Made by a program: the position numbers and the translations under genes. Under the pieces are notes generated by a model. That model had not been told where the DNA came from. It saw only the letters and a list, made by a program, of their open reading frames with translations, and did not search any database. Below, piece by piece: positions 1-64,000 of a DNA stretch of 64,000 nt (its first letter is position 1; each line of letters opens with the position of its first letter). The stretch is from Lepidodermella squamata (taxonomy: Eukaryota > Animalia > Gastrotricha). The DNA lies in assembly GCA_047495785.1 (NCBI GenBank), contig JBLDXI010000021.1, positions 2,542,001 through 2,606,000 of the forward strand, given 5' to 3'.

Positions 1-1372
1 TCGGAAGTATGTCAATCTGCTATTGCTGACGTAGACAGGCCCAGTAATTAGCGTGACTTCTTGAGAGCCTTTGCTTGTAAGTTGTTGTTTTCTTTTGAAA
101 GCATCATATCGAAGAACAAAGCAAAGTAGAAGACCTGGAACAACAATATCACCCAATCTGAAATAAAGTAATAAATTAATATATTTAGCCTCATTAAGGC
201 AAAAAATTACCCCAGCATGGTATAGCGCCCACTTTGCCAGCTGGGAAATACGAGCTTTCCTGGCAGAGACAACTTGGTGGCGCCAACAGCGCCATTGCCC
301 GGTGAACTTATGAAATGTTGATGCGCAGAAATGTGCTCATAATTGTGTTGAGGAACTTGAGATGGCCCACTCGAACGAACAACAAATTGCGGCTCTCGAG
401 CTAATGGTGCTGAAGTTGACGCGGCAGATCCGAATGATGAGACTAAAACTGCCAACGGGGAATCCACTGTTCGTGTAGCAACGCGTACCATTACATTCGT
501 TTGGAACAAATATGAGGAGAAGAAAACCCAGAAAATGTCGTATAAAAGTAGACCAACAAGAAGGAGAGTTGAAACTTTCAGAGATGGCAATCGAACAAGC
601 GCTATAAAAGCCACACATAATCCCATTGCTAGTAAATCCATTAATAGCCAATGCCCAGTAACAAGCCAAAGAGATACTAGCGTTGCTCCGCCGACTGCCG
701 CAGCAATTTCTGATGGTTGATAGCGCCCAAAACAAAGTACCGAGCCAGTCGCTCGATGGTACGAGGCTGAGCAAGGTGCCATAAGAGCTTGGCATAATGG
801 TAAAAGTAAGAAAGCAAATGCCGCTGTCGCAAGTACACATGTCGCGATGACAAAAATTAGCTGAAGGCTCTCGAAATACAAAAACATGACCAATAAAGAC
901 ACAGAAGCAGCTAGTGGCATCAGGGCAGCCTATGGTCAAAAGTGGGTTCATCAGCAGCAAATTTTAAAATTGAAGCATTACCTGCCATGAGCCCAAAATG
1001 TGCCATGTGCACCAAGGCGGTGGGTTGTTTTGCCTGAGGTTACGACTGCGATCGTTGGGACAGTCTGAACGGCCATGTTGCGAATCAAGGTTTAACGAGC
1101 TACAAAACAAGTCAATCATTTTCAAAAAGAAAATCCAACAAATATTGAATACCGAAAGCTTCCATAAACAATGAGTGCGACAGAAACAGCGTATGTTGCC
1201 AGTCTAGACGTGTCGAATGCTGAATAGGGGCTAAAAATGAAAGTATTGCTGCTTTACACGACAAATGATATTAACTAATAACAAACAGTAACGACACTGG
1301 CTCGCCGGCTCCATTGTATGAATTGTCATAAACAGCCCCACTCTGCGATTGCGGAAAAGAACTCTTATCCAT
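1..1372 (-). CDS. SPPL3: Signal peptide peptidase-like 3 (GxGD aspartyl intramembrane protease); 3' end lies beyond the window
   Basis: Spliced reading MDKSSFPQ...PYSAFDTSRLATYAVSVALIVYGSFRSLN...LLYDIFWVFFS (YD)...KLSLPGKLVFPS...MLGLGDIVVPGLLL (GxGD, joined across intron 210-158). Four short GT-AG introns. Confidence 0.93.
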
Positions 1373-1864
1373 CCTAAAATTTATAATGAATGCAATGGAA
1401 TATCGATGAAATTGATCATAAATAGAGGTCAAACGACGAATGAGAAATACTAAAGAACTAGCAGCCGCCCTATTACTTTTTTCCCACTTTCTTACTACTT
1501 ACTAATCAGTTCTAGTTTACAGAGGGTGAAGTTGTTAACACTCGATAAATTAGTGGACCAATCGTATTCCGCAATTATGGAAATACCGTGATGGAATACA
1601 GGGAATTCAAAATTCAAGAAGCAAGAATCTGGATCTGCAGTTGACTTATCTAGTGGGATATTAGGGGAAGCAAGGAACAGGCGAGGAGAGTGATGCCACG
1701 GTGACGAAATGCGGTATACATTCTTGATTCACGAGCCCAATCACAAGTTTCCCGGTGTTTGCTTGGGTATTAGGCATCAGTTTAAGGACTTCAGTCACTA
1801 TGGGGACAACGATATACTTTTTACAAGCGTTTATTGCGCATAAGTAAACTGGTATAGTACATTA

Positions 1865-2024
1865 CGTTCACGTCGCGGAAGAACTCGCACTTCGGTGTTT
1901 TTTTTTGATTACTGTACTGTCAAGTACGGTTGGCTGGCTGTATTTTTCCGTTATATTTACACCTACTGTACTCAGTGTATAGTCGGACTTTTTCCGAAGT
2001 GCGAGTTCTTCCGCGACGTGAACG
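1865..2024. repeat. Inverted-repeat (MITE-like) element with perfect 31-bp arms
   Basis: 1865-1895 CGTTCACGTCGCGGAAGAACTCGCACTTCGG is the exact reverse complement of 1994-2024. Confidence 0.8.
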
Positions 2025-2197
2025 ATTACAGTTATAACATTTTAACACCTCTACAGTTCTCTGTTGTTCCTCTACAGTTCGATACCAAAAGCAGTTTGAA
2101 AAAAAGTCGAAGTCCGGGCAAAGAGACATTGTTAATTCATGATCATGATCGTGATTCGTGAAGTGACCGATAAAATCAATCGACCTATTCCGGGAAC

Positions 2198-2628
2198 CAG
2201 TGTGGTCCAAACGTGGAATCCGGAGACTTTTGGACTCTTTTCGACGTTTTGTGGGCTCCGGAACGTTTTTTGGTTATTTCGAGGTTGGACTCCAAATGGG
2301 CTCCGAATCTGGACTTCGCCAGGCTCCATCGGACTCCCTCACCTGAAAGTGGTCACCAACTGGAGGTTGCCCATGAATCCGCGAACTTTAAATGCATTTT
2401 AACCATTTTCGGCTTGAAAATGCTCAATAAAGCGTTAGCTAAAGCTCGCTTCGCTCACGAGTCGACTTTTTTGAGTAATTTTTCAGGCCGTGAATTTGTC
2501 TGAACACAAGGGTAAAAGCATATCACCCCCCCCCCCCTCCAAATTTTACTGAATACACTGTGTGGACTCCCCCGGCGTTTTTGGGCTCCGACTGCGGACT
2601 CCAAACTTTTTGGACTTGGACCACACTG
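2198..2628. mobile_element. hAT-like non-autonomous element (MITE)
   Basis: 13-bp TIR CAGTGTGGTCCAA...TTGGACCACACTG. 8-bp TSD CCGGGAAC/TCGGGAAC (1 mismatch). Many subterminal GG(A/G)CTCC repeats. Confidence 0.8.
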
Positions 2629-3642
2629 TCGGGAACCGTAAGCCCAATCGCCAGTCGCCCGACGACATTCTGGGCTTCAGTTTGAGAATTTAGAACCCCA
2701 GTCACCGCTTTGGCGATGTTTTACACGACGGGTTAAGTGGCACAAAAAGAATTGGAATAAAATAGATTTCGGATCGTTGACTGCTATATACCCTCTATTT
2801 CATATAAATCTCTATTCCGAAACAATTTTTCTCCTAAATAGTTTATCAGAAAAATTTAATTATCATATAGCGCGGAGGGTTGTCAGAGCATTATTTCTGA
2901 AGGAGGAATGATGTTGCCGACAGGGGAATAGCAGCCAACAAAACACTGTTCAACCTTTGAAGTCTCGATGAGTGCGCGGTGTCGATTATTAGTTCGTCCG
3001 GCAATGCCGAACGGATAGCGCAGGCCTTCCTATTAGGCTCCATTTACTATCAAATCTACAAGCTACAAGTATAAGTAGTAAAGCAGTAAAATGGGTAAAG
3101 GAACGTGAATACTCACAATTCTCTCGCTCGCCTTTTTCTCAATTATTTAATCAAGTTTCAAAATTGATCCCTCAACTCTACAACCTTTCTGACATCTGAC
3201 AAAGCAAATGCTCCTCTGCCCTTAAACTGTTCGACTTCGTTCTCACACATCACTACATTCTCGATGTTTTAAAAGGTACTTAAAGAAATCGAAGTTCACC
3301 AAAAGCACATAAGCTGAAAAACGATAAGACTGTTTCTGACTCAAAATCGGAAGAAATATCGTCAGCTAGAGCTCGCTTCGCTTGCGTTAAAAATCATAGT
3401 TACATAACAATTCTCCGAAAAGAATTGTACCGTTCGTCATTAATGAGGTTTCCATATAATTCTGGTTGGAAGCGTTCATTATAGCCCTAGCTACTATTGC
3501 TTTGGGCCGAAGGTGTCCAACTTGATTTCGCCACTAAAAATATTGAAAATATATACTTAACTGATTTAAACACAAAAAAAGGTTGAAACACTACACAAGT
3601 CTCGACATCAAGGTCTCGAGGAAAACACTGCAAGAACGATCA

Positions 3643-3861
3643 TGGTACACACATATCATATCGTTAGCGACGCGCCAAAACAACCACTTTACTATTTATA
3701 GATATAATGAGGAAAGTACGTTCGAAATTAGGAAAAAATCGGTGCTCAAAAGGCCTAACGTACTTCACCTGTACGTTACGCGACTAAAAGTACGATCGAA
3801 TGAGTCATCTAAGTGGTTGTTTTGGCGCGTCGTTAACGATATAATATACGGGTGTGTATCA
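3643..3861. mobile_element. MITE-like element with about 45-bp imperfect TIRs
   Basis: ATATCGTTAGCGACGCGCCAAAACAACCACTT (about 3658-3689) is inverted at 3811-3842 with 1 mismatch, extending outwards to TACACAC/GTGTGTA. Confidence 0.7.
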
Positions 3862-4224
3862 TAGGTGGATGTCACGAGGGATATTGACCTGAAGGCTTGT
3901 TTGCTATTCTGGCGCTGCCGAAGGACTGTATAGCGGGCTGGAGGCCGAATACCGAATATCAATATTCATCGGTATCCACCAATATCACCGCGTTCCCCCA
4001 GCTATTCCAGCGCAACGCGCTTTCCCTTACGACACTTATAAGGAGCTGAACTTACCGCAGAGAAAGTAATTTTACCTCACGCGAGTATTTGTATGCTAGA
4101 GTGTCGCAGTGTGTAGTGCCGTTAAAGGTAAATCATTTACCGCAACTAGAGAACAATGGCGAGAAAGAGTTACCGTCTAATGGAGAGCTATACCGAAACG
4201 CTAGCGATACGCAAGTGAGGGCAA

Positions 4225-4800
4225 CCCTTTCGCCTTAATCGAATCCGTTTGTTTGTTCATATTTTGCTTCAGCTTCCGCATCGCCAACACCTCGTCGAAG
4301 ACCAGGCAGTCCCATTTGTTTCGTCCTTTCATTATCATCTTATCAATCGCAACACCATGGCTTTGCATGTGCTTGCCAATACCCGTATTATTGTCCGCGT
4401 TCAACTCGTTCGTGCAAGTGTCGAGACGTCATCTCGACATAATCGACAACGCACCGATCACATTTAGAGTAATACACGACTCGTTGCTCGTTGATGATAG
4501 ACGGCTTTCGCTTTTCGGACGATGACCTTCCTGCTGGCAAATACGGTTTCCCGTTCAGTCTTATTGCTGAGATCTCTCGATTGCCGTTTAACTATCCTGG
4601 AAGCTTTTCATTGATGTAGGGAATAGGTGTGCGTTCTGATTTCTTAACCTCGCTGGATTCGCGATTACGAGAGGCTTTTGAATTCGATTTTATCGAAGAT
4701 CTGATTAGAATTTTCACTTTTCATGGGTATTTGGGGAGAAGAATCAAGTCATTTTTCTAAACAAGCCATTAATCGTCGCTCACCGCCATCTGAGATATGA
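4225..4800 (-). mobile_element. Penelope-like retroelement 3' fragment (GIY-YIG endonuclease), degraded
   Basis: Minus strand encodes ..CDRCVVDYV..TCT..GIGKHMQSH..KGRNKWDCLV..MNKQTDSIKAK, a typical PLE GIY-YIG C-terminus. Second copy at 51.8-52.6 kb. Confidence 0.7.
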
Positions 4801-6847
4801 TGCGGTAGTTGACCCCGATCAGGTTTCGGACCTATTCATTCATTCGACTGAAATCTAAAATCCTTCATTGGGATATGATGTAGTTTTCGGAGGCTCAAAC
4901 TTCAAGTTTCAGGCGAACGATTTAGAACAAGGTACAAACTACGTTTGAACCTGTTGGCACGTTTGAATAACGTTTGAATTTAACGCTGGAGGTAATACGT
5001 TTGACGGTTTACTAGTTGACAACTTTCGATAGTTTTTCTTCACTTCGTGCTTTTCGTGCACTAACCTGGGGCGTTATTAATAAAAGAGTCGAATCATGAG
5101 TTTGACCATTTCTTTTTAATTGGCAGTTCTCGGAAAAATATTATGAAGCTTGCAGTAACTTACTCCGTCTGTGGGGAGTTTTCCCTTTTCATCAACTTAC
5201 CGGTAAAGGTAACAGTTCCTGTGTCCGTTACACACCATCCTGAACTTCTCTTAGCCTAAAAAGATTTGATTGATGGTATGTTTCACAATCAACAGGCGTA
5301 TTTATAAGTTCCGTGAAAGATCAGCGTCCAGCAAACATGACGTGTACAATTTAAGCGGGAGATTAAAAGTGGGATGCAAACTATGCGGTCTGTTTACAAC
5401 ACTGAAATCTCCATCGGTTTACATTATTCAGCGTTTAAATTGAGTAATTAAGCAATTATGAGATCCACATCCACCTAGGCAGGTACTTTGGTAAGTTGGA
5501 AATTTGAAATCAGTCTTTCGCTAACACCAGCACTAACGTGTTGATCTAGCTGGAATTTCATCTTACTAACAAGATTGTGAACATAGTTTTTTCAAACAAA
5601 TGAAGAATTTCGCTTTAAAGTGGACTCAGGGGAGCTGTTACTCCCCCTTCCACAGCTACGCCTCAGACACCTCTGACAGACGCGTTCCCACGCGTGTTTC
5701 CCTGCAACGCAAGTTGCGAGATTCGCGCAAAAGTTTTGAATAAATTAGCGCGCTATGTTTTCACAGTAAATTTGAAATATTTTTCTCAAACTACTAGTAT
5801 TTTATATTTTTCAGAAAAGAAATAGCGGAAATTATTATTTCAAAATTAATACCTGAAAATTGAGGGTATCAACATTTTGGGGGAACGAGAACACCCGTCA
5901 AATTTACTCCTGTTTTGGCAAGGTAGCTTCTGTAGGCAACTTTTACCCCGGGATAAGACGCAGTCCTAAAGGCCTGCGAATTCTGGTTCTTGCTCCGTAG
6001 CCCTTGGAGCTCGCACTCTTGATGACTGGTGTGATGCGACTTGGATCTTCGAACTTCTCTCACGGCTGCGTACTCTCAAGTCATTAGTAAGAGTCAGTTA
6101 AGGGTTAAGGGCTTGCTATAGGAAAACCTTGATCTCACGGTCCTGTCTTTTAGCTCTTCGCGGTCACAGTCCGCACTCCATACCCCTCTTTTGCATCAAG
6201 TTGCAGAAAGAGAATCTGCCAGATGGAATCACGAGTCATAACAAATATCAACATCACTCGATGGAGAGAGTTGACTGGCAATCGTGAAAGTTTGAATAGT
6301 GTGGTGAGTAGTAGCATTTGTAGCCTCTAGCCTCATTGATTTGTATATCGGCGACTGTGACCTTACATTAACTGCTGCTCTCTCAACTGCTTTAAATTCT
6401 CGACAAAGCTCAAGACTTTCTTTATTGAATAGGTAATCATTAAATATTCACACGATACACTTGGTCAGATTTTCATGAACCATGATATTCCTGTGCATTC
6501 TTGTGCAATGTGTCTCAGCAAATATAATATCATGTGATCCCCACTGTGACCGAAGACCAATTGTTTATGCATTTAGTAATACAGCTACCATAAATAGCTA
6601 ATTAGCTGACTTGGTCTCTAGATTTTTAAAGGCCCGAAAGCCCCGCCCCGTCTTTAATCCTGGTTCTGAAATTGACCTGTGCGGCAGCCCGCGTGGCAGT
6701 ACCAGCCTTTGTAATGAGTAATGAGAATGTCTCTGCTTTCTGACTTGCCCTGAGAAACCGTCATTTTCTATATTTCTAACTGCTCTGTGTGGTGGAAAAT
6801 GTCATGGATTTCTAATAATTGCATAGTAGTTACTAATTCGATAGAAA

Positions 6848-7533
6848 ATGGCTGCTAATCGTCGATTGCAAAAGGTAATTAATTTCTTTGAATTAATTGG
6901 CGTCATCTTAACTCTCTACGTTTTAGGAGCTAACTGACCTGAGAGCAGCGGGCATGAAAACCTTCCGAGACATTCAAGCCGATGAGACTAACCTACTAGT
7001 TTGGAATGGACTTGTTGTTCCTGTAACTAATTTTGCATTTACATGTTTCACTGAATAATGTGAAATTACTCCTAGGAAAATGCGCCGTACAACAAAGGAG
7101 CGTTCAAAATTCAAATTGAATTCCCCGCCGAATACCCGTTCAAACCTCCGAAAATCACCTTCAAAACGAAAATCTATCATCCGAATATTGACGAAAAAGT
7201 GATTATTTAATAGCTGATAATTTGATTGCAAATAATGAATCGTATTTTGTATTCAGGGCCTTGTCTGCCTTCCAATCATCACGCAAGACAACTGGAAACC
7301 TGCGACCAAAACCGAGCAGGTCATTTTTTATAAGCAGAGAGAACGTAATATTCTTAATTGATTGTAACTTCACATAGGTCGTGCAATGCCTTATCAATTT
7401 GATCAATGAACCGGAGCCAGACCACCCGCTGCGTCCTGAGCTCGCCGAAGAATTCCAGAAAGATCGCAAGAAATTCGTGAAAAACGCGGAGGAGTTTACG
7501 AAAAAGTTTGCTGAAAAGCGTCCCGCTGAGTGA
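6848..7533 (+). CDS. UBE2L3: Ubiquitin-conjugating enzyme E2 L3 (UbcH7-like), 154 aa, 5 exons
   Basis: Exons 6848-6874, 6927-7022, 7076-7198, 7257-7319, 7378-7533: [72 protein letters not shown]. Missed by the ORF track because of introns. Confidence 0.95.
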
Positions 7534-8184
7534 AAATGCGATTTCATTATATTCTTACCAAAACTTGAACGTTTGGCAATCGACCATTTAGCGATTGGTT
7601 TTTAATTGTCTCATTAAATGTTATATTGTATGATGTTCTCCTATTCTGCTTGGATCATTAACATGACTACCTGTCGTGTAATGATTTTGCGCTCATTATA
7701 TCTGGTAATTGTATCTTGTATTCCGGTTGAGTTGCTATGATAAATTGTCTTGTGTCTTTTGAAACAGAAGAAATCTTGTGATTGCGCTGGGAATTTAATC
7801 GCGCGTAATAATCGGTGATAAACTTTTTCTAGTGCCATGTTCTGTGGTAATGTATGAAAGGGAGAAGTTGACATATTCAAATTTTCTAGCCATATTATCA
7901 ACAGATTGGCATAAAAAGCCTATCAAGTCGTAACCGACCGGTATTTTGCTACTCATTTAGTCATAGCTCTGCTTCTACGCTATCTTCAATCTTTAGGGTG
8001 ACGATATTCGAATTTCGCCATCGCGGTAAACATAGTTTTTTATCGCAAGCACTTCACCTGAGTGCCAGTTGTCCGATGATCAAATAAGGAAATTGTGCGA
8101 CAGATGACAGATGAACGGTTTGCGATGAAAATACGAAAAATAAAATGAAGCTATGTTTTGATTTGTTACTCACCGTCTCATTTA

Positions 8185-9350
8185 TTCAAGGGGAAAGCTT
8201 TCGATGAAATGAACTCGTCTTGATTCTTCCCGCTCATGGGCTCTATGAAGTTAAGCATCCAGATCCATTGGCGGCTATCAATTGTCACGGCTGAGGAAGC
8301 TACCTACTGCGTTTCGGAGGTGCCACGCAGGGCATTTGCTTTCAAGCACCTGTCGCGCTGTTTCATTAGCAGGCTGTATTTTCGCGACGAACTTCAGGTA
8401 TTCAGCCACCTCAAGGCTGCATGCCATGGAGCGAGAGCCATAGTTCTTCAGGGCATTTTGCATTTTCAAAAACATCATCAATAGCTTCGACGCGGGCGTA
8501 GGCAATGACGTCGATAGGGTCGGTCTCATAGGGCAAGTCAAGGAAGGCTCGAAGGGCGTGGGCCTGTAGATCGAGAAGGTGCTGCTTGGTCGAGGGAGGC
8601 TGGCAGTAAAAAGCGGGCGCCGCGTAAATAATGACAGATTCTAAAAGCGTCCTATAAAAAGACAAACACAACCGCTTTTCGAGGACATGGCGCCGCGCCA
8701 TGCCATACAAGGCACCGATGCGGGGCTCAAGTTTTGCCGCGATACAATTAAGATGATACATGATAGTTCCACGACAGTTGTGGCGTTAAGTCAAGGCCCA
8801 AATACCGAACCTTAGTCACTTGAGGAATGGGCTGCCCATAGAGCTGAAGTAGCACAGAGGGCGGTGTTCCACTGTAATGGCCGAATCATCGCCTCGCACT
8901 TGCCAGGGTTGAGTTTCAAGCGCCAGCGATTGCACGAGATATCTTTATATCTTTAATTCTTTAATTTCTCTAATTCTTTACCTCTTTAATGGAGCGTCGC
9001 ATCTAAGCGATTTTTTTAAGGCGGACTTTTTATTTTTTTTGTTTTAGTTCTTTGATAATATATCGAAATGACTACTTCCCAACTTTTACTAGTGGACCTG
9101 CTGATGGCGCAGTCTAGTAAAGACGTAAAGAGATAAAGAAGTAAAGAAATAAAGATATAAAGAACATGGAGCCGCTTGACGCAGGAGGAGTAGCCCTTAC
9201 CATAGGCCCAATTGATGGCGTCGTCGGCAAAAGTCGCCTTCCCAACTCGGCGCATGCCGTTGTCCGGGGCATTTCTGCCGCGTAAAAGATAAAAAGCAAG
9301 GGAGACGAAGGCGACCTCTGGGGTACGCCGCAAAAAATGTTCCTGCTATC
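8185..9350 (-). mobile_element. Degraded LINE reverse transcriptase 3' fragment, interrupted by a TCTTTA-array element
   Basis: Minus strand ATFADDA, then CNRWRLKLNPGKCEAM, VRYLGLDL, FYRTLLESVIIYAAPAF. Confidence 0.75.
8942..9162. mobile_element. Unclassified 221-bp element with inverted (TCTTTANN)6 terminal arrays
   Basis: Starts TCTTTATATCTTTA, ends TAAAGATATAAAGA and sits inside a LINE RT remnant. Internal part homologous to 57550-57715 (reverse complement). Confidence 0.75.
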
Positions 9351-11260
9351 GCTGAGTTCAGATCCTACTCTTACCTGGAATCTGGAATGACCTATCTTTC
9401 TACAAATCGGAAATCCATCTTACTATTGAAGTAGGAACTCCAGACTGTTTTGTTTGAACCTAAGACAGTGGTTCTCAAACTATTTTCTCTCCCGGTCAAA
9501 AATGGCGGCCGGCTGTTACATACAACTCGACCTGTATGGGAAAAATGAGTTGGTTCGCCCGAGCTGATAAGAGTGTGACCATCACAAGCCATCCATTCGA
9601 TTAACCGGGTGCCCGAGGTATCTCACCCCGGGGCCAAAAGCAGAGGGTGCCAGCAATTCAGGTCGCCTGCGAAGAGACAACGCTCATCGGCGTCCTTAAC
9701 TCCGCCCAGACACAATCGGAGAAAGGAGAAAGGACGTGTCAAGCTTCTCTTTCGGTGAGCAGTAGCCTGTTGATACTAACAATGTCTTGCCATTTTTGGC
9801 AGCTACCCTAACGGCACACCACTCGCTGTACTGAGTTCGGTAAGAAAATTGATCAATTATCCTAATGTTATTTTTAACAGCTATTGCGACGCCTCCGTAA
9901 TTGGCATCATTAGATGAACGGCTTTCTCTGACGACCTGAAACGCCGTAAAACCTGGAGTTTTATTGTTGTTTAGCCAAATTTCGTTAATTTATACAACAT
10001 CGAGAAATAATGTTTGAATCATGAAAATGTATTACCTATATTATTCTTCCGCTTCCGCTTCCGTGTTTTGTTCAGGTCTTCCAAACAGTTCTCCTAAATT
10101 CATGTCTTCTCAGCGTCAACTGAATAAAACTGGAGGTCAAAACTTTTCCGGGTTAGTTTATAGGCGAGTCTTCGCATGCAGGTAGATATTGTACCAGTGT
10201 TCTTCTTTCGATCGATAGCCAGAATATCCACTCGTCTACGTTGCCCATGCGAGACGCGAGACGATACAACTTCTTGAAGAACTTCCACATAATTTTGCAA
10301 TGGATACAAGTGTAAACCACAACAATTTTGAAGACACAACAAAGTGTTATGGGAAATAATTTCCAAAGTAATAATTGGATACGTCTCGTGTAGAACTCAA
10401 TATCTGTTCGGTTTCTCAGAGTTATGATAGCGCGTGAGCCGATGTAAGCGTCACCTGGTGGATGGAGATCGAACTTATTGCCATTCTGATATGGCTGCCC
10501 GATGAATCTGGCTTGATGCCGGCAGTCCGGAGTTACCGTTAACTGGGATGACTTTGACGCATCAAAAATCGAAGGCGGTCAGAAACACTAGAAAAATAAC
10601 TCTTGGCCACTAAGTCGCAAAAGTCGTTGATTAATGAGTGCTTATTTTTGTTTTTGTGCATATAGCCTTCCGCGTCTAATTGGTTAAATTGAACTCATGA
10701 TATTGTGTAGCTGCTAAACCGATTTTGAAATCTACATAACTGCTTGGATGTATCCGTGGTTTCAAGTTTTGAAATTTTCAATTGTTAATCGTAAACAGTA
10801 TAAAAAAGGGTAAGCCGAAATCACCTTTTATTATTTGATAATGTCCATGATATTGTAAGATAATATGATAACAGTTTCAAGCTCGTCTAGAAGACCGAGC
10901 GTACGGCAATCGAAGAGATAAATAACAACATTTAATAAATTAATATCGACACATGCTGAAAAGCGCATGTTTAACAATAATGCACTTTGACTGGTCACAA
11001 AAACCGATACTGCGAATGAATGATGTCTGCATATTGCAACAATAATTGCCACGATGAAAGATTAGAGACAGATATAACACAAGCAAATATTTTTACTAAA
11101 TCTGAACAGCCAAGTCATTATAAAGCAAACACATAATGCAGAATTAAGACTCTTAATATGCAAGAAATCAAACAATCGCGACGACTTAAGCGAGGGTGCC
11201 GGTAGTTGGAAGGGTCAAAAGAGCATGGGAGCGGATCAATTATTAGACTATTCGCTCTCA

Positions 11261-14200
11261 CTAACACCTCGTGTTTATCACATTGGCGACCTCAGCGACA
11301 AACGCAGAGAGGAATGTTTTTGCTGCCTGTGAAGCTCTAACGTCAATGGTAATCCCTAGAGCGGCGGAAGACGCCTGCTGCTGCTGCTTCAAGAGCACGC
11401 ATAAATGATCGCCTGTGATCGTCCGGCCATGTAAAGCGACCGCAGTCGCCGGCGTTGATGAGCCGCTAGGTCGTTCGACAATGGACAAGTGCAAATCTGT
11501 GGAGACTCGTGCGGCCACAGCATCTACGGCATGGCTGGATTTGGCCGTGGCATTAGCACCTTCGCGTTCCGTAAGCAGGCCAGAGGTCATGAGTTGCTGC
11601 AAGGAGTCGGCAGTAGAGTATGGTTCGGCGTACACAAACGCAGAGGCCGGCGGCTGCAGTCGAAATTCGACTTGATCTTGGTTGGCCGTGCCAGAGCTAT
11701 CAGTGGCTTTGGTTACATAGGACAGCGTGCCTCTCATACGAGGCAAGGTGGTTGAATTAAGAGCTTCCTCGCTAACAACCAAAGTGAAGGAACCGTCACT
11801 TTTCTGATAGGGCAGCACTGATGCAGGCAGTCGCATGCTCTTCTTTGATCGATGAAGTGACAGGACACCACCTGGTGCGTCGAGTAAAGTCAGCTCGAAT
11901 TCTTTCAACTGCATCGATGCCGAGAGGTTCTGTATACAGGCAGTGACGACGATTTGTTTGTCATCAGAATCGGCAGGACGAGCCTGGAAGCTAAAGCGGA
12001 TTGTTGAATTTTCTGCCAACAAAGTATAACCGCTAGGAGGTGTCATGGCATGCAGCTGATCGACGCTCGGCGAATCTGGAATGTTTCCAGGGGTTGCTGA
12101 GCCGCTGTCAAAGTCTACCTCATATTCGGAGCGATCGGGAGCCGGCCCTAACACAGCGACCAGGTCGTCTTGCAATCCGCCCGACGGAGATGCAACACCG
12201 GAGACGGCGGGCTCTTTCGACTTCTTGCCTGACTTGACTTTTTCGCCCGCTTTCTTACCAGCCTTCTTTGTGGGCGATCCAACCGACAGTTTTTTCGTTG
12301 GAGTTGAAACAGCAGGCGTCGCAGGTGTAGCCGGTGGTTGCGCAGGTGTAGCTGGTGCAAGCCAAAAGTCGAGCTGAAATATTAACAGTCATTCAAAGTA
12401 AGCACTGTCAGGCACTTCACTCACATCGTCGGCCTGGCTGTTGACCTCGACGACAGCAGGCTTCACTACATCAGCAACTTCATTAGCCGTTTCGGCCACG
12501 TTTACATCGGTCGACTTTTTACTCTTCTTCTTTTTCGATTCACTTTCTGGAACCTTTTTCTTCTTCTTTTTCTCGGCAGGGGCTGCTTCTTTGGAAGCGG
12601 GTTCAGCACCATTTGCAGCTAATTTAAGGCCTTTGACGGCCGTTGTTGACGAGACCGCTGACTTCCCATTGGAACTAGGTGGAGGACTGGCAGAAGTAAA
12701 TAATTTTAAACATTCGAGAGGTTAACAGTGAAACAAGGACTTACGCAGGGCCATCTAGGTTTATTTCGGCAAGCCGGCGGTGCATGGCATCTTCGACCGT
12801 TGTCGATTTGGTCATACGGGCTTTGTTCGGGTTTTTTTCTGAATCTGACAAATCGGCACCTTCAGGCATGTCAAAAGCGGTGCTGACTACAACAGGTGCA
12901 GCTGGAATATCCTCGTCTTCGGGCGATGCGGCTTTCTTGCTCTTTTTACCCTTCGCGCCTTTCTTGGGCTTCTTGTCATGACTCGGACTCGGGGACGAGC
13001 CGAAATTCATTTCGTATGAGTTTGATTGTTCAAGCATGCTACCTCCCCCGAATCCGCCACCCCCTCCGCTTCCGCGCAGAAGGGTTCCCTCCGATGATTC
13101 CGGCTCGGTAGCCACAATCAACTTGCTAGTGACACCCTGTAGCTGCTGAACACGAGGCAGAGAGGCATTGTCGTTTTTGGCCTTTGATTTAGTGCTCGAT
13201 TGCTTCAAATAGTGAGGATTCGACTCTTGCTCAGCAAGTCGCTGCTCACGTCGGCGTTGCATTTCCTCCGGACTTAGCTGTACAGTCGGTGAGCTCGTCT
13301 CCGCTCGCTTACCAGCTGGAGTTGGAGACATCGATCCAATATTGAAGGCGCCTGCTTCAACTTCGCCGCTGCTAGCAGGAGAAATGTCTTCAGGTGGTGG
13401 TTCATTAATCCATTTATCAAGGTCTAGACCATCCGGAATCGGCACCTTTCGCTGGGCCTTGGGAGCAACAGGATTCAGCTCGCCGTCGAAAAGGGCCGCT
13501 AGATCAGAAACTACAGTCAGCAACTTGGCATGGCTGTTCTTACTAGCAGCGTCTACGAAATCAATCAGGGCCTGAAAACTGCTAGCGCGTTCCTGAACCT
13601 CGAGATCGGCGCTCTGAATGAAGTCTGACGACAAAGCCTTACGCACACGCTCGTTCAACACGCGCACCGCGTCAGAACTAGCTTCATCGTTGCCGTTTTC
13701 CTCGGTATCTTCATGACTAGCACCGTTTTCTTCAACATGCTGCTTCAGCAAACGCGAGTATATTTTAGCAGCGTTTTGCAAGTAAACAGCTTGAATATGT
13801 GGCGGTAATTGGGAAGCACGAGCAACTAGCAGGGCTTCCAGTGTGTCACTTGGATGAGGCAGGTGGTTCGAAAATTCGCCACAGATCCACGCTGCAGCAT
13901 AAAGAACTTCGCATGGGCCATTAGGTTGCAATGCACCCTGGGCGTAAAACGACTGCGGGTTCTGCAAAATTATTGTCATTTGCTGAACAGCGTAAGGTCG
14001 GACAGCAGAGACGCGGATGGCCACGTCAAGAATTTGAGCTGCAATGGCTTCGCCACGCTTCATGCCCTGCAGTCGAGCAAGTTCGACTAGTACTGATATG
14101 TACCACTCAAAATTGGTAACATATTGATAATTCGATTGCGAACAAATTCCGATGACTTTAGCAACAATTTCGTCGCGATAGTGCGAACCTTCCGCCTTTT

Positions 14201-15519
14201 CGGCATGAGCAATCAGTTTGCGCGATATTTCGACTAGGTTTTTTCGAGAAACCATGCCATGAAGCAAATCCAGAGCTCGAAGACGAATTGACTCGTCCCG
14301 ATCATCTAGACAGGCCAGAATCAGGTCTTTGTGTGCTTGTACTGGTTTTGGGTGAGCCTCCAGAATTTTTGACATCGCGAGGAGCCCCAGGTACTTCAAA
14401 TTTTGATCGGCATCCTCAATCAAAACCCGGAGCTGAAAAAAAACATAAAAAATTTACTTATCTGTTGGAATTCAATCGCAGCGATTAGTTACTTTCTGGA
14501 CGCAGAGCTGTATCGCCGATGCATGCTCGGGCGGGGGTGAATCAGAAGGATCCTCTTTCCCAGCAGGAGGCCGAGCAGTAATGGACAGCAATACGGCAAT
14601 TACTGTCTGAATACATTCGTAGAGCAGAGACATAGCTGATGTGCTGTGAATCAAATTGGTCAGAGGTTCAAGCAACTTCTTGCCCAAACGAGGTTCGATT
14701 GGCGTCAAGGCTCCGAATAATTTGATTATTTTTATCAGCACCCAGTTGTTAACGGAACTTGTCATAAGCTTGAAGAATACTGGCGCAAGAGGCAGATAAT
14801 TCTGCGGATTGCGCCTTGCCAATTCACAAATTACATGAACCGCAGCAGATTGCACACCTGGGTCGGGATCTTCCAGTTTTTCGCGTAGACGAGGGAAAGC
14901 GGATCTTAAAGAATCCGGATGATTTAAGAAGACCTTGTACATAAGAAGGACAGCCTTCTTTCTGATATACGGCTTGGTAGAATTCATTAACGTCACCACG
15001 TCGTTTCCGAGGTCTCGAGCTAAATCAGGCGTTATGAAGCATGACAACGAAGTTATAGCTAATCCAGCGTCATAGTAATTGTGGCTGTTAAGGTCTTTTC
15101 GAAGCAGATTAGTCGATAACATGAGCACATCGAGGTCTTTATGGAAGCATTGACTCGCAGCGAGATAGCCGATCCGCTTGTAAGTAAATTTCGAAGAGCT
15201 CATAACTTCGATGATGTTGAATGCTGCCCAGCTTATGTCATACCCTAACATTTGAAGCTGTCGAGTAAAAAAATGATTAGATAAGTAATAAGCGTAAATA
15301 TTCATCAGCGTAATAACATACGTATGTTAGCTTAGCGATCGCGTTTGCCTTGACAGAGACATTTTCTTGACGCAGCTCTTGCTTGATTTCTTCGAGGCAT
15401 TCAGAAATAAACTTGGCCTCGTTATTTTTGTGGGTTCGTATGCCCCGAACAAGGTCTTGTAGATTTTTATCAAGCACGCGCTCCAATCCACTCTTCACTT
15501 TTTTTAGTGTCAGTGACAT
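11261..15519 (-). CDS. AP3D1: AP-3 complex subunit delta
   Basis: Exons 15519-15322, 15257-14493, 14432-12745, 12686-12425, 12373-11261. Motifs DKNLQDLVRGIR, KRIGYLAASQCF, DQNLKYLGLLAM, SADLEVQERAS, ELNPVAPKAQRKVPIPDGLDLDKWIN, DLDFWL. Confidence 0.96.
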
Positions 15520-17440
15520 AATAAAACCAAAATCCCTATTAATAGGTTGATGAATGAATCAACTAATGATTTGTCGACAATCGAACATTAGAATATACAC
15601 CTTTTGTAGAAAAGTACAAACAATACATAAGTCATAAGTATACAGCGAATTTAGTGTATTTAGTCCGATTTTTATCAAAGGCTTGTGGGATGATGCCAAT
15701 ACTTTCAAGTTATGCCTCATCTGAAGAAGATCGCCTTAAACCATACTTAAGCACAATGCAACATGACAGTTTATTGGAAACGCAAGTGTTGTTATCATTC
15801 TTCTGAACCTCTAATGCAAATTCGGAAATTCCGGCCTTTTCAAAGTTAAAAACGGTCAGATGGAATGAATTATGCACTGTGTAATATAGTAAAAAACACT
15901 CAATTTGCTGTACTTGGAGGCAGACTAAATTTGTTGGAGACAAACTATAGACCTTCATCATAGGATGCAGCTGAGGAATGGGGAACCCACTCAACATCTA
16001 GCCCGATACGATCAGCAATAAAGAGCTGAAAATCGTAATTAAAAAAATCGTGTCACAGCCACCATGCCGATTTCAACCATCATCACTAGAAAGCGGTGGC
16101 AATACCTGGGTCACGCACTTCGCAGCGACTCCGCAACAACGGGCGACGGAACGGATGAAACAGGTGAGCAAAGCAACTGAGTCGCGCAGTTTGTACAGTG
16201 TACAGTTGGCCGTCAGTCCTTGCTTCAGGCCATTTGCGGCTCTGCGGCATTCGCTTCAACAAGAAAAGGACTACCTCTCGCCCGCGCGGGGTTATCTGGA
16301 TTCAGCTATCATCATAACAGTTGAAGGTCATTTTATTTCTAATTGGCATTTCTCATGTAAATTAGTATTCAAAATTGGAATACTGCAAATCAAGCGGGTG
16401 AATTTTTATATTTTTTTTTACGAAAATCACGAAAAAAATTAACACGACAAAAGACATCTTTCGGCTATGGCTGCTGCGTGCATTCATGTTTCTTATTCAC
16501 CTGATGTTCTTTCATCGGTGCATGTGCCGACCTACGGCTTTTTTGTTCTTATTTCTCGTTTAGCTGAGAAAGCAAAAAATGGCTGCCTGGAATGAGCTCC
16601 ACTTTTGTTTGACGCTGCTCCTGACAGAATTTGGCCTAAATAAGGATCAGTTTTTCCTCCCATCTGCGCCCGTTGGATGGAAGTGAGAATCCAGCGTATA
16701 ATTACATACGTACCTATATAATAGTGTTGAAGTTTGAAGTTTATCTTAATTGTCTTTAATAGCAGTTAGCTGTTGTGCTTCTACTCCTAGGCAAAACATC
16801 TAGTTGAAACCTTTCTTTTCTAACAAGTCCAAAAATAGGTGCGTATTATTTCGCAGACACACTGTATTTGTGTTGCGCGTGGGCTCATAGACGATATTTC
16901 CGTTATGTCTTTCCTCTTGCCCATCCAATTTATCAAGCTGTGCACAAATTGGATGGGCGTTGTGCGTTGTGCCTTTCCTGCACGCCATTTTGATTGACAA
17001 TTGTTTTTAATTCAAAATTCTTTTCGCCGGTTTTTTCTGTTGTTTTGCTTCTTCACCTTCAAAAGGTTCATGTTATTTACCTTATTCATATTGCAGTTTT
17101 CTATTCTGTAATCTGCAATCTGGTGCGGCTTACTCTGCGTCCGGTTCTTGGTCTGTGATTCGCATTTTGTCCAGTCACCCGAAATGGTCCGGCTTATAGC
17201 TAATTGAAGTCTGGTTTCAGTGAACTTTCAGTGTATACAAAATTGATACCAAAGACACTTAGAAGGCATGATTAGCTTGCACTAACTTTTGACTTGTGAT
17301 CCCAGGCCTGTAAAAACTAACATGTAAAGCCTTGTGCCTGGTTTCCTTTCTCTAAAGCATGAAAACCAACATGACATTGCTTTTATTTACTCCGTTTCAT
17401 CTATTCACAATTATATTTAGTCAACGTCGTTTTAATCGTA

Positions 17441-19191
17441 ATGGATGGTTCGGCCCCGTCATCATCTTCTGGCTCCAATCAAAATAACCCAGATTCCGCT
17501 CCATTGCCACGACAGCACGCAGGTTCAGATAACCTCGCCCAGAATGTAGCCCAAATATATCAAGCTCCTACGATTAACAATGTGGCTAGCGCCTCTTCTA
17601 ACGTTCAGTCTTCTTCCCTTTCTGGATCTGTGGCGACTTCATCATCTGCTGTTCATTCTGTTGGCTTCAATCAGAACACAGCTCAGAGCAGTTCTTCTAA
17701 TACTGGATCTGAAAATTGGTGTTACACTCAAGTCAGGGTGACGAAATGGTCTGTTTTCTCTAATAATTCTAAATTTTGAATTGGATCCCTTTCTTTTAGT
17801 TCATACGTATGGCAAATCGCTAATTTCAGTTTCTGCCGCGAAGAAATGGGGGAGGTCATAAAATCGTCCACTTTCTCAGCGCAAACTGCTGCTCAAAACA
17901 ATGGTTCGAGTGATAGATTAAAGTGGTGCTTGAGGATAAATCCCAAAGGACTGGACGAAGAATCTAAAGATTACCTTTCTTTGTACTTGCTACTGGTTCA
18001 ATCAAACAAAAACGAAGTCAGGGCGAAGTTCAAATTTTCTTTACTAAACTCGAACGGGGAAGAATCTAAAGCAATGGAGTCGCAAAGAGCCTATCGTTTT
18101 GTCCAAGGGAAAGATTGGGGTTTCAAGAAGTTCATCCGCCGCGATTTTCTGCTTGACGAAGCAAACGGCCTGCTTCAAGATGACCGCCTAACTATTTATT
18201 GCGAAGTGATGGTTGTCGGAGATACGCTCAATATTTCTGGTAACACGACTCCTGTTCATTCGGTGCGAGTTCCAGAATGCACGCTCTCTGAGGATCTCAG
18301 CGGATTGCTTTCAAGAAGCTCATTCGCAGATACTATTTTGATTTCTAGTGGTCGAAGATTCCCGGCCCACAGATGTATACTTGCGGCAAGGTCTCCAGTC
18401 TTTCGTGCGATGTTTGATCATGCTTGGCGCGAAACGTCCCAGTCTGAGTCTGTTGTAGATGTCGGTGCAGATACCGAACCAGAAGTTGTTGAAGCAATGC
18501 TTGAATTCATTTACACGGTAGGCTTATCATTAATTTTATCTCGTGAACAGTATATTTATTTTTGCTTGTGTAGGGAAAGTGCTCCAATTTAGGACTGCTT
18601 GCTGGAGATCTGCTTGCGGCTGCGGATAAATATCAATTAGTAAGATGAATATTTCAAGGTTTGATATTGTGCTCAAAACTGTCGATTACAGGATCGTCTG
18701 AAAGCGTTCTGTGAGCAATGGCTGGCCGATAACCTGACTATAGATAGTGCGGCTGACACACTTGCACTTGCTGACTTGTGAGTTATCTAATCTTAGCTTC
18801 CTATTTCATTATCGGGCGCATTATAGGCACTCCGCTGGTCAGCTCCGAAATGCCGCGCTTGAATTCATCGACAATCACGCGCTTGATGTCGCCGGTATAA
18901 TTTTCGTTGATAGCTACGTTTTCGATTAAATACCGATCATCATACATTTCAGAGTCATCTGGCTGGAAACAAATGCTTCTTAACAATCCAACGTTGGTTG
19001 CTGAAGCCTACAGATCACTGGCCGCCCACCAGCCACCTCTTTTCTCCGGTCCATCGCGGCCTAAAAGACCGCGCCTAATGCCTAGTACAGCTGCATCTGC
19101 TGCCGCCCCTGTCGCTGCTCTCAATATGCTTCATCAACAGCACCGGCATGTATCTGCCAATCACAATCAGGGAAATAGTAACAACGCGTGA
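17441..19191 (+). CDS. SPOP: Speckle-type POZ protein (MATH-BTB-BACK; roadkill/SPOP)
   Basis: [95 protein letters not shown]-terminal PKRPRL NLS. Five short introns. Confidence 0.96.
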
Positions 19192-19485
19192 TAAAGATGT
19201 CGCTTCAGTGCGTGCATAATTTGGGTTTGAATCCATTTGAGTGGAAACGAATTGTTGAAAGTCGACGAATATCTTCCGTGTTATTGTATACCACATCATT
19301 AAAATATGATAATTACGGCACAAATTGTAGATATCTGTGCGATAATATGATTATATTTGAAGTGAGCGGTTGAAATTATCATTGTTCTTGGCTGTTTGTT
19401 TATAAATTGATAATTATATTTAACACCGATTGTAATAATGCCATAACTTGAATGATTTTCCATTTCTTTTAGTGTTTAACGAGGT

Positions 19486-21814
19486 ATGATCGGAATGGTT
19501 ATCGTTACGGTAGCATTAGGAGGAGTCGTTGCGCTCGCTGTATACGCTTACTTTTCATGGCGTGCTCGCCGCGAATCTGCTCAAACTTACAGCTTCCGAA
19601 CTGTTCAAACTTTACCTCAAGATAACACAGATTCGGGGTCAGGCGATGGCGCATCTGGCAGCGCTCCTGATAATTTCGTCGCCAAAATGAAAGCGTCTAA
19701 GAAATCGATGGTTGTTTTCTATGGTTCTCAGACAGGCACTGCTGAAGGATTCGCTTATCGTCTTGCCAAAGATGCTCGCCGCTACGGTATTGGCTCGATG
19801 GTGATGGACCCTGAGGGGTGCCCATTTGACGCTCTCACAGACTTGAAATCACTCGAGAACCCCCTTGTCGTATTTTGCGTAGCCACTTATGGCGAAGGCG
19901 ATCCCACGGACAACGCTCAAGAGTTATTCGAATGGCTACAACATGCTCCAGAATCTGGCGTCGACCTTACCGGTGTTAACTTCGCAGTATTTGGTCTTGG
20001 GAACAAAACCTATGAAAACTTCAACACCATGGGTAAATTGGCAGACAAACAAATGGAGGCACTGCATGCCAACCGCATCTGTGACTTGGGTCTCGGTGAC
20101 GATGACGCGAACATCGAAGACGACTTTGTAATTTGGTGTGAGAAATTTTGGGCTGGCGTCTGCTATAAATTCAACATTTCTCCGAACGCGAATAATGATG
20201 ACCCAACCAAAGGCTCTCGTCAGTACAAACTTGTAGAGTACGATCAACGCGAAGACAGGCCACCCCTCGACAATCTATTCACCGGTGAACCTGCCCGCCT
20301 GCGCTCTTACGCCGCCCAGAAACCCCCTTTCGACGCGAAAAATCCCTTTCTTGCTGGAATTATTGCTAAACGAGAGCTTCACAAAGGCGGAGAGCGATCT
20401 TGTCTCCACATTGAAATCGATATCAGCGGTAAGTGCTCTACGAAAAAAGATATCCCCAAGCATTTAGAGACCTTCCAATTTCTCTAGAGATATAGCCTAG
20501 CGAATAAAAAAGGCGCATTAGGCGCAACTTCCTTGTATTTTCCACAGTTGCGCTACAAATGGCACACTAATGAGATAAAACTAGCTCCTTCAATTGTTTA
20601 TGATGCTGTATCGTTTGTCCGTTGATTTTAGAGCCATAATCAATAATACCTAGTTTAAAAACCTCCCCGACTGTTTTCTTAGAGCACCCATGAATTATTA
20701 ATATTTTTTGCATTCCACAGGCAGCCGAATGCGTTACGACGCGGGCGATCACTTGGCTATTATTCCTGAAAACAACCCTGAACTCGTCGAGGCTTTGGGA
20801 AAGCGACTTGGTGCGGAGTTGGAGCGTGCTTTCCTACTCGAGAACGTCGACCCAGAAGCGACTAAGCGCCATCCGTTTCCTTGTCCTACGACTTACAGAA
20901 CTGCGCTGACGCATTATGTAGACATCACTTCGCCGCCGCGAACGCACGTTCTTCGCGAGCTCGCTGAGTACACCACCGATGACAAAGAGAAAGAAAAGCT
21001 TCGGAAGATGTCTTCGCCGTCAGATGAGGGGCGTGCTGAGTACGCCGATTGGGTGCTTGGTTGCCGCCGCGACTTGCTCGCCATTCTAGAGGACATGCCC
21101 AGCTTGAATCCTCCGATTGAATTAGTTTGTGAACTGCTGCCTCGCCTGCAACCGAGATATTACTCGATCTCATCATCACCCAAGGTGCATCCCACTGCTG
21201 TCCACGTTACATGCGTCGTCGTTGAGTATACGACCAAAACCGGCCGCACGGCCCGTGGTGTATGTACCAACTTTCTGCGAGACAAACCTGTCGGTGAAAA
21301 AATCCCGGTTTTCATTCGTCGCTCGCAATTCCGGTTGCCCTTCAGGCCGAGCGTGCCCGTCGTCATGGTTGGTCCAGGCACAGGCCTGGCTCCTTTTAGA
21401 GGTTTCATCCAAGACCGCTGGTTTGCCAAGAAAGAGGGCAAGCCTGTTGGCGATACTGTCTTGTTTTTCGGCTGTCGTAATAGCAAAGAGGACTACTTGT
21501 ATGAAGATGAATTAGAAGAATGGCGCTCTGACGGCACTTTGACGCAGCTGCATACCGCTTTCAGCCGAGAAGGGAATAAAAAAGTATACGTACAGCACCT
21601 TATTCGTCAGAATGCGCCGGAAATTTGGCGCCTTGTTAACACGGGGCGCGCCCACATTTACGTTTGCGGTGACGCGCGTCAGATGGCGCCTGATGTATAC
21701 AGTGCTTTGGTGGAAATTTGTGCTGAGCACGGCCAAATGGAGCGTTCGGCAGCGTTGGAGTACATGAAGCGGCTTTCGAAACAAGGGCGCTACTCAGCAG
21801 ACGTTTGGTCTTAG
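19486..21814 (+). CDS. POR: NADPH-cytochrome P450 reductase
   Basis: N-terminal TM, YGSQTGTAE, ATYGEGDPTDNA, LQPRYYSISSS, VGPGTGLAPFRGF, C-terminal RYSADVWS. Single intron 20429-20720. Confidence 0.97.
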
Positions 21815-22876
21815 TTAAACAACTTGACTCGACTCAGAAATGACTTTATCTTTAGCTGAAACATTAGGAATACTATAATGATGATATATTTAAATTTTGT
21901 TTATTGTAATGTATGATAGTGGGCGACTTGACGATGGAAAGCACTGTGCGTGAGTTGCGTTTAGTTGACAGGGCAATAATTTTTCAACGCCCTTCGAACT
22001 GCTGTTAGCTCTTAGCCGGATCTTTATTTACAAACGATTATGTTGCAATTAATGAGCTTGCGTTTTACAGAGATTTCATTTGTTACACGTGACTTGATTG
22101 ATGATTTTTCTGCCCATATTTCTTGGCAGAGGCTTTAAAGTTGTTCGCAAATATCGGTGCGTCACATTCCCGTTGAAATATAAACTTAACTACTTTTGAT
22201 TGATACACGTTTGTGCTCCTCTTACCTATATGGACGAGTAAATTATACAAAAAAATTTCGTCGTTTTTTGTATTTGATTGAGTTGCAACCTCCTTAGCGC
22301 ATGTTTCATGACGGCCAATCGACCTCCGTAGTCGCAGAAGAGAAACTGTAATTTAGCACTTGAAGAGGAATCAAATGATAACATATATATTGAGCATTCA
22401 GTGAAAAACACCTTCCATCCATCTACTTTGGTAAAATACCCAAGTATATTCAGTTGCCAAGAATTAAATGGAAGATATTGACGCTGGGTAGTGGTGACGG
22501 ACAAGCAAATTCGCTTTATAAGGTAAAGCTGAATCTTTTAGCGCATGATTCATTAAGATGGTTGAAAATGTTATGATAAACTTCTTGATAAATATGGATT
22601 CCTCAGTTTTATTAACTCTGGCTAATTAATGAATGTAGCATACGTGCCTATGATAAAATAATATTTTAACGACAGCACTTCCACTGCAAATTACTTTCAG
22701 TTGAGCTTCATTCATACCTCAGCTCCACTCGAGTCGCTAGATGTTGAGTTACTTTGTCCTGTCGTTGAGTTCCTATTGTTGTAGGCTGCAGCTCCTCATG
22801 AAAACTGAGGTGGTCAGTGAATCACTCCTCTTGAAGTGCGGTGAACCATCAAAACGGAATAATAAATTGTTTGCAG

Positions 22877-23781
22877 CTACCAGTATTTGTGATTTATTGG
22901 CTTGGGTCTGAAAATTAACGTTGCCAAAACCAAGTATATGGTGGTAAAAAACGAAGAAACGGACAAACCGCCCGAAAATCCTGACGATTCCCAGTTAGAA
23001 ATAAACGGGGAGAGTCTAGAAAGAATAAATACCTTCAAATATCTAGGAAGCATAATTAGCTCTGACGGTACTTGCACTCTGGAAATAGAAGAGAGAATGC
23101 AAAAGGCCGGGTCTTGTTTCGGGGCATTAAACAAATTCATAAATAATAAATCGCAAGTCAGTATCCCTGCAAAAATGAAGGTTAAGCGAGCTGTGACTCC
23201 GACACTCCTCTACGCTTCTGAAAGTTGGAATGCAACCGCAGCTCACCAACTGAGGCTGGATGTTGTGCAGATGAGGTGGCTTAGGGCCAACGTCACAATT
23301 ACGGACAAAATCAGAAATGATGACACAAGAAAAATCTGTGAAGGTATAGAACCTATCTCAGCTCAAATAGAACATAACCGACTACGTTTCTTAGGGCACA
23401 TTCTTAGAATGAATGACGATAACCTAGTCAAGCAAACATACTTATGGACCCCACCCAAGGGCTGGCATAGGAAGTTAGGCAGGCCCAGGGTAGGATGGGA
23501 TTATTGTAACACTCAAAGCTTATTGCAAGCAAAAAGTCTTGAAAATTACAAAAATTTTGTAAGCGTCTACAATGAAAAATGTCTAAATTGGGACAAAATT
23601 GAGGAGACAGCTTGTGATCGGTCTAACTGGAGGGCCTTCATTCGCGAACTTCTGGCCTTCAGGTCGCGGGGAACGGAATCTACTAGACTTCTCGCTCTCG
23701 CCGTCGTTAAAACTTTATTGTATGCCTCACCAACGCAAAACGACGATAAATAAAAACCAAATGATGATGATGATGATGATG
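22877..23781 (+). mobile_element. RTE-like LINE, 5'-truncated, with (ATG)n tail
   Basis: GLKINVAKTKYM, FKYLGSII, LLYASESW, RLRFLGHILRM, RKLGRPR, DRSNWR. (ATG)7 tail at 23761-23781. Confidence 0.85.
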
Positions 23782-24246
23782 GCTTGGTAGTCGGCTAAAA
23801 TCTGATTTTTTTATTTTTTCTGATTTGGCTGCGATTTTCTGACCAACAGTGGGGAGTGCTTCGCTGAGAACATTTGCGGCTTTTGGAATGGACGAGTTTT
23901 CATCAGCTGGTGATTTGTCGCAGAACCTCCCATATCTTGCGGCTGTTTCTCCGTGCTTTGGCTATACGCTTTTGGCAATGGCCATATATTAATTGCTCGG
24001 ATTCCCGGCAGTGATCTTTATTCAAGGCCATTGACTTGGTTTCATCTTCACCCGAAAACAGATCAACTTTCCAGACGCAGAAGCCTATTTCGCTGAAACG
24101 GCGGTACAATTGATTTATACCTAAGCTGAATTGAAGCTGAATTAATTCATAAGGACTTTTGGGAATGCTACCACCACACTTTCCGTTGCTGTGACTTGTG
24201 CCTCAGGGGCATGAAGATCGAGCAGCAGAATTTATTTATTTATTTA

Positions 24247-24828
24247 CCGTATATTCCGTAATAGCTTCATATACCCGTTATTACCGCCCGTCCCGTTTAC
24301 AACCCCCCTTTTTAAGCCCTTTGAAAAATTAAAGCCTCATACTCGCAATAGCTACCCGGGACCTAAATTCAAATTCAAACTTTGAAAATCGCATTCTAAA
24401 ATAATAGCGCCTATCGTTTTGAAATTCCATTTCTGAGGCGTTTGATGGGCTTGTTTGATAGAAAATGGCGAAACATAGCCGAGTGAGAGAAGTTCAGCAA
24501 CGAAAATTGCCAAAGTAGCTGTCGATTTCCTAGCATTCATGATTTGAAGAAAACTAACATTTTAATATTTCAAAAATTTGCATAAAAATGGCTGAAATCT
24601 CGCAATCAAACGATGGCGTTCTCGATTTTAATGAAAAGCTGTTGACTTTACAAGCTGTAGTTCAAAAATTATCAATTTATTCTTATTTTTACTCAATTTC
24701 AACATTTGAAAACTTGCTTTGAAACAATAAAGTCGCATGCTCGCAATTGTAACACGTCCCGTTTACAATCCCCCTTTTTCGAGGCTTTGAAATTACAATG
24801 CCCCCTGAAGCTAATACGGAATATACGG
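24247..24828. mobile_element. Tc1/pogo-type MITE inserted in the (TAAA)n tail of the neighbouring LINE
   Basis: TIR CCGTATATTCCGTAATAGCTTCA / TGAAGCTAATACGGAATATACGG, TA on both sides, duplicated internal CCCGTTTACAA motif. Confidence 0.8.
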
Positions 24829-24830
24829 TA

Positions 24831-26420
24831 TTTAATTTTACTTGCTACCATCGCCGAGGCGATTATAGCGAAAAAACAGAAAAAAGTAGATACTAGAGCT
24901 GGCGCCTCACTGATGAGGTAAGAAATTTGGAACAATCAGTTGACATAATGGTTTTCTTAAACATGTTCATCGATAGCGTTATAATTCAGATTATTCCAAA
25001 AATTTACGACCCTTCTGTTAAAAGAGAATTTTTTACAATCACGACGACATTTGGTTTGTTGTAAACGAACAGGAGCATACTTATTTGTAGAAAAAATAAA
25101 GAAATTTGAAAACTCAACATTAACAATACTGTGATATAATTTAAAAGTCACAACAAGATCTCGCATAAATCTCCGTTTCTCAAGAGATAGAAGATTATAT
25201 TTATAAAGCAAATCATAGTATTCAACAATTTTGTAATTGCCGAGCCTTTTAAGAAATCTTTCTTGGATGGATTCAAGCTCATCAATCAGATTTAGTAAAT
25301 AAGTAGAAGACCTTTACTGAGGAGCAATAGTCTAAAATAGGTAGCACATAGGTCTTATACGCTTTTAAGCGCATAGATTCAGATGTGAAAGCTTTGAAGA
25401 TATAACCAATTAGTTGAGCGCATTTATTTTTCAGAATAGCACAGTAACTTTCGAAACTCAGATTTTTATCAATATGAACACCCAAATCGCGGACTGAATC
25501 AACACAATCCAGCTTGTTACCGTCAATTTCATAAGTAAATGGTACTTTTGCACCAATACGCAAAACACAACACTTCTTAGCATTTATCGTCAACCCATTA
25601 CTTTTAAACCAATTAACAATAATTTTTAAATCATCTTGAAGCTTCGCACAGTCGTCTGCATTTTTTATTACCTACATATATAACATACATACATATATAC
25701 ATATATGCGTCATCAGCAAAATATTTCGTAATACAGTGTTTTACGTTTTCGTCAACATTCAAAAGAAAAATGATAAACAACAGTGGACCTAAAACTGATC
25801 CTTGAAGGCGCCGAGCAGCTCCTTGAATCAGCCCCATTAACTCTGACCTTGAAGACTCGATTAGTCAGGTAAGCCCGAAGCCAGTTGAGGACATTGCCAC
25901 AGATATTGATCTCTTGCAGCTTACTGAGCAAAATTTCAATTGGCACGCTTCGAAGGCTTTTGATAAATCCAGGTATATCGCATCAACGCCGAAGCCATCA
26001 TCCACAGCTTTAGTCCAGTCGTTTAAGCACAATAGTAGTTGAAGCTCACATGATCTTTTCGGTAAGAAGCCGAACTGATTTGCCGGAATTAATTTATTCC
26101 GAGTAAAAAAGGAAGCAAATACGATCGTATTATTTTCTCCTGAACTTTGCACACACACAAGACGTTAGACTTACTGGGCGATAGTTACTCACATCGTGAA
26201 CACTTCCTGATCTTTTAAAAATCGACACGACAATCGCTTCCTTCCATATACGAGGTATTTCGCCATAAGCAAAGGAAGCATTAAAAATGATCGAAAGAGG
26301 CAGAGCACAACTAGAAGCCAGATTTCGAAGAAGAAATTGAGGAAGTAAATCAGGCCCAGATCCGAATTTTCCTTTGAGAGTAACAAGGGTGTGATAAATA
26401 GAATCAGCGGTGAATACTAT
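24831..26420 (-). mobile_element. Degraded CR1-like LINE (RT to 3' end)
   Basis: Frameshifted fragments NQFGFLPKRSC, AIYLDLSKAF, QGSVLGPLLF, YFADD, VRDLGVHID, KFSFNRRVVNFWN. (TAAA)n tail near 24230. Confidence 0.85.
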
Positions 26421-28079
26421 ATTTTATGAAGAGATTCGTTTACGACTGATCGAAAGGCCTTTGTGTAACTGATATTTGAGTAATTGAAATTTCATAATAA
26501 AGGAGTCGATGATGCTGTCTACGTAACGGTAGCTGTCAGCTCTTTGTTTGCCTTGGAAGTTTGAAGTCGGCCACCTGACTGTCGAAGCGTCATCTAAAAA
26601 CGGTTCCGTGTTGTTTTCGTTCAGCTTTCTGAGGAAGACCGTGGTTCTCTTCCATGGATGTCTCTTGACTTGGTGAGGAAAGGAGCATAATTCACCAAGG
26701 GTTTCATTAAGAGGCACTTCGGCTCCAGACGCAGACGTTTAGATTGAATACAGCCTCCTGATGTGAACGGGGCATACCTGAGCTTGGTTTTTTCCCCACG
26801 AAGCAAGGCAGGCCAAGCATGAGCTTCGCAACGTCAAAAAACGGTTTTGACAGCCAGCTTTACTAATAGATGCGAGTCTTCAACTTGCCACCTTCAACTT
26901 CAGCAACAAATATTTTGGCTGGTCACATTGGTGCACTCTGAATAAAGTCATCCGCATATCCGACCGATGAATCTAAAATCCGGACATTTTCTACTGCAGC
27001 AAAATTATCTGTTTGTTTTCCATCAAACCTATGTTATTTTACAGTTGTATAGTTTTTATGACAAAATTTTGGTATTGGTTAACTTTACTATGAAAATAAA
27101 TTTGCTATTGTTGCGCCTAGCACGTTGTTTGGGATTGGATGACCCCTATACTTTTATGTACCGGTGAAATGTCCCTCGCAGGTGCGCTTGGCGCTTCGCA
27201 ACTCCCGCCTCGCGATTGCAGCCATATACTTAATCTTCCAGGTTTATATAATTCTTCTACGCCAGTTACTTGAAGAATACAGTGGCGGATATCTGACTTT
27301 ATCAAGTTATCCCGTTTCATTGACAAGGGACAATCGCTCGACCTGTTACACCTAGGTTTACGGTTGTAAAATATGCATGGCCGGGCGCCGGGCGCGCTTA
27401 CTGGGGGATGTGTGGGGATCTCCAAGGTAGCGCTGATACCCCAATTCTTCACCGCCAAAAAAGGGACTACAGTAGCCAGTAGCCCATCAAACTTAAGGCC
27501 CCACTCTCGTTGAACCCGCGGCGCCCGGCACCCCTGTTTTTGAGGCGTTAATATCGAGCAATTTTGTTTATAGTCAATTGGTCGGGCTCGTAAAGCTCGT
27601 TGAAATTGTGTCCACTATGTTCTTTTCTTTAGATAGCAAATGAAAGGCTGTCATTGAGCCTGATAAGTGATAAGCGTAATTGCCAAGTTGCAAGTAGTGG
27701 CCTCCTACGCACTGCCCTCAGGAAAATGTTCATAAAGCAGGTCGTTTAAACTGGGATATTAAAAAGGTGACATCAAGGTGAAGAAGGGTCTATTTCAGTT
27801 TTCGCTATTGTGCATTTTGAGATTCATCGAGATTTCGCATCGTCAGTCGAGCTCCAGGCGGATGAATCAAACGCTAGGGACACGCCATCTAAAACGCATT
27901 TTACATATCAATTGTTTGCGTCGAATCTCTATCATGCCAACTCGATGATAGCTGCAGTTTATTCGTCTATTATCTTTTATAGTTATATCCGCATGTTCAT
28001 GTCTGTTATAGAAACTTTTATTTTGTGTTCTGTCGGCGGAAATTCAGTCCCTTAGTTAGGGCACTGCATTTAGGTAAAA

Positions 28080-29453
28080 ATGGTAAAAAATCAAAGTGGC
28101 AGTGGCGTGGATGAGCTATTACGAGCTGCTGAGATTTTAGATAACTGGGACAGAGGTTTGCGCTTTGTTTTATCCATTCGCTGTTCGTCATCTGACTTTT
28201 GTTTAGAACGTGAACATGGTTATGCCGCACTGCCTCGTGATAGTAGTCAGGGAAACGAAAATAGTGACCAAACTGGGGAAACTTCTTCAAACACTGCATC
28301 TCAAACATCCTCTGCATCCTCTACACTGGTTCGGGCCTGCGGAGGCTCAGGCCACGCCAATTCCGGTGCTGTTCCGGCAATCATATCCAAATCTAATCAT
28401 CGCCGCCGCCGCCATTCAGCATCGGGTTCATCTTCCTCTGACCGGCGCCTATCGACGTCTTCGTCTTCCCCGGAACATAGAGCTAAGGGTAGCGGAAAAG
28501 AGTCGGTTCACGGAGGCTGTGTGAGATCTGCTCACAACGAGTTGGAAAAATCTCGGTATAAAAGAAACTGATTGGAATTCTTGTTGCGTACACTTTCTTT
28601 TTCAGCCGAGCTTCCATGCGAAGCTGCCTTGAAGCTTTGCGCCATCTCCTTCCCACCGAGCACTTGGAGCGTACATCAACGGGAAAAAACACCACCCTAT
28701 CAGTATTGAGATCGGCTAGATCTTTTATCAAGGTCTTGACTGCTTTATTTTTATTTATATATTTATTTCAAACTCATCCAAATAGGCCCTTCATGATTGC
28801 CTCGATCAAAAGACGGACACTAGAGCGCAACTAATGAGTGAGCAAACAAAAAAGCTGCACAGGCTAAGTGTACTTACGGGTATGGCTCCGCCGCTTGCTT
28901 CATCAAATGTTTGCAACGGAAATTTGGATACTCTCAAGCTGGAAGCACTTGGAACTGCTGCTGTGGCTGTTGCAGCCGCAGAGCAACAGTTGCACAAGTC
29001 AAGCGAAGCTTCTGCAAATTCTTTACAAGTGAAGGCTCTCGCTACCCCAGTCCCAAGCATGTCTACTTTTGATGGAAGCCCGCCAGTCTCGGTGATCAAA
29101 GCTAGCTTAGTGTCAAACCAGTTGGTAAATGGAAAAATCATTGAAAAAGTTCGCTCAATCTCAGAGAGCTCGTCTGTCAATCTCATCCCGCAAACGAAAA
29201 GAACTGAAAAAGGTTAGTGAAATTAATGATGAGGGGAGTTTACAAGTTTTGGCCAAATTTAATTTTAGAAACAAAAGCGTTGAAAGTTGGATTGGTGAAA
29301 AATGAGGAAGAGGAGAGTTCCGAATGTCATTTGCTGTCGAGCGAAGCAATCACTGCTCGCATCGTAAATGTAACTTCCGTGAAAGAAACAGAAGACGGAA
29401 TTTTACTGGTTCCAACTGGTCCTCGTATTGTATCCGCCACTTTACGCCGCTGA
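28080..29453 (+). CDS. Mad/Mxi (Max dimerization) family bHLH-ZIP transcriptional repressor
   Basis: SID-like VDELLRAAEILD..EREHGYA. bHLH RSAHNELEKSR/RASMRSCLEALR..TTLSVLRSARSFIK followed by a zipper. Introns 28156-28206, 28556-28605, 28733-28785, 29213-29268. Confidence 0.88.
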
Positions 29454-31696
29454 ATGTCGCATCCAACTTTGTAAACATCATTCGAATATTGACCTTTTAT
29501 TTATTTTGACACATACGTGTTTTGGCGCACTAGCTTTCTAGCTGGTGAAGAGTGCTGTGGAACAACTGCAAAGTTTAATCTTCTCTAGAATGACGCGTGC
29601 TTTTCTCACCCATACGAAATATGTTGAATTTGTTACTAATTTTATCACTTTTACATCTTTGGTAGTATTCTTTGCTTGAATTGGTTATTTTATTCTTCTT
29701 TTTGATGGAATTATAATGTTTTGTTATTGACCGTGCTTGATCGTACTTCTGTTGATCACGACTTGTCATTGAATAAGCGCAGTGATTCTGTAGAACGCAC
29801 AACGATTGATTTTTCTAAAGGATTTCACTGCTGCTGTTGTTGATGTGCTCGTGATTAATGAAGCTTAGAGTTACATATTAATTTTTATCTGTGATGGTGA
29901 CGAAATTTAAAAACTTCCTCTTATGACTTCATGTCTCAACAACAGCAGCATCATTACACCGACATGATGCGGTGAATGCAGCGGCATATTTAGTTTTTTA
30001 ATCATAAGCGCAAAATTATGTTATAGTTATCCTCCAATAATTATACACGTACGCCGAGTCAATGATATTTGGCCCATCGAATTTTTACTCGTTTAACTTA
30101 TTTATGCTGATAACAATATCAAGGAAACTTAGTTTGGCAATATTACTTTCCCTCGTTTTCTCACCCCAATTAAGTTTAGCCAAATGACTTGCTTTATTAG
30201 AGCTGATCGGTGGCTTTCGACTCGTCAGAGAATTCATACTGTCCTTTCTGTCTTTCTTCGGCGTGAGCCACTGTCAATTATACGTTTTCCGCCGTCTTCT
30301 CTCATCAGCGATTGCTTATATTTGTTACAAACATCATCCACGCATAAATGCACCAGAGACTTCGCTGTAATGCAATGAAAATTGTTCGTCACCGATGCCA
30401 ACCATCCATGTTGCCTCCAATCCTTGATTTCTTTTTCATGCGAATCAATGGGGATACGAAGTGCCTTTAACGGTACGTGGTTCATTGGAACCGCCTTGGT
30501 GATAAATCGTATCCTGCTAATCTCATTTAGTAGCAGTCATCGTTCGTAATTGGTGTATTAATATTACTAAAACCTGATTCTTATTTGTCTAATTATTGTT
30601 ATTGAATTTGTTTCTTCTTTAATTTACTTACAGAGAAAGAATTACTATGATTTTTATACTGTCGCCTATGCTAAGCGGGAGATTTGCATGTTGTAATGAC
30701 GTCTGTTTTCTGTAATATTTCTGTACCTTGTACGTGGCTTGTGCGAAAGAAAGAAATGCGAAATATCAATAAAATTTGCCTGAAAAATTACCTGGCGTTT
30801 TTAAATCAAATTCAAAGTGCAAGTTGATTCTCGAAAACTGACCTCGAACGAGATGGAGAATTATTGCATCCTCGATGTAATCATAATTGTGTTAACAGAT
30901 TTTTTGGCATATCCACCCAGGAGGAAAATGAGGAGTATCCCTCACAGAATCCATCAAAAACGAAAAAGGCATTCGCGAGTAAGTATGTACCTTATGTATC
31001 TGATTTTGATTTCTTTCGAACATGGGGCAGACAATGTCTTTTCAATCTCATTACGGCCAAAGGGCGATCCTCTAGGTATATTCTGACATGAATTGTATAG
31101 TTTTTCTCTCTACAAGATGACTGAGCAGTTTCTCACGAATGAACGTGGTCGACTGTTTGAAAAATGTTAGCTGATGTTAGCTTAGCTAATGTTTTCAACA
31201 ATCTCTTCGCCAATGTTGTAAAAACATTGCCAGTGCATTGCTACACCGCCTGAGTTTTCACCGATCATTTCAAACCACTGAAAAGTTCAAATTTCGCGAA
31301 ATCACGTCAAGGGAATTATTACTGGATGCACTGGCTAAGGTAAAGAACAAACCCATACCCCTGTAGTTGAGAATTGTAACACTGAAGTTGGAAAAATCAG
31401 CCAAAAAAATTGACTGATTTTCAAAACCTTGACTATACAACTGGTATAGCTGAAATAACTGAGACAGTTTTGAAAATGACTGCTAGAGTTATTGCCCCGC
31501 ATAGGTATACTTGCTTTTTTCAATGAGATAATTCGATCGAAAATAATGCAAGCAATGCAAGCAATGATTTTATTATTTGTTCAAAGGCTTTCAAGCACCG
31601 GCCACGGGTGGGCTTTGGGCGCGTCCAATAATATTCAGTAACATTTTAAAACTGATGATTAGCTATACAGTAAATGATGTTGTATGATAATGATAC

Positions 31697-33944
31697 ATTT
31701 TTTTTTTTTTTTTTTTCCGAGCACAGATATTATAATTATTATGAAGATGCATACATCAGAACTTATAACAGAGAGGCTAAAATATGGCATGTCAGTTTAT
31801 AGTATTCGTAGGATAGATGTGCGATTTAAGATGAAGGCGGTAGCTAAGAGCGAGAGAGAGGATATGCGATAAAGAGATATCGCCTACGGATTTACAGGAG
31901 TTGATACTTGATACTCGATAATCGAGGAGGTATTGATTTCAATATCATTGGTAGTCGTACGGGGCACAGCCAGATTATTTGGAATATGGATACATTCTAA
32001 ATAGAGATGACAGATTAGATCTACAGCGTTTGAATAGTTTCTTAGAGGCATGGATAGAGGGTTACCGTCCTTAAAACAGAAAATACATTTTATTCCGAAA
32101 TTATTAACATAACAAAAAGGCTTGTGAAGCGAGTTGGTCCTGATCATACTGAGAGTTCTAATATTTTTCACTGACCAAAAAGCTTTCTGGGCATTTGAAT
32201 AGAGCAGCAATCTGTCGAAATTTTCGTCGGTGTAGACAGGATTTTGGTACAGGGTTTTCAAACCATTTACTGTCGATAATTTGTCATTTTTTAGCCATAT
32301 TTCATACCACTTCCCAAGATGAGCCAAACCCTCAAATTGGGAGGTAGCAGAGAAAATGTTGGCACCGCCTAGTTTTTCAACGTCCCCTTGCAAATTCTTG
32401 AAAATGTTTCGATATAAATTTTTGTTCGAGTCAATAACATGGAAAGCGATTTTCAGAAGCTCATGATCGTTCTCAAATTTGAGCCACAAGAAATATCTGA
32501 CGGCTGATTTTGTGAGGATTAGATCGGGGGGATCAAGGTAAAATTCGCGTTTCACCAGTTCATTTCTGGCAGACGTTGGAATTCGACAGATCTGTTTCAC
32601 AAAATAAGTATTGAAAGGGAAAATTTTGGTTTTTTTTGACTGACCCCAGAGGCCACTCGCGTAACTGTAGTTACCAACAACGTAGGAATTGTGTAGAATA
32701 TTGAAAGTTTTAGGTGGGAGGTATGTAGTAAAGTTTTCAATCATGTTTGGGATAAGTGCGGTGATACGCTTAGTATTCGCATTGATAACCTCCACCATTT
32801 TGTCGAAATTAAGGTTGTGGGTGAAATAGACACCTAGGTATTTGAATTCCTTAACTCTTTCGAGGGTTTCCCCATTCAGGGTAAATTTTAAACTAGAATT
32901 TTCGGAGAACCGCTTTTCAAAAATCATAATTTTGGTTTTTTCTATGTTGATTTTGAGGGAATTTTCGTCGCAGTAGGTGACAAGCTCATTGAGTAGTTTT
33001 TGTAGTTTTTCTGGGCTTTCAGCCATCAATACTAAGTCGTCCGCGTAGAGAATAGCGATAATGACATATTGCTCGAATGTCAGACCGGGTATCGTTTTCA
33101 TAAGATATGGTATCAGGTCATTGATGAAAATAGAGAAAAGTAAAGGGGAGAGAGGGTCACCTTGTCTTACTCCTACGTTGGAACTTATTGGACTATCGTA
33201 AAGAATGGATGATTTGTATCGCAAAAATAATTTATTGTCGGCATACATGTTTTTGATGACCTCGATGAAGGGTGACGGCAGTCCTAGTTTAATTAACTTA
33301 CTGATGAGTAGTGCGCGGCTTATTTTATCGAAGGCGCTTGAGAAGTCAACGAAAGCGGTGTAGATCTTCTTGCCTTTAGTCAGAAAGTAAGCGATTATAG
33401 CATAAAAGACTGTGCAAGCGTCTACGGTTCCTAGTTTGGGAGTGAAGCCGAATTGCTCCGGTCTGAGAATCTCTTTGACCTTACACCATTCTCTAAGGCG
33501 ATTTTCTAGGATGCTGGAGAAAATTTTTGCGAAGACTGAAATTAAGGTGATAGGGCGGTAATTTTTTGGGTCTCGACGATCGTTCTTCTTAAAAATTGGT
33601 AGCAATATTGCTTTGCGCCAGCACTCGGGGTATTCTCCTGATCGTAGTATCTTGGAGTATAAAATTGCAAGGAATGGGTAAAGACCTTTCTTGCAGCCCT
33701 CTAGCTTCAGGCACTCGTAGTCGATTTGGTCCACCCCTGAGCATGACTTCGAGTTGGAGGTCGCGATGATGCTCTCAATTTCCGAGATGGTGACTGGCGA
33801 TAGGAGGTCTATGTCATCCTGGTCGGGGCTGTTATTGAGGGTTAGTTCTAGTATTGGGTTTTCAGGGATTATTTCAGGGGCGGTGGTAAATAATTGTGTG
33901 AAAAACTCGATCGAAAATAATTCCCGAGCAATATAAAACGGCAA
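31697..33944 (-). mobile_element. 5'-truncated LINE with open RT ORF (686 aa), C-terminal CCHC and poly(A) tail
   Basis: NYRPITLIS, EQFGF, AFVDFSSAFD, GVRQGDPLSPLLF, LYADD, FKYLG, C-terminal CIFC..HLYLEC. T-run at about 31697-31716 is the poly(A) tail. Confidence 0.92.
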
Positions 33945-33946
33945 TT

Positions 33947-34280
33947 GTGCATTCTTTCCACAAAGGAGGATCTGATGTGTCCAATTTCAGGCCAATTTCA
34001 ATTCTATCGCCAATTTCTAGGACCGTTGAAAGGTGCATCTCATTCCAAATTAAATCACATTTAAATCAGACGGAAACAAGGTTATTTTTCAGCAAATTCC
34101 ATTCAACAGACAGCTGCCTTGCAAAACTCACCGAAGACTGGCACATTTCGCACGAAAAACGGTGAACAGTCGCTATCGTGGCTATTGACTTGAGCAATGC
34201 CTTTGATTCGCTACATCATAAAGGCATCTATAGGTCATTGGCTAGTGCGGGTATTGAACAGGAAGCTATGTCAGTGATCG
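33947..34280 (+). mobile_element. CR1/L2-like LINE RT fragment related to the 54-57 kb element
   Basis: SNFRPISILSPISRTVERCISFQIK..HSTDSCL..TEDW..AIDLSNAFDSL parallels SNYRPISITSPIARTFERCLSFQLK..HSTDTCV..TEDW..SIDLSKAFDTL. Confidence 0.75.
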
Positions 34281-35043
34281 CTACCAGTATGTAGAAATTA
34301 ACCAAAGTCGCTCAAGTAAAGGTAAAATACTAATTATTGTTGTTGTGATAAGGCTTCTCATGAATTCGAAACTGACTGAGCTTGATATTCTTGTTTGTCA
34401 TTTTTTATAAGCAATTGTGAGCTATGTAATCCCTATAAATCGTCTAGTCTTCTGCTAACATTTGAAAATCGGAAATCAGGAATAACTGACCCTAAAATCT
34501 TTCAAGCAAACGTGTTCAATTTTTCGACATCCAAAAATTTGCTAAACGCAAATTTAATTTCTTTCAAAATTTATTGGAAAATCTGCCTGATATTAAAATA
34601 CAACATCGCATCGACATAAAAAGATAGCTTTAACGTGCTATTCACAGCCGAATGAAGACTCTGAAGACATGGAAATATGGCAGACCATCGTTTGGCGCCA
34701 ACTGATTCAGCAGAAAAGACAGCCAAGCGAGATATGTCAAGATTAGACTGACCGCGTAAGATTGCACGGTTATTCGGAATGCTTTTTTCTATTGAGGGGC
34801 AACTAAGTCTGTTGGTGAATTTATTACCATAAGATTACAGCATCCAAGTGGTCACTAGCCTATAAGAGCATGGCTCACATTTAGTTCTAGTAACACAGCT
34901 GAATACGTTGAACATACAATATTTACACAATTTAGACGGATCACACGAATTGTCATTCCGTTTACAGATTATAGCCAATGCCGGTTGGTGTGTAGTTCCG
35001 AGAGCACAGAAATTATTGTATGAAAAGACGCAGGACAGCCAAA

Positions 35044-38000
35044 TCAAAAAAGCGATTCGAATTTGTCGTTATTGTCACTAGCAGGGAAAATGCTCATCAC
35101 CGGGAGCGGCATCGTGAAAACCGGCGGATCTGGAAATAGCATAGAGAAATAACAACAAGAAATTCCTCTGAAAATGAATAACTCACCTAAAAATTTAATG
35201 AAAACTACATCGTGGCCAGGACCGCTGCCGAAAGAGGCAGAAGCTGCAGATTGGCTGATGACTGGTGGGAGCTCGTCTGAATCGATGCTGTCAATGGAGC
35301 CTGGACTTCCAGAGATACCCATGCCACTTGGCACGGTGAGACCGCCACCGTTGCTGTGGCTGTTGCTGCCACCGGCCTGAGCAGGAGAGCGAAGGCAGTC
35401 GACGAGTTCTCGTCGGAACACGTTCAAGTTTTGGGTGAACCTGTGAAATTCAACAGAAAATAGCTGACGTCATTTAGGAAATAAAATATATCGGATGAAT
35501 ATGACCAACTTGAGACCTGAAAGTATGGGATAACAGCATATAAAAATGCGCACCTGTCACGGTTTTTGAGGGAGAGATTTCGCTCAACGTCCTCCATAAG
35601 TAGAGAGAAGCAGCGAGCAATAGCCTGTTGACGATGCTCGGCCTGCATAGCGATGGTCTCTTGTTTGAGCTGCTGAAAGTAGTTTTCGTTAAGCAGGATT
35701 AGCGCTAGGAGCGGCCGTGACATCGACCATAGGTTCTTGCAGTCTTCGAACATGACGGCGTTCAGTACGGACGCGAGCAACTGCTGAAGGTAATGCGGTT
35801 GAGAAACCAGCAGTGAAACTATGGGCAGACGTTGCGAAAGTGCCTGCACGCTAGGTGATTGTAGTGAGAAGCTGATGGACTGCGAAGAAGACGACGAGTT
35901 GTTGGTGCGCTGGTGTTGCTGCTGCGAACCATCCACCAGCTTCATTAGCTTCTTGTAGACGTATGTGAGCAAGTGGTCAAGAACGGCACAACAAAGTGTG
36001 GAGACAGCAGCGTCGAGGGACAGCAAGCCGTCGGTGATCGTGTTGAACATGTAGCGCAGCGTTGAGAGTTCGAAGCCGGCTACACGCTCGACGTGGTCAA
36101 CTGCCAAGGACTCGAGCATGCGGTAGTACTCCTGAGCCAGCTTTGGATATGCGGCGATAACCGTCTCGGGAACAGTGTGCAGAACATGAACGATGGCGGC
36201 AAGTGCGTTATCGAAGGCAGGGTCGTGGTACAGCTGAAAGACGCCGAAGTTGATGTACTGGCCGTAGAGCGAGTTGCGCATCGCCGACAGGCACAGCATC
36301 AGCGGTTTAAGCTTCACCTTGTAAATCTTGCTCTCGGGAATCGAGTCTGCCATCTGCTGTACCTTCTCCACAAAGGTGCAGATGAAGCGACTGAGCTCGC
36401 GGAACAGCAAATAAGGACCGGGATTTGACAGCTCAAACTGCAATCGCTGCTGACGGTTTTGAACCAATTCTGATAGCATTTTGAATATCGGTATCGTGAC
36501 GTTACTGTCACCGGGCCACATTTGCACGGCGGCGAGAAAAACACCGAGGTATTTGGGGTACATCCAGTCGAAAAACGCGGCGAAAACAGCTTTCGACGTG
36601 AAAACAAATGCCAGCCCGTACATGTCACGTGCGAGCGCGATGATTACGCGCTTTGTCGCCTCTGCGTCCATGGTTTGGTTGAGCGCAATCGCATTGGCCA
36701 GCTTTTCAAACTGCGTAGTGAGCGGCTGCAGGAATGGACGCAGACAGTCGTCAGCGTCTTCCATCAAATCAATCGAAACTAGACGGCCCAACGCTTGGTA
36801 GAAGGTTGAGCGACATTTCATGTGATCGGGCGCACGGTCAAACGCCAGAAATGGGAAGTTTTCAGGTACATGACCTCGCAACAGGAACTGAACAGTTTCG
36901 AGGCTGACGAGCTTGCGCATAGCTGCATATCCAACCGAAAGTTCCTCGAAAAGCTTCAACGACTCGCCAACTATGCGGTTGCTATGCGAAGCGTATCGCA
37001 AGTTGCGAATGATTTTATCAACGAATAACATCAATAACCGCGACTCGTCATCCAGGTTCAGAACATCCGACAGCCGTTGGTACAGCTTTGATCCTTTGTG
37101 GATCTGATCTCCTACAAAAACGCGACGGAACTGCTCAAGGAAAAAGAGAAGTGCCAACTCGAGCTTCTCGTCGCACCTGTTCTGTTCAAGTTGCCGATCG
37201 GTCAGGCGCATCAGCTGAATGACACGGGAAACCAGCTCGCCATCCCACGTGTCATGCTCGTCGCTGCATGCGAAGGGCACGCGACCGCCAATCATGCAGC
37301 CGATGATGTAGACCAGCCACGTGAACTCGCCAACGATGACTTGCCCGGCTGCGGCGTGTTGTTCGGCAGAGGAGGGCGACGTCGGCAATGAGTTGTAACG
37401 GACGACGGTGTCGTTGAACAAAGTGGATACTAACTGACAGGTTTTTTCATACTCGCAGCGCACAATCGTAGTCAACAGGTCTAACTGTTGTTCGACGAGG
37501 CTAGCGTCGTCGAGCGGGTCATCCAAAACTCCATTCGATGAAATTACTACTTCGACGCTCTTTACACGCGCACCTATGTAAGCAGCTACCACTTCTGGAA
37601 CATAAACTTGCAAAAAATGACCGTCCGACGATTTGAGGTAGGGCAGGCTGGCGACGAGGCGTTGCCAAAACCCAAGCAGGAAATGAACCGAGTTTGGTGA
37701 AAATTGCCAAGCTTTCAAGCTAGAAACACTAAATGAGGCAACGGATTTGATAAAATCCGGGTAGAAGTCAACCATGACCAATTCGTGCAGCTGAAAGTTA
37801 GACTTCAGGTTTGACAGCATACGACAAAATTCATGATAACATTGAGGATCGTTCAACTTTTCAGGAACCTCTAGCACTGTTCGGATCCCGCTCATAATAT
37901 CACGCCTGTAGAAAAATGCATATTAACAAACAACAGTATTGAAAATTTAACCAACAGGTATCGCTCTCGCTCGATTGGGTCGAAGAGAGACCTGCGAACG

Positions 38001-39175
38001 CATACAAACGACGCCAAGATTCCAAGACACGCTGACGCAAGAGACGGTGGCAGCACATGGTACAATTCAAAAAATAAACGAATGTTGGCATTCTGGGTGC
38101 CATGTTGATCGCAAAAAAATGATTTCCAATGCAGCGGAACCTGGTGAGTTTAGGTACATCATTTTCGTTACTTTCAAGTATACTGCCGGATAATTACCTG
38201 AATTATGGTCACATCATCCGATGACTCATCGTTCATCATTCCCAAGAAATCGAAGTTCAAGCATGCTTGAGTTAAACGAAGAGACCAATTGACAAAACTT
38301 TGACGAGCCGTGTCCTCGGCGGCCAGAGCCGAGCCAGATTCGACCAAGCTATCGCGGACAGTGGTAGCCGATTTAACTCCAATCTATAAATCAAGAAACT
38401 CAATCATAAGGTAATAATGGTAAAAAAACAACCTTGAAAATATCACACAAGACTTCATCACGGAAATTAGCAGCGACGCGACGATACCGTGTCATGGAAC
38501 GGAAACCATCGGGTTGATTAACCACAGAAACAACTTGAGTTAACAGCTGCAAGCCGATGATAACTTGTTCAGGTTGAGAACCAGTAAGGAAACGATTTGT
38601 TTCGTTGATAAGGTCGTGAAAGACCAAAACTGAATCGCGAGTGTCAAACCAGCCAAATTTGATCAATACAGAATACAGATGAATGTAAGCTTGCTGAAGA
38701 TAGTTCGGCATTTTCGGATTGTTGTACAATATGTTTAACAGCAAATCCTTGAGAGCGACCCTCTCTTCGACTAAAATGTCAATCATTTCAATAAGGTAAT
38801 AAAGTTTCGTCTTCCACAAGATTCATTCCGACCTGTTAGCTGAGACGACGAAACAGGGGCGCATATAACTTTGACAAGGGTGGTTAGAGCCACCATTTGA
38901 ACGTAAACCGAACTGTTTCTTTCCAACAGCTGAAAGCATCGCGACAAAAAATTTGAGCTAAAAGAGTGACATTCAAGAAATATTGCTTCAAGTATTAGCC
39001 TCTTACCTGCGGCAAAACTCGTTCCATATTTGTTCAGCGGCACCTCTTTGTGAAGCATCGCCCGCAGTATACATGCGCTCACAAGCTTCCTCAAGCTTGT
39101 TAATGGCCTGTAACGAATAATTAAAATTAGCTTAAGGATGTAAAGGCTGAAACTTACTATGTCAAACTGGGACAT
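35044..39175 (-). CDS. XPO7: Exportin-7 / RanBP16-17 family
   Basis: Spliced N-terminus INKLEEACERMY..RCFQLLERNSS..IKFGWFD, then YHEFCRMLSNLKSNFQLHELV, WQFSPNSVHFLL, DGELVSRV, NLWSMSRPLL, KNRDRFTQNL. About 8 introns. Confidence 0.94.
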
Positions 39176-41528
39176 TGTCGCTTCAGTGCACTCGAATGTA
39201 AGTGAAAATGATCTACAAAAATCAAAAGAAATCTACCTCTGTGTTATGTCAGACTTAACAACTTATTTCAGGGTAGCATCTAGGGCGCCAGGCGCCACTG
39301 CCTCACATGGGAAGTGAAAAAATTGACAATGAGATGTCAACACCCTATAAGATTTACCATTCTGAGAAATATGTTAAAAAACTTCGGCGATAAGCTTTAC
39401 GAAATAATTGATCGATTAGCTTATCATTAGCGATGACCTCGTCCTGCTCCCTGCTCCCCATTCGCCTCTCGCCTCTTATGCTTAGCGGGAGCCTCTCGTT
39501 AACCAATATGAGGACAGAGGGCCCAAGTCGTTCAATGCCGATATGTCAGCATTACAGGTTACAAGAGAAGGTGGAAGATGGAGCTAGTTTGCCCAATTCA
39601 GCCCGTTTTGGGAGCATCATGGCGCTTTTTTCTACAGTAGGCTCCACATGCTACATGTTACAATGTTCAACAAAGAACAATGAGGTCCAAACTCGCAAAG
39701 TTAAGAGTAAAAATGGACAAAGGAGTCAACGCCATATTATTTGCGCTATTATTATAGAGTAAAATCGACTCTAGAGTCTAGAGTTAGATTCGGACCGCAC
39801 TTTAATGTACAATGTTATAACAACAACAAGTTTGATGTTTGCCAGTCAGACGCATTGAGCAAGACGTCGTATTTTCCCACAGATCGAAAAGTTGGAATTG
39901 AGTTGAATCTAAAAACCTGAGAATCATGACTAGTTCACGGATATTGCCGCGGTTCAATTTTCAATCGGCAATCGGTTTCATTCAGGTTCCAGGTTAGGAT
40001 TTGAGAGTCGCGCCTATGATTGCTGTGTTTTATCGATTGGATTGATCCCTTGTGAGGTTTCACCTTCACCAACATTTTTTATACATTTATTTTAACACTA
40101 AAATAGCACTATCTGATAAAATAAAAAAATTAACAGAAAAAGTTGGCGCTATTTTATTCAAAAAAATTGCCCGCCAAGTTATGCTTGCGTCTTGTCTGTG
40201 ACCGTCAACACCTGAGGTTCCCTAGTTATGAGGGCAGGCAGGGACCGTCAACAGGCGAAGATGGGAGCTATTGGTCATTTTTGTACGGCTACCGGCGTTC
40301 ACCCCCCTGCTCAGGTTACCATGGATCGATATTTCAAAATACCCGACCGCATGTAGCCTTTCTTCCCTTTCTTCGAGAGAGGCCTAATCGCCCTGCCGGA
40401 AGTCCTCGCGAAAGACCTTGAAGAAGTCTTCGCTATCAAAATCGTCACACAAATCGATCATGACTACATCAAGTGACAGTCCAGTCTTAATTACCACAAA
40501 GACCTCGTCCATCTGAGGGAGTTGGCCAGCAACAGAACCTGGTGGCGTGACCTTCTCGACAGAATTTGTGCCTCTCTGTTGTGGGAGCGGAAAAACCCTG
40601 AACTGGGTGGAAAGCCGTCATCATCATCTATTTTACCTGTAACTTGGAAGAAAATTGTTCCTCAAACGAATAGGTTTCCTCAAATAACCGAACCAGTTTG
40701 GGTTTCGAGCTGGCCACAGCAACTCAATAAAAATTATTGACGATTCCCGAATAAAACGAATGCGTCGGAATGATTTGCTTCGACCAAAGCATTTCATCCT
40801 CTTTGGCGCGGCAAAAATTCCTAACATCGAAAATCGAAATTGAGTTTTTCACAGTTTCTATCTCAGTTTTTCATCACGCTTGTCAATTATCTGAAAACCG
40901 CATCTCAAAATTCGCCAGAGATCAGAAGTCCTGCTAACTCCACTTTTGTCGATTTTTTAGTTAACTTTTTCCACACAGAAAAGTTTCACCTCCATGGGCA
41001 TCAAAAGTGCTTTAGCTTAAAAATTATTCAATCTCGACAAAAACTGGCGATGACTCGACAAAATCGCAAACAAAAATATAAGAACTCGAGAGGAATCGAA
41101 CCGCGGCAGTGCGATATTCGATGCCAAGCGGGGAAATAACCCAGATAATTTTCACAATAAAAATCACGGAATCAGCGGAAGGGATGAATGCACGGCACCT
41201 CAAACCAAGACCTTAAAAAAAACATTAGCAATAAATAAAATAATCCACCAAAAAGTCCTATATTCAACAAATAAGTATCCCTATTGCGCGATAATGATGC
41301 GTAATCGGTCTAAACAGCCGATGCCTTTCGAACCACCGGCTATAACTATTTCTACTAGGTATCAACTCAAGGTGATCGAAATGCGTATCCTATACAATTT
41401 CTCAACACTCAACAGTCTCACACCATCTGCGATCTGCGATTGAATATTAAATTTTCTGAGGTGGGAGACGCATTTTGTCGACCACCTTTTTTGCCTAGAG
41501 TTTTTACTAAATTGGTTTGCTGTGGGAC

Positions 41529-42570
41529 ATGGCGCCCACGGAACTTCGAGATTTCAGCTTCGAGCAGAAGACTGGAGTTGGTGGCAAGCGGACAAATGAA
41601 GACATTGTTGCTATGCTATACCAGCTTCGTGATGTGATGGTCTCGGTTTTCGACAAACTCGAGAAGAAAATTGACGACGCGATTGGTGCTCTATCAAAGC
41701 TGAGTTGAGCGATCAGGAGAAGATGTTTTCCGAGCTCATCGATTCGCTCGCGAAACAAGTGAAAGAAGCGAAACCGGAAAACTTTGCCGAGGCGGTTAGT
41801 AAGGTTAGCAAACTGGAGAAGAAAGTCGTGAAGCTTGAAGTCAAGGTTGTGCAGAAGGAAGAGATAGCTGAAGCTGACCTCTACGCCGGAGCAAGGGTGT
41901 TGAACGGTGTTAAGGAGGGCGAGGCGGACAACGCTGTGAAAACAGCGGTGCCGCGACTGCAGGGTGTCTTCTTTCGTGCCCGTCGGCTGGGTCTCAAGAA
42001 AGACAACAGCAACCGCCCGATACTGGTGGTCCCTGTCAACAGCGCGATCACCAACGAAAATTTGGAGGACATGACGAAAGAACTGCCGAACGGCGTTAGG
42101 ATGCGCCGCTTTGTGCCGGCGAACCTTATGGAGGTTGAGAAAGCTTTCGTTCAAGAGGGCAAGCGAAGAAACCCGAATAGAGTGGAGGGCACCAGCTACT
42201 TCCAGGTCCGCAGCATGAGGTTGCGAGTGGTCAACGAACAAGGCCTTGCGCGACTGCGTTATTACCCGACTACGAAGAAGGTTGTCGACAGTGACGAGTA
42301 TGTCTTTGATGGTCACTTCCGCCCACGTCGCCTATGACGGGGGGAGAGGGAAAACAAAGAAGAAGAAAGGTGGCGAGTGCGGTGTGCCAACATTCAAGGC
42401 TATTGCACTGAGAAGTTGGGAGTAATGATTAAAATGGTGAAGGATAGCAGCATGTGTGGCTTCATGGAAACCTGGAAGTATGAAGATGTGTTACCAGATA
42501 TTGAAGGTTACGAAAAGTTTGCATCTTCTGGAAAACGCGTGGGCCGAGGTAGGCTATCTGGCGGCAATGT
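41529..42570 (+). mobile_element. 5' part of a LINE: ORF1-like coiled-coil protein (frameshift near 41705) and start of the APE endonuclease
   Basis: Coiled-coil-rich ORF followed by RCANIQG..GFMETW..IEGYEKF..RGRLSGG (APE N-terminal motifs), truncated by a palindromic element at about 42575. Confidence 0.7.
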
Positions 42571-42574
42571 GGTA

Positions 42575-42868
42575 TAGGTAGTAACTTCGGACACGCACAA
42601 ACTTCGGTTCGGAGGCGCTTCGGAGAGCAGTTGTGGGCCTCTCCAGCGCCTCCGAACCGAAGTTTGTGCGCGTCCTTTGTTCAGTGCGTGCGCGCCGCCC
42701 TTGAGAGATTGTTCTCACTTCGGGCGCGCAGTCCGAAATGCGCGCGTTTGTGAACGAAAATCTCAAACTTCGGTCAGCGATTACGCAACTTCGGAGAGCG
42801 ATTACGAAACTTCGGAGGCTAAAACTTCGGACGCGTCTCCGAAGCAGTTTGTGAACGTAACATAACCC
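42575..42868. repeat. Palindromic repeat with 31-bp hairpin arms and AACTTCGG sub-repeats
   Basis: 42589-42619 is inverted at 42645-42675 with 1 mismatch. Tandem ACTTCGG units at 42765-42830. Confidence 0.75.
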
Positions 42869-42970
42869 TCGTGCTCCGGCGGAGAAGCATCAAAGAAAGC
42901 CTTAACAGCGCTCTTATCGACGACTCTTTCTTCACCGGAAGACTTCATGTTGACCAAAATTCACCGCCGA

Positions 42971-43180
42971 TTTCGTTATACCGATGGTCAGCAGCATGTG
43001 TTCATGCGCGACAGAGCCAGCTAGCGGCGTTCGTTATAGAGAAAGTTCGGTATAAAAAGTTCGTTACAACGAATGTTATTTATATGCAAAAAGGCGTAGC
43101 TCGGTACGAGCCAGCCATTTTTGTTCGTTATAGTAAAAGTTCTTTATGTACCCCGTTCGTTATAACGATTCTGCACTGTA
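42971..43180. mobile_element. Right end of a pogo/Tigger-like DNA transposon
   Basis: Repeated TTCGTTATA subterminal motifs ending ...ATAACGATTCTGCACTG|TA. Confidence 0.5.
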
Positions 43181-44205
43181 CACTACCTAAATATACGAAA
43201 TCATCTACTTCCTCTATGTGTTGGCCGTAAATAGTAAAAGGCAAAAATAAATTGTAGCCTTTATTTACAACCATGAAATTCATTTTGGGAACAATTTTCC
43301 TTTCTTCGGAATGGGTATTAAAATTAAGTTGAGGAACTCATTAATTAATTTGTTGGTTAATTAGTGAAAAGGTTGATGAATTTGGCAAACCGATTGCTTT
43401 CACGTTGATAAGGCAGGTTGTGTAAACTCCGACTTGGGCTTCGCTGAACTTGACATCATAACTACAAGTCAGTTCGTCCCGTTTATTGCTTGGCAAACTT
43501 TATTTATCTGAAATTTGCATTAGTAATAAATCAACAAACATAAAAACCAGTTTTGATCAATCAGATCAGCGATGTTGTTCATAAAAGGTAAAAAGCGGGT
43601 TCATTCCAGTCGATAAAATGTGTCAGCCTTCAAACAAAGAACCCGAGTATAAACATGAAACACAGCCGTCGCAACTACTTTCCAGGCTGCCTGACAGAAA
43701 TACTGTTACGGAAAAATAATGAGCACATTGCAGTTCAGTGATAGTACCAACCTCATGGTTATTTCACTTAGATCGTTGCTCATTTAAATGAGGCCGAGAA
43801 TTTTCAAAGGCGAGATGCGACTTTCATAAAACTGTAAGATTAATCGCAAAAAAGCTGCAGCTTCAAGCATAGTTAGGTTGCACGTAAGGGACGACAGAAG
43901 ATAGATTCGCCAGAAAATTCATATCATTCATTTCTTGCATTGCATTATTAGATGAGTAAACAATGAAGAGTAAATAAACGGAGGTCTCTCGTGTCCTTGG
44001 TGAGATGTAAAACAACAATATTAACGGACGCTTTCAGCTGTGCGTCAAGTTCAACAATTACAGCAATACACATGCGGAATTTCATGAATTCAAAATAAAG
44101 CTGTGAAAAATAAGTTATTCTAGAGAAAAATAATAAGAAACAGCCATTTGTGCTATCCAAAAGCAAATATGGCGGAAGACAAAGATGAGAAAGTGGGACG
44201 CTTTC

Positions 44206-47200
44206 TTAGACCCTTGAGTCAACCTGTTCAGAGCGGTGCGCTGCATCATCTGAGAAATGTAAAATAGATAAGCATCGACCAACGGTTTAGGCACAATAAA
44301 CTAACCATCTTCGATGAAAGCAGTGTTTGCTTTTCCTTTGTTTTTTCGACGAGCCGACGACAGCACCGGATCCAGTTGATAGGGAGCGAAGCCACCAATT
44401 TTCACTCCTGAGTCTTCGGTATCTACAGTGCTCCCTTCGGCAGATGTACCATTAATAGCATCAAGCATTAGCTCATGAATAAATCTGAATTGCTGTTCAG
44501 TCTAAACGGAATTCATAATTATAGGGCAGAGAAACTCAAAGCGATGGTTACTTGAACTAGTTGACGGTATTCCCGCAGTTTCCGAACCACGCCAGTAACG
44601 TCCAGCGGCCGACCAGCGGCCAGATCCTGAAGAAGTATATCAATCGCGATGAAAGCACCACTTCTTCCCACACCGGCGCTGCAGCTGTAAAGCATTAAAA
44701 CTTGAAAATGACATTCCAATCTCTAATTGACTCAACATACTGCACGACAATAGGCTCGACAACTTGGCCGGCAGTATGGTTGGCTTGGTTGCGAACCATC
44801 TTTATAAACCGTAGCAGATGTCCGCGATTTCGCCCGGATGGCACGCCCTGGTCCGGCCATGCGTTGAATTGATACTGTCGCAAAGTACGCGTTTGTGACG
44901 GCTGCGACTCATCATCGTTCGGAAGGCTTATTCGGAAGTCTCTAATCGTCCAAACACCACTGGATGTGTCCCGTGAGTTATCGAAGTCGAAATGGTAATT
45001 ATCAGTGCTTAAGGCCGGTGACGAGATCTCATCCGACTGACTCACCAACTGAACGTTGAGGGGTCCGAACGGATGCTCTCCTGCGTCACTGTCGACATGA
45101 GGTGGCCAGTAACACTCACATTTCCTTACGCCCCCTTCTTTCATTTTTGTCAGCATTACAATGGACCCAACTCGTTGCTGCCAGACCAGACGCCAGAAGT
45201 CGGGAATAGTCAATGGTAGAGGTCCTTGAGTCGCAATGTACTCGTGATCAGAACACAACCCGGGAACGAAGTTGGCGTTGATGTAATCACATCCCTCTCC
45301 GTTGAGATCAAACTCGGCCGGAGAATTTTTATCGTCTTCGTCATCGTCATCATTAGATGCCAACGACCGTCGCATTACGGCGCTCGGCCACGGCATTAAT
45401 TTCACACGACTGTGATCATAAGGCAGCACGTTCGTAAACCGGTTTTTCAGTCGATTCACAGGCAGTTCGGCTGCTATAGTCGGTTGTTGCAATCCAACCA
45501 ATCTAACTTCATCCCAAATTGTTGCATATCCTATGAAGGGAATACATCCCTGTGAAATAAATCTTTACATTTCCACTCGTAAAACTAACCAAGTCCGGAA
45601 TTTTTCTCCAAGCTGCTGACATAGCCACCAAATTTATCTGGCGAGATAGCCCCTGGTGGGAACGAAGAATTCGTCAGATTAGGTGACGACGGAAACGCAT
45701 CGTCGGCTAGTGCTAATCCAGGCGGCATTGAGACGTTGGCTTGCCATGTTTGTTTTGGTGTGTTTCGGCGATAGCGGCGCACTACGAAGATGAGCCCGAC
45801 AACAAGAACTGCGCCGACAACCACGCCCGCTGCCGCTCCACCGCCCGCGGCGGCGGCATTGTCAACAACCGCTGAAGAGGAGGGCGGCGCCTGCGTAGCA
45901 GTACTTCTGCAAATTGAGAGTAAATCACGTCTGAAAGGCGGATTTGACCGCAGTAAAACAAATACCCAGTGGGCGCAACGGCAGGGACCGTGGCCTCAAA
46001 TGGCAGCACGCGCTTCGTTGACAGTTGCGAGTTTGCGTCCTTGCCGGAAGGATCCCCTGATGCCGTTATTGTTATTGCTAGCTCATCGATGGAGTCGTTG
46101 TCCAGTTTTTTTATTTCGCAGAATACACGTTCGGAGAACTGAACATTTGACCAATACGCCGGCTCGCAAACCACTGAGGAGTTCTTCCGTGGGTGAGCCA
46201 GCTCTACCCAGAGACGCGCCACCAAATTTGTTTGGGACAAATAGAACGGATTTCGAATGTAAATCATAGAGGCGGATATGTTCAGCCAATCGCCGAGTTC
46301 GGTCTGTAATTTCGGCCCTATTTATGACAATGCTTAAGAAATATTAGGATAGAATCACGAATTTGCTTGCTTTCAAACGGTATCAGCAAAATGAAAGTGG
46401 ACACTCGGCAGTCCGAAATATCGAAGATCTTTGCGCCAGACTGCCAATAAACAGACACCTAAAAGCAATCAAATTATTGAATATGAACTGTCTTGAGGAC
46501 ATACCCCTACCTCATACTGCTTGCCAGGTTTGACCGTGAAATCATAAGAAGTGAAGTTGGTGATGTGAGTCTTTGAGCGCTCTTCGCTCAGCTCACGGTA
46601 AGATACCGTGTACGCCATCTGACTATCCTTAGACGGAAATACAACCCAAGAGCATCGACCGTATATTTCGTTCCTCTCGAAATCCGGGGGTCTGCAATCC
46701 AAGTTTTCCACTGAACGGTCGCAAAACTCGGGTCCACTTGTCGTCGATTGCAAATTCCCATTGCTCGTGGTAGAGGTTTTCGATGAAACGACAGGTGTCG
46801 TCGTGCTGAAGTAAACACCACTAGTGGTTACTTTGTAAGTAATAGCGGTTGATGGGATTTTCGCTGTGGTTATAAACACGGTTGTTTTGGCAGAGGCAAC
46901 GGTTGAGGTCAGCGCTGTCGTGGAGCTATTAGTCGTAGCAGTGGTTAACATTTCTGGTGTCCTGGTTGGCACAGTAATCGACGTCACGTTTGACAACGCG
47001 CTATTGTATGCGATTGTTGAGGTAGTCGGAATCGCAGTGGAGCGTACAAGCGTTGCGTTTAATTCATTTATCTGACTTTTTGGAATCAGCCTAGTAGCGT
47101 TAATTTCGGATTCGGAATTAGATAGCGGTGATATTATATCAGGCATCGCAGTTTCATTGTTGAACGTGGCATTTTTTACTCCGGACTTGACGACAGAATG

Positions 47201-47953
47201 TTTGGTAACAACGGTACTAGTTTGAACTTCTGTACTCGGATGTACTCGCTCTGATGATGCACTCGGCGTTGATGAAGAAGGTAGATCGGACTGAAAATCA
47301 GCAGTCTTAGAATGTTTACTAGACAGCACCGGACTTGGCAAAGACAAAGTTGATGTCAATAAATTAGCATAAATCGACTTGCTATGGATTACGGTTGAAA
47401 TGGTCACCACTTTCGGAGAAGTAGTTGTGAAATTCGAGAAGTTACTAGGCGACTGAACCTGTTCACTGGCATTGAAATCCATTCCCTTTACTGATGAATT
47501 TCTCGTAATTGATGTCTTATCCAAGGTTTCATTGCCAACAAACGCTTTAGAAATGGCATTTTCTGTCAAATTAGCATTTTCAGGGACTGCAACTGATTTT
47601 GCTAGCCCCCGAGTAGCGTTTTTGAAATCAGATTTTTTATCATAAATATTGCCTTTCGGCAATTTCGAAATTGAAAAATCAGGAGAGCCGATTTTTGTTG
47701 TTGCATTGACATATGCCGCGGAAGAAGAATTTATCGGCAGGCTGGTTGGTCCGATGGAAAATACGCCGCGAGGTAGTCCGCTTCTTATGTTCAGAACGTT
47801 CCGAGAGGCGGCGGCAACTTTTCCAGAGCTGAATGTGGCATTTTTTTCCACCGGCAGCGAATTAGATCCCGATTTTAAAATGAACGCATCCAACTTGACC
47901 GAAATTCCAAAAATAGCGAGCAACAGACAGGACTGAGCAAAAGCCAACTCCAT
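44206..47953 (-). CDS. Receptor protein tyrosine phosphatase, single catalytic domain (R3-like), mucin-like ectodomain
   Basis: Signal peptide, S/T-rich region, FN3-like segment, [72 protein letters not shown] (H codon split by an intron), LVQTEQQF, C-terminal DSRV. Seven introns. Confidence 0.9.
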
Positions 47954-50133
47954 CTATTGAATTCCGCAGACAGGCCTTGAATGTTTAATCCATCACGAAA
48001 ACTTCATTTTCATTAAAATTCGCAAGGAAGCCTATTTAATGCGCATATTCGGTGTATTCTTCATGTTATTATAATTAGTCATTTTCACGCTCGCGTAATA
48101 CGAATGTTATACTTCACACTTTACCTATCAGGAAACAAGATTACAAACTGGAAAGATTCCGTTGACTCTCTACCATCAAAAGTCGTTCTGTCTAGCAACG
48201 TATTTCTTCGCTCTCCGGATGGAATAATTCATTTTCAAAACTAATTCAAACTGAAAGTATACTGTCTTTTCTGAGATGCACTAGTGGTTGTTAAGCTCGT
48301 ATGCGCGTTTTGGTGGATGGGTTTCCAACTTCAAACACAAAATAAGGCCTGAAAGGGGAAAAGGCGCCACGATTTTCTTACCTATCACGGGGAGAACAAT
48401 ATTTGCAATATCTGACAGATTAGGAGGGGAGAGGGGAGGTCGGTTTGGACTTTGCACTGGTCATCTGTCAATATCGTTATAGAGCACGGCGAAAAAGCGC
48501 AAGTTATATTGAGTTGAAAAGATTTTTCAATAAAACAGAGTAAGAAAAGGCACATGAAAGAATATAAGTAATGCAAATATAATATAATGCTTACCAAATG
48601 GAATACATTTTATCTGACTTCGATTCTGATCTGATGCTGCAAGCGTTTTAATCAAGTCCTGGCACAGGCGTTGACTGCGCTAAACAATAAACAACGAAAA
48701 ACTTGCGGAACCCATAACCAACTCCACCCCAGGACAAGGCAACAGACAACAAACAAGACCTCATCCGAGACGGCCGAGACAGCCTGAGGGCGGTGAGTTC
48801 GACTTTTCGTCTCGGCCAACATACTGGGCCGCGCAAATGAGAAAAATAACATATAAATATTTCTAATGCATATCAATAAATAAGTAAAAATATGTAAAAA
48901 ACACAATTTGAAATATTTGTTTATATTATGCGTCACAAAATTATGAAAATATGGCGGTAAAACAAAGTTTGAAACGTGGGTTTTTTCACCAAAAATAAAA
49001 CCAATAAAAACATTGATCCAAAACTCATATTTTATGTCATCCAATTATGACATTTCTTGGCCCTTAATTTCATCGTCTGATAAGCATGAAGCCTGCTGGT
49101 GGGAAATCTTAAAAAGCTGAAGTAGTTGCGCTCCGTCGTTGACCTGAGCAGACGACACGGTTGTATCCGCAGAGGCCGCTTAAGGATGCACACGTGGGCT
49201 GCCATACCTCTCAATGGTTGTCTCGCTCGAGAGGTGGGGAAACCCACAGGTCGATTGACGGTCTTCTACGAAAAGGCTTACATAAACTCGAGCGGGGTTT
49301 GGCACCACATCCAATGGTGTCGGGTCTTCATTAGAGTGGGAGGAGAGAGTTGGCAGCCAGCTCACTCTCGGATCTTCCAAACCTGTCATCATCAACATCA
49401 TCATCATTATAACTTATATTTGCCAGTTAGCTCAAAATAAGCTTCTTTGTCCAGGGTAACACCTCGCAGCTTTTCATGGCTCTATTGCTTTCCGTGTAAT
49501 CGCGTGGTGGAAGGAGCTGCCGAGTGAGTTGCTATCATCGTCTGAAATTTTCAGAATGTTACTGAAAAGGAAGCTGGAAATGAAATCCGTATCATAAAAA
49601 AACCCATGTCATTCTGTCTATATGTAGTATATGTGTATATAGCCTTAACATATACTTGGTATATGAAATAATAATAATCACATCCTTCAGTTACCAAAGT
49701 GTTATTGTTTTTCGGGTATCGCAGCGTCTAATTGTTTATTTTGTACGATCAAAAGAACGAATTAGTGTTATTAGTGCTATGTGCAAAGTGAACAGTAAAC
49801 GACAAAGTTTGAACTATTAGTTGAATAGCAGTTAGATTTCGATCAAACCCACCATCAGGCGACTGTCCTGGTTCCCAAGCCTGAATTACCATAAATACCT
49901 CTTTTATTTCGTTATCATAAAGAGTGTTATGTCAGATCCCGCGTGCGACGAGCCGCGAAATTCTATCCACCTTGTTATCTCGCTATCTCTCGCAAGTTAG
50001 AATTTGATGGTTGAAGGTTGCGATTATTCCGCAATCCGCAGCTGTGCAAATGGCAATTTATCGTTACCGTTGCCTTTTTCTTTACCATTATCTTTTCTCG
50101 CCATTAGACGATTTATCAGGATTTTGTGGCGAA

Positions 50134-50996
50134 ATGTCCTTCTTGCGCCATTCGCTATTCCGGGCATTCAGTGGCTCAGGAAATATTGATATCGCACGGT
50201 ACTGTTTCCAATTTCAATTGGAGGCGTTACAAAACTTATTTTGATTAGATCATCCAAGAAGCATTTCATCTTCGCCGCTCAAGCTGTCCGATATTCTTCA
50301 ACTTCTACGAAAAAAGAAAGTGAAGAAAGTGCACCTGAAAATATTCAGCAACCAGGAGTTTCTAACGAATCGTCATGTCAAGGCTGTAACGATTTATCGC
50401 GTCAACTTGCTGACTCTTTGAAGGCATCTGAAATACATTGTCCGCATAATTTAGCTTACCTTGAAACATATTACAGGAACAAAAGGAGATCGAAGCTCGA
50501 GTGTCTGACCTGACTGATAAATACAAGCGAGCTCTTGCTGAAATGGAGAATGTCCGCCATCGACTTATGAAGCAAGCTGATGATGCCAGATTGTTTGCGG
50601 TGCAATCATTCGCGAAAGATCTGCTTGTAGTTGCGGACTCTCTCAATCAGGCTGCGAAGAGTGTATCAACAGCTTCGTCAAAAATTAATGATGATGGCAA
50701 TTTTCGCGCGCTATATGATGGCCTTGTTTTGACGGATAATCAGCTACATCAGGTCATCTATTTAGCACCTAGAGTTTCTAAATCTATTTGGTTATTTACA
50801 GGTTTTCGGGAAGCATGGGCTCTCAAAAGTCAGTCCCGCAGTTGGTGAAAAATTTGATCCTAAAGTTCACGAAGCTCTATTTCAACAAGATCCCACGAAA
50901 GGTGAAGCTAGCGGCACCATTGCAGTAGTACAAAAGGTTGGATATGTACTTCGTGAGAGATGCATTCGTCCCGCTGTCGTTGGAGTCTTCAAATAA
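50134..50996 (+). CDS. GRPEL1: Mitochondrial GrpE nucleotide exchange factor
   Basis: Presequence-like MSFLRHSLFRAF, DKYKRALAEMENVRHR, FAVQSFAKDLLVVADSL, GEKFDPKVHEALF, GYVLRERCIRPAVVGV. Three introns. Confidence 0.92.
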
Positions 50997-51334
50997 CTCG
51001 ACCGGTTAATTGAGACGTTTGTTGTTGGTGTCCAATCACTATTGATAATCGCTTCGCAAGCGACCGAAATTTTTAAAAATGGTAGATCATATATGGAAAT
51101 AATTGAGCGAAATGTTAATATGCAGTAAAATAACCGACAGTATCCTTCTTTATCTCATTACAAGGTTGTGATGCTCTTGAATCGCTCTGGAAGAGGTTGA
51201 AGCGATTCGAGAACACATGTCAGCTTTTTTACATACATGGCAGGTGTAGGAGTTAACGGATGGGCTTCCATGCGCCTCATCCAGTCGTTTAGGTTGCTTA
51301 CTAGCATCGAGACAAGCGGGCGAGCAACAAATAA

Positions 51335-51450
51335 TCTTTATATCTTGATTTCTCTATTTCTTTACTTCTTTACGTCTTTACTAGAGCGTCGCAGCTCGGC
51401 CCGCTCGATTTGCGCGCTGCGCGCGCGTTACCCGCGATTTTCGGCGGGGT
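51335..51450 (+). mobile_element. Terminus of the (TCTTTANN)6 element family
   Basis: TCTTTATATCTTGATTTCTCTATTTCTTTACTTCTTTACGTCTTTACTAG followed by AGCGTCGCA, matching the ends of the 8942-9162 element. Confidence 0.65.
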
Positions 51451-51796
51451 GAGAAAATTCCCATTAGTTTTATTGATGGAAAATATTTTTTGCAATGAAA
51501 TAAAAATAATTTAAATAATCAAGCAGCGAATTCAAGCAATTCAAACATTCGTTGATGAAATTGAGCGCTATAAGTTTATTTCTGACGATTCGGTTATTTT
51601 CCATATGTAACTATCTTCAGGGATACAGAGGATGAATTTTCTCATGAAGTTAAAATTGTAAAATTAAGGCGGAAATTTAAATTAGTGATAGTAAGGATTA
51701 TAAGCCTAATCTGATCCAGTAAATACGATTAATCTCTAACTAAAGTTATCTCGGCCTGGCTCGCCTGCACAGCTCATGAAAAATAAGCTCCATGAA

Positions 51797-52580
51797 GAGT
51801 TTCGCCTTGATTGAATCGGTTTGTTTATTCATATTCGGTTTCAGCTCGGTATCGCAAACATCTCCAAGACAAGGCAGTCCCATTTGTTGCGTCCTTTCAT
51901 TAATACTCTAAAGTTCTTATCAATTACCTCCTTTGCAACGCCATGACTTTGCATGTGCTTGCCAATATCCGTATATCTGTGCCCACGTTCAACTCGTTAG
52001 TGTAGGTGTCGAGACGTCATCCCGACATAATCGGCATCGCACCGATCACATTTAAAGTACCGTCAACTGTCAAGCGACTTTGACGGTGGGGTCACTTTGC
52101 CATGCGAAAATGGGGTGACTTATGCATAGCAATTCTCGAAGGTAGCCATGCTGATACTCCTCGAGTGGGGTACCCTAGGATGGCCCTAGAAAAGGCAAGC
52201 ATTGATGTGTATACTAGACGTCAATCGGTCGCCTTACCTGGTGATTAAAGACAGGTGAAGTTTATGAAATTTTTTGTGTTTTTTTTGGCAAAATTACAAT
52301 GACTCCGCAGTTAAGCAGGTGAGATCGAAATGATCGAAATGTCGCTTGACAGTTGACAGTAATACACGACTCGCTGCTCGTTGATGATAGACGGCTTCGT
52401 CTCTTTGGGACGAAAATTCTCGATGACCTTCCTGCTGACAAATATGGGTTCCAAACCCAGTTCAACCTTATTGCTGAGATCTCTCAATTGCCGTTTTACT
52501 ATCCTAGAAGCTTTTTCATCGATGTAGGGAATAGGTTTCTGCGCCTTCTGATTTCTTATCCTCGCTGGATTTAGGTTTGC
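51797..52580 (-). mobile_element. Penelope-like GIY-YIG fragment (second copy), split by a MITE
   Basis: Near-colinear with 4225-4660: KPIPYIDEKAS, SIINEQRVVY, CDRCDADYVGMTSRHLH, KGRNKWDCLV. Confidence 0.75.
52060..52359. mobile_element. Tc1/mariner-type MITE with TA TSD
   Basis: TIR CCGTCAACTGTCAAGCGAC / GTCGCTTGACAGTTGACAG. The empty site AGAG-TA-ATACAC in the paralogous copy at about 4466-4477 confirms the TA duplication. Confidence 0.88.
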
Positions 52581-53170
52581 CAATTTCACCATTAATTTAC
52601 CATCATCGAGAATTTTCGTCCCAAAGAGCCGACAATATGGGTCTCATGGCAAGCTCCTTCTCGTGGGTCTTGGGCAAACCTCTGAGGTGCACACGTCTGG
52701 CACCCTTGCTGTACACCAGTTCGGCAATCGCCTTACAGCTTCTTTACCGTCTCGTTTAGCTGTTTTTCACGCTCGAGGGTGATAGAATTACAGAAATCTT
52801 ACAAGAAGAACTGAGGTCAAAATTGGATTGCTATCTCAAAACAGAGTTTACTGCGCAGATCAAACGAGCACGATCGGTTTGATCACCATTCCGTTAAATG
52901 ACCTGTCTAGTCATTATAGGACGGGTACATTGGAAGCACAACGCGATTGAGTCCGGATTCCGAAAAGGAGCTGAAGAACATGTTTCATCGATGTACATTT
53001 CCTGCAAAGATAGCTCGGCCCCATGTTTGCCGAGTGCCTTACTTTGCACTCCCGAAAAAGATATCCAGGGAAGATTTCATGGCGGCGTTTGAGCGCGGGT
53101 ACTGGGAGTTGTACTGGGAATCGGAGGACAAGCGACTTCTCGAACTGGCTGTGAAGGACCAACTATCTTT

Positions 53171-56100
53171 TCTTTATATCTTTATTTCTCTATTTCTTTA
53201 CTTCTTTACTTCTTTACTTCTTTACTAGAAAAATCGTCTTTACTGAAAAATCGTATTTGTGTACATACCTACCAACAACAACAACTGTTTACTTTCTTGG
53301 CAAAAATAACAAATTTGACTACCTATATTTATTGTTGCCAGCTTACACTCTCATTCTGAAAATTATATTTTATTTCATCGTCGAGCATTTATTGCGCCTA
53401 TATATAATAGAAAAAAATGATAATAAATTTCAAACGATGAGGAATTATTTGCGTGTACGTTTTTTTCGGCGAGAAATTAGGCAACAATTGAAAAGCAGGC
53501 TTTCATTCACAAAATAAGGAATATGTACAACAATGCCGAAGAATCGAATGTTCGAGATCAAGAGGTGTTCTTTTACAGCAGCAGTCATGCAGCAGCAGCA
53601 GCAGCAGCATGTAAAGCATCGCTGCGCCAGAAATGTTGGGCCTGTCCTTTATTTTTCACAAAACAAGTCGAAACCCCGTCTTATATGTGAGACCGCCCTT
53701 TATTTGAGGCCTGACCTTAATCGAACCATTCTCAGCTCATCACGCGGTACAACGCATCCAGTCGCCTCTGAATCGACCTCTAAATAGATCGGCATATGCT
53801 CAGTTTTTTAACCCAAAAGGAGAACGCGATGATGATGATGATGACGTAATATATAATTCGAATTCCGAATTCCTTTAAACTATTTCGAAAGTTATCAAAA
53901 TATATCATAAAATGATGATATTTATTTATTTATTTATTTAGAAGCTATGACACCCAAGAGAGGGCAGCTTGACAATGTTTGAAGGAAAAAGCAACAGATA
54001 ATTTCAGGACAGGTTCAGATTTAGGACAGGAAAAGTGAGCACAGTGAGACGAAACAAAGGTTTGGACCATTCATCGTTTTAATATGTAGCAGTGATCAGT
54101 CAACAATTTGGATCAGTAGTACATAGTGTGTAAAAATAATAAAGATAATATTAAAACAAAATCTCAACAACTTCATAAAAGGCAGTAGCAGCTCATAATA
54201 GCTTCACAACAGTAAAAAAAAATAGAGTGCAATCAATTTATTAAAGTGCTAAACTAGAGGCATTTTTGTTGTAGAAAAAAGCGTGAGCAATTGAACGGCA
54301 TATGTCAGCTGACTCGGCCTGCCGTGCCTCAATAGGCAGTTGATTCCACAGTTCGGGACCTCTGTAACTCAGACTAAGCATTTCTCGGTTTGAGTCGCAT
54401 TTCGGCTTGAACATGGGTTCGGAATTTCGAACCTCGTATCGGGGAGGCGGGTTCAGACAAAAAAGCGCTTGCATTGCAGCCGGTGCTTGCTTGTTAAGGC
54501 ACTTCCATATGAAGGTGGCCAGGTGGATGGCGTGTTTTTGTTCCACGTCAACCCAGCCAAGGCGATGTCGCAGTGGTTGAGCATCAGCGAGCGGATGAGC
54601 GCCACAAATAACTCGAACTGCTCGGTCTTGCGTCGATTGAAGCCTGGCCAGTGTGGTCGGGGCAGCTTGGCCCAAGGTCAGGTCACCGTAATTCAAGTGA
54701 CTAAATATCAAACCATTGGCCATTAAGATAGCAGTCCTACGACTTACGAACTTCGAGGCCAGCTTGAGAGCAAACAAACCTCTTCTTGCTTTGCTTTTGG
54801 CACCATTTATGTGCTTCTGGAAAGACAGTTTATTGTCGATCGTAAAGCCAAGTGTTACCATTGCACTTGAAGGCTTAACAATTGCGTCGCCGATTTTAAT
54901 ACAGAAATCCGGAGCCGTAGGCATCGCGCATTTCAATATCAAAAATTGCGACTTTTTACCGTTAACCTGCAAAGAGTTGGATTTCAACCAGCAACAAACC
55001 CGATTGATTTCCTGTTGAAGAACCGATCTGAGTTCGTTGACGTTCCGACTGGCGAAATAAATTGTTATATCGTCTGCGTATTGTTTGATTCCGCAGCGCG
55101 TAACGACGAGTGATAGTTCATTTACGTACACTGTAAACATAAGTGGCCCTAAAACTGAGCCCTGAGGCACACCATGGTGAATTTCTTCGAAGGCAGATAG
55201 TGCGCTGTTAATCTTTGTAGCCTGGCGGCGATCGCTCAGGTAGTTACTCAGTAGATTCAGGGCGCTTGTTGAAAGACCCGCACTTTTGAGTGACTCGATG
55301 ATGCCACCATGGTTCAACGTATCGAATGCCTTTGATAGGTCGATTGAAATGGCACCAACGACCTTGCCTTCACACATAGAACGTCTCCAGTCCTCAGTGA
55401 ATTCGCCGACACAGGTGTCTGTGGAATGCTTCTCCCTAAATCCATGCTGTGCCGGTGTCCAGAATTCGAAAAGATGCTTTTTTAGTTGGAATGACAAGCA
55501 TCGCTCAAATGTACGTGCGATCGGTGATGTTATTGATATGGGACGATAATTGCTTAGGTCAGTACGGTTTCCCGATTTGTGAAGAGAAGATACGATCGAA
55601 ATCTTCCAGTCTGAAACAAAGACTCCTTCCGCGATTCCCATGTTGAATAATCTCGCCAGATGACAGGAGATTGTGGATTTGGTCATCTTTACAACGCACT
55701 CAGGTATGCCGTCATAGCCAGTTGTCGCTTTGTAGGATAGTTTATCGATAGCTGCCTCCACTTCAGCTAGCGAGACAGACCGAAATTCGAGGTTAGGATA
55801 CTTTTTTCGGCGCCTAACAAAGCTGAGGCTCGCCGCTAATGTTTGAGCAACTTTCGCGCCGGCTTGCGCGAAAAATACATTGAAAGCATTTGCCTTTTCC
55901 AATGACTCATTTCCACCGAGCTCTTGAAAGGGTCCACCGCGTTTGGGTTTCGGTCTGAAATCATTTATCACGCGCCATATTTTGCGCGGATCTCGACCTG
56001 CTTCAGTCAGACGCTTGTGATATTTTTCTCGACGCATTTTTCGACGTATTCTTTTCCTTTCACGCCGTGATAGGGTCGGGTCAACACTGGGCTTCCGCTT

Positions 56101-57715
56101 TTTGTTTGGTTGATTGGGCTTCTACACAATCAACGGGGCAACTTCGTTGACCGCTTCCAGTATGTAGGCTTTGATAATTTTCCAATAGCTTTCACAGTCA
56201 TGAATTGCCTTCTGATCGATCGAATCTAATTTAGCTCCCAGAATGCAGTTTAAACGATTCGAGTCAATGTTGCGCAGGTCACGTATTACGCGAACATCTG
56301 CATTTTTCGTTTCAGTAACGCCACTGTTCTCAAGAACCATTGTCGTTCCGTAATGGTCGCTGAGCCCGACTACTGTCCCAGCCATTGCCACTTCCGAGTC
56401 AGGAACGTTTGACCAGAAATGATCCAGGCACTTCCCAGAAGCAGGACGTGTTACCAAGTTAGCATAGGCCGGATGCAGGCCAAAGTCATTAAAAACTTCC
56501 TTCATCGCCTCTGCAACCTTCGGGTTAAGAAGATTCCAATTGAAGTCACCAGTAATTATGTGATAGTCGGCCTTAGTTGTTAAGCATTCAGTCAAAAACG
56601 CCTAAACTTCGTCAGCGTCAGATGCTGTGAAGGTCTCGCTATCACTTGGCCTTCGGTAAATGGCGGTTAGTGCTAGAGTTTTACCAGACGGCAGCTTAAT
56701 TATGCATTGCTGATTTTCAATTTTCGTTGAAGCGATGACTCGGTCGCAAATAACATTATATAGCTTGTAGATCAACAGTCCTACGCCACCTCCGTTGGAT
56801 CGATTACGACCTTTCCAGAAACACTCATACCCAAGGTAAGGATCTTTGAGACTTAGGTTCGGTTCGAACTCATCTTCCACGTATTTCGGGGTACACCCTT
56901 CCGGTATTTTTGTTTCACCTAGCATGATAGCCATTGGTCGAATAACTTCAGCAAATTCAGCTAACTCTGGCAATTTTTCCTTGGTAAGAAGTCCATTTAA
57001 ATTCGCATGAAAACAAGTGTGAAGATCAGGTGAGAACCTTGACTCCACCAAGTTATGGTGTTCGAGAGTAGGCAGAACAGTATCTGAAGGCCCAGGGTTT
57101 GGGGACAGACCAGATATGAGGAGTAATATCAAAATAAAACCCCTTTGTCGTGAGATTTGCCGGAAAGGATTCCGAGGATTGAAGCAAAAAAATATTGCAT
57201 ACCACTTATGAGTGACGCGTTCCGTTGTTCGCCCATCGTGAATGCCATTGTAAGGATGCCATGATACATTACGCGTGGGCGACCTGATCATGATTTGAGG
57301 CCTGACCCTTATTACTATTTTGAATGACCCTTGGGCCCCGTCTTATATTTGAGGCCGACTTTTATACGAGGCTGACTAACTTTCTTTTCGGGCAGTACGG
57401 TATTTATTTACAGGCGACACACCACTATACCTAATATAGAATTATTAGAAAATTATTAATATAACAGTTTTTGCTTTTCTTTATAAAAGCGATCTTAAGG
57501 ACCGAAAATGTCATTTGCAATATCACGTATTGTCGGACATAGCGCAATCGCGCCAGCAGCAGGTCCACTAAAAGTTGGAAAGTAGTCATTTCGATATATT
57601 ATTAAAGAACTAAAACAAAAAAAATAAAAAGTCCGCCTTAAACAAATCGCCTAGATGCTACGCTCCATTAAAGAGGTAAAGAAAGTAAAGAACTATAGAA
57701 TTAAAGATATAAAGA
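53171..57715. mobile_element. Putative long copy of the (TCTTTANN)n element containing a nested LINE and pogo-like fragments
   Basis: TCTTTA array at 53171-53228 and inverted array at 57667-57715, with 57550-57715 homologous to 8942-9110. Confidence 0.5.
53921..57291 (-). mobile_element. CR1/L2-like LINE ORF2 (APE + RT), two in-frame stops, (TAAA)n tail
   Basis: HANLNGL, LGETK, GGGVGL, IYRRP, ITGDFN, CLDHFW, SDH (APE). NYRPIS, QHGFR, GVPQGSVLGP, QYADD (RT). One reading frame 57291-54241 with TAG at 56602 and 56122. Tail at 53921-53940. Confidence 0.93.
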
Positions 57716-59309
57716 AAACTATTCCCACATACGCATGGTTAAATTTTGCCATGGAGAAACACATGTTTCTCTATGGTTAGAAATATTTCTCTATGGCTTG
57801 AAACTGCCACTAATTTGGGCAGCATTTTGCTCGGAATTGGCCTCGAAACCCACAGAAAACGCATTTTCTCGAGAGTCTTAGGAAAGTCACTACTAGAACA
57901 GCGAAAACCCCAATTTTATTTAAAAGCAATTTCAATTTTAGCACGTGCAAAAACAAAACTTTGACAAAATGAGGCAAAACGAGGTCGTCGAAATCTCTTG
58001 CTGGCAGCCGTCGCGATGCAGATCCGGGTTTACCTCCGAAATCGCGGTTTTGAGCAGCAACGTTACAGGCGACAATGACTGGTTTCTCGGCGAGTCTTCG
58101 ACCGGCAAAATTGACCCATATCCATGATCATTCCGCCGCGACCTGAATACCGTTGGATAGCATGCAGCGAGCGGATGGCTTTCATTGTTGTCAGTCTTCC
58201 AAGCGACGCGATGCCTATGCTTGATTGATTTCTGTGCGAAACCGGCTGGCTGGCGATCGATTTGAGTGGATTCTTCTAGGCAAAGATTTGTTCGTGTCCA
58301 GACTCCATCGAATCAAGGCAACTGACGATTTCGGATCTTGGCTTGATGATCGGGGCTTGATATCGGCGCTCTGTTTCATGAATCTTGACTACTGATGCTT
58401 CGGCCAGCCGGAGAGCATGACGATTTCGACAACGAATGAGGGTTGGCCAAAAATCAAGTTGCAAACAAGAAAAAATTCGCCGAATGAAAAGTGATTTTCT
58501 TTTACAAACGAAGAATTGTTTTCGTGAAATTTTAAGTTGGATGTTTTATTCTCTCAAAATGGTTATTATGAATTCACCCCTATTTGCCTATTACACCCTT
58601 TTAGGGAGCCTACAGGTGTCGTGCGCATGTGGGAATAGGATTACTCTATGGCAAACCATGGAGAAATATGATTTCCCCCCGATCTGGAACCCCGAGTGAG
58701 TTTGGCTGGTTTATTCGAAACCTCATGTGCACCGCCCACTGAAACCCCTTTTTTTTATTTACATAATCTTTCGGGTGCGTACTGATGATTATAACGACAT
58801 CCTTAGTTCGTTCATATAGCGTCATACTTATTTGGTGATATTTCGTCAGCTTCTCACAAATCACCAATTTTAGTGCGAGCGGTGGGTTTTGAACCTTTCG
58901 ACGAGCCATGGCACAGCTTAACCTTATTAGTTATTGGGCACGAACTGATATGAAAGAATAGTTATCGGACCATTTTTGCCTGACCAAGACGATGCACGTA
59001 CAGTTACTATTAAGCCCAGGTTGAACATGTCTGTAACTGTAATATTGGTGCTTTTAATCGTGGCCCAAATCACTCGCCACTGCCTACAGCAAATAAAGCA
59101 CGCACGTATATCGCTTGCGTAGGTTAAGAGATGATAAAATCACATGCATCAATATCTAGCCATATTCATTCTGAACCAACCTGTAACGACAAACACGAGG
59201 GGGTGATAAAGATAAAAGGCTGCACTCATTCTCTTTTGCGAGTTTATTCGCTCAAAATCATACTCACAAGCGTCAGTCAAAAAATAATAGAAGCAATGGA
59301 TCGGAATCC

Positions 59310-61798
59310 TCAACCGAGCTTCCACGCGTGTAAATTCTGGTAAGGCTCAAACGACGCAGCACGGTACTTCTCAGCGCACGCGATAGTTGCAGCTACTGAT
59401 TTGGCATCGCCCGTGTAGCAATCCAAAATGCCTCGGCCAACTATAATAACGTCAGTGCCGCGGTCCCTTACAGCCTCTTCTGGCGTAGAGTAACGCTGCC
59501 CAACCGTATCGCCTTTCGCTGATAAGCTAATTCCGGGGGTAAATACAGCGAAATTGTTGCTGCTTTGGAAGTTGTTCAAACCGCTGATATGTTGAGCATT
59601 CTGAGCAATGACACCGGCGACGAATCCAGGGAATTGGCGAGCCATGTCGACACATGCTATGTATAAATAAATAAATAATTTATAATTGGATATACTCATT
59701 CGTCATGAATATCAAATTACACAAATTTCACAGAATATCACAGTTGGCTCACAGAAATGATAGTGGTGTTCAGAAACAGCGAAGTTTCTCGAGTTCAAAT
59801 ATTAGGTAAATTAAATTCCAGGTGCCGTGGAGAACCATGGCAATTTGATCGGTAAAACAAATTTTTGAAGATTTTTACCTCAATTTAAAACCCCTAAAGC
59901 TTGTGAAGTATCAGTAAAATACTATTATCGTAAAATGTAGTCGTCGGAGTCCGAAAAGGAACTGAAGAATATGTTTCATCGATGTACATTTACCGCAAAG
60001 ATAGCTCGGCCAAATGTCCGGATTCCACGCTAATACAATCATTACGGAGGCAGGACCGACAAAAGGGCAGGGTTGGACTCTTGGTAAGTATTGAAGACCT
60101 TTTTGCATCGATGGAAAATGCATTTTTCATGGAAGAAATTCCTTAGAAAAAAACAAAGGACTACCCCTGGATGCCGCCAGACCGTTCACGTCGTGGAATA
60201 AATCGCAATTAGGTATTTTTCTGATTACAGTAATTCGTGTAAGGCTCGGACAGTATTCTTCCGTACAGCCCATTCCGACAGTATTTTATGTACGGTATTC
60301 AGTATTAGTAGCATTTTTACGGTAAATATTCAACTACATTTTTTAGTTTTGTGAAAGTGCAAAAATTAAGACAGCAAGGTATAAGGATAACTACTTGTTT
60401 TAAACTGGTACATCTTATCCGCATGTTGCACAAATCCATTTCGAAGGTTTTGAGCAGTCCGCTCCCTAACTTCTAACAGTAATATCAAAGCTAAGAGTGT
60501 AGTGCCAAGGTGTGCAGTGCATTGCCAAGGTTGATAAATCCGTGGCTTGAAAAGGGAAAACAAAAAATCTACCGCTTACATTTAGTGTATTCATTCGTGA
60601 TCAGATTGCCGTCACAGCTCATTTGAGCGATAAGCAAAACCCCGCATGATTTATTTGGTAAGGCCGTCGACATTGCACGAACTTGATCTACTCCAGAGAT
60701 TGCATGAACAGTCACCAAATCGGCCCACTGGCAAATTCTGCCAAAAATTCGTTTAGAAGTGTTGCCAATATCGGCTAGTTTGCGATCTTCGATTATCAAA
60801 AAATTGTGTTTCTTTGCCAAATCGACAAGCTTCTTCTCCGTATCTTTATTAAATTCATCGACCAAAAAGTCGACGTGAGTCTTGATGGCGCAGACATAAG
60901 GGCCAAGAATATCAGCAAGATCCAACAACTGTTTGCATGTCTCGATGTCTGCCGCTACGCACAGGTTGGTTTTTTTAGATCGAATTATTTCGAAAAGACG
61001 ACGTCCAACGCTAACTGGTGGCGTTGAAATAATTTCAGTCGACTTGGCTGACGAGCTCGGAAGTTTGTCTACTTTGGCGCCATTCTCCTTGTCGTTAGCA
61101 GTTAAAACTTTCGGAACTTCAAGTTGAACTCGGTTGGCATGCAAAAACTGAATGGCCGAGTCTACGAGGTTTTTGTCCAAATGGCCTGTATTTTGCAACG
61201 CCACAAGCATGTCGCTAGCCTTGAAGAGGAACGTGCATGAAAGACCAGCTTGAGCAAGATTCGAAGCCCCGCCTTGCTCACGATCCAGCAACGCAACCAC
61301 ACCCACAACACGCAAACCTGCGGCCTCGACTGCCTAATAACAGGAAGCAAGCAAACAAATAAATGAAACTGGCGAAAAATATAGTAGGCTTACCTGCACT
61401 ACTTCTATAATACTAGTTCCACTAGTCACTGTATCCTCGATTATGATACAACGGTCCCCAGGCTTGAATTTACCGTCAATGAGAGTCATTGTTCCATAAT
61501 TTTTCGCTTCTTTACGCTTAACAACAAGTGGCGCGCCAAGTTGTTGGGCGGCTAAAACCGAGAACGGAAGGGCAGTGTAAGGGACGCCGCAAACAACATC
61601 GAACGAATCACGTCCGAACTCGGTCTCAATACGCTGAGCGATTTCAATACTTAGGCGATTAAGTATTTTAGGGTACGACACAAGAACGCGAAAATCGAAG
61701 TAAACCGGAACAACCATACCAGTTTTCAGCTTGAAAGAGCCACATTTTATCACGCCAATATCATGCAGGTCGGTAGCAAAACGCTCGCAAATATCCAT
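59310..61798 (-). CDS. UMPS: UMP synthase (OPRT + OMP decarboxylase)
   Basis: Exons 61798-61394, 61333-60580, 59656-59310. Motifs CGVPYTALP, KRKEAKNYGT, IIEDTVTSG, NLCVAAD, KTHVD, EDRKLADIGNT, GQRYSTP, IIVGRGI. Confidence 0.96.
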
Positions 61799-61924
61799 TA
61801 CTGAGTTTTCAGAGGATCACCAATCAGAAAATAGCCTATAAACGAATTCATGGCGTGAACTTTTGAAGCATTTTATTTAAAAAAGGTAATTAGTATCAAC
61901 TACCAGAAAGATAGCATTTCAAAA

Positions 61925-63177
61925 TCACGAGCTGATGCGCAGCAAGAAACTGAATACATTTTCAAAAATAAATTTATAGGAGGAAGATTTTTCTACGCTC
62001 TCTGTATCTCTAATCGCGGCTAAAACATCCTCTCTCCTTAACGGTAGGTCTCTCAAAAATTCCGATAGCAGATCTTGACAAGTCGTTAATTCAGTCGATA
62101 GGGCAGTTGTTGTCTGAATCTCGAATTTATTCACACAGCCTTCCTCAATCGAAAATACAGCTCTCACTGTATCGAGCGCCAGTTTGAATGAGTGGCTGAC
62201 TACGAACGGTGGCGTTTTGCCGAAAATCCAATCCCAAGTGCGATATTCTTCGCATCTGCGGTAGTAATCAACTATCAGAGTCGAATCGTTGCATAATACA
62301 TCTTCAACTGAACATGAGTCTTGTTCGATAACGGGGAGATCGAAATTTCCTTGACCTGTTTTGAGCGCTGGAGTATTCAAATAAACATCCAAAAACGCAT
62401 GTATCAAATTATCCGGGGTGAAATTAGGCGTCGATCGATCCATCGTAGAATGACATGCGTTTATCACAGGGGCTATCCGACTAGGAGTAGCCCTTGAAGA
62501 AATTATTTCCGATGGTGAGATGGATGATTTCAAGTATCTTTCCATGAGAGACAAATTGGCATCAACCAAACAGGTAAAGTGATGTAACGAAGTAAACTTG
62601 TCCAACCTCGAAAAATTTGAATTTAATTTCAAATTGGCAATTACTGACCAGGTAAGTACCTTGCAGCTGTTCCTGAAATTTTGTGACCATTTAGCAAGAT
62701 GTCGAACTTGTCAGTAATTGACAATGCAGAATGTCCAACACCACAAGACACCAACGCATCTACCAAAACTTCCAAGTTTTTTTGTCGATTATAATTATTG
62801 CGATCGTTGACGATGGAAAAGTTCACATTTCCGCTGTCGTGATAAACTGTACCGCCTCCGCTGATTCTTCTGGCAACTTCGACTGAATCATTGGTCAAGT
62901 TTTGTAGGCTGCATTCCAACCAAGGATTTTGATGACGACCAATAACGACGCAGTTTGGTTTACTGAGAACATGTGATTAGAGAACAAATTCGGAATCTGA
63001 TCATCTGCAAACCAACCTCATGTATATCATCAGAAGGGACCAACCTGGCAACACAACACAGCGCTCTGTCAACGTTGCCTCAAGCGAGAGATAGTCATAG
63101 ATTGATCCGGGATTAACGGAAATCAATGCCTCTTTTTTGAAAGCTGGCAAAATCAATCGACGAAAAAACATGGACAT
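61925..63177 (-). CDS. LIPT1: Mitochondrial lipoyltransferase 1 (lipoate-protein ligase family)
   Basis: Exons 63177-63017, 62962-62660, 62606-61925. Motifs CVVIGRHQNPWLEC, ARRISGGGTVYHDSGNVNFS, KISGTAAR, HHFTCL, WDWIFGKTPPF. Confidence 0.92.
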
Positions 63178-63419
63178 CTAGGAATAAGCACACTAGGTAA
63201 ATTCGTGCCGTTTTATTTCCATCAACTTAACATCTAGATATATCAATGCATTCAGTTTTACAAAGAGTCTTCAAGACCGATTTTATTAGAAAGACTCAAA
63301 AGGATCTACGCAACGGGTGACAAAATAAAACGAGACTGAATTTAATAAGCGTTATTTCTCGTTTCCCTCTTCGCATGAGGCTCGAGAGAGGCTTGAGAGA
63401 ATAAAATACCGAATTGAAT

Positions 63420-63859
63420 TCATTGTTTCTTCGACTGGGTTGCTACGATAGCTCCGCCGAGAAGAAATGCGACCGTTGCGCCTTGCGCAATGACACGAGC
63501 TCTGTAACAAACGCAAGTGTGATACAGACAACAAACATACAACAAAATTATTACCTCATCATTAGCTGGGAGCGGTAATGATTTCCTTGTTTCATTGAAA
63601 TCAATCCATAAGTAAGAATGGCAGCTGTGGCTAAGCAACCTGAATGAGAACTTGAGAATAAGTAGAATAATAATTAGCATCAGATCAAACCGATAGGAAC
63701 AAAAGGGTTATCATTCAGCTTGCTTTTCAGCTTTGCCATCTGCTCGGTTTCTCGCTCTTTCTGCATCTCTAAAATTTCATTTAGAGGAGCAGCGGGCAGC
63801 GATGGTAAATACTTGAATTCCCCGTGCTGAGTTGCTTGTTGCGGAATTTTATCGCTCAT
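63420..63859 (-). CDS. HIGD2A: HIG1 domain family member (HIGD2-like, 111 aa)
   Basis: Exons 63859-63691, 63639-63555, 63501-63420 give KLKSKLNDNPFVPIGCLATAAILTYGLISMKQGNHYRSQLMMRARVIAQGATV. Not visible as one ORF. Confidence 0.9.
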
Positions 63860-64000
63860 TTTAATTTATTAGTTGAAAATTCTAGATATAATTCTAGACA
63901 TGAAACATTACTAAACATAGACGCTTTTGCATGTTTGAGAGTAACATGCAAGAACTCCGGAAGCGTAAATTAGTAAACAGTATAGAAGACATTCTATTCT

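Follow-up and report, generated by a model that had tools for sequence, protein, structure and literature searches.

Evidence for spliced-leader trans-splicing at TAG acceptors close to start codons in the gastrotrich Lepidodermella squamata

We analysed a 64,000-nt stretch of the Lepidodermella squamata genome, referred to below as the window. Its 12 host genes each have a TAG just upstream of the start codon, and these start-codon TAGs are most probably outron 3′ splice sites for spliced-leader (SL) trans-splicing. At one of the 12 genes, HIGD2, two RNA assemblies carry a non-genomic leader (...GCGAATTTGATTTGTGTCTAAG, together with a 2-nt variant) joined to the gene. The remaining eleven sites are putative acceptors, identified by their position, their composition and, for two of them, their conservation in a relative.

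A non-genomic leader on HIGD2 RNA

The RNA evidence consists of contigs assembled with de Bruijn graphs from runs X1 and X3 over positions 58001–64000 of the window. Assembled contigs of this kind give neither the trans-spliced fraction nor the unspliced forms. The leader-bearing contigs derive from RNA, since they skip GT..AG introns and have poly(A) ends. They define the following features of HIGD2.

63882–63884, minus strand: trans-splice acceptor TAG named in the initial annotation; exon start at 63881, ATG at 63859 (22 nt)
63894–63896, minus strand: second trans-splice acceptor TAG, 12 nt upstream of the first, from the X3 RNA contig
63198–63217, minus strand: 3′ end of HIGD2 from RNA, with AATAAA at 63217–63212 and the poly(A) site at 63198

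The genomic match of the X1 contig stops at 63883 and is followed by 20 non-genomic letters. Across the junction the RNA reads GCGAATTTGATTTGTGTCTA, then AG, then AATTTTC, the last AG being common to the leader and the acceptor. The X3 contig (record 18) matches the genome to 63895 and continues with 25 non-genomic letters, its junction reading CATCTGCGAATTAAATTTGTGTCTA followed by AG. In the RNA contigs the leader spans 27 nt or more and reads ...CCATCTGCGAATTTGATTTGTGTCTAAG, with its 3′ portion also written ...TTTGTGTCTAAG. Variants exist, and the X1 and X3 leaders differ at two central bases. At the other end of the gene, poly-T loose ends before 63198 in both runs represent poly(A) on the minus strand. 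The RNA-validated product (111 aa) has no exact-protein match in protein-indexed assemblies. A search of the window with up to 3 mismatches allowed did not find the leader, the 105–117 nt upstream of the HIGD2 acceptors included, a span that exceeds the usual intron length here of 51–60 nt.

A non-encoded 5′ sequence joined exactly at a genomic AG is a defining mark of SL trans-splicing, and HIGD2 RNA carries one. The initial annotation had interpreted the start-codon TAGs as trans-splice acceptors, an interpretation that read-through of these AGs or cis joining to a nearby genomic exon would contradict. Neither was seen at HIGD2, where the leader stands exactly at AG 63883–82. The interpretation is therefore supported at the sole site among the 12 that RNA contigs reached.

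It is barely credible that the leader on HIGD2 arose as a chimera during assembly or is an ordinary first exon lying far upstream. De Bruijn contigs, a window that ends 105 nt beyond the acceptors on their upstream side, and the observation of the leader on one gene, HIGD2, among contigs of 58001–64000 all leave room for such an origin. However, X1 and X3 are independent runs from different years and different studies, and they join the same leader to two different canonical AGs. The two-base difference between them is as found in multi-copy SL genes, and an identical 22-mer followed by GTATGT is present in the rDNA spacers of two unrelated metagenome contigs.

Candidate SL RNA genes in metagenome contigs

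These two contigs (L005 and L006) come from relatives or from the same species. The leader followed by GT, as envisaged for an SL RNA gene in the initial annotation, was found in both: each holds an exact 22-nt leader match with GTATGT directly after it. The leader copies in L005 (three) and L006 read ...TGTGTCTAAG and then GTATGT, and the three L005 copies differ at central positions. The leader gene lies in the rDNA spacer between the 3′ end of 28S and 5S rRNA; in L005 it also lies upstream of 18S. A leader with GTATGT beside 5S rRNA fits an SL RNA gene, and the architecture of this rDNA-spacer gene suggests that the leader may be shared by many genes.

The SLIDR criteria for SL RNAs specify an Sm-binding motif, AT{4,6}G, 20–60 nt after the donor and flanked by stem-loops (PMC7986045). 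Copy 3 of L005 has ATTTTTTG 40 nt past the donor GT, together with a small hairpin (TGATGA-G-TCATCA). L006 has hairpins and no canonical Sm motif. For both SL RNA candidates, the predicted folds do not improve in energy on those of shuffled sequences. Rfam and tRNA scans of the window gave no match. A literature search for the leader string returned chance matches in unrelated papers only, and one for the metagenome accessions returned none.

TAG before the start codons of 12 genes

The initial annotation had reported a TAG 0–37 nt before the ATG in 12 of 12 host genes, and the sequences and coordinates are all present in the window; the distances run from the G of the TAG to the ATG. The count of 12 host genes is fair, because the window's other large ORFs belong to reverse-transcriptase elements or to remnants of them. 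The eleven putative acceptors besides that of HIGD2 are listed below, with a slash at the predicted splice position and the distance to the ATG. They were placed from sequence, with the metagenome relative in addition for AP3D1 and XPO7.

1374–1376, minus strand: SPPL3 putative acceptor, aaattttag/gATG, 1 nt
6842–6844, plus strand: UBE2L3 putative acceptor, ttcgatag/aaaATG, 3 nt
15536–15538, minus strand: AP3D1 putative acceptor, ctattaatag/, 16 nt
17418–17420, plus strand: SPOP putative acceptor, atatttag/, 20 nt (the further basis is statistics only)
19470–19472, plus strand: POR putative acceptor, ccatttcttttag/, 13 nt; tract 82% pyrimidine
28071–28073, plus strand: Mad/Mxd putative acceptor, gcatttag/, 6 nt
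39213–39215, minus strand: XPO7 putative acceptor, tttcttttgatttttgtag/, 37 nt
47954–47956, minus strand: PTP putative acceptor, aattcaatag/ATG, 0 nt; ATG at 47953, weak tract (53% pyrimidine)
50105–50107, plus strand: GrpE putative acceptor, ttttctcgccattag/, 26 nt; tract 82% pyrimidine, CAG at 14 nt as an alternative
61836–61838, minus strand: UMPS putative acceptor, gtttatag/, 37 nt before the ATG at 61798; CAG 2 nt before the ATG as an alternative
63178–63180, minus strand: LIPT1 putative acceptor, ttcctag/ATG, 0 nt; TAG at 63180–63178, ATG at 63177

The nearer CAGs at GrpE and UMPS had been raised as a caveat in the initial annotation, correctly. Some genes have further candidates: UBE2L3 has more TAGs at 18 and 21 nt, and Mad/Mxd has two, 20 and 24 nt away, besides a CAG 32 nt away. 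The UBE2L3 N-terminus, MAANRRLQK, presumably corresponds to that of UBE2L3 orthologues, and the N-terminus encoded from the PTP ATG resembles a signal peptide. With the first exon of POR as query, a protein search found no close relative (best 56%).

By chance, a TAG is expected at a frequency of about 0.31–0.35 per gene, against 12 of 12 observed. TAG occurs in 34.5% of 40-nt stretches of non-genic window DNA (p ~3e-6 for 12/12) and within 40 nt of 31% of pseudo-start ORFs (n = 97; p ~8e-7). With dinucleotide-preserving shuffles of the upstream sequence of the 12 window genes, the probability that all 12 have a TAG is 3e-4 for the upstream 40 nt and 1.5e-5 for 100 nt. TAG density is 3.95% at positions −1 to −40 and 1.36% at −41 to −200 (Fisher 8e-4). 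The same comparison in the 12 genes gave no enrichment of CAG, TAA or TGA at −1 to −40. Stop codons, through the definition of ORFs, do not create the pattern, because just 4 of the 12 TAGs share the reading frame of the ATG.

The sequence before these TAGs resembles that of splice acceptors. Positions −20 to −4 are 63% pyrimidine and 44% T, equal to the 64% and 44% of curated internal acceptors (n = 34) and higher than the 50% and 30% of random intergenic TAGs (n = 521; p = 0.0017 and 0.0005). Several sites have weak tracts (PTP, UBE2L3 and Mad, 47–53% pyrimidine).

The TAGs might instead arise by chance or from the composition of AT-rich 5′ flanks, or have another role such as closing upstream reading frames, with HIGD2 an isolated case. 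The sites were chosen by eye, AT-rich DNA commonly contains TAG, and over the same 40 nt its complement CTA is somewhat elevated as well (10 against 18). We nevertheless consider this explanation very improbable. Four nulls give P values from 3e-4 to 8e-7 for 12/12, the other two stop codons are unenriched, few of the TAGs are in frame, and the tracts are like those of real acceptors. The feature is also kept in a relative whose flanks cannot be aligned, and it is absent at the histone genes of that relative.

Conservation in a metagenome relative

The metagenome relative has about 71% coding DNA identity to the window at XPO7. Its XPO7 gene (L002 and L003) has a long pyrimidine tract and a TAG 21 nt ahead of the orthologous start codon (N-termini MAQFEI against MSQFDI); the XPO7 5′UTR sequence is not conserved between the two. 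The AP3D1 protein of the relative (L007) has the same N-terminus, MSLTLKKVKS, and its start codon has a TAG 10 nt upstream in otherwise unalignable DNA. Five of five genes in the relative (XPO7, AP3D1, a cullin and two SMADs) have a tract and TAG at most 21 nt before the start codon (p ~5e-4). The histone H2A/H2B genes of the relative have no YAG within 80 nt. The acceptor signal is therefore gene-specific and not compositional, and the acceptor rule is not universal in the lineage.

Cis introns and upstream donors

The initial annotation had counted 22 TAG, 23 CAG and 1 GAG among internal acceptors. Our tally, hand-curated from ORF-linking candidates and hence approximate, roughly matches it at 15, 18 and 1. 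The five RNA-verified introns comprise 1 TAG, 3 CAG and 1 GAG; verified introns in 58001–64000 are 51–60 nt long, plus one of about 927 nt. A splice-graph gene finder based on codon log-odds was dropped, having mis-called the RNA-verified LIPT1 introns.

A mixed arrangement is conceivable, in which trans-splicing is partial, affecting the downstream genes of operons and some further genes, HIGD2 among them, and the other TAGs belong to cis-spliced 5′UTR introns with non-coding first exons farther upstream. At SPPL3, the strings GTAAGT and GTAAGA stand 129 and 122 nt ahead of the TAG, respectively, and the former could pair with it in cis. Several genes have GTAA-type strings 90–350 nt upstream, and RNA reaches 1 of the 12 acceptor sites. 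We regard this arrangement as unlikely, because a canonical donor at the distance of the verified introns is absent at 10–11 of the 12 sites, the single RNA-tested site is trans-spliced, and the short gap between the HIGD2 poly(A) site and the LIPT1 TAG leaves no space for a first exon.

Operon-like layout of HIGD2, LIPT1 and UMPS

HIGD2, LIPT1 and UMPS follow one another on the same strand. The RNA-verified HIGD2 poly(A) site lies 19 nt from the LIPT1 TAG; as in an operon, the intercistronic gap is too small to hold a promoter. The LIPT1 TAG is taken as a putative acceptor because there is no room for a promoter in this gap. RNA coverage of LIPT1 comes from an X1 contig (63116 to 61937) that includes two introns and starts 61 nt short of the ATG. 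The LIPT1 AATAAA (61877–61872) is in turn about 35 nt upstream of the UMPS TAG. On the UMPS side, the RNA contigs end at 61790 (X1) and 61744 (X3), short of the predicted acceptor. Joints between opposite strands in low-depth X1 contigs were taken as assembly noise; an inverted-repeat search of the long UMPS intron found only a single 21-nt palindrome. The POR TAG lies 280 nt past the SPOP stop codon (~19191), with AATAAT about 32 nt upstream. HIGD2-LIPT1-UMPS and similar tight same-strand clusters are likely operons.

Discussion

The statistics, the acceptor-like tracts, the conservation in the relative and the 19-nt gap all favour trans-splicing. In the mechanism that we propose, pre-mRNA upstream of the TAG (the outron) would be removed, and the spliceosome would join a short leader there, donated by a small SL RNA with the donor GTATGT directly after the leader. 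With acceptors 0–37 nt before the AUG, the mature 5′UTR would essentially be the leader, and where TAG abuts ATG, the final AAG of the leader would provide the A at −3. The other 11 acceptors would be used as that of HIGD2 is. Trans-splicing could also release the downstream genes of a putative polycistronic precursor, in the order HIGD2, LIPT1 and UMPS and perhaps SPOP and POR. UAG appears to be favoured over CAG in trans-splicing. We infer, with good support, that every gene follows this pattern and that it is restricted to TAG. More tentatively, and with somewhat less than even confidence, we suggest for the lineage that nearly all non-histone mRNAs are trans-spliced at acceptors that are specifically UAG (cis introns using UAG and CAG about equally), with operon spacers of about 20 nt and an SL RNA gene in the rDNA spacer.

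SL trans-splicing has a patchy distribution among animals, so that every further lineage is informative on the question of repeated origin or repeated loss. Gastrotricha would add a phylum; a full-text literature search found no paper linking gastrotrichs or Lepidodermella with spliced leaders or trans-splicing. For annotation, an acceptor lying a few bases ahead of the AUG, and not the transcription start, would define the 5′ end of a gene, and promoters may be far upstream or common to several genes. If true, the use of UAG alone in trans and of both UAG and CAG in cis would be an uncommon feature of how 3′ splice sites are chosen, and one open to testing; it would imply that outron and intron 3′ splice sites are recognised differently.

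The system resembles SL1 and SL2 of Caenorhabditis elegans, in which a small SL RNA likewise donates a short leader to an AG a little way ahead of the AUG. In C. elegans this leader is about 22 nt long, against at least 27 nt here, and its sequence is unrelated. The C. elegans SL1 RNA gene is linked to 5S rRNA genes, as is the candidate gene in the metagenome contigs; here, however, the leader gene of the metagenome relatives lies within the 18S-28S rDNA spacer together with 5S. Same-strand clusters in which a poly(A) signal is closely followed by the next acceptor recall C. elegans operons. Typical nematode SL2 operons have roughly 100 nt between the poly(A) site and the acceptor, compared with the 19 nt between HIGD2 and LIPT1. 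C. elegans has a specialised SL2-type leader; the two leader variants found here on HIGD2 give no sign of one. The nematode acceptor consensus is TTTCAG, whereas the putative acceptors here are all TAG.

Tunicate operons have intercistronic spacers that are very short or absent. In Ciona and Oikopleura, a single SL class serves monocistronic genes and operons (PMC7986045). L. squamata differs from these tunicates in phylum and in leader, in having at least two leader variants on one gene, and in that its likely operon is deduced from layout. To our knowledge, its leader matches no rotifer or flatworm leader. Among other non-ecdysozoan protostomes, SL trans-splicing is listed for rotifers, flatworms and chaetognaths, the last with several SL variants (PMC7986045). 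L. squamata is like these groups in being a spiralian-grade animal with SL trans-splicing.

A non-genomic leader is joined to HIGD2 mRNA

We examined contigs from three sequencing runs over positions 58001-64000, which contain three of the 12 predicted acceptors. X1 and X3 are RNA and X2 is genomic DNA; the X1 and X3 contigs skip five short GT..AG introns on the minus strand and have a poly(A) end at 63198. At HIGD2, genomic sequence in the X1 contig extends to 63883 and gives way to 20 non-genomic letters, so that the junction reads as RNA GCGAATTTGATTTGTGTCTA, AG (63883-82) and the exon AATTTTC…. The X3 contig matches the genome to 63895 and then reads, as RNA, CATCTGCGAATTAAATTTGTGTCTA followed by AG (63895-94); this acceptor is a second TAG, 12 nt upstream of the predicted one. 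The X1 and X3 leaders are distinguished by two adjacent bases in their central part. At both junctions, AG belongs to the leader end as well as to the acceptor, and the leader therefore ends in …CTAAG and joins canonically. Over-extension of this kind is known from SL mapping (PMC7986045). The AG at 63883-82 is used exactly as the initial annotation predicted, and the neighbouring TAG is used too. Rather than reading through unspliced, the HIGD2 contigs carry a non-genomic leader, joined at the predicted AG in X1 and at the TAG 12 nt upstream in X3.

The leader was not found anywhere in the window, which extends 105-117 nt upstream of the HIGD2 acceptors; RNA-verified introns of this region are 51-60 nt long. 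The LIPT1 contig spans 61937-63116 and the UMPS contigs reach 61790 (X1) and 61744 (X3), ends that fall short of the predicted acceptors, and an mRNA 5' junction with the leader is seen at one gene, HIGD2. Two introns in these genes stand apart:

62607-62659, minus strand: LIPT1 intron, 53 nt, RNA-verified, ending in GAG and not YAG (…tttttcgag/GTTGGAC)
59653-60579, minus strand: UMPS intron in RNA, ~927 nt, versus 51-60 nt for other verified introns

At the UMPS join the X3 contig has four extra letters, and 59653-59688 is flagged as a skipped repeat; low-depth X1 contigs inside this intron show 'opposite strands' joints.

Leader exons lie in rDNA spacers

A contig scan found GCGAATTNNATTTGTGTCTAAG in two metagenome contigs, L005 and L006, with GTATGT directly 3' of the leader in both; L006 reads …cagtaaccATCTGCGAATTTGATTTGTGTCTAAG/GTATGTATCGGCTCCTGAGCC….

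L005:2370-2560, minus strand: leader exons with GTATGT donor, rDNA intergenic spacer beside a 5S rRNA gene
L006:700-820, minus strand: leader exon with GTATGT donor, rDNA intergenic spacer beside a 5S rRNA gene

Rfam places the 28S 3' end, 5S rRNA, leaders and 18S in that order on L005, and the 28S 3' end, 5S and leader on L006. Because the leader exon has its own donor inside rDNA spacers, it cannot be the first exon of HIGD2; the joining of leader to HIGD2 is trans-splicing.

An SL RNA gene with leader, GT and Sm site had been anticipated, and these contigs supply the first two elements. For the Sm site the two contigs differ: downstream of the last L005 copy are a small hairpin and, 40 nt past the donor, ATTTTTTG, an Sm-like motif by SLIDR criteria, and no such motif follows the L006 donor. 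Folds of the L005 and L006 candidates are no better than shuffles. L005 holds three copies of leader plus GTATGT that differ at central positions, two back to back and the first ~30 nt upstream, a tandem layout that could be a source of leader variants.

TAG upstream of start codons exceeds chance

The window is animal DNA of 43% GC with 12 recognisable host genes. Best identity of its proteins to named proteins is only ~48% (annelids, molluscs, brachiopods and arthropods), and one metagenome protein matches at 87%. The remaining large ORFs are reverse-transcriptase ORFs or debris:

22893-26423
31884-33944
54241-57291

The RVT_1 domain is clear in two of these LINE-like ORFs and the others are degenerate; the leader is absent from all of them. 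Positions 58001-58800, where summed X2 contig depth is 900-5000 against ~100 elsewhere, with many variant letters, are a high-copy repeat adjoining the element at 54241-57291.

All sequences and coordinates annotated for the 12 TAG sites are correct. From the G of the nearest TAG to the ATG, the distances are 1 (SPPL3), 3 (UBE2L3), 16 (AP3D1), 20 (SPOP), 13 (POR), 6 (Mad), 37 (XPO7), 0 (PTP), 26 (GrpE), 37 (UMPS), 0 (LIPT1) and 22 nt (HIGD2). The start codons look right: the XPO7 and AP3D1 N-termini are the same in a relative, RNA validates HIGD2 and most of LIPT1, and the PTP N-terminus has a signal-peptide-like stretch. The UBE2L3, UMPS and Mad starts resemble those of their orthologues.

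A TAG before all 12 start codons beats chance under four nulls. In non-genic DNA of the window TAG occupies 1.15% of triplet positions (CAG 1.35%) and occurs in 34.5% of 40-nt stretches (p ~3e-6 for 12/12). Within 40 nt of the first ATG of 97 non-gene ORFs of at least 60 codons, a control that removes bias from ORF-defined starts, TAG occurs in 31% and CAG in 54% (p ~8e-7 for 12/12 TAG). When the DNA upstream of each gene was shuffled with dinucleotides preserved, P(all 12) was 3e-4 at 40 nt and 1.5e-5 at 100 nt, and the observed count of 18 TAGs was never attained. In gene flanks, TAG rises to 3.95% at -1..-40 versus 1.36% at -41..-200 (Fisher 8e-4); over the same intervals CAG is not raised (0.66 vs 0.71%), nor are TAA and TGA. 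The reading frame of the ATG is shared by only 4 of the 12 TAGs.

Over the 17 nt that precede these 12 TAGs, pyrimidines make up 63% and T 44%. The shares match those before internal acceptors (n = 34; 64% and 44%) and far exceed those before intergenic TAGs taken at random (n = 521; 50% and 30%; p = 0.0017 and 0.0005). By this composition, the start-proximal TAGs look like 3' splice sites and not mere TAGs.

Cis donors and acceptor bias

These acceptors had been called unpaired. Indeed, 10-11 of the 12 sites have no canonical donor-like string upstream at typical intron distance, but SPPL3 has GTAAGT 129 nt upstream. The absence of nearby donors argues against cis partners for the putative acceptors, although some may have distant ones.

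Trans acceptors are all TAG: two RNA-verified, 12 putative in the window and five putative in the relative. Five RNA-verified internal acceptors comprise one TAG, three CAG and one GAG, and our curated internal set (15 TAG, 18 CAG, 1 GAG) roughly matches the annotated 22/23/1. Selection of sites by eye matters less than it seemed, since TAG is the sole YAG within 40 nt in nine of 12 genes; the other three also have a CAG. These stretches hold 18 TAG versus 3 CAG, although CAG is commoner in the background. The TAG of the relative's XPO7 is followed by a CAG only a few bases on. On these counts, the TAG bias is likely real.

The signal recurs in a relative

Metagenome contigs of the relative were obtained via XPO7 and AP3D1. 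XPO7 coding DNA is ~71% identical to the window, and the DNA upstream of the orthologous XPO7 start codons does not align. In two contig versions, the relative's XPO7 has an extended pyrimidine tract with a terminal TAG, 21 nt ahead of the ATG, and its AP3D1 has a TAG 10 nt before an identical N-terminus. The AP3D1 contig (L007) also carries a cullin gene (…tttgtttag/ATG) and tandem SMAD genes (…ttttgtag/aaacgATG and …ttttgtag/aATG). TAG thus lies at most 21 nt before the ATG in five of five genes, versus 22% per gene expected (p ~5e-4).

L007:19149-22119, plus strand: two tandem SMAD genes (MH1+MH2)
L002:5511-6696 (also L001:3826-5011): divergent histone H2A/H2B pair

The SMAD genes have near-identical N-termini (MPLFDSLFQPKGK and MPLFENIFQPKTK), are at most ~240 nt apart and are each preceded by a long T tract and TAG; they resemble a duplicated pair arranged as in an operon. 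Neither histone ATG has a TAG or CAG within 80 nt, in contrast to the neighbouring genes, and the pair is probably not trans-spliced. With this negative control, the five genes indicate a gene-specific signal whose presence, but not its sequence, is conserved and which is non-universal in the lineage.

Operon-like spacing

The HIGD2 poly(A) site at 63198 is RNA-verified, preceded by AATAAA at 63217-12, and lies 19 nt before the LIPT1 TAG (ttcctag/ATG). A promoter would not fit in this gap, so that LIPT1, at least, is presumably transcribed from upstream and would need a trans-splice acceptor at or near its TAG. From the LIPT1 AATAAA (61877-72) to the UMPS TAG is ~35 nt. Between the SPOP stop (~19191) and the POR TAG there are 280 nt, and an AATAAT occurs ~32 nt ahead of that TAG.

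Comparison with known systems

We found no paper on spliced leaders or trans-splicing in gastrotrichs or Lepidodermella, or on this leader in a relevant context, in the literature searched. SL trans-splicing is known in nematodes, tunicates, flatworms, rotifers, chaetognaths and others (PMC7986045), and the mechanism here is that known one. Of its defining features, a non-genomic leader joined at a genomic AG is seen at one gene, HIGD2, and a leader with an adjoining GT donor at the relatives' leader gene. Three things set this case apart: a UAG-only rule, if real, a spacer of 19 nt and a leader located in the rDNA spacer.
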